Source of the DNA: Amphiscolops sp. MND2022
Taxonomy: Eukaryota
Length of the DNA: 64,000 nt
Direction of reading: 5' to 3'
Assembly: GCA_964187785.1 (NCBI GenBank)
Contig: OZ076409.1
Span: forward strand, 2,418,001-2,482,000
Positions 1 to 64,000 of this stretch are shown here, one piece after another. The translations under genes and the position numbers were made by a program. The notes beneath the pieces were generated by a model. The model did not search any database. It worked only from the letters and a program-made list of their open reading frames with translations, and was not told the DNA's origin. Position 1 is the first letter of the stretch. The number at the start of each line of letters is the position of its first letter.

Positions 1-250
1 TTAGAAGTAAGCAGCGGATCAAAATTATTGCGCTCTATCCGAATTTTGATGTTATATCCGACGTAAATTGCGCTTTACCAAGGAGGCTCGGAAAAAGTTC
101 GAAAAATGAGGAGGCCAATGTTCAGTAAGTTGAAATTGTGAGCAGTTGAAAAGGCAACGGTTCAAACTGGCTAGGATAAATTTGTCATGACGTCATGAAT
201 TTCGGAACTTTTTCCTTCCCACCCCCACACACACACTTTCCAAGATGATG

Positions 251-738
251 TTTTTAGTCGGCGCTTTTCTTAAGAAAAGAGCCCGACTATTACAGTCACT
301 CGTTTTTTTTATTTAAGACAGACTCGAAGCGACGAACGTTAAAATTAACGTTCAACTACTAAATACAGTACTAAAATACTGGCAGCGCGTTTGAGATAGT
401 GCAAAGGGTCCCCCCTTTCAGTAAGTCCATTTTTATCGTAAGATACAAAACAGGACGAGACTATAGGGTCCCCCCTTTGAGTTTTTTTTCGGCACTGTGC
501 GACTTTTTTTCGAAAATTTTTTTGTCCCCAAAGGGTCCCCCCTTCAAGTTTTTTGATATTTTGCAACGGAATGTATGTTAATAAATCCAGAAGGATCCCC
601 CTTTTCCATTTTTCGGCACTATGCGACTTTTTTTCGAAAGAAAAAAAATTTTTCAAAAATTTCAATTTTTTTCCAAAAATTTTTTTGCGCTTTTTGAGCC
701 TTAGATATGGCGCCGACATTAGACGTTCCCGTCTTGTT
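251..738 (+). mobile_element. Non-autonomous Helentron/DINE-1-type element (family A)
   Basis: 5' T-run plus hairpin AGTCGGCGCTTTTC..GAAAAG.GCCCGACT; 3' subterminal inverted repeat GCGCCGAC followed by stem-loop AGACG-TTCC-CGTCT and TGTT; GGGTCCCCC-rich body repeated many times in the window. Confidence 0.7.
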
Positions 739-1147
739 GCAATTAATTATATCTCAATTGCGTTTCCAATGAAACAGTTGAGTTTTAAATTTATTCTCAG
801 GATGATAGTTTAGGATTCAGATACAAACTTTGTTTTCCATATGCAGTCACGCTTTTTTTGATGAGAAAATCAACAGCTTCCTGTTTTGAGTCACCAATAA
901 ACACTTAATACGAACGTAATTATAGTCAAAATGTGTGAACAATGTTTTGTTCAAGCGGAAAACTACTCTAATAGTGTGGAGACAACAAAACAAAGGAAAA
1001 GACTTATTCGAAGGAATATTGAATGATATAGTCAAATATAATCCTTTATGTTGAGTTTGTTTTCTTTAAAAAGTGGGGGGGGGGGGATTGGGAAGGAAAA
1101 AGAGCCTGAATTTCAATATATTTAGTTAGTTGGTCAATGTATTTTAC

Positions 1148-1226
1148 TATCCTGTAATCTATGATGAGGTCGGCGTCTCGGCACACAGGGCAAGGATTGG
1201 AGGACACGAATTTGGTGGAGAAACAC
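1148..1226 (-). CDS. MRPS18B: Mitochondrial ribosomal protein S18B (mS40), coding exon 3; gene probably continues beyond the window start
   Basis: Acceptor TACAG|G in phase 2; translates CFSTKFVSSNPCPVCRDADLIIDYR, matching the MRPS18B motif C....V.GNPCPICRD..L.VDFR. 3' boundary is 1152 (GA donor) or 1148 (GT donor). Confidence 0.85.
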
Positions 1227-1850
1227 CTGTAGTCAGGGATCATTGGGAATCTTCATCTCTGGATCAATGGAAACACTGAATCATTCAAAAAACCAGAAAA
1301 TTTCACGTGAAATTTGGAAAATACAGTTGACACTGATCAAGGTTGTTATGTTTAAAACAAACTGTTTTAAACAAGCTTGAAAAAAAACTGTTAAAACACT
1401 TTTGAAAAACACATGTTTTTTATGTTGTTTATTTCAAGCGAAGGGCCCATTCTTTTCGGCATGTTATGTTTGCAGTTCAGGCGGGTTGGAGCGTCAATTT
1501 TCGACGATGGGAGTCACCTATGGGTGGCTACGCACGCAGTTAGGGGTCGAGAAAGCTGGCAAACAGTTTTCTGTACCGAGAACTAATCAAGACTGCGATT
1601 CTTCCAGAAATTTGAAATAAAAAATTTAATTGAAAATGTTTTTATATAGCATAAATCAGATGAAAAAAACAACCATAAAAAACCGAGCACTTTTTTCGAA
1701 AAAAAAACGTTTAATTGTATAAAATGAAAAAAAAACTGTATAAGGTAACATCCTGACACTGATTATTATTCCTTTTCGAACTAATCCTTCTTATCATGTT
1801 GGCGTGATAAGTGACATTACAGTGAACAGGCAAGCTTTTTGCTGCTTTTC

Positions 1851-2312
1851 GTGGAATCCGGGACACGAAAATTGAGAAAAGTCGTGGAATCCAGGACAAA
1901 ATTTACCTTTGATGTTGAGCGTGTAAACTGAAAAATACAAAATTTTTGTGTGATATTGGTGTGATTGTCTGAATCATTTTGAATTAATATACGAAAAGTA
2001 GTGCATAATATTATGTTTGTTCAGTCTTCCACTTGAATTTAACTAAAGAAGAGATGCCGCGTATCGCGTCAAGCATAAAGTCGTGGAATCCAGGAAATTT
2101 ATGATTTCTGCAATTTGATTGGTTCATTTCCAAAATTTCCATTTGGTTCGCAAAACTTACGTTTTTGTGGAATCCGGGACACCGCTGCATGCCGACAGTT
2201 CGTACAGCTAAGCATTTGTTACTGGAATCCACGACTAAATCCGTGGAATCCGGGACAAATGACGTAATTTGCCAATTTTGCACGGTTAAAGGTATGGTCG
2301 TGGAATCCGAGA
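1851..2312 (+). repeat. Cluster of about 7 GTGGAATCC(G/A)GGACA motifs, likely subterminal repeats of a DNA-transposon remnant
   Basis: Motif visible at ~1851, 1884, 2083, 2167, 2223, 2243, 2300. Confidence 0.5.
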
Positions 2313-2593
2313 TATTGAACGCACTATGTTGCGCTTTGAGCAAATAAGGCTTGCCTGTGCACTCTAATGATGACAATTGGATGCTTTTAAAAAGATTTTA
2401 ATTATGACAATAATTTGTTCAAAAAGTCAAAAATATTTTTCCAGCTTTTTCAACTAGCCAAAAACTGATTTCACTACCAAAAACTACATAAGGAGACTTT
2501 GAAAGTCTTCAAAACTACTCAATTTTTCTCTTGGATCTACTTTTCCATTATTTTTACGATTATGAGAGTCGATTTTCAACAATCCGCCGTGAC

Positions 2594-2754
2594 TTTTTGC
2601 GGGTTTTCAGGTCAGGAATTTGGCCTTTGTTGTTTCTGCGGTAGTCCTCCCAAACTAGTTTGTCGCCGTAGGTCAGCTTGAAAGTGCTGGAGTTGAGGTA
2701 ATCTGTTCCGAAGCTTTTCTCATATTTGGGGTTCGCCTTGTGGTTTTGGGCTGA
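2594..2754 (-). CDS. MRPS18B: MRPS18B coding exon 2
   Basis: TTTCAG| acceptor, AA|GTCACG donor; translates SAQNHKANPKYEKSFGTDYLNSSTFKLTYGDKLVWEDYRRNNKGQIPDLKTRK(K), matching YLES..Y..RYG..PVW.DYRRNHKG..P...TRK; joins exon 3 in phase 2. Confidence 0.9.
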
Positions 2755-4189
2755 CTGAAATCGCTTGAATTTGAAATCCTTAGCGAGGGTTCAAAACGTC
2801 ATTTAACGAATTCGTGATAATTTTTTATCATACTTTGAATTTGACTTTGGTACGAAGGTACTTGATAATTTGGCTTTGATTACTTCATTCTAAGTAATGA
2901 CTCGCTAAAAACTCTGCAATTAAAAAATTGGAAATAGTTTCAAAAGATACTTCTATCATCTCCACGTAGATTTTTGGGGATGAAAACCTATTTCAAGAGC
3001 GAATGCAATCATGAACAATTCTAATTTTTGAATCCAACAAAAGAATTGCGAATAATGTTTCAAACTTTGGACCAAAAGCGGTGGTATTTGAAACAAGATG
3101 AGAATGTCTGAAAACGGCGTCACTCAGGGCTCAGAAAGCGCGAAGTCTCAAATATGTTCAGAGTGGATTTCTGAGAATTTCTCATAAATTTCAGAGTAAT
3201 GATAATATCCGAAGGGGCAATTAATGGCCTCAGAAAACACTTTTCTCTACCAAAGCACCTTTAGTGGTGTAAAAAACATCGAAAAAGTTACAGTGCCGAA
3301 AAAACGCAAAGGGTATCCTTCGATCCCCACAGGATTTGCAAACATCAAAAAAATTCCGGCTTGGGAGCATTTGAACCTGCGACAACCAGCTTGGGAAGCG
3401 CGCATCCTAAATACTAACTTCTGGACTTAAATTGAATCTCAATTCTAAACTGAACTTGTAAACTTCTGAAATATTTTTGATGTTTCTCTTTTATACCATT
3501 CAATTGAATAAATAAACGTTGCTTTCCTTGAAGACAATAGTGATAGTAAGTGATATTGCAATGACTTTCTGCACTCTATTCTTCGAAGGTACTCAAAGCT
3601 CTCAGCGTACGATTAACGACTTAATGGTTAATACTCGCTTGGTTTCTAGGAAAGACAGTGACTCCGAATTCACACGGGTGAAAGAAAGGTAACCTTCGGT
3701 ATTTTAATAACCTAAACAGAATATTTGGACCATGTGTCTTATCCCCACCAGGTACACACTTGTTTCGAATCCTCCTTTTAAAAGAACATTTTATTCTTGA
3801 ATGAAAAATATTCACTAATAAGAGAATATATGAATGTAAATACTTAGAGGGTCGTCTCTACAGCTGTTTCGACACTTCCACTAAAAATAAGACCCTAATT
3901 ATCGCCAAAATCTTATTGCCACAAATAGCAAAAATTCACGATTGGAACCAGCTAAAAATCACCTATTTCAACGCAAATTTTCTCGTAACAAAATTCAATG
4001 ACTTTTGACTGATATTCAACGTAAAAGATAGGATTATGTCATCAATTATTTCACAGGACCAAAATTTCAACACAAACGGTGTCGACATGGTAGTATTTGA
4101 ACCTTGTTTCTTATCCCCCCGGGCCGCTTGGGGGAAATAAGAAACATGGTCCGGATAATCATTTTTGGACATATTTTTGGAACCCTCGC

Positions 4190-4537
4190 CTTAGCGCCAC
4201 TGCTTGAAAAACTTGAAAACTTCTTCACGGAATCACTTTCAGCTGGATTCGAATTTGACCCACTTTTTTCCAACTCAACTGCTTGTGTAGAGAAATACCT
4301 GCCGGTAAGACATTTCAATTTCATTCGCTGACGAGACAGAGAACACTTTATTTGCTGGCGACTAAGGAAATAACTGACAGGGCCCAATTCGGAAGAGAAG
4401 TATGAAAAGATATGACTGCTTCGAGCACTGCATGAAAATGTAGACTGAAGATTCGGCGAAGCAAAAAGTTGTAAAAAAGTTTTCATGGGTTTGAAAACTG
4501 ACGACATTGCGAATAATCTGAAACACAAATACAGCAT
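4190..4537 (-). CDS. MRPS18B: MRPS18B putative first coding exon (mitochondrial targeting peptide); start ATG ambiguous (4537, 4507 or 4324)
   Basis: Long open frame rich in S/R/F with RYFSTQ cleavage-like site; best donor AAG|GCGAGG is in phase 0 with exon 2; sequence after it is a hairpin repeat. Confidence 0.55.
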
Positions 4538-4843
4538 AATTTCATTTTCGAAAAAGTACCAAGATCACCCATTTCACAAAAAGAAAACAAAGAAAATCAT
4601 TTTTACACGTTTGTGGTGTTCCAACTAACGGAATTATTATGGTACACGAAATGAAAAAAAATCGGGAATGACTCAAGATCATAAAACGCGAAAGTCCTTT
4701 GATAAATTTTTGATGAGTTTCAAAAAGTTTTCATACAGTTTGGGTTCTTTTGGGTTCTCAAATACGAACAAAAGACCTTTTCGCAACTCGGAAGTTCTTG
4801 AGAAAAATGATTAACTTGTGGTGTTTCTTTCGTGCACTGTGAT

Positions 4844-5292
4844 CAGAGATGAACCTATAATCATTGATTATAGAATTTATTATAGCTTTCGCTATTAATT
4901 AAAAATAAATAGAATTCTATTATAGATCTAATTTTTGTCAATAGTATGATTATAGATTCAATCCTCGCGCCCATCTAGGGTAGTCAGCTTAAGGAGAAAA
5001 CAGTTGAATTTTTTTTTGAAAAAATAACGAAACATTGAAGACCATGAACTAATCATTATAACATTCAACGATGAGTCTAGTTTTCAAATTTCGAGGCAAA
5101 ACTCTCATTCCTGTATTCATCGAGAGGTATGATGGGTCAATGATAGCGGCAATGATAAAATTCTATTATAGAAATTCCATATATGTTCATATTATAGCCC
5201 CTATAATAGTTGCTGCCGCTTTAATAATATAGCGTTTAATATGGGATTGCTATAATAGACTTTAATAGAATTTCGAGCTATGGTCATCTCTG
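4844..5292. mobile_element. hAT-type MITE
   Basis: TIR CAGAGATGA.. / ..TCATCTCTG flanked by perfect 8-bp TSD ACTGTGAT (4836-4843, 5293-5300). Confidence 0.85.
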
Positions 5293-5447
5293 ACTGTGAT
5301 TGCCGATAGTAGTGGTAAACTTGGTCCCAGGGCAAACAAGTCACTAGCGCAGGACTAAGAGTCAAACGCTCGAATGCAATTGACAATTCTCTAATGCAAT
5401 CAGGCCGATAACATTGTCTTTACGCGATTATTTAGAGAAGTCATCAT

Positions 5448-5888
5448 CAGAGTTGGAACCGGGTCATGATTTTCTACTCGAAATCCGGCCCGAGCCCGTT
5501 TCAAAGATCCTAACACGACCCGAAATTATTGAACATTTTTAATACCCGACGAAACTGCACGAAAACGAATTTGATACCCGAAACTAAATTGTAAATGATA
5601 TTCAGCTATAAGCATCATGAGAATTCAAAAATCCCAGTTTTTATAACAGAATTCAAAAATTCAACATCTAACATTTTTTGGCAGACATCTGGGCTCTACG
5701 AACTGTGCGAATAACACAAACTTGATCAAAATTTCGTTAACTTTGAGCGAATAAAAGATTAATGTATAAATTTTCAATTTATTTTCCTAATTGTTATACC
5801 CGGCCCAAAAAAATTTAAGCTCGAAAAAGCCTGGTTATAAGCCCGCCCGGCCCGGCAACATTTAATGACATGCTTGGTTCCAACTCTG
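5448..5888. mobile_element. hAT-type MITE
   Basis: 13-bp TIR CAGAGTTGGAACC / GGTTCCAACTCTG; imperfect 8-bp TSD GTCATCAT / GTCATTAC. Confidence 0.75.
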
Positions 5889-6129
5889 GTCATTACTATA
5901 CGAGTCACGCAAAGAATCAGTTTTTGGGCATCTGACTTGTCAAATCTGACGCAGGGATATCAAATGGAATCTGGAAATTTTGTGCAAACTTTTGTTTACG
6001 TTCAATTTTGAAAAGCATCTAAAATTTTCATTTGATTGATGTTCGGTGTTCGGTTGTAACAAGTCGCGATTGTGACAATTCTTTTAGAAACGTTAAACTT
6101 CTTTACAAAGAATTCCAAGAAAAATCGGG

Positions 6130-6370
6130 CAATTGCGTGCAAACGCTTTCTTACATGCGAGAAAATTTTTTGTAGAGGCAGAGATGAATTATCTACACTG
6201 TTGCAGCCGGATTGTGCTCCTCTACTCAAGCGAGAAGTGGGCCCTCCATACCACACAGACCAGTCGACGACTCAACTACAGAGCGGCGGATGGTCCGTTT
6301 GATGAGTGAAGTCTCGCTTTCTGACCAGATCTCGTCCGAAAAACTTCTCACAACTCGACATAAACAAGAC
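6130..6370 (+). pseudogene. Relic of an RTE-like LINE, region C-terminal to the RT core
   Basis: Frameshifted pieces RIVLLYSSEKWAL and TTERRMVRLMSEVSLSDQISSEKL resemble the RTE consensus LLYGSETW..E..MLR.M.GVSL.DRI..E. Confidence 0.5.
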
Positions 6371-6657
6371 GCCCGCTAAGCACCGGGATATTTTCCTCCC
6401 TTTTCGCCTTCATCACTTGAGCCATAGCTATTTTGGGAGGGGAATAGGATCTAAAAAATAAGATCTAAAATTTAGTGATTTTAGATCTTCTTCCCATCCT
6501 GAAATTTTAGATCTTATTCTCTTTAGATCTTAATTTTTTAGATCTCCCATTTTTACTTTAGATATTATTCCCATCTCAGTATGAAGGATGAAGGCTGAGC
6601 AGGGAGACTGAGTAAGTGGAGTGGAGTTGTACAAAGTGGAGTTTTGGCAGAATTTGG

Positions 6658-6835
6658 AAAAAAAACGCAACACAGATGATGATTTTCCTCCCCCATTGAA
6701 AATGTGGGTCGGAAAATAAAAAACGCAACACAGATGATGATTTTCCTCCCCCATTGAAAATGTGGGTCGGAAAATAAAAAACGCAACACAGATGATGATT
6801 TTCCTCCCCCATTGAAAATGTGGGTCGGAAAATAA
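6658..6835. repeat. Perfect 58-bp tandem repeat, 3 copies
   Basis: AAAAAACGCAACACAGATGATGATTTTCCTCCCCCATTGAAAATGTGGGTCGGAAAAT repeated three times. Confidence 0.95.
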
Positions 6836-8169
6836 CAAGAGTATTGTTGAGTTTAAAGCAACAAGCCAGCGACGATTGTATGGACATTTCAGACGCGAAA
6901 CTGAACATCCAAATTCAGTTGTCTACAGTCTGTCAGTGGCATGACGACGACAAGAACGACAACAAAAGAACAAGAACAATGAAATTGATGAGTTCTTCAG
7001 AAAACGAGGGCTGCGCCGGACAGAGATCACTGGACAGAGATCACAAGAGTTTGCCAATTCAGGGGAAATTTGATCATTGTCGTCTTGACTATTATGGACT
7101 TCCCAATGGCTATCCTTGGTGGCAAAGGAAGTGAATCGTCGAATGATTTTCGTCACACGTGTGAACGGAGAATAAAGATCAAATGAAGAAAAAATCTGAA
7201 TTTTCACTCCACGTTTGTTTTCCATGGATTACTGCTCTAGACAACAACTAGAAGTACTTTAAGGAGTCTGAAATTAGATTCCTAAGGCCAAGCTTGCGGT
7301 TTCGATCCTCGAAGTTCAAACATTTACCTTTTGATTTGGTGGCAAAAAACAAACGAAGTCAACTGCGTATATTTAAAGTAAAAATCTAGTTTTGCCCTTG
7401 GGGAAACGCGCCCGAATTTGTGATGCTAAATATTGTCGACGAACATTTTGAAAGTATCGAGGGAAATAGGAATACTTTTAAAGTTCTGTGAAGGTATACC
7501 ATCATCTCGTGAAATGCATTCACAAACTACATTCCAAATGTATTCAACTGTGTTCTTTAGACTTTCAACTAAATATTAGACTATAGTGAAATACTACATT
7601 TCTTCCAAGTGTAATGAAATTGAAAAAAAATTATTGAAATAATTAGTGTGGAATTGGAGATACTTTGGTTCCAATCGTGAAGCTTCAATTAACAGAAGTT
7701 TGTTTCCGAACATTATCTTTTCTAGCAATTTTCATCTGATTTCAAGAGATAAAATGCGGAAACAGATTATAAGTGTTGCGGAATGTAGGTGTACGAATTA
7801 CATGTACTCTACTGAAGAAAATTCTGGAATCTGAGACACATTTTGCACTATTTGCTCTCTACATAATTGGCGCTATCAAGGCCTGGCATAAGTGGCAATT
7901 AATTGGCCCCCATTAACTTGCCAAGACACAAAATTGCGGAAAGTAAGATTTCAACTTCAATGGAAGCTAAGGCAGTCGACATCAAAGGGGAATCAATTCA
8001 GAGCACGCGTCTCGGTTTCCGAGATTTCGTGTCTTGATTTCCACAAAACGCTCAGAAAAAGCTTGTCTATGCACTGTAATGTCAAAACTTCTTTCATTCA
8101 TCACTGAAGCCTAAAGCAACTGTAAATAAAATGGGGTAATGAAAAATAAATTCAAAAATATCAAGAAGC

Positions 8170-8475
8170 TCAAAAACAACCAAGAGATGTCAAAAACCCT
8201 GCAAACTGCTGTTGATTCATTATTTCAGTCTCGTTACTAATTCTGTTGATAACTTCTATTTTCGGTTCATCAGAGTCCAGCAAATTCTTCCCAAAAACAG
8301 CCACGTAAGGGTATCCCGCCATTTGGATGTCCTTCAATCTTCTGCCAATGGTGGAATTTGTGCGGTCGTCGAAAATGACGTCATTCAGTGATGAGTTGAC
8401 GCCCATGAAAAACTGTAAGACTTCAGCTGCTTGTTGTTCCTCTTTGCTGCCGCTTTTTGGCAGAACCACACAAAC
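8170..8475 (-). CDS. PARS2: Mitochondrial prolyl-tRNA synthetase, last coding exon (anticodon-binding domain)
   Basis: TTTCTTAG| acceptor; VCVVLPKSGSKE...DVIFDDRTNSTIGRRLKDIQMAGYPYVAVFGK...IEV, TGA stop; phase 0 with upstream exon. Confidence 0.93.
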   Translation of the reverse strand, partial: VCVVLPKSGSKEEQQAAEVLQFFMGVNSSLNDVIFDDRTNSTIGRRLKDIQMAGYPYVAVFGKNLLDSDEPKIEVINRISNETEIMNQQQFAGFLTSLGCF

Positions 8476-8629
8476 CTAAGAAATGAACAAATTAAATAAT
8501 GTTTTTTTTGTTTAAAATTCATTTCTTCACAGTAGAAGTCTTTCTACAAATTCATGTGAGACTTAATCGAGAGCTTAAAACAGTCATGAAAGCCTTTAGG
8601 GAAAAAATGCCCGACTATAGCAGTGACTG

Positions 8630-9139
8630 TTTTTAGTCGGCGCCTTTTCCCTTAGGGAAAAAAGCCCGATTATTACAGTGGGTAGTTTTTTTCAGCTGAC
8701 AATCTCACTCTGAATGGTCCACTTTTTTACAATCTTTTGTTCATTTGTTCAACTAATTTTCTGAGAAGCAGGAGATCGTGGGTTCGATTCTCGCACTAGA
8801 CCACAAATTGTTTTATGCTTCCAAAAGTAGATGCGAGACCAAAGGTTTTTTCGTTTGCTTTTTTCGGCACTATGCGACTTTTCGAAAATTTTCGGATTCT
8901 ATCAAAGGGTACCCCCTTGCATTTTAAAAAAGTTTTCGGTTTGTAAAAACGTTTAATGAGCCTTAATGGCCTCTTTTTGAGTTGTTCGGCATTGTGCGAC
9001 TTTTTAAAAATATTTTTAAAAAATTCCAAAACATTTTTTTGAAAAAAAAAATAATTTTTTCCAAATGTTTCCAATAGTTGTTCCTTGAATATTTTTGAGC
9101 CTTAGATATGGCGCCGACTTGAGACGATCCCGTCTTGTT
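8630..9139 (+). mobile_element. Helentron-type family A copy with tRNA T-arm-like segment
   Basis: Same termini as 251-738; internal GTGGGTTCGATTCTCGCACTAGACCA at ~8778-8803. Confidence 0.7.
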
Positions 9140-10300
9140 TTTCGAGTACCTGCGCAGCTTGTAAGTTTTTTCCGTGGTGATTTCGCGGCCTATATTCGAA
9201 GGAATACGGTAAGCTATGGCTTTTAAGATGATATTTTCATGCTTAACGCGGCTTCTAATCGGGGGCGACTTCTATTCAAAGAAACACGGTACTTCATGAC
9301 CACTTTGATGCTTGACTGAAGCTCTATCAATATTTCGATTACAAAAAATATATATTTAGAAAAAAGTTTTTAACATTTTCACTGTCCGTCTTAATTTTGG
9401 TGAATTTCAATCATTGGAGACCATGTAAGCCGTTAGCTTTTGAAAGAATTGACTGAAATCAATCTTAGTTTTCAACCTAAGGCCCCGATGAGATTGACCC
9501 GCTAGGCACCGCCTTTAAGTGTTGTAGGCATCGCCGGGCCTTTCAGATGCCAGTCAGTCTCTTAGCTGAAGCTTCATTGAAAAAAAAACTTCTATATGCG
9601 TTTTGAATGGTGGCAAACTGTGTTACTAGAGTGGGACAGTAACTTAGCAAACAGTTGCTCAGGTATTGAGAAAAAGCAATAATTTTGAAATAGAATTTTT
9701 TGCAAAGTTCCACTTTTTTCCATTTTGCCGGTGGTTCGGAAAAAAACTACTTTGACACAAATAAATCACCCCAGAGAGTCCAATAGATAGATTGTTGATA
9801 AGAAAAACAAATTATCGTTTTCCTAAAAGCTTTCTACGTTTCGTAATTTTTTATTGATTGTGAACAAAATCGCTGTCCTCATTTGAGGACGAAATCGCTG
9901 TCGAGGTTAACGCCATTTTGAAAAAGAAAGAAGTGTGCAATGGGATTCTTAGTCTCTATGTTTTCATGAGCAAAAAATATGACTAAAGTTTTTGTAGATT
10001 GTAAAATTATTTGATATACTTATGGAATTTATGGAATATTTCAAGCATGAATTTTCCCTGCTTTATTTGCATGTAATCATATCGATCTAAAAGATGTAGT
10101 TTACTAGATATGGCGGTGTTGTTCAGCATTGAAATTTCCAGTAATACTATGTGGCGTCGGTCCTACGTTCCGATTGGGCTTTCAAGCAAATAATTCATTA
10201 CCTATTTTATGTATTTCTCCACTATGAGGAAGCACAGTTTTGAATTTCTGTGATTGCATTTCGCAATTACTGGGAGGCAGAGGGGACAACTGCTTAACAG

Positions 10301-10776
10301 AACAAGACGGAAACGTCTAAAGTCGGCGCTATATCTAAGGCTCAAAAAGCGCAAGATTTTTCTGAAAAAAACTTTTGAATTTCAGAAAATGTCGCATAGT
10401 GCCGAAAAATGTAAAAAGGGGGACCCTTTGGGCTTTATTAACACATATTCTGTCGCAAAATATAAAAAAAACACGAAAGGGGGACTCTTTTGAGACATTA
10501 AAAAATTTTCGGAAAAAAGTCGCACAATGCCGAAAAAAATCGAAATGGGGACCCTTTAGTCTCGTCCGGTTTTGTAGGTTACGTTAAAAAAGTAAAAAGT
10601 GAAAGGGGGGATCCTCTTGCACTAATTTCCGCTGACCGGACTTGGCCTTATGGTAGTAGTTTTAGTAGTTTCGATTGTAAGAAAAGTGGACCAATCAGAG
10701 TGAGATTGTAGTCTGACGAAAAAAACTAGCCACTGTAAGAGTCGGGCACTTTTCACTAGAAAAGCGCCGACTAAAA
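10301..10776 (-). mobile_element. Helentron-type family A copy
   Basis: Reverse-complement termini AACAAGACGGAAACGTCT-AAAGTCGGCGC ... GCGCCGACTAAAA; closely similar to 37722-38212. Confidence 0.75.
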
Positions 10777-11160
10777 ATACAGGAGTTCCGAACTCGTATG
10801 GCAAGCAAGCCTCTTTTAATTAGCGATAGAAAAATTGTCGTCCAATTTCACGAAAAACTTCATTTAGGTAAGAGAGTTCATCAGAATTATTCGAGAGAAT
10901 TGTGACCCATAAAAAAGTTCAACGTATTACTTTGAGCAAATCAAGAACCAAAGATGAGTGTACAGTCTGATGACATAAATGTGAGTCTGATGACTGAATT
11001 GAACTGTCATTCGAAAAGCAGCTTTGGATGTCTATCGAAAAGCGCGAAACGTTTTCGATCTGTGTGTGATTTTAAAATAAGACGGGAACGTCTCAAGTCG
11101 GCGCTGTAGCTAAGACTTGAAAAGCGCAAAGTTTTTAAAATATGCTCAGGGCATTTTTTA

Positions 11161-11577
11161 CACAGAGGCGAAGCCGTGCTTCGCAAACACTTGCGAAGAA
11201 AGTTGCGAACTTTTGAAGAAACCCAAATAAGCAATATCATACGGAGAGCCAAGGGTAAAAGGACATTATTGTTAAAATTCCATCAATTTTACAGCGCCAA
11301 AAAATCCCGAAGGGATACCCATAAATCCCGAAAACAATACTTCTCCAACTGGAAACAACAGAAAACCCATCTTTCTCAACCGTAAACCTTTAAAAAATAG
11401 AAAATTGAGGAAAAAATTTTTCGAAAATTTTTTTGATGAAGGTCTCCGGCAAGTCGCATAGTGCCGAAAACCTTGAACACTGCTTTATGCTCGCAAAACG
11501 TTTCGTTCCTAGTAAAAATTGAGGGGGCTTCGATGAAAACAAGTTAGAAACATAGGCGCAAAGGAATTTGCGCACGG
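11161..11577 (-). mobile_element. Helentron-type family B copy
   Basis: Terminal CACAGAG-GCGAAGC-CGT-GCTTCGC hairpin; body similar to 46653-47050. Confidence 0.6.
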
Positions 11578-13906
11578 CTTCGAGCGACAGGTCCCGCAGC
11601 CATAATTGACTATCATCATGTGCATTTGAACCATATTACCAAGTTATTAGCTATGACGAATAGCTAAGGTTATATACGGCACGAGAATGCTCAAAATACA
11701 ATGAAACTGAAAAGAATTGCGGGTATTAATCCTATGAAGCTTAACTTTTTCGGCCTTTACCACTATATAAAAGGAAGGGCTGCCCTAGTTATCAATAGGA
11801 CGGTTGATATGTGACATCACTAGCAAGTATACTTTCAGTTCTAAAAATTAGCTGAATTGTGCATCAAACAACCTTCCAGCATCAGTGGACACCGTTGGAA
11901 ACGTATTCCAGAGGATGAATAACCTGTTAAAATTTGCGAATGGGGCAAAATCACGAAAAGATCCGAAATCATTTTTGTTTTCAATACAACGTAGTTGAAT
12001 ATCATTGCACAGCGAGGTGTGAATATAACTTAGTGTTGTCTTGATTTAATCGTTGCATATGACATCAAATCTCTCAGGAATATTGCGGTAATGCATAATA
12101 CCTTCTGTGCAGATATTCACTGGATAGAATACGTTAAGAACGGAAATTTCGCGGTTTTACGCTTCAAACAACCACATCATCAATAACTAATCAATCCACG
12201 AAAAAACAGGAATTTGAATAACCGATTTACCATTTGAATAAGAGATAATCTAATAACAGTCGAACCAAATGCTAATTTTGGACGTTACCTCGTAATGTGC
12301 TCATAAACCGGTTTTCTCGTTTCACTATTCCTCACAGAATAGTAGGCCCGCACCTTTAACGACCTGTGGGTGGTTTTCTCGTTTTACTGATTGCGATCCG
12401 AGTATTACTCGAAAAGAAGCAGAAGGCCCGCACCACGAACGACCTTTAATGTATGAAGTTTAATTGTTTGAGAAAAAACCCAAATTTGCGTAGAAAGACG
12501 TTCCACAGCGCATTTATCTCGTCTATTCGAGTACTTTCCGCATGCATCTAATTGCTTCGAGCTTTTCGCCTACAGTCTTAGGACTATATGGTTTGAGCGG
12601 AAATGATATGAGATCCCATTGAACCGATAACTAGTAAAAATCGGCTCATAAACTATTTCCGGAAGAATTTTCAATCGCAGTTTTTTCGACGGCAAATTCG
12701 CGTATCAATGAATTCTTTTATCCAGGCTAATATCACAGTCCTGAATGACGGTCAGTTCCTACACTGCCGCAGTTCCAAGTGGTTTGATTACAGGAAAGGA
12801 GCAAAGTCTGCAAAAAAATAAAAATTTGCCGTTTTCGTATTTCGTTATAAATACGCACCGGCCAAAAATTTCTGGAAAAACTGCTAAAGAACAAAATATT
12901 GCTGTTTTTCGAATCGTCTTGAAGCAATCCCTTGTGAGAAAACGGCCAAAAAAATCAAAAATGAACAGAACTATTAACAGAAAAAAGCTTGGAAAAAATT
13001 GGGAAAAAACGTAAATTTTCAGAATTTCAATCGCCATTTTCTCAACCACCAAAAAATGTAACACATTGAAACTTTAAACATGTGAAAGAAGTCGGATAGG
13101 ACGTATTTTATGCCGGGTCGACGTTGTTTGTAATGTAGAAATGAGCAAAATTAGTGAAAGCTCCAAAATTTTCGAAAAAAATTATGTTCGAAAAAAAATT
13201 TCGATATTGAATCGCTATTTTCTCACTGCCCGAAAATCCAACAACATTTAAATCTTCACCAACAAATTCAGTTCCAACAATTTGTTGAGTTTTTGGATGG
13301 TCTCGAAGTATTAGGCTCCGAGAAAATAGGCCAAAACTTTTACAAAATTGAATAAAGAGAGCAATTTATCAAAAATTCAAAAAATTTGAAAACTTTTTTG
13401 TCTCTATCTGTCCGACGTAATCGTTGTGACTTTCCAATTTCTAACTTTGGGCAGCTAAGCAGACCTGTTATCGAGTAGAAAGACCACTGCTTGGATTAGA
13501 ACTGATTGCTACTTGAAAAAAGGTTGAGAAATTTTTTATGCAAAAAAACCGAAAATTTTTCCTATTTTTAATGGTCATTTTCGCAAAGCCCAATAATTCT
13601 AGGATAAAAAAACTTTCACCAAATTAAAGAAAACATCGTTTTACGTCGGTTAGTACCTACATCGGGCCAATTCGCTGTGGTTTGCGAAAGGAAAAATAGC
13701 AAAATCGACAAAAACCCTAAATTTTCGAAAATTTCGCGCTTTCGAAGCTAATAAAATCGCGCCGGTGGAAAATTTTTGGAAAGTTTTTACACAGTTAGAA
13801 AGAGCATCAAGTTGCGTTTCTTTTTGGAAAGTTTGGATGGTCGCGGAAAAATAGGCTCTGAGGAAATAGCCTTCAATTAATACAAATGCAGAGGGTATGT
13901 CACGCG

Positions 13907-14060
13907 AAAAAAAAAACCAAAACGCTAGTAAACGCGGAACAATAGAGACTTCGTCGCTTCGTTTCGCTCGCTCGAAGCCTCAAAAAAAACCAAAACGCTA
14001 GTAAACGCGGAACAATAGAGACTTCGTCGCTTCGCTTCGCTCGCTCGAAGCCTCAAAAAA
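13907..14060. repeat. ~72-bp tandem duplication
   Basis: AAAAACCAAAACGCTAGTAAACGCGGAACAATAGAGACTTCGTCGCTTCG.TTCGCTCGCTCGAAGCCTC twice. Confidence 0.9.
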
Positions 14061-14847
14061 AGGCGCATAGAAAAAACAGCGGTCTTTAAAAAAACAAAAA
14101 TCGGATACAACGTGCTGGGCCTGAGAAAGCCTAATTTTAAGACAAAAATTATTCGATGTGAAAAATCTCACAATGCCGAAAACTGTAGAAAAAAGTGCCC
14201 GGGGGGGCACTTTGAGATTTTTTAACATCCATTCTGTTGCAAAATTTCAAAAAATTGAAGCGAGACTTGAAAAATTTTGCAAAAAAAACCAAAAAATGAG
14301 AATTTTCAACAGTCTCATAGTGCCGAAAAATCTGAAAAAAGGGACCCTTTGGGATTTTTTCACATTCGTTCTGTTGCAAAATACCAAAAAAATGAAGGGA
14401 GGAATCTTTGGTGACATGAAAAAAAATTGCAAAAAAAGCACAAAGCCGAAATAACATGCACAAAAAATTTTGGTCAAGGGCAAGACTTGAACCCACGTCC
14501 TTCTGCTTGGCAGACCTCAAATAATCCTAATTAACCTCTATGCCAAGTGCCAGAAGTTGCGACAAGTGCTGGAAGTTGGCCAACTGCCAGAAGTTGCCAC
14601 GGCCACAAATTCAAACTATGCGACTTGCGGTCTGAAACGAGAGTTGTCGCACGGAAAAAAAAGCACCCGCACTTTCTCATAACACTTGCTTATCGCAAGT
14701 GTAATGAAAAAACCACAAAAAAAGTCTCGAAAACCCTTTAGAAGTTAAAGTTTACTTCTGATATAACGTCAAAAGTTCGGCTACAGCGTGCTGGGACAAA
14801 TAGGAGCGCTTGTTTTGTATGTAGTCAAGTGTAGTTAGAATAGTTAC

Positions 14848-15014
14848 TTTGTAGGGTGATAAATTAGGAGGCCAGACAAATTGAGTGACGTCATCGTTGG
14901 TTGTTGCAGCCGCAGCAGTTGCCTCCATCACTGCAGCCAGAATGCGAGTCAGACCCAGTCCGTAACACCCCATTTGCATGCGAGACACATTCCCATTCAC
15001 ACCTCCTTGCTCGC
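14848..15014 (-). CDS. PARS2: PARS2 coding exon (class II motif 3)
   Basis: CCGTAG| acceptor in phase 1, AAA|GTAACT donor; MQMGCYGLGLTRILAAVME...WPPNLSPYK. Confidence 0.93.
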
Positions 15015-15350
15015 CTACGGTCATTTACATTATTGGTACAAGGAATCCATCAGTATTTTCCGCCCATATTATATGTATGTCGCGTTTTTTATACAAACTT
15101 CAACATACTCTAAGTTGTATTCAAAGAAAAACTCCATCCAGAGAATTCAACGGACAAAAACTTGGGTTCACAACGTATATTTTCAAAGATATTTGATCTT
15201 TTGTGAGAGAGTACCTAAAGCTGAACTTTTCAATTTTTTTGAGATCTTTTGAAAGTATGGTGCTAAAACCGCAGAGGGCGGAAAACATACCTGTTTGGAA
15301 GCGTTTTGTATTTTCATGTTATACTCGAAAAACCAGCATTCCCGAGTAAT

Positions 15351-15745
15351 AACCAGAGCATGTGCGGTAAAGGAATCGGATTAGGACTTTTTCCTTCTGA
15401 CTCGCTCGAATCCTTGTCATACGATTTTGATGGAATTGCACACATCAAGCGGTTCTTTCAAATCGTAGAGAGTTTTGAGAAAATCAAAAAATGTCCAAAA
15501 ATGACAGTTTTTTGGTAATTTTTCGGCTGATATTGTTTGTTTCTCAGATCCGCCATATGATTTTGATGCCTTGCACACATAGAACACTAAATGGTGTAAA
15601 ATGACTGTAGAAAATTAATCATATGAACAGTTTATGAGAAAGCCAAAAAATTCTGAAATGACCGACTTTGGTCATTCTTAGCTATGTTTGTCAGATCCCA
15701 GTCATACGATTTCAATGCCACTGCGCACGCAGGAGCACCTATAAC
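15351..15745 (-). mobile_element. Helentron-type family C fragment (satellite-bearing family)
   Basis: Starts AACCAGAGC..GCGGTAAAGGA.TCGG as at 50313 and 37672; contains diverged copies of the 172-bp unit. Confidence 0.55.
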
Positions 15746-15820
15746 CATCTATGGATTTTTGGTAAAAAGACACTATTTTTTGGCATCCTTCATTTAGAAC
15801 CAAAAGGTCGCAACTTTTAA

Positions 15821-16350
15821 CACTAATTGACCTGGGCGTTTTTGCAAATTTTCAAAAATTCGGATTAAAAATTTTAAATCATTATTATCTCCACAACTAC
15901 GTGTACCAGAGAAACGAACTATAGCGCGTTTGAAAGGTCTGGTATTGGGCTTTCATTTTGGTCTGGTGAGTCCCTGTCGCCGCGCGCCCCTTCCTTCAGA
16001 AGCGCGGGGGCTTGTAGTAACAACTGAATATTATTGGGATTTGTTGCGTAAGAACATGTTGTGCAAGTGTATGGGGTTGGTTTTTGCTATGGGTGAAAAT
16101 TGTTTTGAGAAAACTGGATTTTACCAAAAACGGAAATTTGGAAAAAAGTGAACATTTTTTGTGCAAAAAATTACTTTTTTTCTCAGTTTTGGAGACATAT
16201 TCACTTTAATTAATGCCTGGGCCATTCAAACCAATCTAGGTATCAATGAACTGTTGAATGAAAACTGTCAGAGAATATGGGCTGCTGGCAAACGGAATCA
16301 GAAATTGAAAAAATGGTGACTGCTTTAAAGTACTACCAGGTTAATTAGGG
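15821..16350. mobile_element. piggyBac-like MITE
   Basis: TTAA on both sides; TIR CACTAATTGACCTGG / CCAGGTTAATTAGGG; a reverse-oriented relative lies at 41475-41990. Confidence 0.75.
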
Positions 16351-16423
16351 TTAATCAATTTGTAATAAAATTTATACTCTCATTAACATTCAAGTTACAA
16401 CTACAAAGAAGATTGCTGCATAC

Positions 16424-16574
16424 CTTGTAGGGTGCATTTGAAGACAGAACTGTATTTGTCGCCCAAAATGAACGTGTGACCCAATTCGATTGTTTGGTGA
16501 CTGGAGGGAGTGCCAGAACCACTGGTTTTAGCAAGCGATGACTCAACTTCCGGGTGGAAAAAGGTGTCCGAATC
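16424..16574 (-). CDS. PARS2: PARS2 coding exon
   Basis: TTTTGTCTAG| acceptor, CAAG|GTATGC donor (phase 1); DSDTFFHPEVESSLAKTSGSGTPSSHQTIELGHTFILGDKYSSVFKCTLQ matches GIEVGHTFYLGTKYSS. Confidence 0.92.
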
Positions 16575-17174
16575 CTAGACAAAAACCCAATATAAAAGTT
16601 ACAGAAACACCATAGTTCGAAAGTTCACATCATTTAGTGGACTAATTCCTGCTGTTGAATGAAAATCCGCATCCAGTTCGTTTCCACCGAAACTTTCGTA
16701 GCAACACATGATATTTAAAGAATACCGAAAGCGAGTGCGTTATGTTTATTGACGACACGAGAATGACGTGACAGGAGAATGACAGGAGAAAAATGACGTA
16801 AAGAACGTCTATCTTAACCTGACGTTGACTTATATCATTTTTTGTTCACTCCCAGACATGATTTTGATGTCAAAAGTGCTCTATTGGACCTTCGGTGGTG
16901 ACTAAATCACCACGATGATTTACGCGCTTCATTCGCTTTTAAAAATGTTGTTTTACATACTGGGTCGAATCCAAGGCCGTTCGTGGTGCGAGCCTTCTGA
17001 TTCGTTCACAGAACAACTGTGTGCGTTATTAGTAAAACGGAAAACCACCCCAGGTCGTTTAAGGTGCGGGCCTACTATTCCGTGAGGAATAGTGAAACGA
17101 GAAAACCGGTTTTTGATGTCATGATCGAAGTTACGTATCTGTAAACGTTTTTGTTTATCCATTAAATTATGAGT

Positions 17175-17468
17175 TTCTTAGGTTTAGGTCAAGTTTCTTT
17201 TGCTTGTGTTTTTCCGGCTTAGGTTACCAGGAATAAATTTCTTAGGATTACATTTCTTAGGTTTATATCTCTTAGGCTTAGGTTTCTTAGGATCATATTT
17301 CTTACGATTAGCTTTCTTAGGCTTAGGTTTCTTATGATTAGGTTACTTAGGCTTAGGTTTCTTAGGCTTACGTTTCTAAGATTTAGGTGTCTTAGGCTTA
17401 GGTGTCTTCGGCTTAGGTGGGTTAGGCTTAGGTTTTCTAAATTGGTTCTTGGGTTTAGGTTTCATAGG
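17175..17468 (+). repeat. Degenerate TTAGG(C/T)-rich simple repeat, present in each array unit
   Basis: Many TTAGGC / TTAGGT / TTTCTTAGG motifs in tandem. Confidence 0.85.
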
Positions 17469-18029
17469 CCAACTAACATTTTAAATTATGTTTTCATTTT
17501 TACAGGATCAGCAGCTCTTCGTCTTCGAGCCCAGCTGCAGCAGGGGAAAGAAATGAACATTTTCAAGATAATCTTCAAGAATGTGAACAGTTGATCATTT
17601 CTATTTCAAGAGTGTTCAAGAAAAATTCAAGATTCAGCTTTCAATCTTTTTTTTTACAAGAGTGTGCCGAAAGAAGGATTTCCAAGAGTGTGCCAGAAAG
17701 GAAGAAATCAAGCTTCAGCAGCCACATTTTTTTTTAAAAAAAAGCGTTACGGATCCAAATTTTCTCAATCACTAAATTTATTCTAAAACCAATATTTCAT
17801 TTTTTGGTTATTATCAAATAACATTCTACTTTCCTTACTTTTAAAGAAAAAAATAATAATGTTAACGTTGTTATTCTCATTCCACGTCAGTTGTAATATA
17901 ACAAAACCTCAAGCTCAGATATTGATTCAGCCCGCTAATACTGAAGCAATATTTTTCATTTGACGATTTTGGTTTTATGGAATTTTGACCATGATTAAAG
18001 AGTCTCCGTTTTCAGTTATTCTCTCCTTT

Positions 18030-18631
18030 ATGGTCAAGGTATTGGTTATTGGTGATAGTCACCATGAAAGAATCAGGATAAGTAATTTGAACTTTGCAGC
18101 AGACGTTGACGCTCGTGGCGGAAAAAAAGCCCATCATCTCTCGGAAAACACTTTTAACACCATTTTAAAAAATACGATGCAATCTTTGTTCTCCTTGGTG
18201 GCAATGGCGTTCACTCTCATGATTACTATAACCCTAACCCAAAAACGTCAACGGAAACGGCTGAACAATTAATCAGTAGTCAATTTGTTCTAGAAACACT
18301 GCATTTGGTTCTGTTCAAATTCACTTATGAAGAAATGTCGAAAATTCTAGCCACAACATTTATCTGAAATATTTGACTTTTCTATTTTTAAAAAAATCAT
18401 AAATGGTTCTTCTCTTAAATTTACTACTGTATAAGAACTTCAACGCTTCTGCAATGAGGACTGCATGAAGATTGTTACATCTTTGGTGTTCTGCCGCGAC
18501 TGGACTGCCCGGAGATACCCCAATTAAATGAGCTGCTATTTAAAAGCATTCATTCAAATTTTGTTGGATCTGCAAAAATTGTGGAAATTAGCCATGTTGA
18601 CAAGCGAGATCGTGTGCATTTGAGAAAATGA
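18030..18631 (+). pseudogene. SGNH/GDSL hydrolase pseudogene, array unit 1
   Basis: Block I VLVIGDSH, block II RGG, block III IFVLLGGN (after a frameshift in an A-run), probable intron, then IFGVLPR..LNELL..DKRDRVHL (block V DxxH). Confidence 0.75.
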
Positions 18632-20475
18632 GTATTATGAACTGACAACGCTCATTAACAAACTTTACAAAGATGCCTATACTGATGACTCAGATGAATA
18701 AAACGAAACATTTGTAAAATTCAATCTTTTCTTCCCGTAAAGTTATGGTTCAGAAAATTTTTTTTACAAATCACATTTTTATTTGATCCTGTTATGTAGT
18801 TCACATTGGTAAGACGTGTAAACCTAACCCTAGTAGTTTCTTCTCTCGAAATCCCCAAAAACTTCAAACATTTCTCAGTTTTTTTGTATCGATAACGTTC
18901 CATAAAAACTGCAGGTGTCTACACTAATTTGATGCTTTTAAGCAATTAACAATTTCATTTATACTCATCTGAAACAATTTTGTTGAATTTGGCGTCTCAT
19001 CCATTCGAACTTCAGTAAAGTGGCAGAAATTTAGTTACTTAGCAATGAAATATGTTTTACATCATTCTCAGTTTCGAAAAGAATGAAATAAAATATGGTG
19101 TCGGGTGAAAAAAGGTGTCCGAATCCTAGACAAAAACCCAATATAAAAGTTACAGAAACACCATAGTTCGAAAGTTCACATCATTTAGTGGACTAATTCC
19201 TGCTGTTGAATGAAAATCCGCATCCAGTTCGTTTCCACCGAAACTTTCGTAGCAACACATGATATTTAAAGAATACCGAAAGCGAGTGCGTTATGTTTAT
19301 TGACGACACGAGAATGACGTGACAGGAGAATGACAGGAGAAAAATGACGTAAAGAACGTCTATCTTAACCTGACGTTGACTTATATCATTTTTTGTTCAC
19401 TCCCAGACATGATTTTGATGTCAAAAGTGCTCTATTGGACCTTCGGTGGTGACTAAATCACCACGATGATTTACGCGCTTCATTCGCTTTTAAAAATGTT
19501 GTTTTACATACTGGGTCGAATCCAAGGCCGTTCGTGGTGCGAGCCTTCTGATTCGTTCACAGAACAACTGTGTGCGTTATTAGTAAAACGGAAAACCACC
19601 CCAGGTCGTTTAAGGTGCGGGCCTACTATTCCGTGAGGAATAGTGAAACGAGAAAACCGGTTTTTGATGTCATGATCGAAGTTACGTATCCGTAAACGTT
19701 TTTGTTTATCCATTAAATTATGAGTTTCTTGAGTTTAGGTCAAGTTTCTTTTGCTTGTGTTTTTCCGGCTTAGGTTACCAGGAATAAATTTCTTAGGATT
19801 ACATTTCTTAGGTTTATATCTCTTAGGCTTAGGTTTCTTAGGATCATATTTCTTACGATTAGCTTTCTTAGGCTTAGGTTTTCTAAATTGGTTCTTGGGT
19901 TTAGGTTTCATAGGCCAACTAACATTTTAAATTATGTTTTCATTTTTACAGGATCAGCAGCTCTTCGTCTTCGAGCCCAGCTGCAGCAGGGGAAAGAAAT
20001 GAACATTTTCAAGATAATCTTCAAGAATGTGAACAGTTGATCATTTCTATTTCAAGAGTGTTCAAGAAAAATTCAAGATTCAGCTTTCAATCTTTTTTTT
20101 TACAAGAGTGTGCCGAAAGAAGGATTTCCAAGAGTGTGCCAGAAAGGAAGAAATCAAGCTTCAGCAGCCACATTTTTTTAAAAAAAAAAGCGTTACGGAT
20201 CCAAATTTTCTCAATCACTAAATTTATTCTAAAACCAATATTTCATTTTTTGGTTATTATCAAATAACATTCTACTTTCCTTACTTTTAAAGAAAAAAAT
20301 AATAATGTTAACGTTGTTATTCTCATTCCACGTCAGTTGTAATATAACAAAACCTCAAGCTCAGATATTGATTCAGCCCGCTAATACTGAAGCAATATTT
20401 TTCATTTGACGATTTTGGTTTTATGGAATTTTGACCATGATTAAAGAGTCTCCGTTTTCAGTTATTCTCTCCTTT

Positions 20476-21077
20476 ATGGTCAAGGTATTGGTTATTGGTG
20501 ATAGTCACCATGAAAGAATCAGGATAAGTAATTTGAACTTTGCAGCAGACGTTGACGCTCGTGGCGGAAAAAAAGCCCATCATCTCTCGGAAAACACTTT
20601 TAACACCATTTTAAAAAATACGATGCAATCTTTGTTCTCCTTGGTGGCAATGGCGTTCACTCTCATGATTACTATAACCCTAACCCAAAAACGTCAACGG
20701 AAACGGCTGAACAATTAATCAGTAGTCAATTTGTTCTAGAAACACTGCATTTGGTTCTGTTCAAATTCACTTATGAAGAAATGTCGAAAATTCTAGCCAC
20801 AACATTTATCTGAAATATTTGACTTTTCTATTTTTAAAAAAATCATAAATGGTTCTTCTCTTAAATTTACTACTGTATAAGAACTTCAACGCTTCTGCAA
20901 TGAGGACTGCATGAAGATTGTTACATCTTTGGTGTTCTGCCGCGACTGGACTGCCCGGAGATACCCCAATTAAATGAGCTGCTATTTAAAAGCATTCATT
21001 CAAATTTTGTTGGATCTGCAAAAATTGTGGAAATTAGCCATGTTGACAAGCGAGATCGTGTGCATTTGAGAAAATGA
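20476..21077 (+). pseudogene. SGNH hydrolase pseudogene, array unit 2
   Basis: Copy of 18030-18631 with the same frameshift. Confidence 0.75.
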
Positions 21078-23026
21078 GTATTATGAACTGACAACGCTCA
21101 TTAACAAACTTTACAAAGATGCCTATACTGATGACTCAGATGAATAAAACGAAACATTTGTAAAATTCAATCTTTTCTTCCCGTAAAGTTATGGTTCAGA
21201 AAATTTTTTTTACAAATCACATTTTTATTTGATCCTGTTATGTAGTTCACATTGGTAAGACGTGTAAACCTAACCCTAGTAGTTTCTTCTCTCGAAATCC
21301 CCAAAAACTTCAATTTCTCAGTTTTTTTTGTATCGATAACGTTCCATAAAAACTGCAGGTGTCTACACTAATTTGATGCTTTTAAGCAATTAACAATTTC
21401 ATTTATACTCATCTGAAACAATTTTGTTGAATTTGGCGTCTCATCCATTCGAACTTCAGTAAAGTGGCAGAAATTTAGTTACTTAGCAATGAAATATCTG
21501 TTTTACATCATTCTCAGTTTCGAAAAGAATGAAATAAAATATGGTGTCGGGTGAAAAAAGGTGTCCGAATCCTAGACAAAAACCCAATATAAAAGTTACA
21601 GAAACACCATAGTTCGAAAGTTCACATCATTTAGTGGACTAATTCCTGCTGTTGAATGAAAATCCGCATCCAGTTCGTTTCCACCGAAACTTTCGTAGCA
21701 ACACATGATATTTAAAGAATACCGAAAGCGAGTGCGTTATGTTTATTGACGACACGAGAATGACGTGACAGGAGAATGACAGGAGAAAAATGACGTAAAG
21801 AACGTCTATCTTAACCTGACGTAGACTTATGTCATTTTTTGTTCACTCCCAGACATGATTTTGATGTCAAAAGTGCTCTATTGGACCTTCGGTGGTGACT
21901 AAATCACCACGATGATTTACGCGCTTCATTCGCTTTTAAAAATGTTGTTTTACATACTGGGTCGAATCCAAGGCCGTTCGTGGTGCGAGCCTTCTGATTC
22001 GTTCACAGAACAACTGTGTGCGTTATTAGTAAAACGGAAAACCACCCCAGGTCGTTTAAGGTGCGGGCCTACTATTCCGTGAGGAATAGTGAAACGAGAA
22101 AACCGGTTTTTGATGTCATGATCGAAGTTACGTATCCGTAAACGTTTTTGTTTATCCATTAAATTATGAGTTTCTTAGGTTTAGGTCAAGTTTCTTTTGC
22201 TTGTGTTTTTCCGGCTTAGGTTACCAGGAATAAATTTCTTAGGATTACATTTCTTAGGTTTATATCTCTTAGGCTTAGGTTTCTCAGGATCATATTTCTT
22301 ACGATTAGCTTTCTTAGGCTTAGGTTTCTTATGATTAGGTTACTTAGGCTTAGGTTTCTTAGGCTTACGTTTCTAAGATTTAGGTGTCTTAGGCTTAGGT
22401 GTCTTCGGCTTAGGTGGGTTAGGCTTAGGTTTTCTAAATTGGTTCTTGGGTTTAGGTTTCATAGGCCAACTAACATTTTAAATTATGTTTTCATTTTTAC
22501 AGGATCAGCAGCTCTTCGTCTTCGAGCCCAGCTGCAGCAGGGGAAAGAAATGAACATTTTCAAGATAATCTTCAAGAATGTGAACAGTTGATCATTTCTA
22601 TTTCAAGAGTGTTCAAGAAAAATTCAAGATTCAGCTTTCAATCTTTTTTTTACAAGAGTGTGCCGAAAGAAGGATTTCCAAGAGTGTGCCAGAAAGGAAG
22701 AAATCAAGCTTCAGCAGCCACATTTTTTTTAAAAAAAAAAGCGTTACGGATCCAAATTTTCTCAATCACTAAATTTATTCTAAAACCAATATTTCATTTT
22801 TTGGTTATTATCAAATAACATTCTACTTTCCTTACTTTTAAAGAAAAAAATAATAATGTTAACGTTGTTATTCTCATTCCACGTCAGTTGTAATATAACA
22901 AAACCTCAAGCTCAGATATTGATTCAGCCCGCTAATACTGAAGCAATATTTTTCATTTGACGATTTTGGTTTTATGGAATTTTGACCATGATTAAAGAGT
23001 CTCCGTTTTCAGTTATTCTCTCCTTT

Positions 23027-23628
23027 ATGGTCAAGGTATTGGTTATTGGTGATAGTCACCATGAAAGAATCAGGATAAGTAATTTGAACTTTGCAGCAGA
23101 CGTTGACGCTCGTGGCGGAAAAAAAGCCCATCATCTCTCGGAAAACACTTTTAACACCATTTTAAAAAATACGATGCAATCTTTGTTCTCCTTGGTGGCA
23201 ATGGCGTTCACTCTCATGATTACTATAACCCTAACCCAAAAACGTCAACGGAAACGGCTGAACAATTGATCAGTAGTCAATTTGTTCTAGAAACACTGCA
23301 TTTGGTTCTGTTCAAATTCACTTATGAAGAAATGTCGAAAATTCTAGCCACAACATTTATCTGAAATATTTGACTTTTCTATTTTTAAAAAAATCATAAA
23401 TGGTTCTTCTCTTAAATTTACTACTGTATAAGAACTTCAACGCTTCTGCAATGAGGACTGCATGAAGATTGTTACATCTTTGGTGTTCTGCCGCGACTGG
23501 ACTGCCCGGAGATACCCCAATTAAATGAGCTGCTATTTAAAAGCATTCATTCAAATTTTGTTGGATCTGCAAAAATTGTGGAAATTAGCCATGTTGACAA
23601 GCGAGATCGTGTGCATTTGAGAAAATGA
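23027..23628 (+). pseudogene. SGNH hydrolase pseudogene, array unit 3
   Basis: Copy of 18030-18631 with the same frameshift. Confidence 0.75.
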
Positions 23629-25582
23629 GTATTATGAACTGACAACGCTCATTAACAAACTTTACAAAGATGCCTATACTGATGACTCAGATGAATAAAA
23701 CGAAACATTTGTAAAATTCAATCTTTTCTTCCCGTAAAGTTATGGTTCAGAAAATTTTTTTTACAAATCACATTTTTATTTGATCCTGTTATGTAGTTCA
23801 CATTGGTAAGACGTGTAAACCTAACCCTAGTAGTTTCTTCTCTCGAAACCCCCAAAAACTCCAAACATTTCTCAGTTTTTTTGTATCGATAACGTTCCAT
23901 AAAAACTGCAGGTGTCTACACTAATTTGATGCTTTTAAGCAATTAACAATTTCATTTATACTCATCTGAAACAATTTTGTTGAATTTGGCGTCTCATCCA
24001 TTCGAACTTCAGTAAAGTGACAGAAATTTAGTTACTTAGCAATGAAATATCTGTTTTACATCATTCTCAGTTTCGAAAAGAATGAAATAAAATATGGTGT
24101 CGGGTGAAAAAAGGTGTCCGAATCCTAGAAAAAAACCCAATATAAAAGTTACAGAAACACCATAGTTCGAAAGTTCACACCATTTAGTGGACTAAATCCT
24201 GCTGTTGAATGAAATTCCGCATCAGGTTCGTTTCCACCGAAACTTTCGTAGCAATACATGATGTTTATGGAATACCGAAAGCGAGTGCGTAATGTTTATT
24301 GACGACACGAGAATGACGTGACAGGAGAATGACAGGAGAAAAATGACTTAAAGAGGGTCTCTCTATCTTAACCTGACGTTGACTTGTTATTTTTTGTTCA
24401 CTCCCACAGACACGATTTTGATGTCAGAAGTGCTTCATTGAACCTTCGGTCGTGACTAACTCTTTCCCACGATGATTTACGCGCTTCATTCGCTTTTAAA
24501 AATGTTGTTTTACATACTGGGTCGAATCCAAGGCCGTTCGTGGTGCGGGCCTTCTGATTCGTTCACAGAACAACTGTGTTCGTTATTAGTAAAACGGAAA
24601 ACCACCCCAGGTCGTTTAAGGTGCGGGCCTACTATTCCGTGAGGAATAGTGAAACGAGAAAACCGGTTTTTGATGTCATGATCGAAGTTACGTATCCGTA
24701 AACGTTTTTGTTTATCCATTAAATTATGGCTTTCTCAGGTTTAGGTCAAGATTCTTTTGCTTGTGTTTTTTCGGCTTAGGTTACCAGGAATGAATTTCTT
24801 AGGATTACATTTCTTAGGTTTATATCTCTTAGGCTTAGGTTTCTTAGGATCATATTTCTTACGATTAGCTTTCTTAGGCTTAGATTTCTTATGATTAGGT
24901 TACTTAGGCTTAGGTTTCTTAGGCTTACGTTTCTAAGATTTAGGTGTCTTAGGCTTAGGTGTCTTCGGCTTAGGTGGGTTAGGCTTAGGTTTTCTAAATT
25001 GGTTCTTGGGTTTAGGTTTCATAGGCCAACTAACATTTTAAATTATGTTTTCATTTTTACAGGATCAGCAGCTCTTCGTCTTCGAGCCCAGCTGCAGCAG
25101 GGGAAAGAAATGAACATTTTCAAGATAATCTTCAAGAATGTGAACAGTTAATCATTTCTATTTCAAGAGTGTTCAAGAAAAATTCAAGATTCAGCTTTCA
25201 ATCTTTTTTACAAGAGTGTGCTTAAAGAAGGATTTCCAAGAGTGTGCCAGAAATGAAGAAATCAAGCTTCAGCAGCCACATTTTTTTTAAAAAAAGCGTT
25301 ACTGATCCAAATTTTCTCAATCACTAAATTTATTCTAAAACCAATATTTCATTTTTTGGTTATTATCAAATAACATTCTACTTTCCTTACTTTTAAAGAA
25401 AAAAAATAATAATGTTAACGTTGTTATTCTCATTCCACGTCAGTTGTAATATAACAAAACCTCAAGCTCAGATATTGATTCAGCCCGCTAATACTGAAGC
25501 AATATTTTTCATTTGACGATTTTGGTTTTATGGAATTTTGACCATGATTAAAGAGTCTCCGTTTTCAGTTATTCTCTCCTTT

Positions 25583-26165
25583 ATGGTCAAGGTATTGGTT
25601 ATTGGTGATAGTCACCATGAAAGAATCAGGATAAGTAATTTGAACTTTGCAGCAGACGTTGACGCTCGTGGCGGAAAAAAAGCCCATCATCTCTCGGAAA
25701 ACACTTTTAACACCATTTTAAAAAATACGATGCAATCTTTGTTCTCCTTGGTGGCAATGGCGTTCACTCTCATGATTACTATAACCCTAACCCAAAAACG
25801 TCAACGGAAACGGCTGAACAATTAATCAGTAGTCAATTTGTTCTAGAAACACTGCATTTGGTTCTGTTCAAATTCACTTATGAAGAAATGTCGAAAATTC
25901 TAGCCACAACATTTATCTGAAATATTTGACTTTTCTATTTTTAAAAAAATCATAAATGGTTCTTCTCTTAAATTTACTACTGTATAAGAAATTCAACGCT
26001 TCTGCAATGAGGACTGCATGAAGATTGTTACATCTTTGGTGTTCTGCCGCGACTGGACTGCCCGGAGATACCCCAATGAGCATTCATTCAAATTTTGTTG
26101 GATCTGCAAAAATTGTGGAAATTAGCCATGTTGACAAGCGAGATCGTGTGCATTTGAGAAAATGA
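25583..26165 (+). pseudogene. SGNH hydrolase pseudogene, array unit 4
   Basis: Copy with an additional ~19-nt deletion near 26075. Confidence 0.75.
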
Positions 26166-29100
26166 GTATTATGTACTGACAACGCTCATTAACAAACTTT
26201 ACAAAGATGCCTATACTGATGACTCAGATAAATAAAACGAAACATTTGTAAAATTCAGTCTTTTCTTCCCGTAAAGTTATGGTTCAGAAAAAAATTTTTT
26301 ACAAATCACATTTTTATTTGATCCTGTTATGTAGTTCACATTGGTAAGACGTGTAAACCTAACCCTAGTAGTTTCTTCTCTCGAAACCCCCAAAAACTCC
26401 AAACATTTCTCAGTTTTTTTGTATCGATAACGTTCCATAAAAACTGCAGGTGTCTACACTAACTTGATGCTTTTAAGCAAATAACAATTTCATTTATACT
26501 CATCTGAAACAATTTTGTTGAATTTGGCGTCTCATCCATTCGAACTTCAGTAAAGTGGCAGAAATTTAGTTACATAGCAATGAAATATCTGTTTTACATC
26601 ATTTTCAGTTTCGAAAAGAATGAAATAAAATATAAAGATTACTGAGACTGGTGTCTGACCCATTCTGGGTAGTAACAGTGCCGGAGTTTCACCTAAGAAT
26701 TCCATTACAGATTTACAACTTTGTGAATACAAGTAAAAATACAACAATATAGATTGTAAATGTTGCTGAAACTGGTGTCTGACCTTATGGTGTTAACAGT
26801 ACCAGAAAATCAATTACAATTAGAAATAAACATAATTGCTACATCTTTTTGAGAAAAAAAGCTATGTAAAGTTTGCATAGGAAAGGTGTTTGACTTTTTC
26901 TAGATGAGAGCAGTGCGAGAATTACACTTAAATAGACATGAAACAATCCCCATTTCTTTTGACCATATCCATCAGATATTTGATCATTATAAACGTTACT
27001 GGGACTGGTGTCCGACGGTATTGAGTGTTAACAGTACCAGAAAATCAGTAACATTTACGAATGAACAAATTGCTATCATCGGTTTCAAATTAAGATAAAA
27101 GGAAAAAATCTGCTAACTGCAAATTGTTCCTTCAGTTTCAAATCAAAAACGCAAATCATGCCAGTAATCAATAACTAACTGTCCCTTGAAGAGGCTACCA
27201 CAGATCTTCATTACTTGTTGACGATGCTCCATGCAAAAAAGTGCATAAAGACTGTCTTTTTTCAAAGTTACGAATGGCCAGCGATCGAAGCACGAAAGTG
27301 CCTTCATAAAAACTCATTTTGTTGCGTAAATTTCGCAGTGACAAAATTGTTGCCATTTTCACTACGAATCAAACTGATAATGCTCAACTGCTGCGTTATT
27401 GCAGCAAACTTGTACCTGGTGTCGTGTGCGCTCTAATATGACCGAAGTTTGAGTCAAAAAATATGGGTACAACTTCCTCAACACCCATTATCACTACAGT
27501 GGAGCCTTTAGTCCCAATGAACTTGAAAGAGCTGCCGATTGTGTCCTGTCCCCGAGTGGTGTCGTCCGCGGACTTTTTACAGTTCCTCATCCAAACAAAT
27601 CACTTGTAACTGTCAAATGTAGATGCCGTTACGTCCGTATGCAATGGCATATTTTGCGACGGGCAACCACGTGCTCATTGTCCCTGCTTAGAGATTGACA
27701 ACAGAAAAACAGATTGGGCAATTTCTGCGGACATCGTTCGTCCAGAGCTGTTTCACTCGGCTGTCATTAGATCGAAACGATTACTTTCTTTTTGCCCCTT
27801 TGTGTAGAAATGCCGACCCGAACAAAAACTCGGTGTCCTAGATTTGGATGATTCTGTGAAAAAGCGCGTCAATCAAGTTAATGCAAATAGCGGATGGTTC
27901 TTGTGATCGATGCTTTATTGTGAACGAATCACATCTTCGCCGCTTCATGTTCTACCCAAAAAAGTGTGCAAAAACACCCAGCCGTCTTTGGATGCAATAT
28001 TTCAACGAACCATGTTGAAAGAATATCTTTGTGCGATCCATGGTTAAATTACTGCACCAATGGTCGTAGATCTTCATGGAAAGGAAGGCGTTTGACCGTG
28101 TGTTGTGCTAGACTTCAATGAAAAGTCTCCTATCGGAGGTAGTCGCCGACGATGCAACCATTTTCGAAGACCTTACAATGAAACTTGAAATCTGATAAAA
28201 TAGAGCCAATAAAAAAATCCACAACAAATTTTGTTTTCCTCAAGTGCGGTGCTCGATTGGATGTACATAATTTGTTGGTGAGAGGAACTATTCCTAATAA
28301 TATATCTTCAATAAAAAGGACCCCAAGTTCACGTACAACCTCACTAATTGGAAATCACGGCTGAACTCTCTCAGACCAGACTGGTCACAAGAGTATAACT
28401 AAAACGACTTTTTACTCTGAAGCCAAATGTAATGGTAGATAATGTCAATAGGTTGTGTATGGCTACATGTAAATTTCACAAGGGTGGATCAAGTAAACAC
28501 ATTGTTCATCCTCCAGCTAATCCAACTGGAAAGGCTGCCAAACAAGTTTGCCGACCGTTTGGCAGAGCAACTGTGAGTTAAAACTGTTACAAACCGACGA
28601 AACCGAACTAATTAACCCATACGTATTCAATGGGAATCGCCAAAGGCAGTCTTGCTGGTATTAGTTCCACCACTGTTTCGATGAAAAAATGGGATGCTGC
28701 GTTTGGAAAGGACGATGTTTCCCGTGAATTTTTGTGTTGCAACAAGCGCAAGGACATCCAGTTGCTTTTGCAAAAACGGGTTTCAAAAGAACTCTCACAC
28801 GATCTACTCAATAGTATCAGCTCAACTGATGTTTTGCCCATGCCGACCACATTTCCAACAGTCTTCAGATGACCACATCAGTTCCCATGAATCAGGCTCT
28901 GGCGCTGGAAAAATTCAGGAAACAGGACTGGTGGCGGATTATTTTCCTATTTTTCCCATTTGACAACTACGGATTCCACCCGTCCGACTTGAATTTTGCC
29001 AACATTGACCAACTTCATTTCTGGTGCTTTTCGGTAATGTTTTCATCGAGTACAACTTTTCATTCCTCTTTACTGGAATCAACGAGTATTGAAGAAAAAT

Positions 29101-30545
29101 CCCTTTGCAACATATTCGAGATGATGCTTTCCATTGGGGCTAAGAAGCCAACAAAACGACAACGATCGGAGTTGGAGTCCTTTTTTGCTACCAGTTTCCA
29201 AAATATTACATCTAATTATGTGAACAATTTGAAGATAACACTTTCCAGAATAATTTTTCAAACTATCAAGAAGTTACCCGAGAATATGTTGAGCAAACTT
29301 TAACATCCTGTTGTACAGAGAAAGGTGTTTCGTTCGTGACCTCTTCCAGAGGGAGTTGCATCCAATGCATCCTGTTTACCTGATCGACTAATATCAAGTA
29401 ATGGAATAGATACCTATGAATTGAGATCAATTACTCTTTTTGAACAAAAGAATGCAAAAACAGTTGACAAACGGCGGAGTAATTTCCTGCTGGTGGTTGT
29501 ACTCTAGGTCCTCAAAATCGCCTTCAAAAGTGGATGTTGCTGATATTGTTGAAATGGGTCGATATCACATGAATTGGTCCTTCTGCCATTACGAGCTGAT
29601 AGATTCCATTGATTCGCGCTAATTAAAGTACCAATATTTGGAATATTATGGGGGGGGCAGGGAAAGTTCATTTGCCACAACCACCAAATGCCACTAACTG
29701 TTAACCCCAAACACAACAACCAATGTTCGATCGGAAAATCTTGCAAACGAATAGTTAAATGAAAATGCCCATCTGATGATTGTTCTTCTGCAATTTGTGA
29801 AAAACATTCCAAAACATCTAGTCTTGACGGAGGCCGCCTTTTTGTAAAACCAACTCCAATTGTAAAAACAAATAATGAAGAAATAACAACGAGTCATGCA
29901 GAAACACACATCCACAGACGTTTCGGACACAGAATCGGAAGTAAAAGATTTTTCTTTCGTCAATAACGCAACTGACGCTGGTCTTAATGCCACCGCAACT
30001 GAATTCAGCGTTACTGATTCCGGTTGCATGTGTGATAGATCAAAACGACAAGACAATGCCAGTGCAGATACTGCTGAACAGTGACTGCCTAGTACTCCAG
30101 AAGTATTGCTTCAGAAACGACTGTAAAAAAGCCACAATGTTTTGCAGAAACCGCTTCGCATGCTGATTCTGTTCCTCTTTTTTACCCCGAAGGTGCGCTT
30201 TTTTCGACACTTTGTATCACGAACAAGCTGATATACAATAACGGGGCTATACCTGCTCCTCTCTACAGTGTGAAAGTTAGCAAACAATTCAGCTTTGCTT
30301 CAGTTGAGAATCACAAAAAGGACGGCCTTGTTGAATCCGAATCTTTTACAGTCAACAGAAATCCGAAGCATCCAGACTTCATTTGACTGTTTTCAACCAT
30401 CAACTAAAATTTCCCGTCAAGCTTTGTTCTCAATCGTGATTTTCAGGAAGTTCCATCAAATGAACATAAAACTATCACACCAGACAACGTGATACTGTAA
30501 TTTGAGGAGGCTGATTCCAGAGTTCGCGAGAACAAACTTGCTGCT

Positions 30546-31250
30546 TTGTTGTCAGAGAAACCACCAGCTTTCTTCTTGACATTAACATGCAACCAGGAAG
30601 AACATTTAAGAGTAAAACCAATTTTTCACGCGTTAAAAACTAAGTATGACCGATGCAACAAAGAAGAGAGGGAAAAAGCAGTTCAAGCAGAATTTGTGCT
30701 GCTTACGAGGGCATGGTATCGTTCCGCTGAGGCTCTCCTGCAATATATTGAAAAATCCCCTGAAAAGTCTTTAGGTACAGTCACCAAGATTTGGTCCCGG
30801 TACGAGTTCCAGTCTGCAGAAAGAAATCTACCGCACATTCATGACATTATCTGGACGAAGGAACTCGAAGAGTTGAAAGTAAAAGTTGTCTGTGCAAGTA
30901 ATTCCGCGTTGTTTGAGTTCAAACTTATTTGTGAACCGACCTTCCAGATTTGATGGATCAACTGATGCAGTTCCAAACATGCGAAAAGGTCAGTTTCCGA
31001 TGCCACACTGTGACAAAAGACGATGGCTCCTCAACTTGTAGAGTGCCCCGCTATCCTTTCGCTACACGTTACACCTGGCGAAAAGTGCCTTCTTGCCACA
31101 CCGACGGAGCACTAGAACAACTTTATCACTTAACTTTGGCCGTTCCTTCTCCCACACAAGACAACAACTTTGAAGTTCGCCCTATACTGCAAGGAGGTAA
31201 ATTCGAGTACCCTGCTTCTGCTGACAAAATTCTATCACCATTTAAAAAAA
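30546..31250 (+). pseudogene. Helitron-like HUH Rep endonuclease domain (disrupted)
   Basis: Motif 1 FFLTLTCN, motif 2 WSRYEFQSAERNLPHIHDIIW, then Q..TC....RC........CRVPRYP; catalytic YxxKY motif not found (deleted). Confidence 0.8.
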
Positions 31251-31299
31251 TCCGATGGTCACATTCAGCAAGTTCGCGCATCAGGTACTCCATATAAGC

Positions 31300-31900
31300 T
31301 TTTTGAAACAACTGATGAAATCTGTCTCGCCAAGAGCAAAATTTGGACGACTGTAACTGACTCTGAACAAGTAACGAACCACCGGAACAAGGTGAACGAA
31401 CCGAAACTCATTGTTTATCCGAAGGCGTTGTTGAGAGTCACACTCAACATGAAAGAGGAACAACTGTCTCATAGTCAAGTAGGAGTGGTTCATGAAGTTC
31501 CCACTGGTGACTCGGTCACATTTTGCATACCCGACAGCAGCGGAGGCGAAGTAACCATTACCTTTGAAAGAATCGAATAGGAACAATATTTGACCTGGAG
31601 GTCTGTGACTTTTAGAAAACAAATGGGATTAGTGCAGGCTTTTAGGAAAAAAGTCAGTAAGACATCAGCAGCTCCCTCTGATGAATTCCTTTGCCTGACA
31701 ACGCACAAGCTCACGGGTGACATGTTTGACAAACTCGCAACGTCAATCTCGGCCAACGGAAATAATGCCCTGCGGATGACGTCCCAGGGTTCCGTCATAT
31801 TCAGTCAAGTGAAGCAACAAAAAAACCTGACTTTTGTCGGACCGAAATCGGAAACTTTGAATGCTGTGAGGAAAATTTTAGAGACAGACGTGAAGAACAT
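31300..31900 (+). pseudogene. C-terminal remnant of a PIF1-family helicase
   Basis: KLIVYPKALLRVTLNM....SHSQVGVV (2B region), LCLTTHKLTGDMF (motif V-like), SQGSVIFSQVKQQKNLTFVG (motif VI-like); Walker A/B region missing. Confidence 0.7.
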
Positions 31901-31999
31901 ATGTTTAGCTTAATGGATCGCATTAGGAATAACTCACGCTCTGGTTCCACCGTCGAGACCATTATCTCTAGAATGCTGTTCGTTCAGTTTAACAAAATG

Positions 32000-32318
32000 A
32001 TACCAGAGACACCAAATGTTTATCTTCTGACAAGTGTCAATCCAAACTCGGCAGGAACTTTTTACATCGGCCAAACAAGTAGGGCGTTGTTGAACTAGTT
32101 TCTAGGGGCACAATACCGGGAATAGCGCTGAATTCACGAAAGTACACCACCGACTACCGTGGGCTGTTGCCGCTTTTATTTGTAACTTTGCGTCCTCGAA
32201 TTCCCAGAAAGATTTAAAAGAACTACATCGTCGTAAAATTGCTTGGCGGCACACTTTAAAATCTCTAGAAGAAATGATTGCACTTTTCCACAAAAAGTTT
32301 GATTCCAAGTTATTATGA
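32000..32318 (+). pseudogene. GIY-YIG (SLX1-like) endonuclease domain, disrupted
   Basis: VYLLTS.....TFYIGQT, then after a frameshift/stop HNTGNSAEFTKVHHRLPWAVAAFICNF. Confidence 0.75.
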
Positions 32319-33515
32319 GGCTTTCTTGAACGTAGGCACTGTTGAATATCGCACAAAGCGCGACTACAGATGGTGGACACCCTGCTATATTCAAGGGCAA
32401 AGTTCGATAAGTTATTCGAAGGTGAGTAATGTATGAAATTCAATTTTCTACTTTAAAAGTTAAAGTAGATTTAAAAATTTCATCATCTTGCTTAAACAAT
32501 GCTGAGTATCGCAAAAAGTTCGAATGAAGAGGGTGGACACCGTGCGATAATCAAAACTTTTATTTTCTTTATGTATAATTCATGCGATACAGATGGTTTG
32601 GTTACTTTTTTGCACTTGAATGGGACACATGCTGAAAAGTAGAAGAGAAGGGACGAACTCAACAGCGGATGACACGGCAAGTAGCTAAAGTCTACATGTA
32701 CCTGCCACGCTTTAGTTATAGGAATTCATTTAGGAAAATTTTTTACTTGAAAGACACTTGAATGCTTTCGGATTCTTCGTGAAACTCGAAAATCAAAACT
32801 TCGTTTCAATACTTAGATTGGGTGGACAACGTTTAGGAATTTAGGTCTTAGTTCTTTGTGAGGTGGATTCAAAAGAAGTTAGTTGAGCAAAAAAAACAAC
32901 TGAATTTCAGAGATATGAACAAACAAAACTGAGGGAAAATCAACAATATAAAACAGGCTACAACGTAGAATTACATTTCCATTCATAAACATGAACATGT
33001 ACACGTAAGCACTATACAACGAAATTTCGTACAATTACTTTTCGAAACACAACATAAAAATTATTGAATACACATGAAAATCAGCAAATTATAGCAGCAG
33101 AGACATTTACAAAACATTAAATTTGTATCAGGTCACGTATTTGAGATAGTCAGCGAAAACAACCGAACAGGTGAAAAATAGGGCTTTTTTGTGTCCAAAA
33201 TAAAATGGCGGACTACACGATATGAGGGAAAATACTTGTTAACTGGATCATTCACATCTATTTTAGGTGCACTGTTATGGTTTTAATAATTGCAATTGCG
33301 TTTAAGTAAAATCATGCCTCGATAATGGATCCCTGCTCCATGGGTCAGAAGAGTGGTTAGAAAGGCTGTTCCTCGCAAATGTCATCGTAGATCGAAATCA
33401 GTAGAACAGTACACTTGATCTTTTCTGTCTGTTGTTGTTTTGTTGTTCTGTTCGTTTCTATTCTCTATCTGCGTTGCATTATGGTCACTAAATCTCGGAC
33501 ATTTTCATAAAAGTC

Positions 33516-34001
33516 ATGTCTAAGAAAGTATTTGAAAGGAGAGTGTCCATGGACGCTGACTATAAAGAACCGGAGGAGTGGGAGGAGTATTGGTTCGGGG
33601 TGCGGTGACTGGGTCACGCGAGAAGAAGATGCGGAGAGATATGATCGCCTGCAGATCCCCCCTAGGTTGGGTTGGTCTAAAGAGAATAAGTTCTTGAGCA
33701 GGATAAAGAAGGGCATCCAAGCCGTAAACGGTTGACTGTCAGGAGAAAGCCGCAAGCAAAGGAGATTAAAAGGCAGTATAGAAAGTTTGGGAAAAAGGTC
33801 TGTCAAGAAGCGTGGCGAAAGGATGTGGCACCCCAATATCGAAGGTTGTTGCTTGAAGTCCGCCCAGACCTTAAGCCAAAATGGAGAGTGGTTGAGTCCG
33901 ATGATGAGCAGTTATCGGAGCTCAATAAGATCGAGCTGGAAAGGTTAATTGAAGATGAGCTGCGAGCAGAAGCGGCTCAGGGTGCTAGTACATCGTACTA
34001 G
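33516..34001 (+). pseudogene. Decayed ORF of unknown function (possible transposon cargo)
   Basis: Purine-rich coding-like composition; basic then acidic helical peptide ending ELERLIEDELRAEAAQGASTSY*; internal stops upstream. Confidence 0.35.
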
Positions 34002-34859
34002 TACCTTCTTTTGTTTGTGGTTACCTTTGTTTGTGGAATGTCTCAAATGGATGCGGCTGATATAGAGTCGGAATTGAATAACTAGTTAACTATCGATGAC
34101 TCTAGCCAAAACCCTCCCTTGGTGGCGGAGCACTCCGCAAACTTGGAGCCAACGGCTAACATTGAACCCTAATCTGCAGTCCAATCAATACGAAGGAAGA
34201 AAGTACCACCCACGCTAACAAAGCAAAAACAAGAAAACAAACAAAATGATGACTACTTACTATAGTGCATAAACCAATTTTTGTTTTGACAGCCTTGTCA
34301 GATTCTCCGCGCTATGCCGGTCACTTTAGTTCGGTGCTTTATAGAATGAATCCTGAAATGATACTCAACGCATCGTACGAACGCATTAGAAGCATTAGGG
34401 AACGTTTTTACAGGCTCGTGGGGCGTGTCCGGACTTTGATCAAAAACTATTGTCTAGGGATGTAGTAAGACAACGGTCTCCTGTTTAAGCACCCTAGGCA
34501 TTGTCCCTTTCTGTTAAAGTTTTGTTCGTTGGTAAGTTCACTTTCACTGGACTTTGACTTTTTTGAATAAAACTTTTTCATTAACTGACGTAATCAAACC
34601 TTTAACCCCTACATCAATTGTTTTTCCCTATTGAGCTGAGTTGAGTGAGGCGTAGTGTTCATACAATACCCGAGTTCAGTCATTAGGCCTTTTCAAAATA
34701 GTGTAATGTGAGTCTAATGAAGCATTCAAAATGGGTAGGGTCCATTTTCAGTCTCCAATTAAGTGCATTTCCAGCACGTTCTTGAAAACGCCGGCTGCTA
34801 CAAAACTCAACCTGAAGTTCAGCCAACGTATGTCCCTAGGCTCTCCTCTCTAAGTCATC

Positions 34860-35300
34860 ATGCCCCGAATAGTGTCGCTCCTGTCACCCCAGAATCCCAA
34901 AATTGTGTCAGCTGACCCACTCATACCCGTGTCCATTAATGCATTCGAGCGACTGTACAACCTTCCTCCGGCTGATGTGGAATTCCTCCCAATTTCACAT
35001 GGTTCGACTTTGACTCGAAGTATTTGTGTCGAAGTATTCCAGGCTACAGCACAGGACAATGTTTGTATCGGGACGTTCTGTGACAGCCAGACGAACCAAC
35101 TGTCGTGTCCGTGCACTTGTACGGTACAAGAGAAGAAGTGGCCATGTTGCTCACTTTTTTCTGCGAAGAGCTGGCTGATATAGCTTGGGACCAGATGCTG
35201 TTGGTGTCCCAAGCTGTGTCCAGGGTGTTTATTTCGATGGAAAAGCTGAAATGGCCCCTGACAAATGACATAATAGACGCTTTCGATATGGACGATTCCG
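34860..35300 (+). pseudogene. Decayed exon-like ORF of unknown function
   Basis: Two overlapping ORFs joined by a frameshift, ending at a CC|GTAAGA donor-like site. Confidence 0.3.
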
Positions 35301-36684
35301 TAAGATCCCATTATTTTTTCTATCTGAGTTTCAGTTGAAAAAATTGTAAATCATTTGAATTCCAAAAAATGCATTGATATTGAAAAAAGCGAATATGGTA
35401 TGAATGATAATAACTCAAGGTTTTCAACAATCGAGGTATGCTGTGTCATGTGGCATCCTCCTATTCATGAGCTTATGGCATCGCATCTGTAGTCCTTTCA
35501 ATTTGTCTTTAGAGACTAATAAGCTCATTATTTGGATGATGCCACTTGACACAGCATACCTCGATTGTTGAAAATCTTACTTTACAAGAAAAATGACATG
35601 AATGGAATTTCTGCAGATACGAAGTCTTGTACACGCAGTGAATGGAAAGCAAGGTTTTAGAGAAAAAGGGTTGGTTTGAACCCGCTACAACCGATGATGG
35701 GGTCACACATGAGATATTTAGCATACATGTGTGCTCCTTTTCTCCAGTCTAGCATTGGTATGACGTGCAAAAAAAGCTGATGCACGGAGCCAGTTCGGGT
35801 GAGTATTTTTTCCCAATTTTCCAAAATAAAGTCATCTTATCTGATGACTTGCTCCAAGTATCGATCATGAGAAAAAATCCAACTGAGGGAAGCAGTTAGA
35901 AATGATGTTCGATCATGCAGCAAACGAAATAAATACTTCAAATAGAATAGGGTGTATTGCAAGCGTTGTGTATGGACACATGTTTTTAAAATGTAAAAAT
36001 TGCCTATCTGGATATTTTAATTCAACAGCCTTTTCAATTGCCCTTGTTTAATTTAGATGCCACTACTACTACCAACACAGAATCAGGTGCCAACAAAAGA
36101 GGCCCATCAAATGTGATCGTAACGGAGATAATGATGCCAGCGATAAAAGACCGCGCTAAGGACGAGGTCTATTTCGAGATACAAAATGTTGGTTTTTAAT
36201 AGCCAAGATGGGTTGCCAACAGTATTAACCCGGAGCTTTACGTTTTCCAACTATTCCCTCATTATGAAACAATTTTGACCGAACACCCTCGTTGCAGTAT
36301 TTCTTTTTCTAAAATAACGGTTTCACTTGAAATTAAATTAATCAGGTCTGTTTCTTTATATTGAAAGTTTATTTGTTAGTGTTAGTCAAGTTTACTCGTA
36401 CGTATTTAATCTTAGTGAATTCATTTTTACTGAACCGGTTGTCTCCTCTAAATATGAAGTTAACATTAGACATCTAATAGTTACGTATTTCCATGCTTCA
36501 ACCTAAATATTGCTCACGTTGGTATTCCAGATATGAAACTATATGATTCCAGATATGTAAGTATCCAGATATGATTACTTAGTATTCCAGATATGATTCT
36601 ATTATTAATGGAAGATTAGTGTGCCCGGAGGCGCCTATTGAACACTTTTCTGTTTATTCATTATTTAGCGCATAATTAATCACT

Positions 36685-37030
36685 GAACCAGTTCCTACCG
36701 CCTTTAAATCTCGGACTGAATCAAATATTACCACTAAGTGTAGACGAAGTTTCACATTCGCATTTGAATGCAGGCGACGCTCTCAACGAACGAATGATTA
36801 ACACTCATTCGCTTCATCTCAATAACTCGGCGTACGAAAGCATAAATAACACTCGCTCGCTTCATCGCACGAGAATTGAATTGCAGTCGGCAGCTTGAGA
36901 AATTTAATTCTCACGCTTAGAGTCACTGTCGAACAAAATATCTGAATTCTTCAGTATCACGACACGAATTGCACTGAAAAGGGAATTGAGATTTCAATAA
37001 AATTCCTGCTACCGCAGAAATCATAATAGA
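36685..37030. repeat. Interspersed repeat shared with ~52820-53180 and ~59300-59660
   Basis: Shared ACCAGTT..ACCGC.TTTAA...GTAGACGAAGTTTC.CATTCGCATTT...CGTACGAAAGCATAA...GTCGGCAGCTT. Confidence 0.7.
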
Positions 37031-37042
37031 AAGTTCACTTAC

Positions 37043-37249
37043 AGGACACTTGTACAGGGTATCCTCGCCAACTTCAGCCAGCAGGTGAAACTCGTGTGAC
37101 AAAAGTCCCCCCATGGCCCCAGAGGGTGCTGCTACCTCCACCAGCAGCCGGGAGAGGCCAATCTCTCGGAACAAGAGTCTATAAGCCGTTCTCACTTCGT
37201 CGTAGAAGCGAGAACAGTCGTCAAGGTCACTGTGGAAACTGTACATGTC
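37043..37249 (-). CDS. PARS2: PARS2 coding exon
   Basis: CCTGAAG| acceptor, CCT|GTAAGT donor; DMYSFH...AYRLLF...GAMGGLLSHEFHLLAEVGEDTLYKCP. Confidence 0.95.
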
Positions 37250-37671
37250 CTTCAGGCGAACCAAGATTGGAATTGAAATTATGTAATCACTTAAACAGTT
37301 ACGGAAAAAACGAAGATCAGATGTTAAATTGAATGCATTTCGGAAAATATTCCATATGCACTGTTTCATAAGTTTATCACAACAATTAGGCTATCACGCG
37401 ACAACGTCTAAGAAATCAAATATTCGTCGTCTAATGTGGGTGAAGTATCGAGAGGTTGAAACAGCCAACAATCAAAACCGACAGCAGTGAAACGATCATT
37501 GTTCTCTTATTTTTGAACCTCCAAAAAGCTCAAATTTTCGACATTTGAATGTTATTACGGTGGCATGAAAGGGCACTTGACGATTAAGGAGCACCGGAAA
37601 ATACGCCTTGAAAACCTAATGCTGAAGTAAAATCTATTCAGCCACAACTTTGGCTACTATTTATCTTGTAA

Positions 37672-38422
37672 AACCAGAGCCGCTTGTGCGGTAAAGGTGT
37701 CGGAAACGGATTGAAACATTGAACAAGACGGGAACGTCTAAAGTCGGCGCTATATCTAAGGCTCAAAAAGCGCAAAAGACTTTAAAAAAAAAACGAATTT
37801 TTTGATTTTTTTTCTATCAGAAAATGTCGCATAGTGCCGAAAAATGTAAAAGGAGGGACCCTTTGGGCTTTATCAACATATATTCTGTTGCAAAATATCA
37901 AAAAACTCGAAAGGGGGACTCTTTTGAGACATTAAAAAACTTTCGAAAAAAGTCGCACAATGCCGAAAAAAAAATCGAAAGGGGGACCCTTTAGTCTCGT
38001 TCGGTTTTGTAGGTTACGTTAAAAAAGTAAAAAATGAAAGGGGGGACCCTTTTGCACTAATTTCCGCTGACCGGACTTGGCCTTATGGTTGTAGCTTTAG
38101 TAGTTTCGATTCTAAGAAAAGTGGCCCAATCAGAGTGAGATTGTAGTCTGACGAAAAAAAACTAGCCACTGTAAGACTCGGACACTTTTCACTAGAAAAG
38201 CGCCGACTAAAAACAAATTACGTACTTTATGTCATTTGGCCATTTTGGACTAATTTTGGCTATGTTTCTCAGATCCCAGTCATACAATTTTGATGTCATT
38301 GCGCACACAGGAGCACCAAAGTTCACAAAAATCGCATGGACAGTTCTTGCGAAATTCGAAATTTTCTCAAAAAAAAGGTTCGAGTGCATAAATAGTCGAA
38401 ATATTTTTTCCGACTCCTAAAA
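37672..38422 (-). mobile_element. Family C Helentron-type element with a family A copy (37722-38212) nested inside
   Basis: Outer ends AACCAGAGCCGC.TGTGCGGTAAAGG.GTCGG ... CCGACTCCTAAAA; inner element has complete family A termini. Confidence 0.7.
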
Positions 38423-39081
38423 GCGAGCGAGATTAATGTCTAAATGCAAAACGGGAATAACGTCTAAAGCCAAGTCATGCTCATTCCCTATCTTAATACA
38501 GTCAACTCCGGTTATTTCGGATCTTCGTCCAATTTGTACGTTTCTGAGACCCCCACCTCGTAAAGACAATCAAAGTAATGCCATCCGGTTACTTCGTATT
38601 TCCCATTATTCGTACTATTATTTCATTCGGTCGGCGGATTCCACTGTACATCGAATTTTAGACGTTATTCCGGAAATACTTTCAGACGACGTTATTCGCG
38701 CGTATATCTAAAACTATTCATTCAATCATTTGTTAATCCCGCCATTGATGCCATCATTGAAGAGGGAAGACTGTCTTAAAACAAATAATGCTCTGACTTT
38801 TTAAAAGTAGTTGAGGCATCTGCTTGGGAAGGTACCCTTTCGTGAAAAGAAGTCATTATAAATCAGTAAGCATAAAATTCGGAAATTTTTTCGGAGTACG
38901 TTCTTCTCTTTTGGAGGTACCTTTTCTAGACGGGATCATAGGCAGATGTCTCCCACGTACACGACTAACTTTCATTATTATTCCCATAATATTTTTCAAT
39001 GACTCATTTGACTGTACCGCCTTTTATTGTATTTTTATCCTAATTCACTTTTTTAATTCAATCATTCCAATCGGGGCGTGC

Positions 39082-39351
39082 CTTCATGGTGAACTCTCGC
39101 GATCTGAGCAAGCCATTTTTGGGTCTGGGCTCGTCTCTGAATTTGGGGCCTATCTGGTAGAGGGCAACGGGTAGTTGAGCAGAGGTCAAATTGCATTGGG
39201 CAACTAGGGAAGTGATGAGTTCCTCGAAAGTGGGCGAGAGACAGAATTCGCTTTTGCTTCTATCTTGTACAACCAGCAGCTCCGAAGCCATCAACTCATC
39301 TCGGCCGCTCTGCTTCCACAGACTCCGCGGACACAGAACTGGAAGAGACAT
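39082..39351 (-). CDS. PARS2: PARS2 coding exon (motif 2), ends at a GC donor
   Basis: GATAG| acceptor; MSLPVLCPRSLWKQSGR...FCLSPTFEELIT...QLPVALYQIGPKFRDEPRPKNGLLRSREFTMK|; donor AAG|GCACGC. Confidence 0.95.
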
Positions 39352-39579
39352 CTATCTAAGCATCGAAAAACGAACGCCGTTTTGCCGATTGCTTTAGACA
39401 AATCATGGAAACATCAATTGAACATTATCAATCTAACATTCGAGTATCTAAGACTCTAGAACTACGTTTTCCTCCAAGTACCGGAGACAGTATGTCGCAC
39501 TGGATCCGAACTTTCTTCAAAACCAGAAAATTATTCTGTTAAATTATTTTTATTCAGCCAAGAGTATGCAGACCTTACT

Positions 39580-39884
39580 TTTTTTTAGTCGGCGCTTTAT
39601 TGAAAATGAAAAGCGCGACTACTATAGTGACTTTTCGTCAGTTTTATGAATTTATTTCAAATCCACACGAACGGACCAAAATAGTTCTACAAAATCTTAA
39701 AATCCATTAAATTGGCCCAGCACGCTATATCCGAACTTTTAACGTTATATCCGAAGTAAAGTTAAACTTGAAGTTTAGGCCCGAAAGCGTCCCCCTTAGG
39801 GTTTTTTGGGTACTGTGGAAGAGAAGTACTTTTGCTATTGTTGAATCTTAAGCGGGGCGCCGACTGACGCCGTTCCCGGGTTGT
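39580..39884 (+). mobile_element. Helentron-type family A copy (short)
   Basis: TTTTAGTCGGCGC.. start; GCGCCGACT-GACGCCGTTCCCGGTTGT end. Confidence 0.6.
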
Positions 39885-40699
39885 ACCTAATGTTAGCTTC
39901 AATTCAAGCTCCGATATCAATTTCTGTGAGAACGAGAAAGTCCGAATATCTTCCAAATTTTGGAAATCTCAAAATCGGTCAGGTCCGGCTCATTAGGGCA
40001 TGATGACAATCCAGCAACTGCAAAATCCAAAAACTTCATCATATCCACAAGTTTTCCCGGATGAAGATATCCGCAACTAAGCCTTTCAATTTCATGCAGA
40101 TTTCTCAGAACAGTCCAAATTTTAAATGAAAATTTATAGTGATAAATACCATTCAAATGAAACATTTATTTTAAAAATACTACAGCTTAAGCAGAAAAAT
40201 TATCAAGAGAATTAAACTGTGCTTATGTATATATTATGCTCGTTAAAAACTTCCAAAAAGCATTCTTCCATTGATTGTGATTTTCATCTGTTTGGTTAAA
40301 CATCTGGGAACTTTTGACAACTCTAACGGCGTAGAACATACCGGATCAAGTTTCTTTTGGCATTTTGAATGAAACGAAGCCAACAATTTTTATTCGTGGA
40401 ACAAGTAAAAAATTGTAGAAAACGTCTACATTAGCTACATTACTACTTTTCGGCCATTGAATATAATGAGCAATTTTATACATGTCATTCGATGTGTGAC
40501 ATACGATTAGGTGCACGCCGAACGGGAACGTATTTTAAGCGATGTCGACATAAGGGTATTTGAATCCTATTTCGTACCTCTCACTGCTCCAGGGGGAGGG
40601 TATCTTTTTCTTCTCAAACATATAATTTCATATTTCGACTTAATACTGTTAGCCAAAAAATTGATGTCACATTCATTGATTGGCGTGGTTCACAATACA

Positions 40700-41073
40700 T
40701 TTTTAGTCTGCGCCTTTTCCCTTGAGGAAAAAAGCCCGACTATTACAGTGAGTAGTTTTTTTAGCTGACAATATCACTCTGAATGGTCCACTTTTCTATA
40801 TTTGTTCATTTGTTCAACTTTGACTAATTTTCTGAGCAGCATTAGAGCGTGGGTTCGATTCTCGCACTAAACCACAAATTTTTTATGCTTCCAAAAGTAT
40901 AGGCGAGACCAAAGCCCCCCCGGCACTATGCGACTTTTTTCGAAACCTTTCGAATTCTATCAAGTACCCACCCACTTGCATTTTTTAAAGTTTTCGGTTT
41001 GTAAAAAACGTTTAATGAGCCTAAATGGCCTCTTCTTAGATATGGCGCCGACTTGGGCCGTTCCCGGCTTGTT
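40700..41073 (+). mobile_element. Helentron-type family A copy related to 8630-9139
   Basis: Same termini and GTGGGTTCGATTCTCGCACTA segment. Confidence 0.65.
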
Positions 41074-41474
41074 CCTTCTTTCTCTCAAAACAATATGTGC
41101 TGTACTTATAAAAGTAACAAGATGGGAACGTCTCAAGTAAGCGCTACACTTGCGGCTCAAAAAGGGCAAAGTTTTAAAACTATGCTCAGGACTTTTTCAA
41201 GAAAAACTCACATAATAGTGTCGAAACACTCAAAGCATGCATTTTGTGCGCGGAAAACTGACTGAAAGTTTGAATACGTAGTGTGCTGGGGCAACCTGCG
41301 AGCGCTTTTTCCGAACCACGGCCTTCAATTTCAACATTAGGTCCATTCAATTTCGACACATGGCAAATCGAAAATCACTTTCAACAAGCAGGAAATTCAA
41401 ATTCAACACACGTGTTTTGCCGTTTCAATTTCAACACTGGCGTTTCTATTTCAACAATGGAAAGAGCATCTTAA

Positions 41475-41990
41475 CCCTAATTAACCAAATGGTACTTTAA
41501 AGCAGTCTACTATTTTTTTTCAAATTCTGATTCCTTTTCCCAGCTGCCTATATTCTCCAGAAGTTTTGTTTCAATCGTTCATTGGTACCTAGATTGATTT
41601 GAATGGCACAAGCAATTGAAAAAGTGAACGTCTCTAAACGTGAGAAAAATGGGTTTTGGTACAAAAAAATGGTTACACTTTTCCAAAATTCAGTTTTTGG
41701 CGAAATCAAGTTTTCTTATTTCTTTGACTAATAGAAAAAAAGGAACCCCATACCCTTCCATAACAAATCCTTGTGCAACAAACTCCAATAAGATCCTCTT
41801 ATTGCTACAAGCCCCCGCACAGCGATACCGGATAAACAAACTAAATATCTGAAGAATGGGGTGCGCCGCGACAGGGGCTCACCTGGCCAAAATGAAAGCC
41901 CAATACCAGACCTCTCAAAGGCGCTATAGTTCGTTTCTCTGGTACGCGTATCTGTGGAGATATTAATGATTTAAACTTTTATTCAGACTT
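41475..41990. mobile_element. Truncated piggyBac-like MITE
   Basis: TTAA-CCCTAATTAACC end; reverse-complement similarity to 15860-16350. Confidence 0.6.
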
Positions 41991-42346
41991 TATAACAGCA
42001 CTTAATTTTTTGGCACTGTAAATTGGTCAAAACTTTCACAATAGCATCCCTTTGCATAGTTATAATACATTATTCAGTGGTGCGGCGAGGCGCAGAAAGG
42101 AGCAACAAGCAACCAGAAGAAACTCTCCACTCGTCATTACCAGGTTGTTTCGTTCCTTTTTGTTTTCTGTGCTCTGTTTTGAGCTTTTAGTGCTCCTTCT
42201 TGGAGCTTTTAGTGCTCTTTTTTGGAGCTTTTAGTGCTCTTTTTTTGAGCTTGTAATGCTCTTTTTGGGTCCTCGATTTTGAAAGATTTTAGCCCTTTTG
42301 AGACTCAAATGATCCATCGATACTGCTCCGTCCGTTTTGTTTCAGG

Positions 42347-42886
42347 ATGTCACGCTTTGAACCCAGACAGCTGAGCCAACGAACAACAAATCTTGTGATT
42401 GGCAAATTCAGAACGAAATACATTAGGTCAAAAGACATCGATGCAGCAGTTCACTCTTGTCGCGGTGTCTCCCTGCTCCAGCTCTGTAATCTGATCACAC
42501 AATACCCGCAGCGCAAAATAAATACCCTTATCATTGTCGCTGGTTTTAATAATCACCGTGAAGCAGCTACTACATTTACAGACAATTGGAAGTTTCTGAT
42601 TCAGCTAGTGTACCTGAAGTTCCAACCCCGTCACCCCAATATCTCCAAAACCATCGCAACTTCTAACAACCAGTCAGTCAATAGAAAAATCGACCAGCTG
42701 ATATTTGCCCTCTACAATCTACTACGCTTCATCAACCTGTTTATAATATCACCTCATTTTAATCGTGATTTTGATCACAAGATTTTTGCCCGAGACGGCA
42801 TTCATTTTTCTAGATTTGGAAATTTAGTTTCCTCTCAGATTTTGAAACTATATTTTAATCACTTTACATGTAATCAAATCAAATAA
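42347..42886 (+). CDS. SGNH esterase-like ORF (179 aa), putative ORF1; block I serine mutated
   Basis: NLVIGKF (GDS position), HSCRG, LIIVAGFNN (GxN), FARDGIHFSRFG (DxxH). Confidence 0.7.
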   Translation: MSRFEPRQLSQRTTNLVIGKFRTKYIRSKDIDAAVHSCRGVSLLQLCNLITQYPQRKINTLIIVAGFNNHREAATTFTDNWKFLIQLVYLKFQPRHPNISKTIATSNNQSVNRKIDQLIFALYNLLRFINLFIISPHFNRDFDHKIFARDGIHFSRFGNLVSSQILKLYFNHFTCNQIK

Positions 42887-42912
42887 TTGACACGACAGCT
42901 CTCCCTCCACAA

Positions 42913-45754
42913 TGTTAGGCAATTAAACACATTGCAGCATTTGCCAGACCCATTTACGTAGTCCCGGCGTATGGTGTGCGATATGTGGATACGTGCACAC
43001 GATATGCAGCGGTCTCTCCGCTGCAAAAGACTAGTCCAAAGATTTTATCTGTGTACGCTACCATGGACCACAGCCAAGCGAAGCCGCCAACTCACCAGCC
43101 ATCGAACCACTGATTAACAGTTCAACAAGTCACGTGAGCACCGCCATACACCAGAAACAACCCATAACTGACGAAATGAACGAAGAACTATCAGCGGATG
43201 GTTTGTGGGCAAAAGTCACACGCTGAAAAGCAATTCAACTTGAAGAATTTTCATTGGAAACCTTCATTCATCACGCTGCCTGAAAACAAAACTGGTCACA
43301 AGTTCGTCGAGAAAATGGACCGCGTACTATCTGCAATATCAGAGAAACGAAGCATTGAGAACATAGCTTTATATGCAGCATTGTCAATGCTTCATTTAGT
43401 ATTATCAAGGAATACCTGTGAGCCAGATGCGTCGAGGAACAAGACGACGACCAGAAGACTGAGAATGTGGCTAAATGGCGAAATCGAAAAACGTTTCAAG
43501 GAAGCACAGGCATTGCAGAAACGAACAACGAAATGAAAATCCAACAGAGCAAGAGATATGTTCCGAGATTTCGATCCACACATGTCCGCCGCGAAAATCT
43601 CAGATGCCCTACGGAGTGTTAACGAATGTCAAAAAGGCGGGTAGTTCTATCCCTTTCACAAAAAATTGACAACAAGTTGGTTCTCGATAATTTGAAGGAG
43701 AAACACACCCAGCCAAAAGTTGCGACGACACTTCGTAGTTGCAAGTTCCGAAAACATTCCGCCTTACCATCCCGTAATCTTCGACAGAATACAAGCAGGT
43801 GTATGAAGAAAGTGATAGTGAAGCACTAAGGCAATACAATGCCTGCCGCTTGATACCCCTTGACAAGAACCCAGAAGTACGACAAATTGGGGATGGGGAA
43901 GTTCTCAGACGAATCATAGGAAGAAGCATACTGCGCTGTATAGAGAACGACCTGAAGCTCTTAGGTAAAAACAAACAACTTTGTCTCGGTTAGAAATGCG
44001 AAATCGAATATGCTATACATAGCCTCAGGCACCAGCTCGAGACCCCTGAAGTTCCAGGGACTTTGGTCATCGATGCAAAGAACGCTTTTAATAGCTTGAA
44101 CAGGGATCTCGCGCTCCGGCACATCGAAAATCTATGTCCTTCAATTATAACAGCTATCAAGAATTCGTACAAAACACCGACAAATGTTTTTGTCAACGGC
44201 AAAACCTTGCAATCGCAAGAGGGAACAACTCAATGAGATCCTCTAGCCATGGCGATGTGCGGAATTGCTATCTTACAGTTGCTTGACCTGATCCAAAAAG
44301 CAAACATCACTCACAAGTGGTACGCTGACCATGGTAATGTAACAGGCAGTCTCAAAGACCTAAAAACGGTTCACGAACAATTGAAAAAACACGGACTTGC
44401 TTTCGGCTACACAATGACGAAATGTAACATCATTGCAAAAAACCGATAATTTGAAACAAGTTCAGAATCTATTTATCAAAGAAGAGTTAGAAATTGTTGA
44501 TGGACATCGTGTCCTCGGGTCGGTAATAGGATCAGAATCTGCTTGTGACAAATTCAGAAACTATAAACAAAGTGAATACAATCAGATCGTAGAGAAATTG
44601 TCGAAACACGCAAAAAGTTCTACCCAAAATGTATTTCACTGCTTTACCAAAGGTCTCCCAAACAAAGTCTTTTCTCTCGCGCACGACTCCTAATTTTATT
44701 GAAAATCTCCAAGAAATGGAAAGAAAGATCAAGGAGAACCTGATCCCAGCAATAACCGGCAAAAGTGACATCACGGACGAGGAACGTTCTCTTTTCTCCC
44801 TGCCTGTGAGGAATGGTGAACTTAACATAGTACATCCTGAAGAATTGAACTGGTCGAGACAAATGGCAGCATGTTCAGACTATGACGATGACGCGGAAGC
44901 TCAACATTCTTCAATTGTGAAACAAGATAAAGTCCGCAAAAATCAAAGAAAAGATATCAATCTTGGAGGAAAAACTAGATGAAAATCAACGCTAAGCACT
45001 AGATCTGTCAATTGAAAAAGGTGCTTCTAGCTGGTTGAACACGCTGCAACTCAAACGATATCACTTTGATTTAACGAAAACAGGATTCCGCGACGGTTTG
45101 GCTCTGCGCTATGGGTGGAAACCACTGAAAACACCGGCAATGTGTCCCTGTGGAGAGTTTTTCAGTCTCTCGCATTCCCTTCAATGCAACAAAGGAGAAT
45201 ACACCCAAATGCGACACAACAAAGCATCGCGACACGTCCGCCTCCGTTATGAAAGAAGTCTGCTATGATGTTGAAATCCTTCGTCCACAAAACAGCGACA
45301 ACTGAAGATGAGGCGAGATTAGACACTAGAGCAAACGGACTTTAGGGTTCTCGTTTCTGTAGAAATTGTTTCGACGTCAAAATCTTCAGCTCGCTCGCAA
45401 GAACATGTCCCAAAAATGTCAGCGAGGCATACAAATTTCACAAATCTCAAAAGAAACTCAAATACGAGTCCAGAATCAAAAATGTGGAAAAAAGCACCTT
45501 TCACCCCCTAGTCTTTGCATGTACAGGTGGCGCTGGACCATCAGCCACAAAAGTGATTACCCGACTAGCTGCAAAAATCAACGAAAAGCACAGAAAGCTA
45601 CGCCGACGCGATAAGCTACATTAGAACTAAGATAAGTTTTGCTCTTCTACGTAGTTCCGTCATCGGTCTCAGAGGGTGCAGAGCGACACGCCGCCAACCA
45701 GCAATCGTAGAGTCATCTATCAGTGCTACAGTTCACGAGGGAGGGCTGTCATAA
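42913..45754 (+). pseudogene. ORF2 relic: PHD-like finger, reverse transcriptase, CCHC knuckle, PD-(D/E)xK endonuclease
   Basis: CSIC....GVWCAICGYVHTICSGL; CRLIPLDKNPEVRQIGDGEVLRRIIG; IDAKNAFNSLNR; SQEGTTQ*DPLAM; WYADH (YADD); GASSWL..FRDGLALRYG..CPCG..HSLQC..RHN; ARLDTRA..FDVKI; many stops and frameshifts. Confidence 0.88.
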
Positions 45755-46652
45755 CTTTGACAATCCCTCGGGTGCTTCCCACAAAACCAAGTAATAATTT
45801 CTGACGAACAATAAAATTTGAGATACATTGACCTAATTTGTAAATTACCCTCCACTTACCGATGTTTTCCAAATTTATTTTATAGGACCGTTATTGACAC
45901 AGTAAGGAGGCTCTGCAGCTTGCAGCGTACTGACACCCAAACTCTTTTCACTGACACGCCCTCCATGTAATAAGGGCAAAAAAGTCTTTTACTACACCAA
46001 ACCCCGGTTTCAGTACGCGCGGTCCTGATTGTTTTGTCAAGAAGATAGTAAAAAAAGAATTTTTCCATTTGAACAAAACCGACGAATTTCGATAGCTCTA
46101 ACCTGTTATGCTTAAATTCAAGAAATGGTTGGTGAAAATTCCGAAACGTTCCTCTTACGTCTCATTTTTAATGGGGCAAGCTGTTGGGGTTGCTTGCGCT
46201 CAGTGGTTCCCCTCAACATACATTTTTCGGAAAACTGAAAATTAATTGAATTCAATAAACACACAAGGAAACCACCAAAAAGCTCTGTACACTTGAAATT
46301 GGAATCAAATTTCAGAGATTGATCTGAGCGTAAAATTTTCAAGCTACATGTTTTTCTATTCATTTGTTCAGTTCCATTTCCGATTATCAGCCTGGGCTTG
46401 AAAAAAGGTCAAACCGTTTTTATAATGCAATATCTCGAGAACCGCTGCTTTCAACAAGAAGTGTTTGGGACAAACTTTATAACTGATTCAGATCTCTAAC
46501 TTTTGAATTTAACTCTTTCTGAAAACACTCTAAATTTTCATCGAAAAATTATCACAAATTTCTAAATCGTCAATTTTTACTCCGTAAAAATATTGTTTCG
46601 ACGAAATTACCAATGTTTTCGGCTGTTCAAGAATTTTCAGAATAATTGTTAA

Positions 46653-47190
46653 CACAGAGGCGAAGCCGTGCTTCGCAAACACTTGCGAGCTTTTGAAGAA
46701 AACCAAATAAGCAATATCATAAGGAGAACCAAAGGTAAAAGGACATTAAAATTTCATCAATTTTACAATATGCAGCGCCAAAAAATACCCGAAAGGATAC
46801 GCATAAGTCTCGAAAACCATTCTCCCCCAACTGAAAACAGCAAAAAAACCATCTTTCTCAACGAAAAACCTTTAAAAAACAGAAAATTGAGGAAAAAAAA
46901 TTCGAAATTTTTCGAAAATATTTTTGATGGTCTCCGGTAAGTCGCATAGTGCCGAAAACCTTGAGGAGTCCTTAACTCTCGCAAAACCTTTTGTTTCTGG
47001 CAAAAATTGAGGAGGGGCTTCGGTGAAACAATTTTTGAAAAAAGTCGCATAGAAAAAAAAGGATATAGCGTGCCGGACCTGATAAAAACCTAATTTTAAC
47101 ACGAAAATTATTCCTTTTGAAAAATGTCACAATGCCGGAAACTGTGAAAGAGGGGACCCGCAGGTCCGCAAATCAAGGCATAGCAAGTAA
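46653..47190 (-). mobile_element. Helentron-type family B copy
   Basis: Same terminal hairpin and body as 11161-11577. Confidence 0.6.
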
Positions 47191-47415
47191 TTTGTAACTT
47201 TTGCACCTGATCAAATATGAGGTGCGAAAATGTGAACCTAATTAGAAATGAGATGAGTGTGTTCAACGAAAGTGGGCTGAATTTTCTGGTGTTGAATTTT
47301 CTTGGGTTTAGTTTCCCGTACCCCGTGAAAATGAGTTGCCTTTTCACCAATGGCACCGTTAGTGTTAAAGACGACGAGTGGTTTATTCGATGAGAAACGT
47401 GATGACGCAACGTAC

Positions 47416-47610
47416 CTTCTGGACTGCTGGCAACCTCTTCATGTGCTTGTCCACAATGCGACACAGCTTTTCCAGAGATCTGGTCAGTTCCGGAGAGTGG
47501 GCGAACAGCCCGGCAGCCCCCGCGTGCTGGATCAGTCCGTTCATGGCCATGTACTTGTGACTGAAGCAAGATATCTGGGCCAGCGAGTCTTTGTACTGCA
47601 GTCGAGAGGC
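47416..47610 (-). CDS. PARS2: PARS2 coding exon (motif 1)
   Basis: GAACAG| acceptor (in-frame stop just upstream), AAG|GTACGT donor; ASRLQYKDSLAQISCFSHKYMAMNGLIQHAGAAGLFAHSPELTRSLEKLCRIVDKHMKRLPAVQK; not listed in this frame in the ORF track. Confidence 0.92.
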
Positions 47611-47722
47611 CTGTTCAGTTCAGCCACCAAGTCAGGGATGGGAGCATTTACATGTTTTGCTACCATTTCAACCCAAGCTTCACTTTATTTGGGATAGAGG
47701 AGAGTGAAGCTCTAGGCCACGC

Positions 47723-48145
47723 TTTTTTAGTCGGAGCTTCATGAAGTGAAACGCGACTATGATAGAGACGTTTTTCAATCCACACAAACTGCCCAAAATA
47801 GTTAGTTCTACCAAATTGTATGGTGTCAAATTGAACCACTTGGGCTGGGGAACTGACCAAAAAGGTTGTTTTTTTCAGCGTAACATACAATACCGGACGA
47901 GACTAAAGGGTCCCCTTCCAGTTTGTTTCCGGCATTTTGAGACTTTTTCGAAAAAATTCTCCAAAGGGCTCCCTTCAATTTTTTGGTATTTTGAAAGAGA
48001 ATAGATGTTGAAAAGGCCCAAAAGACCCCCTTTCAGGTTTTTCGACATTGTGAGACTTTTTTCGAAGCTTTCTCTGACACTTTGATGCCTTTTTGCTATT
48101 TTTGAGCCTTGGATATGGCGCGACTTATGCTGTTCCCGGCTTGTT
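47723..48145 (+). mobile_element. Helentron-type family A copy
   Basis: TTTTTAGTCGGAGCTTCATGAAG start; ..GTTCCCGGCTTGTT end; related to 50007-51810 and 58100-58572. Confidence 0.65.
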
Positions 48146-48266
48146 CGCCATGTTCCAATTTTATACTCATAAGATAGATGATTGCATTAAAAAACAAAAA
48201 TGTTTTTCAAAATCAATTTCTGACAGTTCTAGGGAGTTCTGCACAATTCTTGCACGTTTCCGTGGG

Positions 48267-48703
48267 CAGGGTTGGCCATTCTATGTTTTAAATTAATTTT
48301 AAACAAAAACGTTTTTAACGTTTTAAAACATGTTTAAAATACCCTCGGACAAAGAGAGAAAAACAAGCTTGAAAGAATGATCTTATCCAATATCATTCAA
48401 ATATCGCATCACAAAAGTAAGTTTTTCAACTTTCTGAACTCCACGCCTGTTGCGAAGATCAGAGTGGATGGACTAGACATGCCATTTCGAGTGCCAATTT
48501 CAGTAGTCCTTCGAGATAGATTTTCATTTTCACTTGACATTTCATTAATTTGCTCATTTTAGACACCTACTTGTCTGTCTACAACGATTACATCTAAATA
48601 AAAAAAGTTTTGATGGGATTGTATTTTATTCAAAATAAAACAGTGTTTTAAACTGTGTTAAAACGTGTTTTAAAACACCCATGTTTTATTTTGGCCAACC
48701 CTG
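48267..48703. mobile_element. hAT-type MITE, present only in duplication copy 1
   Basis: TIR CAGGGTTGGCCA / TGGCCAACCCTG, 8-bp TSD TCCGTGGG; empty site at 56512-56519. Confidence 0.92.
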
Positions 48704-49205
48704 TCCGTGGGTATAAATATCAAGAGTACGGCGACAAAATAGGCTACGTAGCATGTTTGATTTCAGGAGGAGGACCTAATTTAACAGGGGGTTTTGTTTC
48801 TCTAACCTCTAACTCGCCTTCTCGACTTTCAACGCGGATTTCGAGGTAGCAGTCAAAATTTGACGAAACGTAAAACTTTAAAGTTGTTCTTGAGTTTAGT
48901 AATTTTGATTAAAAGCAACCAAAAATAACTTTAAGCTCTAATACTTTTTCGACTTTTCCAGAGTTCACTACAGCTGCATAAATTGCTAATAATTTGCAAA
49001 AAATGTCAACAATTAATTCCACATACGTTTTCGGGATAAAATAGTTCGATGAAAAACTCCGGAAGGGAATCATTCTTTCAAACGCATTTCAGAAAAATGT
49101 TGTTTTGGAATTTGCAATCTGTGCGTTTAGTTGACTAAAATCGCTAGTGCTTCAAGACAAACACGAACGCGACAAAACGAATAGGGCGGCCCAAACGAAA
49201 CTAAA

Positions 49206-49277
49206 GACAGTTGGCCTAGTGGGTGCAGCATTGGCTTCCGAAGCATGAGGACAAGGTTCGAATCTGGCTAGTGTCCA
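49206..49277 (+). other. tRNA-like (pseudo-tRNA) segment inside a Helentron-type repeat; copy at 57308-57379
   Basis: A-box TGGCCTAGTGG and B-box GGTTCGAATC, poor stems; immediately followed by the GCGCCGACT..TTGTT element terminus. Confidence 0.55.
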
Positions 49278-50312
49278 ATTCTTTGCGCCGACTGAGCTGT
49301 TCTCGGGTTGTTAAGAAAGCATCTAAATCTTGATGAAAAGTCTTGTAGTAACAAAGCTTAGTACATGTGAACGAAGCTCTCGGTGAACTATTAATTAGGA
49401 AACACTCGTACGCTTCATGCCAAAAAAGTGTCTTCCTTAGCTACAAACCGAGTTATACCAGCGGCTGAGATTTAGAAAAGTAATAAATTACAGGTGTGTG
49501 GAAAGTTTAGTCAAAATTGTCTAGTCAAAAAGCGCTTTCATTGGGCGTATTTTCTATCAAAATCTGCAATACCATATGAGATCAAATGATTCCCCTTTGG
49601 TCGTTTTTTGACATTGTGCCGTTTTTTCCGAATTTTCTTTTATGTCGCCGAAGGGTATCCCGTTTTTTTCTGATGCCCAGGCAGAAAGGTTTTGCGAACT
49701 CAAAGGCCCCCCTAAGAAGGTTTTCGGCACTGTGAGCCTTAGGTGAGACCGCCTACTTCAATTACTGCAGTAATAAGGTGGAATGTTATAAAAAAGACCG
49801 TTCTCGTCTTGTTTGTAGTATCCCAAGTTACGCAAAAAAAATATTATCAAGTGTAAATGAATGACACTCAGAAGACAAGCGTCGCATACTGAATAGTTCT
49901 AAAACATTTCCTTCACCTGAAGTTTCACTCACACTAGTTAGAGAAAATCTCATGTCGGCGCACCGCTTAAAACTCAAAAAGCTCAAATTCTCATTAAAAT
50001 GCCTTGTTTTTTAGTCGGCGCTTCATGAAGTGAAACGCGACTATTATAGTGACTCTTTTTTCCAATCCAAACGAACTGGCCAAAATAGTTCTCAAAAGTT
50101 CTACAAAATATTATGGTGTCAAATTGAACCATTTGGCCTAGCGAACTGAACCAAAAAAGTTTTTCCTGTTTTCCCGCGTAACATACCATACCGTGCGAGA
50201 CCAAAGGGTCCCCCCTTTCAATTTTTTTCGGCACTGCGAGACTTTTCGGAAATTTTTTCCCCAAAGGGTCAACCCTTCAATTTTTTGATGTTTTGCGACA
50301 GAATGGATGTTG

Positions 50313-51500
50313 AACCAGAGCCGCATATGCGGTAAAGGAGTCGGCTTAAGTCTTTTTCCTTCTGACTCGCTTTCGTTCGAATCGTATGAACAGTTTGTGA
50401 GAAAATCGAAAAATGACTGTTTTTTTGGCCATTTTTGGGCTAAATTTGGCTATGTTTCTCACATCCCAGCCATACGAATTTAATGAAATTGCACATAAAG
50501 GACCATAATATGGTGTAGAATGACTATAGAAAATTTCGTTCGAATCGTATGGACAGTTTTTGAGAAAATCGAAAAAAATTGAAAAATGACTGTTTTTTGG
50601 CCATTTTTGGGCTAATTTTGGCTATGTTTCTCACATCCCAGCCATAGGATTTTGATGCCATTGCACATATAGGACTCTAATATGGTGTAGAATAACTGTA
50701 GAAAATTTCGTTCGAATTGTATGGACAGTTTTTGAGAAAATCGTAAAAAGTCGAAAGATGGCTGTTTTTTGGCCATTTTTGGGCTAATTTTGGCTATGTT
50801 TCTCACATCCCAGCCATACGATTTTGATGCCATTGCACATATAGGACTCTAATATGGTGTTAAATAACTGTAGAAAATTTCGTTCGAATCGTATGGACAG
50901 TTTTTGAGAAAAGCGAAAAATGGCTGTTTTTTGGCCATTTTTGGGCTAATTTTGGCTATGTTTCTCACATCCCAGCCATACGATTTTGATGCCATTGCAC
51001 ATATAGGACTCTAATATGGTGTAGAATAACTGTAGAAAATTTCGTTCGAATTGTATGGACAGTTTTTGAGAAAATCGTAAAAAGTCGAAAAATGGCTGTT
51101 TTTTGGCCATTTTTGGGCTAATTTTGGCTATGTTTCTCACATCCCAGCCATACGATTTTGATGCCATTGCACATATAGGACTCTAATATGGTGTTAAATA
51201 ACTGTAGAAAATTTCGTTCGAATCGTATGGACAGTTTTTGAGAAAAGCGAAAAAAGTCGAAAAATGGCTGTTTTTTGGCCATTTTTGGGCTAATTTTGGC
51301 TATGTTTCTCACATCCCAGCCATACGATTTTGATGCCTTTGCACACGCAGGGGCCCCTTTGGGTGTAGAAGGACTGTGCAAAATTTCGTGAAAATCGTAT
51401 GGACAGTTTTTGAGAAATTTGAAATTTTCATGAAAAGGTCGGGAGAAAAAAAAACAGCACGATTGCATAAGTAGTCGAAAATTTTTTCCGACTCCTAAAA
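50313..51500 (-). mobile_element. Family C Helentron-type element containing a ~172-bp satellite (about 6 units), nested in a family A copy
   Basis: Hairpin CCGCATATGCGG and subTIR AGGAGTCGG / CCGACTCCT; units start ~50427, 50599, 50771, 50933, 51105, 51277; absent from duplication copy 2. Confidence 0.8.
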
Positions 51501-51873
51501 ATCCCAAAGGCCCCCCCCCTTTCAGTTTTTTTCGACAATGAGATTTTTTCCGAAAATAAAAATCCCGCTTCAATTGTTTGATGTTTTGCGACAGAATTGA
51601 TGTTGAAAAACGCCGAAGGGTCCCCCTTTCAGTTTTTTTCGGCATTGTGAGACTTTTTTTCGAAAAATTTTTAATTACTCCAAAGGGTCTCTCTTTAAGC
51701 GCGCCAATTCGGTCCAACTTTTGAGTTTTTGGGTACTGTAAGAAAATCGTGACACTTTAAAGTACTTTAAAGTAGATATGGCGCCGATTTATGCCGTTCC
51801 CCGCCTGTTTCAATGGACTAAGACATTCAATTATATACGACATTATATGCCAACTTCCTATTAGGTCCCGTCC

Positions 51874-52026
51874 CTGGTTAGCATTCCGAAACAACTGTTG
51901 CGACATCAATGTGACGTCACCATTCTGCACCAGACGAGCCAGCAACGACTTCATATTGCCAAATCTGAAACTGGCACTGCTGGAAGAACCAACACAAGCA
52001 GCGTTGATGGGACTTTTCGTCCTCAT
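51874..52026 (-). CDS. PARS2: Putative PARS2 first coding exon, copy 1 (targeting peptide)
   Basis: MRTKSPINAACVGSSSSASFRFGNMKSLLARLVQNGDVTLMSQQLFRNANQ: basic and Ser-rich; LMSQQLF sits at about the spacing of LLSRVF in PARS2; needs a CAG|GGACGG donor; total protein 482 aa. Confidence 0.5.
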
Positions 52027-52189
52027 TGAGATTTTCAAGTGTGTCGTGAAAAATGTTCCATTCGACCGGTTTCTTAGGTCGTTTGTGATCTCGCAATACA
52101 CAACCCAATTGGGAAGGTGGCCAGTGATGATCATTTCCATTTCAAAAAAGATTTTTTCCTCAAAAATTATTTGCAAAACAATGATGTAA

Positions 52190-52478
52190 CACAGAGGCGA
52201 AGCGGTGCTTCGCAACACATGACGAAGACAACGATTATTTTAATATGCGTATATATATTATTTTAATCGCATGCGTATATATTCAACAGTTCAACTTTAT
52301 TCAATAACGTCCTTATGGCACAGTGGTTAACACTTATGCCGCGCAATCGGGAGGCTGCAGGTTCGAATCTCTCTGGGGTTTTGGCTTTTCTCTAAAAGGC
52401 GCTTATTATGAAGTTGGCTATTGTGGAAAAAAAACTTTCTTAGCTGGACTGCAATGCACATTGACTTCGTCATGTGCA
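52190..52478 (-). mobile_element. ~290-bp Helentron-type element with tRNA-like core (52309-52380)
   Basis: Hairpin GCGAAGC-GGT-GCTTCGC, subTIR CACATGACGAAG / CTTCGTCATGTG; empty site near 58950. Confidence 0.8.
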
Positions 52479-53337
52479 ATAATTTGAACAAAAACGTTAA
52501 GTACTTTCCGGGCAACGCTTTTTTTGATCGAAAATACACGTAGGAGCTCGTAGTTCTATCCAAACCTGACAAGTTAGCGAAATTCTTGGACTGAATTAAT
52601 TGCCTGCTTTTGTTCACGTGCTCAAGAAACGATTTCTATTTATAGAAATTGTAGAATCATTGATTTGACTTCTGAATGAAATTATTCATACAAATTAATT
52701 CAAATTATTTTGTAAAAATAGGCCCCTGCGGGACACAATATTATGTATGCTTTCAGAAGCATATCTGGGAAGAACATACACTTCTATTAAAGCATTAAAT
52801 AGTTCACAATTATTAGCTGTACCAGTTTCCACCGCTTTTAATTCTGCTCGGACTAAAGAAAATATACCTACTAAGCGTAGACGAAGTTTCGCATTCGCAT
52901 TTTAATGCAGGCGAAGCTCTCGGCGAACGAATAATAAACACGCATTGGCTTCTTTTCAATGAATTCGACGTACGAAAGCATAATTAACACTGCTCGTTTC
53001 GTCGCACGAGAAAGGAATTGTTGTCGGCAGCTTCAGAAATTTAAATCTCACGCTTATACTCACTGCCGAACAAAATATCTGAATTTTTCAGTAGGTACTC
53101 GGACCGCTAACAAAACTGACTGAAAAAGGTAGTTTTCTCAGATTTCTATATTATTCCTGCTATCGCAGAAGTAATAAAAATGATCATCACTGTAGCTGGC
53201 AATCAAAAGTCCTTCCGTTCATTAGGATTCATTGTGCGTTATTGAGGGGCGTTTTGAGAAATGTATTACGGTGACTATTTATATCGTAGAATATTCAGAA
53301 CGTCGAACACCTATATGTATGTATTTAACTGGAATTT

Positions 53338-53372
53338 GATTGGCTCATTTAATGCAATTTTGGTCACGTGAC
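53338..53372. promoter_or_regulatory. Possible promoter elements: CCAAT box and palindromic E-box GTCACGTGAC (copy at 59822-59856)
   Basis: GATTGG and GTCACGTGAC about 1.3 kb upstream of the putative PARS2 start; motif presence only. Confidence 0.3.
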
Positions 53373-54120
53373 TGTGTGTAAACTGCTTTCGACGCTTTGA
53401 ATATTCTACGTTTTGAATTGTCCCCATGTATTTCAAATTCAAAAACTGACAATCTCTGCTCAATTTTCACAAGTGCGAGTCGTTTGAAATTACGAGTCAA
53501 AGGTCACATATTTTCACGTGGGAACTACTTTCCGAGTTCAATTACTCTCGAATCTCCCTTCCTTTCAATTCAGACTTCCCTTGATGCTGTGAAATTGTAT
53601 TTCCATGCATTCCTCCACCTATAAGCTGATTCTTCAAGCATTTGAAGACATTACAGTTCTTCAAGTGACAAACTTTCCAGCTTCGAAAAAATTAATACTA
53701 TTTCCCATGAAAATCGAGTACGGCTTTTAGTTTCGAAAGTCTTTGAGGTCAATGAAATTCGATTCGTACGTCTTCAAGTTTATGCAAAAGTATCGCAGTA
53801 CCACTGTGCTCTTTTGGTATAAATTTTTCTATTCAAAAAACGAGACGTTTCTGACAGACTGAGTGCTTTAATCTAGATCAAATGAAAATGTTGCGATAAT
53901 TGAAGTTGAGATTAAGCGATCAGTATCAAGATGACGCCGAATATCAACTCAAGAAGGCCAGGCCGTTGAGAATCTTGACTACAAGGATCATGTTTCCATG
54001 TATCATCAGCTAGGTCTATCAGATATCTTTTTCCAAATTTGAATTTGATGAAGCAATGTGGCTTCTCCAGAAGCTGTCAATGTGGCGAAGTAAACAGCAA
54101 TTAGCACATTGTCTCAAATC

Positions 54121-54458
54121 GGTTCTAGGACAATACGCCCAAGGAAATTACGCCCAAACGGAAATTACGCCCAAGGAAATTAAACTATTCAAAGCGAATA
54201 GCAGCGATTTTTTTCAGGTTATTATTTGAAGAGGCTTAAATATTTGTTGTATGGCTCGTTCGCTTCGCTCCCTTCGCCAAGTAGCAACATTGAGGCATGG
54301 CCATATGGCACGTCGCTCCGCTTCGCTCCTGCATTTAGGGCACTAGGGGTATGTGTGGCATAGCTGATTACATTATCGTAATTTACTTGTGCGTAATTTA
54401 CGTTTGGGCGTAATGTCCGCTTTGGGCGTAATGTCCTTGGGCGTAATGTCCGGACACC
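54121..54458. mobile_element. Foldback/Mutator-like MITE with tandem TTACGCCCAA subrepeats in its TIRs (copy at 60605-60932)
   Basis: GG...GGACAATACGCCCAAGGAAATTACGCCCAA / TTGGGCGTAATGTCCGGACACC; flanks CTCAAATC / CTCAATTC. Confidence 0.7.
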
Positions 54459-54509
54459 CTCAATTCGACAGTATGATATGAGCCCCAGTATGAAATTGCT
54501 AACCAACTA

Positions 54510-54969
54510 CAGTACTGTGATTAAGAAATCGTCCCCCTATGACGTTCTCAGCCAATTAAAACTGTTTATTTGCTCTCACTTTCAATTTTGATTAGCACAT
54601 CGAGTGAAATTCATGTAAACTGAGACAATTTTACCTTTTGAGCCTGATATTTCGCACACGGTTGATCATTTGTGAAATCAAAATATATCCATCAATGCAG
54701 TATTTTTGTGGGACTTGATTGAACATAAAACTTGCCAAAAAAACTGGGGATAAAACGGTCAAAAATTGGGAAAACTGCAACAAGTCCCAATTTTGCTCAA
54801 AATCAACTTTCTCAATTTTTGTCTCAGAAAATTTTTTTTAAAAAAACTAATGTAAACTAGATGAAATTCTAAGAAACTTTTATTTCTGATGTTTTTCAAA
54901 ATTTCCAACCGATTTCGAGAAAATTGAGCCTAAAATCTCCCGGGAGACGTTTTCTCAATCACAGTACTG
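54510..54969. mobile_element. Tc1/mariner-type MITE (copy at 60984-61439)
   Basis: TIR CAGTACTGTGATT.AGAAA.CGTC flanked by TA. Confidence 0.85.
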
Positions 54970-55227
54970 TACATTGTACATTGTACTTCACTTTTGGTTT
55001 ATACGGTAGATAACTTTCTCAATTCTTTTTTTTCAGCGGTCAAACACGACGAGATTCAACTAAACTTCAAAAACCTGTTTGTTGATTGTCTGTTAACAAC
55101 AGTTGTCTCTCTAGAGTCGAATTATTTAGAACCGAAAGATTTTGAATATAATTCTACAGAATCGAAAATGATAATTTCATTTTTAATATTAGAAGCTAAA
55201 ATCGGTTCTATGATTTGGTCTTTCGCC

Positions 55228-56280
55228 TTAACCAGGAATAGAGGTGGAATTTTCTGGATCCATCGTAAAATAGGTTGCTTAAACTTTGAACCGCAATATC
55301 TCCTTAACTATTCAAGTCCGAAAAACGATTTATACAGCGTTCGAAAGAGGAGCATCAGGGCTTTCAAATCAATTTTTAAACTGCTGGGCTGGGGGCCCGC
55401 TTCGCTGCACTGGCTCCGGACTTTGCGCCAAAACTTTGCACGCCTTGTGTCTCTGATTGCATTTCAGCATGTTTCAACACATGCTACGGTCACTTTGACC
55501 CAATCTTGATACCAGCGGGATAAAAGGGCCACAAACGAAAACTGGAAAAACGGAAAATCTGCGCTTACTTTTTGGTCCCATTTTCTTGATTTCGGAGACA
55601 TCACGTCAATATTCTGTGAAATGGCGTGCAATGCTATGTAAAATCGTCTGAAAATCCTATTGAAGAGTTTTCCTCACCATACGGTCAGCTGGTGCGTTTA
55701 GAAGTTTGCAGAATTTAACTGGTACGAAATCATTTAAAAAACAATTCGTTGCAAAAAATGAATGAAATCTATAATAATGACGAAAACTCTTTAACCCGGA
55801 ATGGAGGTGGAATTTTCTGGATGCATCCAAAAATCTGGTGCTCAAACTTTGAACCGCAATATCTCGAAAACTATTCAAGTCCCACAAACGATTTATACAG
55901 CGTTCAAAAGAGCATCAGGGCCGCACTGGTTCCGGACTTTGCGCCAAAAATTTGCACGCGTCGTGTCTCTGCTTGCTTTTCAGCATGTTTCAAAACATTC
56001 TGATGCCGCTTTGACCCAATGTTGACACCAGTGGGTTAAAAGGGCCAGAAACCAAAAATGGGAAACTGGAAAATCTGCAGTTATTTTTTTTTGAATTTTT
56101 TGTCTCATTTTCTGGATTTCAGAGACATCACGTCAATATTCCGTGAAAAGGCGCCGAATGCTATGCAATATTGTCTGAAAATCTTATCCAAGAGTTTGCT
56201 TTACCATACGGTGGGCAGGTGCCTTTAGAAGTTCGCAGATCTTAAGTGCAAATACGTACCGCGATGCTAAATAGGGTTAA
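55228..56280. repeat. Two diverged ~560-bp tandem copies, TTAA-bounded (piggyBac-like remnant)
   Basis: TTAACC.GGAAT.GAGGTGGAATTTTCTGGAT at 55228 and 55791; ends AGGGTTAA. Confidence 0.55.
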
Positions 56281-56720
56281 TAAGTGGATTTGACTTCTTT
56301 GTTAAATCCTCGTTTTCAGACGTGTGCCGATAAAGGGCAAATAAGGGGCAAATTTCAAAATAAAGGGCGGCAAATAAAGGGCAAAATTTTTTTTAAAAAG
56401 GACAAATCGCGGTGGCCCTACTCATAAGATGGATGATGGCATAAAAACAAAAATGTTTTTCAAAATCAATTTCTGACAGTTCTATGGAGTTTTGCACAAT
56501 TCTTGCACGTTTCCGTGGGTATAAATATCAAGAGTACAGTGACAAAATAGGCTACGTAGCATGTTTGATTTCAGGAAAAGGCCTAAATTAACACGGAGTT
56601 TTGTTTCTCTAACCTCGAACTCGCCTTCTCGACTTTCAACTAAACGCGGATTTCGAGGTAGCAGTCAAAATTTGACGAAACGTAAAACTTTAAAGTTGTT
56701 CTTGAGTTTACTGATTTTGA

Positions 56721-57008
56721 CACAGAGGCGAAGCGGTGCTTCGCAACACATGACGAAGACATCGATTATTTTAATATGCGTATATATATTATTTTAATCG
56801 CATGCGTATATATTCAACAGTTCAACTTTGTTCAATAACGTCCCTATGGCACAGTGGTCAACACTTATGCCGTGCAATCGGGAGGCTGCAGGTTCGAATC
56901 TCTCTGGGGTTTTGGCTTTTTCTGAAAGGCGCTCATTATGAAGTTGACTATAGTGGAAAAAAACTTACTTGGCTGGACTGCAATGCACATTGACTTCGTC
57001 ATGTGCAA
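56721..57008 (-). mobile_element. Second insertion of the ~290-bp tRNA-core Helentron-type element
   Basis: Near-identical to 52190-52478 but at a different site; empty site near 48908. Confidence 0.8.
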
Positions 57009-58634
57009 TAAAAAGCAACCAAAAATAACTTTAAGCTCTAATACTTTTTCGACTTTTCCAGAGTTCACTACAACTGCATAAATTGCTAATAATTTGAAAA
57101 AAATGTCAACTATTAATTCCATATAAGTTTTCGGGATAAAATAGTTCGATAAAAAACTCCGGAAGGGAATCATTCACTTTGAAACGCATTTCAGAAAAAT
57201 GTTGTTTTCGAATTTGCAATCAGTACGTTTAGTTGACTAAAATCGCCAGTGCTTCAAGACAAACACGAACGCGACAAAACGGATAGGGCGGCCCAAACGA
57301 AACTAAAGACAGTTGGCCTAGTGGGTGCAGCATTGGCTTCCGAAGCATGAGGACAAGGTTCGAATCTGGCTAGTGTCCAATTTTTTGCGCCGACTGAGCT
57401 GTTCTCGGGTTGTTAAGAAAGCGTCTAAATCTTGTACTAAGCTTTGTTACTACAAGTGAGCGGTTAAGACTTTTGTTCATCATTTGAATATAAACGAAGC
57501 TCTCGGTGAACTATTAATTAGGAAACACTCGTACGCTTCATGCCAAAAAAAGTTGTCTTCCTAGCTACAAAGAGAGTTATACCAGCGGCTGAGATTTAGA
57601 AAAGTAAAAATTACAGGTGTGTGGAAAGTTTAGTCAAAATCGTCTAGTCAGAAAAGCGGTTTTATTGGGCGTATTTTTTATCAAAATCTGCAATACCAAT
57701 GAGATCAAATGATTCCCCTTTGGCCGTTTTTTGAGATTGTGCCGTTTTTTCCGAACTTTTTTTCATGTCGCCGAAGGGTATCCCGTTTTTTTCTGATGCC
57801 CAGGCAGAAAAGTTTTGCGAACTCAAAGGCCCCCTAAGAAGGTTTTCGGCACTGTGAGCCTTAGGCGAGGCGGCCTACTTCAATTACTGCAGTAATAAGG
57901 TGGAATATTATAAACAAGACCGTTCTCGCCTTGTTTGTAGTATCCCAACTTACGCAAAAAAATATTAACAAGCGTCGCCAGAATGGCATACTGAATATTT
58001 CTAAAACATTTCCTTCACCTGAAGTTTCACTCACACTAGTTAGAGAACATCTCAAGTCGGCGCACCGCTTAAAACTAAAAAAACTCAAATTCTCATTAAA
58101 ATGAAGTGAAACGCGACTATACTAGTGGCTTTTCTTTTTTCTTTCAATCCACACGAACTGACCAAAATAGTTCTTAAAAGTTCTACCAAATATTATGGTG
58201 TCAAATTGCACCATTTGGCCTAGCGAACTGAACCAAAAAAGTTTTTCCTGTTTTTCCGCGTAACATACCATACCGGGCGAGACCAAAGGGTCCCCCTTTC
58301 AATTTTTTTGGGCACTGCGAGACTTTTTTCCGGAAAAAAAATTTCCCCAAAGGGTCCCCCCTTCAATTTTTTGATGTTTTGCGACAAAATGGATGTTGAA
58401 AACCCCCAAAGGGTCCACCCTTTCAGTGTTTTTCGGCATTGTGAGACTGTTTTTCCAAAAACTTTTTTTTTCATAAAAGGGTCCCCAACTCACCAATACT
58501 TTGACATATTGAAGTCCTTTTGATATTTTTGAGCCTTAGACATGGCGCCGACTTATGCCGTTCCCCGCTTGTTTCAATGGACTAAGACATTCAATTATAT
58601 ACATTATATGCCAACTTCCTAGTTGGTCCCGTCC

Positions 58635-58790
58635 CTGGTTAGCATTTCGAAACAACTGTTGCGACATCAATGTGACGTCACCATTCTGCACCAGACGAGC
58701 CAGCAACGACTTCATATTGCCAAATCTGAAACTGGCACTGCTGGAAAAACCATCACAAGCAGCGTTGATGGGACTTTTCGTCCTCCTCAT
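58635..58790 (-). CDS. PARS2: Putative PARS2 first coding exon, copy 2
   Basis: Frame preserved (3-nt indel, synonymous CGG/CGA); same CAG|GGACGG end. Confidence 0.45.
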
Positions 58791-61700
58791 TGAGATTTTC
58801 AAGTGAGTCGTGAAAAATGTTCCATTCGACCGGTTTCTTAGGTTGTTTGCGATCACGCAATTCACAACCCAATTGGGAAGGTGGCCAGTGATGATCATTT
58901 TCATTTCGAAAAAAGATTTTTTTCCTCAAAAAGTATTTGCAAAACGATGAAATAATTTGAACAAAAACGTTAAGTACTTTCCGGGCAACGCTTTTTTTTG
59001 ATCGAAAATACACGTAGGAGCTCGTAGTTCTATCCAATGCTGACAAGTTAGCGAAATTCTTGGACTGAATTAATTGCCTGCTTTTGTTCACGTGCTCAAG
59101 AAACTATTTCTATTTATAGAAATTGTAGAATCATTGATTTGACTTCTGAATTAAATTATTCATACAAATTAATTCAAATTATTTTTGGCCCCTGTAAAAA
59201 TAGGCCCCTGCGGGACACAATATTATTTATGCTTTTAGAAGCATATCTGGAAAGACTATACACTCCTGTTAAATCATTAAATAGTACACAATTATTCAAT
59301 GTACCAGTTTCCACCGCCTTTAATTCTGCTCGGACTAAAGAAAATATACTACCAAGCGTATACTACCAAGTTTCGCATTCGCATTTTAATCCAGGCGAAG
59401 CTCTCGGCGAACGAATAATAAACACTCATTCGCTTCTTTTTAATGAATTCGACGTACGAAAGCATAATTAACACTGCTCGTTTCGTCGCACGAGAAAGGA
59501 ATTGTTGTCGGCAGCTTCAGAAATTTAAATCTCACGCTTATACTCACTGCCGAACAAAATATCTGAATTTTTCAGTAGGTACTCGGACCGCTAACAAAAC
59601 TGACTGAAAAAGGTAGTTTTCTCAGATTTCTATATTATTCCTGCTATCGCAGAAGTAATAAAAATGATCATCACTGTAGCTGGCAATCAAAAGTCCTTCC
59701 GTTCATTAGGATTCATTGTGCGTTATTGAGGGGCGTTTTGAGAAATGTATTACGGTGACTATTTATATCGTAGAATATTCAGAACGTCGAACACCTATAT
59801 GTATGTATTTAACTGGAATTTGATTGGCTCATTTAATGCAATTTTGGTCACGTGACTGTGTGTAAACTGCTTTCGACGCTTTGAATATTCTACGTTTTGA
59901 ATTGTCCCCATGTATTTCAAATTCAAAAACTGACAATCTCTGCTCAATTTTCACAAGTGCGAGTCGTTTGAAATTACGAGTCAAAGGTCACATATTTTCA
60001 CGTGGGAACTACTTTCCGAGTTCAATTACTCTCGAATCTCCCTTCCTTTTAATTCAGACTTCCCTTGATGCTGTGAAATTGTATTTCCATGCATTCCTCC
60101 ACCTATAAGCTGATTCTTCAAGCATTTGAAGACATTACAGTTCTTCAAGTGACAAACTTTCCAGCTTCGAAAAAATTAATACTATTTCCCATGAAAATCG
60201 AGTACGGCTTTTAGTTTCGAAAGTCTTTGAGGTCAATGAAATTCGATTCGTACGTCTTCAAGTTTATGCAAAAGTATCGCAGTACCACTGTGCTCTTTTG
60301 GTATAAATTTTTCTATTCAAAAAACGAGACGTTTCTGACAGACTGAGTGCTTTAATCTAGATCAAATGAAAATGTTGCGATAATTGAAGTTGAGATTAAG
60401 CGATCAGTATCAAGATGACGCCGAATATCAACTCAAGAAGGCCAGGCCGTTGAGAATCTTGACTACAAGGATCATGTTTCCATGTATCATCAGCTAGGTC
60501 TATCAGATATCTTTTTCCAAATTTGAATTTGATGAAGCAATGTGGCTTCTCCAGAAGCTGTCAATGTGGCGAAGTAAACAGCAATTAGCACATTGTCTCA
60601 AATCGGTTCTAGGACAATACGCCCAAGGAAATTACGCCCAAACGGAAATTACGCCCAAGGAAATTAAACTATTCAAAGCGAATAGCAGCGATTTTTTTCA
60701 GGTTATTATTTGAAGAGGCTTAAATATTTGTTGTATGGCTCGTTCGCTTCGCTCCCTTCGCCAAGTAGCAACATTGAGGCATGGCCATATGGCACGTCGC
60801 TCCGCTTCGCTTCGCTCCTGCATTTAGGGCACTAGGGGTATGTGTGGCATAGCTGATTACATTATCGTAATTTACTTGTGCGTAATTTACGTTTGGGCGT
60901 AATGTCCGCTTTGGGCGTAATGTCCGGACACCCTCAATTCGACAGTATGATATGGGCCCCAGTATGAAATTGCTAGCCAACTACAGTACTGTGATTAAGA
61001 AATCGTCCCCCTATGACGTTCTCAGCCAATTAAAACTGTTTATTTGCTCTCACTTTCAATTTTGATTAGCACATCGAGTGAAATTCATGTAAACTGAGAC
61101 AATTTTACCTTTTGAGCCTGATATTTCGCACACGGTTGATCATTTGTGAAATCAAAATATATCTATCAATGCAGTATTTTTGTGGGACTTGATTGAACAT
61201 AAAACTTGCCAAAAAACTGGGGATAAAACGGTCAAAAATTGGGAAAACTGCAAAAAGTCCCAAATTTGCTCAAAATCAACTTTCTCAATTTTTGTCTCAG
61301 AAAATTTTAAAAAAAACTAATGTAAACTAGATGAAATTCTAAGAAACTTTTATTTCTGATGTTTTTCGAAATTTCCAACCGATTTCGAGAAAATTGAGCC
61401 TAAAATCTCCCGGGGGACGTTTTCTCAATCACAGTACTGTACATTGTACTTCACTTTTGGTTTATACGATAGATAACTTTCTCAATTCTTTTTTTTTCAG
61501 CGGTCAAACACGACGAGATTCAACTAAACTTCAAAAACCTGTTTGTTGATTGTCTGTTAACAACAGTTGTCTCTCTAGAGTCGAATTATTTAGAACCGAA
61601 ATATTTTCAATAGAATTCTACAGAATCGAAAATGACAATTTCATTTTTAATATTAGAAACTAAAATCGGTTCTATGATTTGGTCTTTCTTCTTTCGAGGC

Positions 61701-61899
61701 GCTTTGCGTCGTCCCTCCAGGTCGACCTTGTTCAAAACGTGCCGCTAGTTTATGGCAACAATCTAGGTATCGTGTAATAGTAATCAAATTTTCGATTCTA
61801 CATAATTCGACTCTGTACAGTTCACACCGTCGACAACATTCACTACAACTTCGAACTTTAAAAAGAAAAAAAAAGGTTCAGAGGAGGCTCAAGATTGAA

Positions 61900-62097
61900 T
61901 TAAGCAACGGAAGAGGCGTTAGAGGAGATCTTGGGCCACAGATCCGCGCACTCCTTGGCCACGGGACCCGTGATGGCGGACCCCTTCATCTCGCCTTTGA
62001 CGTTGACGATGACCCCCGCGTTGTCCTCAAAGTAGATGAACACTCCGTCCTTCCGGCGGTAGGGCTTGCGCTGTCGGATCACCACAGCAGGCATCAC
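61900..62097 (-). CDS. RPL23: 60S ribosomal protein L23 (uL14), coding exon 2
   Basis: TCTCTTTCTAG| acceptor; [65 protein letters not shown]. Confidence 0.98.
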
Positions 62098-62413
62098 CTA
62101 GAAAGAGACAGAAAGATTCATGCAACCATTCAATCATGTCAAACGCAACCACGTTTGTTTCGGATAACAAACAAGTGGCTGATTTAAACTCTCATTTCGA
62201 CATTTCCTCAACCTTCAGTCGACATTTTTAAGATCTAAAACAAAGAAAAGTGACGCAATTTACAGGCAAACAGGAAAAGCACCAAAAATGAGAGAAAAAC
62301 AGAAAAATCAAAATTAAAAGACACGCAGCTATCACATAAAACATTAGAAATAAGATCTGAACGAGCAAACCAACTCCGTTCATATGCGTCTTTCAATTTT
62401 GATTTTTTTCTGT

Positions 62414-62677
62414 TTTTTAGTCGGCGCTTCATGAAGTTCAGTCGGCGCTATTTTCATGTTTTGCGACAGAATGGATGTTGAAAAACCTCAAAGGGTCCCC
62501 CTTCCAGTATTTCGGCATTGTGAGACTTTAAAATTTTTTTCCTCCAAAGGGTCCCCCCTTCAATTTCTTTGATATTTGATATTTTGCAACAGAATGTATG
62601 TTAGTTTTTTCAAAAATAATGTTTTGCGCTTTCTGAGCCTTAGATATAGCGCCGACTTTAGACGTTCTCGCCTTGTT
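62414..62677 (+). mobile_element. Helentron-type family A copy in the RPL23 intron
   Basis: TTTTTAGTCGGCGC start; GCGCCGACTTTAGACGTTCTCGCCTTGTT end. Confidence 0.65.
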
Positions 62678-63240
62678 TTCTGTCATTTTTGGTGTTTTTC
62701 GTTTGCCTGTAAATTCTGTCGATTTTCTTTGTTCAAGACCTCAAGTGTTAACCAGCCACTTTTTACTTGTTATCCGGCTCCTGTATTTCCAACACGTTTG
62801 TTTCGACACCGTGAAAGATTTGTACTAAAACATAAGTAGCTCTCACCAAGCTTCCAGATCTAGCACCCCTTCAACTATGGTGTAACTCAATTGTTCAGTT
62901 TTTTCGCTAATCGCTAATTTCAAAATCACTATTTCGCTGAAAAACATCTTCTTGAAACTATTCAATGTTTGATTCAAGTTTGTTTTAAAATTGAACGATA
63001 ACTCAATTCAGTTTTCGCAAGAAAAAACTGGAATTTTATACTGTGTGGGTTGTTCTACAACTGTGAAAGTTGATTTTTTTAAAAAAATTCAATTTGAAAC
63101 TTCGTGTATTTTCCAAGGAAATTTTGATTTTAGACAATCTATGAATTGTTGCTAATTTGAATATCCAATAAAATCGCTGAAAAAAATCGCCTATTAGAAA
63201 TGTGAAAAGTGTGATTACTCCAACTAGCCAGTGAACAGAC

Positions 63241-63660
63241 CAGGGTTGTCAAAAAAAACGTTTTTTATCCAAAAAAACAATTATACATGTTTTTTATCGA
63301 AAAAAAACCAGTTTTTTTTGTATTTTATGTTTTTTTTATTTTTCAGCGACAATAGAACATAAGCATCACAAAATGAAGCAATTCATTCAAGCTGAGTTCA
63401 GTTGCCGGTAGAGAAAGGCCATTTTGCCGGCTTTTTGGGCGTCCAAATTGCTTCGAAGCTTGCCAGTGGTACAATATCTTCGAAACAATCCTGACATTGC
63501 GCTCTGGTTCAATTTTTTTGAAAAAGAGCCAAATTTGGTCTTTTTTCGACCCATTTCAACCTGAAAAAGATGATTGCACGTAAATTGTTTTAAACAATGT
63601 TTTTTATGGGTGTTTTAAAACAAGTTTTATTGGTATGTGTTTCAAAACATGACAACCTTG
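63241..63660. mobile_element. hAT-type MITE in the RPL23 intron
   Basis: TIR CAGGGTTGTCA / TGACAACCTTG, 8-bp TSD GAACAGAC (63233-63240, 63661-63668). Confidence 0.85.
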
Positions 63661-63672
63661 GAACAGACCAAC

Positions 63673-63894
63673 CTTCTTTCGCAACTCTGGTTTGCCTTTC
63701 TTCACAGTGGCCATGACCATGTCGCCAGAGGCGGCTGCCGGGAGCCGGTTGAGTCTGCCGTGCACGTGTTTGACCGAGATGATGTAGAGGTTCTTGGCGC
63801 CAGTGTTGTCCGCACAGTTGATCACCGCGCCCACCGGAAGACCGAGCGAGATCTTGAACTTGCTGCCTCCACCTCCCTTACCACGTCGAGACAT
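63673..63894 (-). CDS. RPL23: 60S ribosomal protein L23 (uL14), coding exon 1
   Basis: [41 protein letters not shown]...KPELRKK, donor AAG|GTTGGT; spliced protein 139 aa. Confidence 0.98.
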
Positions 63895-64000
63895 TTTCTA
63901 GCACTCACAAGGGGGTCTGAAACACTTTTGTACAGTTGAATAATTCACCGCCTAATTCGTATAGCAAGGGACCGAATAAAATAGTACGAATATTGTGAAA

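Follow-up and report, generated by a model that had tools for sequence, protein, structure and literature searches.

The question raised by this locus is whether the spliceosome of an acoel accepts introns whose initial G is followed by a base other than T. The window, namely the whole stretch of 64,000 nucleotides that was analysed, originates from the 1.07 Gb genome of Amphiscolops sp. MND2022 and on the minus strand it carries PARS2 (mitochondrial prolyl-tRNA synthetase), a mitochondrial ribosomal protein S18 (MRPS18-like) gene and RPL23. Ten coding junctions were resolved in it, six in PARS2, three in the MRPS18-like gene and one in RPL23, and these are the ten donors from which the initial annotation had drawn its proposal that any base may be tolerated at +2. 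The four donors it had flagged were confirmed on the minus strand at 39081, 4189, 51873/58634 and 1151, each with the exonic AG and +5 G ascribed to it. Its unnamed second gene is the MRPS18-like gene, which was identified solely by an all-against-all HMMER search with Pfam applied to the matches; Pfam run on six ORFs of the window gave no useful match. A genome search for paralogs for donor comparison found none for PARS2, which is present in one copy, and the MRPS18-like gene has one further genome match only, weak and 29% identical. RPL23 is represented by exon 1 (63673..63894, minus strand, donor AAG|GTTGGT) and exon 2 (61903..62097, minus strand). Between 15 and 27 kb of the window, the repeat unit exceeds the 500-bp limit of Tandem Repeats Finder, which returned nothing.

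In PARS2, read throughout on the minus strand, exon 1 occurs twice, as copy A (51874..51954, MKSLLARLVQNGDVTLMSQQLFRNANQ), with the putative donor CAG|GGACGG from 51873, and as a duplicate, copy B (58635..58715), with the same donor from 58634. The N-terminus encoded by this exon is identical to Convolutriloba PARS2 (P0002) in 11 of 22 residues. In the GG-AG reading, which is based on protein colinearity, intron 1 covers 47611..51873 and its 5' arm CAGGGACGGGA (51876-51866) pairs with TCCCATCCCTG (47643-47633). This reading gives the best fit, colinear with P0002 without a gap, but a GT rival absent from the initial annotation exists (donor GGAA|GTTGGC at 51851, acceptor tacaaag|AC at 47589), whose product is shorter by one residue. 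The two copies of exon 1 show a single difference in their coding part (1/82 in the exon) and 2/22 just downstream, and these differences are too few to discriminate between the GG and GT readings. Exon 2 (47416..47610) ends at AAG|GTACGT (47415), and exon 3 (39082..39351), which ends in REFTMK, is followed by AAG|GCACGC (39081). The latter GC donor is certain, for the junction is forced by REFTMK|DMYSF, both exons align to P0002, and there is no GT between the REF codons and an in-frame TGA. The GC-AG intron 3 (37250..39081) carries an imperfect terminal inverted repeat (39083-39064 / 37273-37254) and presents TGAAG as a direct repeat at both junctions. The remaining coding exons are exon 4 (37043..37249, DMYSF...TLYKCP, donor CCT|GTAAGT at 37042), exon 5 (16424..16574, AAG|GTATGC at 16423), exon 6 (14848..15014, AAA|GTAACT at 14847) and the last one (8173..8475). 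The G-N-A-C-G-N pattern described for the first three donors (GGACGG, GTACGT, GCACGC) is real.

The MRPS18-like gene, also on the minus strand, starts with exon 1 (4190..4324, uncertain start codon, end ...SSSGAK), whose donor is AAG|GCGAGG (4189). In the GC-AG reading, intron 1 (2779..4189) displays a terminal inverted repeat, GCGAGGGTTCCAAA (4189-4176) and TTTTGAACCCTCGC (2796-2783), which matches in 13 of 14 positions, begins precisely at +1 and stops 4 nt short of the acceptor; the TAAG that follows is also the end of exon 1, and CGCTAAG stands as a direct repeat at both junctions. The inner part of this intron is a high-copy repeat. The GC donor, formerly rated as probable, remains the best fit, but the GT site AGG|GTTCCA at 4183 competes with it, being likewise in phase 0 and adding just two residues within an unconserved stretch. 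Exon 2 (2594..2778, DFKFK...KTRK) has the donor AAAAA|GTCACG, and exon 3 (1152..1226, CFSTKFVSSNPCPVCRDADLIIDY + AG) has CAG|GATAGT (1151). What had been considered only a possible GA donor is now well supported, as CAG|GATAGT alone restores DYR|NPELL with the next exon. The GA-AG intron 3 is 1714 nt long, of which 1..1151 lie in the window, with its 5' arm AATACATTGACCA at 1143-1131; it ends at G000:C1:2417438, 563 bp before the window start, and is followed by exon 4 (NPELLKHF...), which lies 564 bp outside the window. Spliced proteins of the same species were sought with PARS2 exon 3 (none, best matches 66% and 64%), MRPS18 exon 2 (no match) and exon 3 of the actin gene on C8 (none, best match about 73%). 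A query of sequencing runs with PARS2 exon 3 listed no RNA run.

With 3 to 5 non-GT donors among ten in the window, 56 further junctions of actin, tubulin and HSP70 genes were resolved outside it by protein colinearity. We observed 49 GT (88%), three GC, two GG and two GA donors, so that 7/56 (12.5%) are non-GT in a small and family-biased sample of three conserved gene families, which together with the window makes up the whole tally. This is far above the figure of less than 1% that the available text of PMC13326754 gives for non-GT/AG termini in most eukaryotes. Left out of the tally were an HSP70 copy on C12 that lacks 14 codons, an HSC70 copy on C3 broken up by a 16-kb element in which no AG is possible, C3:974 J1 (no solution), C3:5568 J1 (ambiguous, with a GT-AG solution 3 units under the top score), the first intron in each of two actin genes for which a search for exon 1 was negative, and the C2 actin 187/188 donor, read without its acceptor. 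Altogether, colinearity with conserved proteins fixed 11 non-GT junctions: PARS2 intron 3 (GC) and intron 1 (GG), MRPS18 intron 3 (GA) and intron 1 (GC), four in actin genes on C8 and C2 (GG, GC, GG, GA) and three in tubulin genes (GC, GA, GC). All 11 have G at +1, a variable +2, an acceptor AG and an exonic AG before the donor, and 8/11 have +5 G, their hexamers being GCACGC (twice), GCGAGG, GCAAGG, GCCAGT, GGACGG, GGATTT, GGATCT, GATAGT, GAAAAA and GAAAGA. For the seven outside the window, the best GT-AG alternatives cost 15-62 BLOSUM62 units and alter actin or tubulin length by -10 to +25 residues. It thus seems, from junctions placed by colinearity, that non-GT introns form a minority of about one in eight resolved junctions beside ordinary GT-AG introns.

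The non-GT introns are unevenly spread, with 2/3 in C8 actin, 2/3 in C2 actin, 2/6 in PARS2 and 2/3 in MRPS18. Such clustering could mean decaying copies, yet no exon has a stop. In the C8 actin gene, both non-GT introns lie where no other actin copy in the comparison has an intron, and the position of its GT intron is common to the other copies. One C2 actin GG intron lies where two paralogs carry GT introns, which a change from GT to GG would explain as well as a new insertion would.

A structural feature that the initial annotation had missed distinguishes these introns. Scored against 4290 mismatched end pairs with a threshold of empirical p<=0.05, inverted-repeat ends were found in 9/11 non-GT versus 3/55 GT introns (Fisher 3e-7, Mann-Whitney 1e-6), and outside the window alone in 5/7 versus 2/49 (p 1e-4); two of the 11 have no significant inverted ends. 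Among five non-GT introns found after the hypothesis was formed, the p-values were 0.03 or less for three, 0.09 for the fourth and 0.24 for the fifth. In five of the first six non-GT introns, the start of the 5' arm falls between -3 and +1 of the donor; 4-22 nt separate the end of the 3' arm from the acceptor AG. Nine non-GT introns were tested for direct repeats of exon end and intron end. Three of them, each located in the window, have repeats of 7, 5 and 5 nt; in the rest the repeats are 2-3 nt long, which is also the case in GT introns, and none of 50 GT introns tested has one of at least 5 nt. When the termini of the 11 introns were compared, they did not form one family and the shared terminal sequence was not significant. 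A genome search placed the C8 actin GG intron as unique, and the C8 GC intron, queried by its 20-nt arm, gave 15 further matches at <=2 mismatches versus 5 for a reversed control. The polypyrimidine content of the non-GT acceptors looks lower, but not significantly so (p 0.11). Both GT and non-GT introns contain nested high-copy repeats, which are for that reason silent on intron origin.

The reading that we hold to be rather probable, though far from secure, is that these G[C/G/A]-AG introns are a class of their own, transposon-born and hairpin-ended, and that they are removed by a spliceosome that tolerates variation at +2. They would have entered exons as short elements with inverted repeats, similar to MITEs or introners; the G-N start would come from the end of the element and the AG from the target duplication or flank. 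In the acoel lineage, the major spliceosome may accept any +2 base given an exonic AG, +1 G and usually +5 G, and the hairpin-ended introns would thereby be excised exactly. The inverted ends, the direct repeats at three junctions and the intron positions peculiar to the C8 actin gene favour this account; against it stand the termini that form no single family, the unique C8 actin GG intron, the two introns with no significant inverted ends, and target-site-like repeats that are clear in only three of the nine introns tested.

Alternatively, the inverted ends could be a working RNA structure, a stem kept by selection that brings the donor next to the 3' end and so allows introns with a poor G-N start to be recognised, resembling the end-pairing nonconventional introns of euglenids; the available text of PMC11282704 describes such end pairing for Euglena. 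This is suggested by the arms, which include the donor itself in a fairly constant geometry and differ in sequence from intron to intron with no shared family (one intron being unique in the genome), and by the lack of any pairing excess in GT introns (3/55). We nevertheless consider it unlikely, as a stem burying the donor should hinder U1 pairing, the direct repeats of 5-7 nt at three junctions fit insertion and not folding, and an AG acceptor with exonic AG|G in 11/11 is what spliceosomal introns have. A further version, a second and structure-guided intron definition in which G-C/G/A introns are recognised by pairing of their own ends and not by U1-GU pairing, seems to us distinctly doubtful; if true, transposon hairpins would be splice-competent on arrival, and intron gain could be studied in an early-branching bilaterian.

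We give little credence to the possibility that the non-GT junctions are unused, being disabling insertions, decaying copies or mis-inferred boundaries, with nearby GT sites or other exons spliced and the genome ordinary apart from a few GC-AG introns. Two window donors do have GT rivals (4183, 51851), and the non-GT cases are concentrated in few paralogs. The C3 HSC70 copy really is split, by a 16-kb inverted-repeat element that is accompanied by a TTG duplication and leaves no AG to splice to, so that raw insertions into exons do occur in this genome. However, PARS2 is single-copy and the MRPS18-like gene nearly so, and therefore the GC (39081) and GA (1151) introns must be removed exactly. 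In addition, AG|G...AG in 11/11 is unexpected for random insertions, the exons beside the non-GT introns are open and 58-99% identical to references, and the GT alternatives would lengthen or shorten the cores of actin and tubulin by some residues, at the costs given above. The arms are short and imperfect and the introns contain nested repeats, so the insertions are old.

A uniformly relaxed +2 caused by alterations in the U1 5' end or the U6 ACAGA box, as the initial annotation had proposed, is highly improbable. In its favour, each of the four bases is seen at +2, looseness extends to the GT donors (T at +3 in 18/55) and three of ten U1 loci read have variant 5' ends. Against it, seven U1 loci begin with the canonical ATACTTACCTG, all six U6 loci read have the ACAGAGA box, no U1 variant would pair with a +2 C, G or A, GT remains at 49/56, and the non-GT introns are a separate structural class. 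At the sequence level, this version is largely refuted, and an unusual U1 or U6 sequence is not supported. The claim that any base serves at +2 holds in part: the genome seems to use C, G and A besides T (7/56 are non-T), but the loosening is not uniform because GT still accounts for 88% and the non-GT introns are a separate inverted-repeat class. Canonical snRNAs are no argument against relaxed donors, since Fritillaria, in the available text of PMC13326754, combines relaxed donors with a canonical U1 5' end and U6.

No report of such introns in Xenacoelomorpha was found in literature searches or in the available text of PMC9911081, PMC6451197, PMC10565955 and the preprint 10.1101/2024.12.01.626237. 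Confirmation by transcripts would place acoels beside larvacean tunicates among the animals in which splicing of non-GT introns is routine, and would also link such introns to inverted-repeat insertions, which bears on the origin of new introns and on the flexibility of the major spliceosome. In that event acoel gene annotation would be affected too, since a pipeline with a penalty on non-canonical junctions would break or miss about one in eight introns, in genes such as PARS2, MRPS18 and some actin and tubulin genes.

With reference to known systems, U12-type (minor) introns have the donor motif /[AG]TATCCTT, which none of the 11 non-GT donors matches. In Oikopleura dioica, non-canonical G*-AG introns reportedly make up roughly a tenth of introns. 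The likeness lies in U2-type introns in which the initial G is frequently followed by any base and the 3' end is AG; unlike this tunicate, the present species belongs to Acoela and its non-GT introns are marked by inverted-repeat ends. Euglenid nonconventional introns have paired ends but no fixed GT/AG borders; the ends pair in the present introns too, but +1 G and AG are kept in 11/11. Ordinary GC-AG introns of U2 type, about 1% in human in the available text of PMC3167603, resemble the five GC donors found here, each with exonic AG, but leave the GG and GA donors, the 12.5% frequency and the inverted ends unexplained. Regarding introners (Micromonas and other aquatic eukaryotes), a review states, in the part available, that the introner ends give 'gc or gt' and the TSD gives 'ag' (PMC11282704), and MRPS18 intron 1 has exactly that layout. 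Introners come in families of many near-identical copies, whereas the present introns are not one family, and this defining feature was not found because the C8 actin GG intron has no second copy in the genome. Gozashti et al. 2022 reported introners in only two animal groups, and the terms 'acoel', 'Symsagittifera' and 'Xenacoelomorpha' do not appear in the available text of that paper (PMC9860276). The larvacean Fritillaria borealis has non-canonical introns derived from MITEs and removed by a U2-type spliceosome, with GT/AG under 10% of introns and usual ends of AG-AC or AG-AT (Henriet et al. 2019, as presented in the available text of PMC11282704 and PMC13326754). It shares with this acoel the inverted-repeat ends (TIRs there, plus TSDs) and, as far as those texts go, the unchanged U1 5' end and U6 ACAGAGA; it differs in that here GT-AG introns make up 88%, every acceptor retains its AG and the variation is confined to +2.

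Three genes, all on the minus strand, were recognized in this window (G+C 35-43%) of the genome assembly (1.07 Gb, 1929 contigs), namely PARS2, a mitochondrial ribosomal protein S18 (MRPS18) gene and RPL23. Homolog alignment placed the seven coding exons of PARS2 from 51954 (or 58715) down to 8173, and its closest relative by protein search was the Convolutriloba macropyga protein P0002, at 64% identity. The MRPS18 exons lie by homology at 4324 (a doubtful start) to 4190, 2778-2594 and 1226-1152, with a fourth exon beyond the window; Pfam gave no match for this gene itself, and its identity comes from HMMER matches whose members carry PF01084. PARS2 exon 1 is present twice through a segmental duplication of several kb (about 51775-54500 and 58550-61000), the copies differing at 1 of 82 exon positions and their likeness stopping about 110 nt beyond the donor. 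In PARS2 intron 4, at about 16600-26000, recurring identical ORFs mark a ~2.5 kb unit repeated in tandem about four times, and the same intron harbors an ORF (30501-30953, plus strand) with a Helitron helicase-like N-terminal domain (PF14214, E 7e-10); further long ORFs at 42-46 kb had no Pfam match. The first 24 nt of the S. roscoffensis spliced leader, as given in the available part of PMC9911081, recur unchanged in PARS2 intron 3 (37391-37368, minus strand), followed by GAAACA|GTGCAT where the published leader has TAAATAGA. The fold of this copy is not unusual (z -1.5), and it may be a variant SL RNA gene or a relic. Together with the acoel PARS2 relative (C. macropyga), the leader match places the genome among the acoels.

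Six of the window donors are GT, and the initial annotation had read the other four as certainly GC, possibly GA, probably GC and putatively GG. The donor at 39081 (AAG|GCACGC) is certainly GC as judged from protein colinearity, with exon 3 ending in GLLRSREFTMK, exon 4 starting with DMYSFH, and the joined exons aligning gap-free to the PARS2 homologs P0001, P0002 and P0005. Beyond this donor the frame runs nine codons to a TGA and meets no GT on the way, and the sole upstream GT would remove FTMK. A GA donor at 1151 is well supported. The last MRPS18 exon, located by genome search with the homolog P0065 at C1:2417284-2417445, just outside the window on the same contig, opens as tgtttgtacag|A AAC CCG GAG so that exon 3 must contribute two bases; GAT TAC AG| (donor CAG|GATAGT) alone gives both, restoring DYR|NPELLKHF against DYRNPELLKQF in P0065. 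Alignment A1 has the exon-3 piece ending with DY and the exon-4 piece beginning with N, a residue found in 7 of 7 homologs, and the single column between them accommodates the split codon. The rival GT at 1147, a phase-0 site, could join only gag|CTT, losing NPE. The remaining two donors are less settled. MRPS18 exon 2 has to begin at ctcgctaag|GAT (2778), given the stop immediately upstream, and the GC at 4189 (AAG|GCGAGG) is in phase with it, but so is the GT at 4183, and local homology is too weak to choose. At 51873/58634, CAG|GGACGG with the acceptor aacag|GCC (47611/47610) gives exactly the P0002 spacing from LMS.QLF to SHKYM, and GG is read in both exon-1 copies, but the GT at 51851 with tacaaag|AC gives a product shorter by one residue. 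None of three exons used as protein queries matched a spliced product from the same species.

Elsewhere in the genome, exons of the actin, tubulin and HSP70 families were found by Pfam models, with the genome's own intronless paralogs serving as references. A script tested, for every pair of neighbouring exons, all donor and acceptor positions and kept the best restorations of the reference protein, solutions being accepted only with an AG acceptor; the tally leaves aside four attempted junctions, two first introns and a donor with no paired acceptor. By protein colinearity, non-GT donors made up 12.5% of the 56 junctions (49 GT, 3 GC, 2 GG and 2 GA). Actin/ARP contributed 25 junctions (21 GT, 1 GC, 2 GG, 1 GA), tubulin 19 (16 GT, 2 GC, no GG, 1 GA) and HSP70 12, all GT. 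Replacing any of the seven non-GT junctions, which lie on C2, C8 and C11, by its best GT-AG alternative lowered the score by 15-62 units, and such alternatives add or remove residues in protein cores (e.g., LNPK|ANRE, HSLG|GGTGSG and YGKK|AKLEF). The actin-like gene on contig C8 is open across four exons to HRKCF-stop; C253 carries a 100% identical, hence not independent, copy of it. One HSP70 copy (C12:46913223-46913760) has the donor CAG|GTATGT directly after SYVAF and is without the 14 codons (TDSERLIGDAAKNQ) present in its paralogs ahead of the shared intron; this may reflect a missed mini-exon or a damaged copy. Most animals have a purine at donor +3, and the GT donors here are loose for an animal, with T at +3 in 18 of 55 (GTTAGA, GTTTGT, GTTGGT and others).

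MRPS18 intron 1 starts with GCGAGGGTTCCAAA and ends with TTTTGAACCCTCGC followed by TAAG, and exon 1 also ends with TAAG; all introns were therefore tested for end complementarity. The 5' end (-8 to +32) was aligned with the 3' end (-50 to +8) after reverse complementation of the latter, with every mismatched pair of ends as the null. Complementary ends (empirical p<=0.05) were observed in 9 of 11 non-GT introns versus 3 of 55 GT introns, the latter about the chance expectation (final set of 66 introns; Fisher 3e-7, Mann-Whitney 1e-6), and beyond the window alone in 5 of 7 versus 2 of 49 (p 1e-4). The idea arose from six introns; the five non-GT introns found afterwards gave p values of 0.002, 0.010, 0.029, 0.087 and 0.24. 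The 5' arm mostly starts between -3 and +1 (CAG|GCAAGG, AG|GGATT, CAG|GGACGGGA), and the 3' arm ends 4-22 nt ahead of AG. Exonic AG precedes the donor in all 11 non-GT introns. Of nine non-GT introns tested, three have direct repeats (7, 5 and 5 nt) shared by exon end and intron end; in all 50 GT introns tested such repeats are 4 nt or less.

We lean towards a reading in which the non-GT introns would have begun as transposon insertions, now probably removed by a spliceosome accepting any base at +2. It is favoured because the layout of inverted repeats, duplications and donors fits a review, because one HSC70 copy appears to hold a raw insertion, and because the non-GT introns of the C8 actin gene occupy unique positions. 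According to the part of the review available (PMC11282704), transposon-derived introns have TIRs and TSDs, the element bringing the donor ('gc or gt') and the TSD giving a co-opted 'ag'. In the HSC70 copy, an exon is split by an element that has inverted repeats, a 3-bp duplication and no usable AG. This paralog (C3:36747297 and 36763225) is parted at AKRTL|SSSAQ by about 16 kb, bounded by TTGTTACGAC and GTCGTGACAA with a duplicated TTG and with AG at no cut position, and represents a transposon insertion still in its raw state or else a wholly non-canonical intron. In the C8 actin gene, neither non-GT intron has a positional counterpart in the other actin copies compared, whereas its GT intron is at a shared position. 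Against a simple introner reading, the non-GT introns do not form a single family, one has no further copy in the genome, one GG intron is position-matched to GT introns in two paralogs, and the repeated parts are nested elements that also occur in GT introns. Two of the GC introns (2779-4189 in the window; L058:1869-2285 elsewhere) harbor a nested high-copy element of ~430-450 bp that starts 20-40 nt past the donor; the two elements are unlike each other, with 3806 and 7843 first-look candidates at 75-80% identity.

The same complementary ends could instead form a functional stem aiding weak donors, which we consider a live though less probable alternative to a transposon relic; stem and transposon origin are not mutually exclusive. 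Least tenable is a changed U1 or U6 sequence, the mechanism implied by the initial annotation, as U1 has the canonical 5' end ATACTTACCTG in 7 of 10 loci read (among 23 Rfam matches in the genome), U6 has GATACAGAGAAG in 6 of 6, and a C, G or A at +2 would be left unpaired by all three U1 variants. These variants, on contigs C13, C12 and C7, have the 5' ends ...TTTAAACCTGG (an odd one), ATTCTTACCTG and ATACTTACTTG, respectively; the canonical copies are of two distinct body types. According to the available part of PMC13326754, Fritillaria, with <10% GT/AG introns, keeps the same U1 and U6 sequences; given this, canonical snRNAs neither back that mechanism nor count against relaxed donors.

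A literature search, with supplements (which may list species) outside its scope, found no report of such introns in acoels or Xenacoelomorpha; none is reported in the parts available of PMC9911081, PMC6451197, PMC10565955 and 10.1101/2024.12.01.626237, and the text of Gozashti et al. gave no match for acoel terms. On the sequence evidence, the observation of non-GT donors stands and its interpretation appears half right: +2 would indeed be relaxed, but in a special class of introns rather than uniformly, and with U1 and U6 sequences unchanged. The introns described here fall under kinds already known, namely the G*-AG introns of Oikopleura, the MITE-derived non-canonical introns of Fritillaria, and introners.

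What the first reader, a model, noticed from the sequence alone, without database searches (positions are those of the whole stretch)
16551..26633. Tandem array re-copies PARS2's own splice acceptor, creating three decoy 3' splice sites
Seen: each unit starts with the first 24 nt of the PARS2 exon (DSDTFFHP) plus its acceptor and upstream intron. The transcript therefore meets ..CTAG|GATTCGGACACC at 24124, 21571 and 19125 before the real site at 16574. Each decoy runs into an in-frame TAA after 22 codons, with a donor-like AA|GTAACT shortly after. The CP-to-IE spacing (28 aa) resembles other PARS2 proteins, so the 24 nt look native. Inference: potential poison exons or stepwise splice sites in an essential gene; alternatively an assembly artefact.
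Basis: partly seen in the sequence, partly recalled or inferred. Interest (0 to 1): 0.7.

Follow-up and report, generated by a model that had tools for sequence, protein, structure and literature searches.

The report
Kilobase "mirage" repeat in worm PARS2
In a probable acoel worm, the last 2.5 kb of an intron plus the first 24 bases of the next exon of the mitochondrial prolyl-tRNA synthetase gene sit in four tandem copies, a long-unit version of the "mirage" repeats known from lancelets, and splicing likely skips the three spare splice sites, though no RNA data were available to show it.

Summary
Four 2.4-2.55 kb units (16551-26633, minus strand) each end in the PARS2 intron-3 acceptor plus 24 exon bases, joined by three identical junctions. 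The 24 nt are native: TFFHPEV matches Convolutriloba macropyga TFYHPEV across the break. Stepwise (recursive) splicing fails, because no donor is regenerated. The decoy donor is unremarkable (6/9; 48 of 58 other intronic acceptors have one as good), and the sequence after the 24 nt is intron-like (26% GC against 46.5%). The best reading is one intragenic tandem duplication, likely joined by error-prone end-joining (the junction is an 8-nt inverted copy of nearby sequence), then expanded by unequal exchange. The decoys are likely skipped by exon definition, with some leak to decay. Copy differences look evolved, so an artefact is unlikely but untested: no genome or reads were available. It works like amphioxus mirages (units 10-160 bp; PMC3087553) but with units 15 or more times longer. 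This scan has already reported the same kind of repeat in six windows from other genomes.

The parts
24101..26633 (-). Unit A (first met by the transcript, most diverged edge copy)
21548..24095 (-). Unit B
19102..21542 (-). Unit C (105-nt deletion in the 15-bp-period TTAGG-like tract)
16551..19096 (-). Unit D, ending in the authentic acceptor and first 24 nt of exon 4
24093..24100 (-). Junction 1: 5-nt spacer plus first 3 nt of the next unit, an exact inverted copy of the 8 nt at -40..-33 of the acceptor (same at 21547-21540 and 19101-19094)
24036..24124 (-). Decoy pseudo-exon 1 (89 nt; stop at 24058-24056; weak donor after 24036)
21483..21571 (-). Decoy pseudo-exon 2 (89 nt)
19039..19125 (-). 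Decoy pseudo-exon 3 (87 nt)
24125..24469 (-). Pre-acceptor segment of unit A, about 10% diverged from B/C/D against 1.3-1.5% for the rest of the unit
47416..47586 (-). PARS2 exon 1 (homologous part only; true 5' end not defined)
39082..39351 (-). PARS2 exon 2 (GC donor)
37043..37249 (-). PARS2 exon 3, donor CCT|GTAAGT of the 20,468-nt intron 3
16424..16574 (-). PARS2 exon 4 (151 nt, donor AAG|GTATGC)
14848..15014 (-). PARS2 exon 5 (donor AAA|GTAACT)
8170..8475 (-). PARS2 exon 6 with stop codon
30501..30953 (+). Helitron Rep fragment of a decayed element in the same intron, beside the array (neighbour; no part in the array shown)
   Evidence: (PF14214, E 6.6e-10)

Best explanation
This is a four-copy tandem repeat of the 3' end of PARS2 intron 3 plus 24 exon bases, likely a tolerated by-product of one DNA duplication that later expanded, whose three extra acceptors are likely skipped most of the time. 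Shown: the anatomy, three identical junctions, native 24 nt, and a stop in every decoy. Inferred origin: a break 24 nt into exon 4 was extended and rejoined 2.5 kb upstream by polymerase-theta-type end-joining, leaving a short templated insertion; unequal exchange then copied that one junction, homogenising B, C and D while edge copy A stayed apart. Inferred splicing: in a 20-kb intron, exons are picked by definition across the exon. The real exon offers 151 nt at 48% GC and a 7/9 donor; each decoy turns into U-rich 26% GC sequence after 24 nt and has only a 6/9 donor, so the last acceptor would win. A minority leak is expected because decoys are transcribed 2.5-7.5 kb earlier; those RNAs would carry a premature stop and be degraded.
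For: Single origin: same junction 3 of 3 times. Evolved copies: B/C/D differ by 6-10 substitutions per pair, C and D share 2 derived sites against A and B, and C lacks 105 nt (7 x 15) of the minisatellite; no N in the window. Gene intact: open 423-aa model, 53% identical to C. macropyga. Junction 8-mer is an inverted copy of -40..-33; chance about 0.003 for that one template class; C. elegans tandem duplications of 100 bp-10 kb carry microhomology and templated insertions (PMC8654963, passages). Decoy body GC 25-26% after nt 24 against 46.5% for the real exon and 43-57% for all 6 exons. 58 other acceptor-like sites at least as pyrimidine-rich lie in the non-array part of the intron, 48 of 58 with a donor of 6/9 or better, 20 of 58 with 7/9 or better. 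Engineered analogue: a duplicated beta-globin acceptor with a short exon stub gave proximal:distal 1/6 when coupled to transcription and 1/25 uncoupled (PMC1450099, passages); only distal use in PMC5389562 (passages). Amphioxus mirages do not disturb splicing by RT-PCR and show internal homogenisation with excluded edges (PMC3087553, passages).
Against: No RNA or read evidence for this locus at all. This gene uses weak sites (GC donor, AAG acceptor, AAA|GTAACT donor), so a TAA|GTAACT donor may work in this animal. Decoy 1 has a slightly more pyrimidine-rich tract than the real site (11 against 10 of 16). PMC1450099 reports more upstream use when the competing exon is delayed by a longer intron, which is the case here. 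The splice scores are simple consensus counts, not a species-trained model. A 7-nt direct copy 17-22 nt upstream of the array head and a 6-nt direct copy in the exon stub explain the junction almost as well. The 10% patch in unit A is not explained.
Confidence: 0.66

Rival explanations
1. The decoys are used substantially as poison exons (exon 3 to decoy, decoy donor to exon 4 or the next decoy), so the array is a hypomorphic or dose-tuning allele cleared by nonsense-mediated decay.
For: Branch region, tract and AG are exact or near-exact copies. The decoy donor matches the real exon-5 donor from -2 to +6. Decoys are transcribed first, and delay favours upstream sites (PMC1450099). Stops lie 336-338 nt before the last junction. 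Boundary-crossing duplications did rewire splicing in cat TYR (PMC6590430, first of two parts of the text) and potato RdRp (PMC4974935, passages).
Against: Intron-like composition after 24 nt and an ordinary donor score. No sign that decoys are being kept or removed by selection: B/C/D are too young to tell. Mirages elsewhere are skipped (PMC3087553, PMC3902484).
Confidence: 0.18
2. The array is wholly or partly an assembly product, for example two alleles (A-type and D-type) or reads from different animals joined in tandem, or a wrong copy number.
For: A differs from B/C/D by 2.5%, and by 10% in the last 345 nt (34 of 338 against 29 of 2160, P 1e-14), which looks allelic. One published acoel assembly came from pooled wild animals and is stated to be under-collapsed (PMC9911081, part 1 of 4 and passages); I did not establish that this window comes from it.
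Against: An assembler does not invent a novel junction with a templated insertion three times. B, C and D carry private and shared substitutions outside homopolymers and a 105-nt indel. No gap in the window.
Confidence: 0.1
3. The neighbouring Helitron made the array by rolling-circle copying with cryptic ends (origin only; splicing outcome as in the best explanation).
For: A decayed Helitron (PF14214) lies within about 4 kb of the array head. A 47-nt motif repeated three times lies at the head, and its 6-nt core recurs in the exon stub, the junction and inverted near 32376 and 32536. Helentron-type elements have been linked to gene duplications (PMC4067079, passages).
Against: The unit shares no sequence with the Helitron body beyond that short motif. 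No near-perfect 12-15 bp subterminal inverted repeat pairing the two ends appeared among the 25 longest of 144 pairs. The array lies upstream of the ORF, while end-bypass is usually described at the 3' end (recalled). The element is broken by many stops.
Confidence: 0.1
4. The decoys are stepwise (recursive) splice sites that remove the 20-kb intron in pieces.
For: Long intron with evenly spaced acceptors.
Against: Ratchet points are juxtaposed acceptor and donor sites (PMC8605326, abstract). Here the acceptor is followed by GATTCG, and the only GT or GC before the stop is at +65 in phase 2, so an intermediate could not be re-spliced to the normal mRNA.
Confidence: 0.02

Closest known systems
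Amphioxus 'mirages' (Adh3, globins BflGb6/BflGb9, troponin C, PGBD5); PMC3087553 and PMC3902484, passages
   Same: Tandem copies of an intron 3' end plus the 5' part of the next exon, upstream of the authentic exon (as in BflGb6); internal copies homogenised, edge copy apart.
   Different: Mirage units are 10-160 bp minisatellites; here 2.45-2.55 kb, mostly intron and repeat-derived sequence, with a defined novel junction. Normal splicing was shown by RT-PCR there and is untested here.
Potato RdRp tandem duplication across an intron-exon boundary (PMC4974935, passages)
   Same: [quoted passage not shown]
   Different: There a cryptic GTAAG inside the duplicated exon piece created a new in-frame intron. 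Here the 24-nt piece has no GT or GC, so that route is closed; four copies rather than two.
Engineered beta-globin 3' splice-site duplications (wt14, 3'D-14/55/205); PMC1450099 and PMC5389562, passages; original Reed and Maniatis 1986 not read
   Same: Identical proximal acceptor with a short exon stub competes with the distal full exon.
   Different: Small introns in human extracts, and the wt14 proximal exon has no donor; here a natural 20-kb intron with three decoys, each with a weak donor.
Polymerase-theta-joined tandem duplications of C. elegans (PMC8654963, passages)
   Same: Size range 100 bp-10 kb, microhomology and templated insertion at the junction.
   Different: Seen in repair mutants as two-copy events; here inferred from one junction, with later expansion.

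Membership tests
Mirage repeats | Head-to-tail repeat spanning an intron/exon boundary | tested here: met
Mirage repeats | Minisatellite-sized unit (10-160 bp in the described cases) | tested here: not met
   Periods 2553, 2446 and 2551 nt against PMC3087553; so 'works like', not filed as a member
Mirage repeats | Internal homogenisation with boundary copies excluded | tested here: met
   B/C/D 0.25-0.41%, A 2.5-2.65%; only the upstream edge copy is excluded
Mirage repeats | mRNA uses the authentic site only | not testable with these tools
   No run was listed; no transcript-derived protein of this species surfaced
Mirage repeats | Copy number varies between haplotypes | not testable with these tools
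   No genome held, no runs listed
Recursive splice site (ratchet point / RS-exon) | Acceptor directly followed by a donor (AG|GT) | tested here: not met
   AG|GATTCG at 3 of 3 decoys
Poison exon | Acceptor and donor enclosing a premature stop upstream of a later junction | tested here: met
   donor only 6/9
Poison exon | Measurable, regulated inclusion, usually conserved | not testable with these tools
   No RNA data; B/C/D nearly identical, so the array is too young for a conservation signal
Intron gain by boundary-crossing duplication (potato RdRp type) | Cryptic donor in the duplicated exon piece that restores the frame | tested here: not met
   Only GT before the stop is at +65, phase 2
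Helitron/Helentron-derived tandem array | Unit bounded by element termini (12-15 bp subTIRs and 3' palindrome, or TC...CTRR) | tested here: inconclusive
   No convincing subTIR; only a 6-nt shared core; other family copies not available
PARS2 (mitochondrial prolyl-tRNA synthetase) | Full-length similarity to annotated PARS2 | tested here: met
   220 of 415 identical to C. macropyga PARS2; best named hit; alignment

The most novel reading that the evidence does not exclude
The array is a copy-number dial on an essential gene: each 2.5-kb unit adds a leaky poison exon, and the junction's templated inverted copy forms a decoy-only RNA stem around the branch point and acceptor that damps the leak, so the repair scar itself made the duplication survivable. 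The stem (-40..-33 with +25..+32) has pairing probability 0.63-0.98 in 8 of 9 decoy folds and cannot form at the real exon, but it did not lower predicted accessibility of the acceptor region (0.48 against 0.47 unpaired).
Probability: 0.07. Interest if true: 0.6.

Novelty: new variant of a known kind. Interest (0 to 1): 0.22.

Why it matters
Modestly. It extends mirage-type boundary repeats from minisatellites to kilobase units and to a probable acoel, and it is a natural version of the classic duplicated-acceptor experiment: same branch region, tract and first 24 exon bases, different downstream context, with a marker base at +18 that tells decoy from real junctions. It would measure how much exon definition and transcription delay matter in an animal with weak splice sites. 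It also warns annotators that junction reads with under 18 nt overhang map equally to four acceptors. Without RNA it shows no new mechanism.

Tried and rejected
Whole genome: none held. Sequencing runs for 14700-19300: none was listed, so no reads were laid; this is no evidence either way. Protein searches for a transcript-derived PARS2 or a decoy product: exon 2 query best hit 66%; exon 3 query returned only the window's own unspliced ORF at 100%, on 1 contig; exon 4 query 0 of 5 candidates scored; weak negatives. Unit as an RNA-gene array: Rfam gave 1 sub-threshold match outside the array in 14000-40000, ARAGORN 0 genes. Unit as coding: 4 unit ORFs among 25 scanned had no Pfam match above cut-off. 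Unit as a dispersed element: only a 166-nt piece recurs elsewhere in the window (12282-12446); no look-alike in the scan's notes. Hidden exon at 36973 (CNSCRD...): rejected, it runs into a stop and the C. macropyga alignment needs no extra residues. Hairpin silencing: stem predicted, but fold z only -1.15 and -1.54, and 63% of 150 random heads left the region as paired or more. Literature: 10 searches; none listed a paper on this locus, but no search named PARS2, and most subscription papers are not held. No supplements were opened; the BflGb6 alignment in PMC3087553's supplement was not seen.

Full report
Observation. Self-alignment shows one array at 16551-26633. On the minus strand it has four units: A 26633-24101, B 24095-21548, C 21542-19102 and D 19096-16551, with the same 5-nt spacer at all three junctions. 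Each unit ends in the acceptor and 24 exon bases, so the transcript meets acceptors at 24124, 21571 and 19125 before 16574. All three decoys read 22 codons and then TAA, with TAA|GTAACT at +89, +89 and +87.

The gene. The best named hit is PARS2 of the acoel Convolutriloba macropyga (64% over exon 2), so the animal is probably an acoel. Six exons (47586-47416, 39351-39082, 37249-37043, 16574-16424, 15014-14848, 8475-8170) give an open 423-residue model, 220 of 415 residues identical to that protein. KC-PDSD-TFFHPEV aligns without a gap to KC-SNCA-TFYHPEV, and the array's breakpoint falls between HP and EV, so the 24 nt are native exon. Intron 3 is 20,468 nt, and would be 12,918 nt without the three extra units.

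Is the array real? No genome was held and no run was listed, so this rests on internal evidence. B, C and D differ by 6-10 substitutions per pair (0.25-0.41%); A differs by 63-64 (about 2.5%). C and D share two changes against A and B, each copy has private changes, and C lacks 105 nt of a 15-bp-period tract. The window has no N. This looks like evolved copies. Against it, A's divergence is patchy: 34 of 338 sites in the last 345 nt before the acceptor against 29 of 2160 before that, which looks like a piece of another allele; and one acoel assembly is described as pooled and under-collapsed (PMC9911081, part 1 of 4 and passages; not shown to be this window's source). I put artefact at about 10%.

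Origin (inferred). Three identical junctions mean one joining event, later copied. The spacer plus the next three bases is an exact 8-nt inverted copy of positions -40..-33 of the acceptor; a random intronic 5-mer would do that with probability about 0.003. A 7-nt direct copy just upstream of the array head and a 6-nt copy in the exon stub are alternative templates. Either way it resembles the microhomology and templated insertions of polymerase-theta-joined tandem duplications of 100 bp-10 kb (PMC8654963, passages). A decayed Helitron lies beside the array (PF14214, E 6.6e-10), but the unit shares only a short motif with that region and no clear terminal repeats were found.

Splicing (inferred). 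Recursive splicing needs a donor next to the acceptor (PMC8605326, abstract). Here exon 3 joined to a decoy gives CCT|GATTCG, and the only GT or GC before the stop is at +65, out of frame. So a decoy is either skipped or ruins the message: inclusion truncates the protein at 238 residues, 336-338 nt upstream of the last junction, before the region aligning with the C-terminal half of PARS2. For skipping: after base 24 the decoys are 25-26% GC and 38-40% T, against 46.5% and 26% for the real exon; their donor scores 6/9 against 7/9, 7/9, 7/9 and 8/9 for the four GT donors; and 58 other acceptor-like sites in the non-array intron are at least as pyrimidine-rich, 48 of them with an equal or better donor. 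For leak: the real exon-5 donor is AAA|GTAACT, the gene also uses a GC donor and an AAG acceptor, decoy 1 has a slightly better tract than the real site, and decoys are made first. The engineered analogue gave proximal:distal 1/6 when coupled to transcription and 1/25 uncoupled, with more upstream use when the competitor was delayed (PMC1450099, passages); another laboratory saw distal use only (PMC5389562, passages). Mostly skipped with a minority leak is the best guess. The scores are simple consensus counts of my own.

A side result. The inverted junction copy creates a stem that only decoys can form, enclosing branch region, tract and AG. It is predicted with probability 0.63-0.98 in 8 of 9 decoy folds (0.13 in the ninth), yet the -45..-4 region is no less accessible than at the real exon (0.48 against 0.47) or with random downstream sequence (mean 0.44, n = 150). 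It stays a low-probability lead.

Comparison with what is known. The scan's earlier notes pointed me to amphioxus mirages, which I checked in PMC3087553 and PMC3902484 (passages): tandem copies of intron/exon boundaries, units 10-160 bp, homogenised inside with edges excluded, not disturbing splicing. This array shares the anatomy and the turnover pattern but fails the unit-size feature, so it works like a mirage without being filed as one. Boundary-crossing duplications that did change splicing are known from potato RdRp (PMC4974935, passages) and cat TYR (PMC6590430, first of two parts); the potato route needs a donor inside the exon piece, which is absent here.

Verdict. Real anatomy, known kind, long-unit variant; no evidence of regulation. 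Interest 0.22.

Noticed in passing
window 37250-39081 (-): PARS2 intron 2 is a GC-AG intron with a weak AAG acceptor and a 6-nt direct repeat (TGAAGG) across both ends; no GT alternative fits the homology.
   Followed up: partly
window 16424-16574 and 37043-37050 (-): This PARS2 keeps only the first of the cysteines that form CxxC...CxxC-like pairs in C. macropyga and vertebrate PARS2 between the ends of exons 3 and 4; a zinc-knuckle role for them is recalled, not tested.
   Followed up: no
window about 27200-32100 (+): Decayed Helitron (PF14214 at 30501-30953, helicase-like fragments to about 31900 by eye) in the same intron, with three copies of a 47-nt motif at 26614, 26738 and 26971 and two 58-nt copies at 32337 and 32497.
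   Followed up: partly
window 24125-24469 (-): Unit A's last 345 nt are 10% diverged from B/C/D while the rest is 1.3-1.5%; the switch falls at a short hairpin that differs between A and D yet can pair in both (by eye). Unexplained.
   Followed up: partly
window 48164-55224 and 56419-61688: A second, patchwork duplication upstream of the gene (pieces 89-97% identical, reordered) with a 172-bp, 6-copy tandem array at 50402-51424.
   Followed up: no
window 43600-45300 (+): Broken non-LTR retrotransposon-like ORFs in PARS2 intron 1 (weak RVT_1 match, E 0.08).
   Followed up: no
window 61900-63897 (-): Two exons of a ribosomal protein L23-like gene (name recalled from the translation).
   Followed up: no
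window 17238-17468, 19780-19881, 22235-22465, 24795-24992: 15-bp-period minisatellite built on TTAGG-like words inside each unit.
   Followed up: no

Follow-up and report, generated by a model that had tools for sequence, protein, structure and literature searches.

A RepHel relic and its neighbouring gene

The window, a 64,000-nt stretch of contig OZ076409.1 from Amphiscolops sp. MND2022, carries on its plus strand the remains of a Helitron-like Rep-helicase (RepHel) gene. The motifs quoted in a preliminary description of this DNA were all located on that strand and in the stated order: Rep motif 1 (FFLTLTCN, 30570-30593) and motif 2 (YEFQSAERNLPHIH, 30801-30842), the helicase motif V-like TTHKLTGD (31698-31721) and motif VI-like VIFSQV (31794-31811), and the GIY-YIG motifs VYLL (32018-32029), FYIGQT (32060-32077), GHNTG (32106-32120) and LPWAVAAFI (32154-32180). 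From 5' to 3', the gene comprises an N-terminal Cys/His-rich region of subfamily A (27919..28850; 39-57% identity to the intact relatives P0001 and P0002 by tblastn, with conserved Cys/His columns), a USP-fold domain without conserved catalytic residues (approximately 28950..29640), a Cys/His cluster of the form GGQ..C..H..C..C..CP..C..C..H (29652..29860), an HUH Rep domain of subfamily A (30150..31243; PF14214, 70% identical to P0001), the C-terminal half, with motifs V and VI, of a PIF1-type helicase of subfamily B (31245..31900; 41% to P0029), and an SLX1/UPF0213-type GIY-YIG domain followed by the C-terminus (32010..32318), this last segment interrupted by frameshifts and one stop.

The Rep piece matched Pfam Helitron_like_N (PF14214) above the cut-off (38.6 bits, E 1.7e-9); the helicase and GIY-YIG pieces of the window, taken alone, gave no relevant Pfam match. 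On the region, a profile of the family reached 209, 100, 95 and 68 bits, as against -3 or less on 20 shuffles and -7 or less on the remaining window, and the GIY-YIG sub-profile scored 29.8 bits, as against -0.1 or less for controls. Alignment to P0001 revealed 27 frameshifts and 8 stops across 1,072 codons, which confirms the initial view that this copy is dead. Rep motifs 1 and 2 are retained and motif 3, with its two tyrosines, is absent. The copy is a rearranged relic from which the catalytic tyrosines and the helicase core are gone, and it has no function of its own. No second copy of the element and no Rfam match were found within the 64,000 nt. Assignment of the DNA to an animal is weakly supported by an intron-containing RPL23 gene.

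Immediately upstream lie codons 1-272 of a decayed companion gene of about 315 codons (27158..27903, plus strand), 79% identical to the intact P0190, with 4 frameshifts, 4 stops and a Cys cluster (CNGIFCDGQ, 27640-27666). The interval originally assigned to the element, 27300..32318, thus holds for the RepHel part, but its first ~600 bases (27300-27903) belong to this separate gene. A homolog (E 8e-19) occupies positions 9075-10286 of locus L001, on the same strand as an intact RepHel-GIY ORF and 2.4 kb downstream of it; the ~315-aa gene therefore adjoins RepHel in two far-diverged loci (linkage n=2). Its top Atlas matches were POT1, CDC24 and MEIOB (0.90-0.91, with low recognition), a weak lead toward an OB-fold single-strand DNA-binding protein. 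The companion ORF had no match in Pfam or the PDB, its L001 homolog had none in the Atlas, and the predicted fold has a pLDDT of 31.

Three imperfect direct repeats upstream (26625-26685, 26749-26845 and 26986-27080; 75-86% identity between copies) and two downstream (32337-32394 and 32497-32554; 78%) are candidate left and right subterminal motifs. The upstream repeats fold no more stably than shuffles (z -0.8 to -0.9), hairpin folding of the downstream pair is not significant (z -0.7 and -1.6), and neither TTAGGG nor CCCTAA occurs in 26634-32560. The two sets have in common, in inverted orientation, a core of 6-7 bases, which is too short to serve as evidence and belongs to ends from different elements. 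A 2.5-kb tandem unit further upstream resembles neither the element nor the family proteins to any real degree and was therefore not treated as a non-autonomous derivative.

Junctions within the relic

Frameshift-aware alignments to P0190 and P0002 placed a first junction, a deletion, at 27903..27919, where the last ~42 codons of the companion gene and the first ~96 codons of RepHel are lost. At the second (31243..31254), a 5' part of subfamily A meets a 3' part of the distant subfamily B. The family profile skips here, at 31243/31245, from position 1337 to position 2069, leaving ~730 profile positions absent. The 5' part is 70, 64 and 59% identical to P0001, P0002 and P0003, respectively, and 29-33% identical to the P0029 group. 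This ranking reverses in the 3' part, which after frameshift correction shows 41% identity to P0029, 34-35% to P0033, P0070 and P0172, and 27% to P0002. The two parts also fall in different tree clades (support 100/97 and 99), the 3' part being grouped with P0029, P0070 and P0022 at 99 in a quick tree where the window sequence has a long branch.

The preliminary description had attributed the gap to deletion of the helicase core. The core is indeed absent, together with Rep motif 3, but, each half belonging to a different subfamily, more than a simple internal deletion is involved. A single element with a plain internal deletion, its 3' half appearing distant only through decay or faster evolution, would account for the correct order and strand of the halves, and the hidden frameshifts and long branch of the 3' half could be cited in its favour. 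Such an explanation is nevertheless very improbable and was rejected, given that frameshift correction leaves the 3' half closer to P0029 than to P0002, that the tree separates the halves, and that intact pairs with Rep identity of at least 45% retain 35-65% identity in the tail (95% in one near-duplicate pair). Compared with 1,225 intact pairs, the Rep-versus-tail identity of the window copy is an outlier (z -7, in an alignment uncorrected for hidden frameshifts). Judged by identity and phylogeny, the window copy is shown to be a fusion of halves from two subfamilies.

Intact relatives and the C-terminal nuclease

In the intact relatives, of 2,200-3,000 aa, a single ORF spans Rep, the PIF1 helicase and GIY-YIG, in the order: optional OTU, Cys/His region, USP-fold, Cys/His cluster, Y2 HUH Rep, PIF1 and SLX1-type GIY-YIG. 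In P0002, for example, PF14214, PF05970 and PF01541 each score above the cut-off. Thus, what was first proposed from the window is borne out, namely a divergent RepHel lineage with a long N-terminal extension and an SLX1-like nuclease at its C-terminus; the nuclease is in frame. The family comprises 754 clusters at 50% identity (E <=1e-3), of which the best 150 were inspected. Near-identical copies occur across several contigs of 0.1-1.5 Mb, with clusters of 6, 15 and 40 members, possibly from different samples. The mobility of intact members is argued from protein homology and cluster sizes.

Rep motifs 1-3 are present in the intact relatives, and Helraiser was the sole significant PDB match of the Rep profile (E 3e-4, motifs 1-3 aligned) as well as the top Foldseek match of the predicted Rep model (E 1.3e-3; all Foldseek E-values were above 1e-3). 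Downstream, Pfam PIF1 and PDB matches identify a fused SF1B PIF1 helicase. The canonical Helitron motif 2 reads EFQxRG(L/S)PHxH. None of 155 family proteins matches the Helraiser-type EFQxRGxxHxH, and the motif 2 spacer is 6-8 in all 104 proteins where the pattern located the motif. Among 19 long relatives, OTU scored above the Pfam cut-off in P0160 and P0073 and below it in P0172. The USP fold was recognized in family proteins, and viral USP proteins match it weakly. Neither a Cys at the helix start nor a His box, at the positions we take to be those of the catalytic boxes, is conserved in two alignments, one of 45 sequences and one of 28. An active USP was rejected on these grounds, and the domain is apparently inactive as a deubiquitinase. 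The adjacent cluster, whose columns (C716-C758 of P0002) are invariant in 28/28 aligned proteins, probably binds zinc.

The GIY-YIG domain was found in every relative with at least 130 aa beyond helicase motif VI (51/51, and 27/27 outside the training alignment); 8 relatives ending 0-74 aa past motif VI were left out of this count. Although most of the 51 are only 25-40% identical, the nuclease lies in frame beyond motif VI at near-constant spacing. Of 19 long relatives, picked for their long tails, 17 exceeded the cut-off for Pfam GIY-YIG. Solved structures closest to the family profile were SLX1 (E 3e-13) and UPF0213 (E 2e-5). Most of 53 aligned domains retain the residues presumed to be catalytic (Tyr in 51, the YIG Tyr in 46, Arg in 45, His in 48 and Glu in 44). 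The domain is visibly degenerate in about six relatives (P0027, P0070, P0106, P0134, P0148 and P0172), so cutting is not required in every lineage.

GIY-YIG domains are known as the endonucleases of Penelope-like elements (PMC6431247, as far as consulted), and the 3' half of this copy does derive from another element than the 5' half. Both points could suggest that the nuclease was inserted separately, for example as a Penelope fragment, behind an ordinary Helitron, the very outcome set beforehand as fatal to the proposal. It is scarcely credible: the foreign half spans both the nuclease and helicase motifs V-VI, no reverse transcriptase was detected by Pfam in 28 family proteins, and the in-frame conservation in 51/51 relatives marks GIY-YIG as a family trait. 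A passenger, homing-type or competitor-cutting domain with no part in transposition itself is a more serious contender, if still an unlikely one. The degenerate lineages fit such a role, as do viral modules linking helicases with GIY-YIG-family nucleases, for which homing has been proposed (PMC11296320, in the portion available), and the Helentron AP endonuclease, whose role is likewise reported as undetermined (PMC8788227, in the portion available). Retention of the domain in frame family-wide, with active-site residues in most members and SLX1 and UPF0213 proteins as nearest solved relatives, speaks against it. Finally, the family could be no transposon at all but a module for replicating an integrated virus or plasmid-like replicon, considering how distant its Rep is from Helraiser, the further uncharacterized 1,155-aa ORF in L001 and the weak match of viral USP proteins. 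This is very improbable. IMG/VR scans with P0002 and with the Rep and companion alignments gave no relative (they used short patterns, which distant relatives can escape); in short-pattern scans, phage and plasmid matches were confined to the helicase and prokaryote genomes yielded a single 2.5 kb MAG contig.

Proposed mechanism and comparison with known systems

Altogether, the data identify the region as the dead and rearranged remnant of a large, deep Helitron-like RepHel-GIY family, and it is likely that intact members move by Helitron-type rolling-circle transposition. Rep would nick one strand and keep hold of it, and the helicase would peel that strand away. On balance, we favor a role for GIY-YIG in cutting DNA with branches or flaps, either at the target or at the strand-transfer junction, in the slot taken by the AP endonuclease in Helentrons. 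The pseudo-USP could tentatively be seen as a ubiquitin- or chromatin-binding scaffold; a role for the companion protein in binding the displaced single strand, as proposed for the RPA-like genes of other Helitrons, is a still more speculative suggestion. The broader proposal falls just short of an even chance: that of an uncatalogued, ancient and widespread eukaryotic rolling-circle branch that belongs neither to HLE1 or HLE2 nor to the Paramecium clade, with two genes. One would encode a giant transposase that includes a pseudo-deubiquitinase together with a structure-specific nuclease of SLX1 type, for targeting or resolving branched DNA, and the other a dedicated single-strand-binding partner.

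AP-type and SLX1-type nucleases are unrelated and were apparently added independently at the same C-terminal position in two Helitron-like lineages, which suggests an unrecognized cutting step in rolling-circle transposition. Intact multi-copy members make the question of the nuclease's role testable. Because the family is strongly diverged, motif-based Helitron annotation may miss it.

Helitron-like elements have defined ends with hairpins and make no target duplication; HLE1 elements have 5'-TC and CTRR-3' ends and an AT target, HLE2 elements short asymmetric TIRs, a TT target and DUF6570 as a marker. Like Helentrons and other HLE2 elements, the family fuses a Y2 Rep to PIF1, adds a C-terminal nuclease and includes OTU in some members; unlike them, it has an SLX1-type GIY-YIG, a longer motif 2 spacer and a pseudo-USP within the transposase. 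No Pfam match to Exo_endo_phos (AP endonuclease) was found in 28 family proteins, where GIY-YIG occupies that position, nor one to DUF6570 at the thresholds used, a remote homolog being possible. Helraiser, an HLE1 protein (PDB 7lcc), is shorter (~1,500 aa), has a motif 2 spacer of 4, and matches the family in Rep and helicase only; neither the USP-fold region nor the nuclease tail gave a match to it.

That the family is uncatalogued, as the preliminary description supposed, holds in the searchable literature consulted (Repbase, Dfam and subscription papers lying outside this scope) save for one printed precedent, a Sphagnum HLE2 family, HelenSM92. By its description, this RepHel element has short TIRs and TT targets and carries GIY-YIG in several copies, reported as a capture (PMC11417382, in the part accessible). 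The third-clade Helitrons of Paramecium, with ORFs of 9-10 kb, resemble the family in length and fall outside HLE1 and HLE2 in the published tree (PMC13085455, in the part accessible, where "GIY" is absent from the text and 7 supplements). Insertion into telomeric repeats is a further mark of these elements. Identity with that clade was rejected from one copy inspected by eye, Hel01Copy001, which has a canonical short motif 2, ends ~75 codons past motif VI and lacks GIY-YIG. Replitrons have a Y1 Rep and no helicase (PMC10288648, in the part accessible), as opposed to two Rep tyrosines and a fused helicase here. SLX1 and UPF0213, the nearest solved relatives of the tail domain, match over SLX1 residues ~13-90 only; the family domain, in contrast to SLX1, is fused to a helicase within a multi-copy element and, in contrast to that of Penelope-like elements, is joined to PIF1 rather than to a reverse transcriptase. 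In conclusion, on the protein features open to testing, the family is distinct from Helitrons of the Helraiser type, from Helentrons and Replitrons, and from the Paramecium clade.

Domain architecture of the intact family

The preliminary description quoted Rep, PIF1 and GIY-YIG motifs from the window, and six-frame translation bears them out, all on the + strand and in the stated order, spread over three frames. The Rep piece passes the Helitron_like_N cut-off in Pfam. The region 27150-32320 scores 209, 100, 95 and 68 bits with a profile built from 28 intact relatives; 20 shuffles reach no more than -3 bits and the remaining window no more than -7. The window Rep ORF matches a stored family protein, P0001, at 72% identity, and P0001 as query retrieved the relatives P0002 and P0003; a complete search across 1.84 billion representatives returned 754 clusters at E <= 1e-3 (best 150 of 754 listed).

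P0002 is a single 2,268-aa ORF carrying Helitron_like_N, PIF1 and GIY-YIG, in this order, all above the Pfam cut-off. Helicase motifs V-VI are reached in 61 of 155 stored proteins, eight of which stop too soon after motif VI for GIY-YIG scoring. The domain is present in all 51 relatives with at least 130 residues beyond motif VI, in 27/27 such long-tailed proteins kept out of profile building, and in two further proteins with 113-114 residues past the motif; Pfam independently detects it in 17 of 19 long proteins, chosen for their long tails. The alternative that the nuclease is a separate insertion, such as a Penelope fragment, is contradicted by its presence in 51/51 long-tailed relatives, and the family does not classify with Penelope elements. 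The nuclease part of the family profile is nearest to SLX1 (E 3e-13) and also resembles UPF0213 proteins. Tyr, Tyr, Arg, His and Glu, which we take to be the active-site columns, are retained in 51, 46, 45, 48 and 44 of 53 aligned domains, respectively; the domain is visibly degenerate in about six lineages. At the N-terminus, Pfam places an OTU domain above cut-off in P0160 and P0073 and below it in P0172, while P0030 and P0054 bear long stretches beyond GIY-YIG that by eye look OTU- and Ulp1-type-like. Some members thus appear to have added protease-like domains.

The Rep of this family is a genuine HUH domain of the Y2 type. Helraiser is the sole significant PDB match of a Rep-only profile, with motifs 1, 2 and 3 aligned. 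The motif 2 spacer measures 6-8 residues in each of the 104 proteins in which the pattern located this motif, and its canonical form occurs in none of the 155 stored proteins. Several large contigs hold near-identical family copies, as expected of a transposon. The viral contigs searched yielded no relative, and phage and plasmid matches are confined to the helicase. The single match in prokaryote genomes is a 2.5-kb bacterial MAG contig (L004, JAAXHO010000138.1) filled by a family member, probably eukaryotic contamination.

A dead, doubly deleted chimera

The window copy was described as dead and lacking its helicase core, and this stands: at 31243/31245 the profile skips from position 1337 to 2069, which removes both catalytic tyrosines as well as helicase motifs I-IV. 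In frameshift-aware alignments P0001, P0002 and P0003 share 70, 64 and 59% identity with the 5' part, versus 29-33% for the P0029/P0022/P0033/P0070/P0025 group, while the 3' core is closest to P0029 (41%), followed by P0033, P0070 and P0172 (34-35%) and P0002 (27%). Identities of the two regions covary in 1,225 intact pairs, from which the window copy is an outlier (z -7, hidden frameshifts uncorrected). In trees of 30 and 29 rows, drawn from the 50 proteins that cover both regions together with P0001, P0029 and P0022 after dropping near-duplicates, the 5' part joins P0001 (support 100/97) and the 3' part joins the P0029 group (support 99, quick tree, long branch). The simplest origin of the chimera would be a deletion between two elements of the same family, neighbouring or nested; an assembly error is a conceivable alternative.

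Probable companion gene and genomic setting

The segment 27158-27903 matches none of the stored RepHel proteins; it represents a ~315-aa gene in decayed form and shows 79% identity to the intact P0190. A further deletion truncates it at codon 272 and also takes the first ~96 RepHel codons. In L001, a metagenome locus, an intact RepHel-GIY ORF is followed 2.4 kb downstream, on the same strand, by a homolog (26% identical). Pairing in two far-diverged loci points to a companion gene; two other loci, L002 and L003, do not extend far enough to show linkage. Atlas matches of the companion to the OB-fold families POT1, CDC24 and MEIOB (0.90-0.91, low recognition) provide a weak lead towards an OB fold; Pfam and PDB searches were blank, the L001 homolog had no Atlas match and the predicted fold is poor (pLDDT 31). 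Adjoining both genes in L001 is a 1,155-aa ORF (10567-14034, -), for which Pfam gave no meaningful match and which may belong to that element as its third gene.

The host is a eukaryote; its RPL23 (uL14) gene lies at 61900-63891 (-), in two exons separated by a ~1.5-kb intron. Attribution to an animal is plausible: the best PDB entries are presumably vertebrate, by a small margin over other eukaryotes. Four head-to-tail ~2.5-kb units (16551-26633; 95-98% identity), with an inner 15-base repeat rich in TTAGG, stop precisely at the start of the element's upstream repeats. The unit shows no similarity to family proteins, and 165 bases of it are found again, in inverted orientation, at 12282-12446. 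Exons resembling class II tRNA synthetase lie at 8170-8475 (-; Pfam anticodon-binding domain) and 36923-37390 (-; ProRS-like by eye only); if they form one gene, array and element sit inside its intron. Elsewhere we noted three ORF pieces at 42302-44982 (+) that by eye resemble a decayed non-LTR retrotransposon region (Pfam found no significant match), a tandem array of a 172-base unit (50402-51424), and a duplication (51757-54736 and 58536-61210; ~6.5-kb spacing, 98-99% identity).

Possible mechanism and relation to known elements

By analogy with Helraiser, Rep and helicase would drive rolling-circle transposition, the family presumably operating like a Helitron. The SLX1 relationship, together with a position matching that of the Helentron AP endonuclease, inclines us slightly towards a tail nuclease whose substrate would be branched or flapped DNA at either the target or the junction; that it is a passenger, or acts in a homing-type manner, is rather unlikely. 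More speculatively, the pseudo-USP region might bind ubiquitin or chromatin, and the companion protein might bind single strands.

At the protein level the family falls within the superfamily definition of Helitron-like elements. It differs from Helentrons, which carry an AP endonuclease, and from HLE2, which has the DUF6570 marker, Pfam giving a hit to neither domain in 28 family proteins; it also differs from Replitrons, and from the Paramecium third clade as judged by eye on one copy. In the searchable literature, the sole RepHel-GIY-YIG precedent found is HelenSM92, a Sphagnum family reported to carry GIY-YIG (PMC11417382). The family is apparently little described. HELIANO leaves elements of 19 genomes unclassified, and some of these could belong here.
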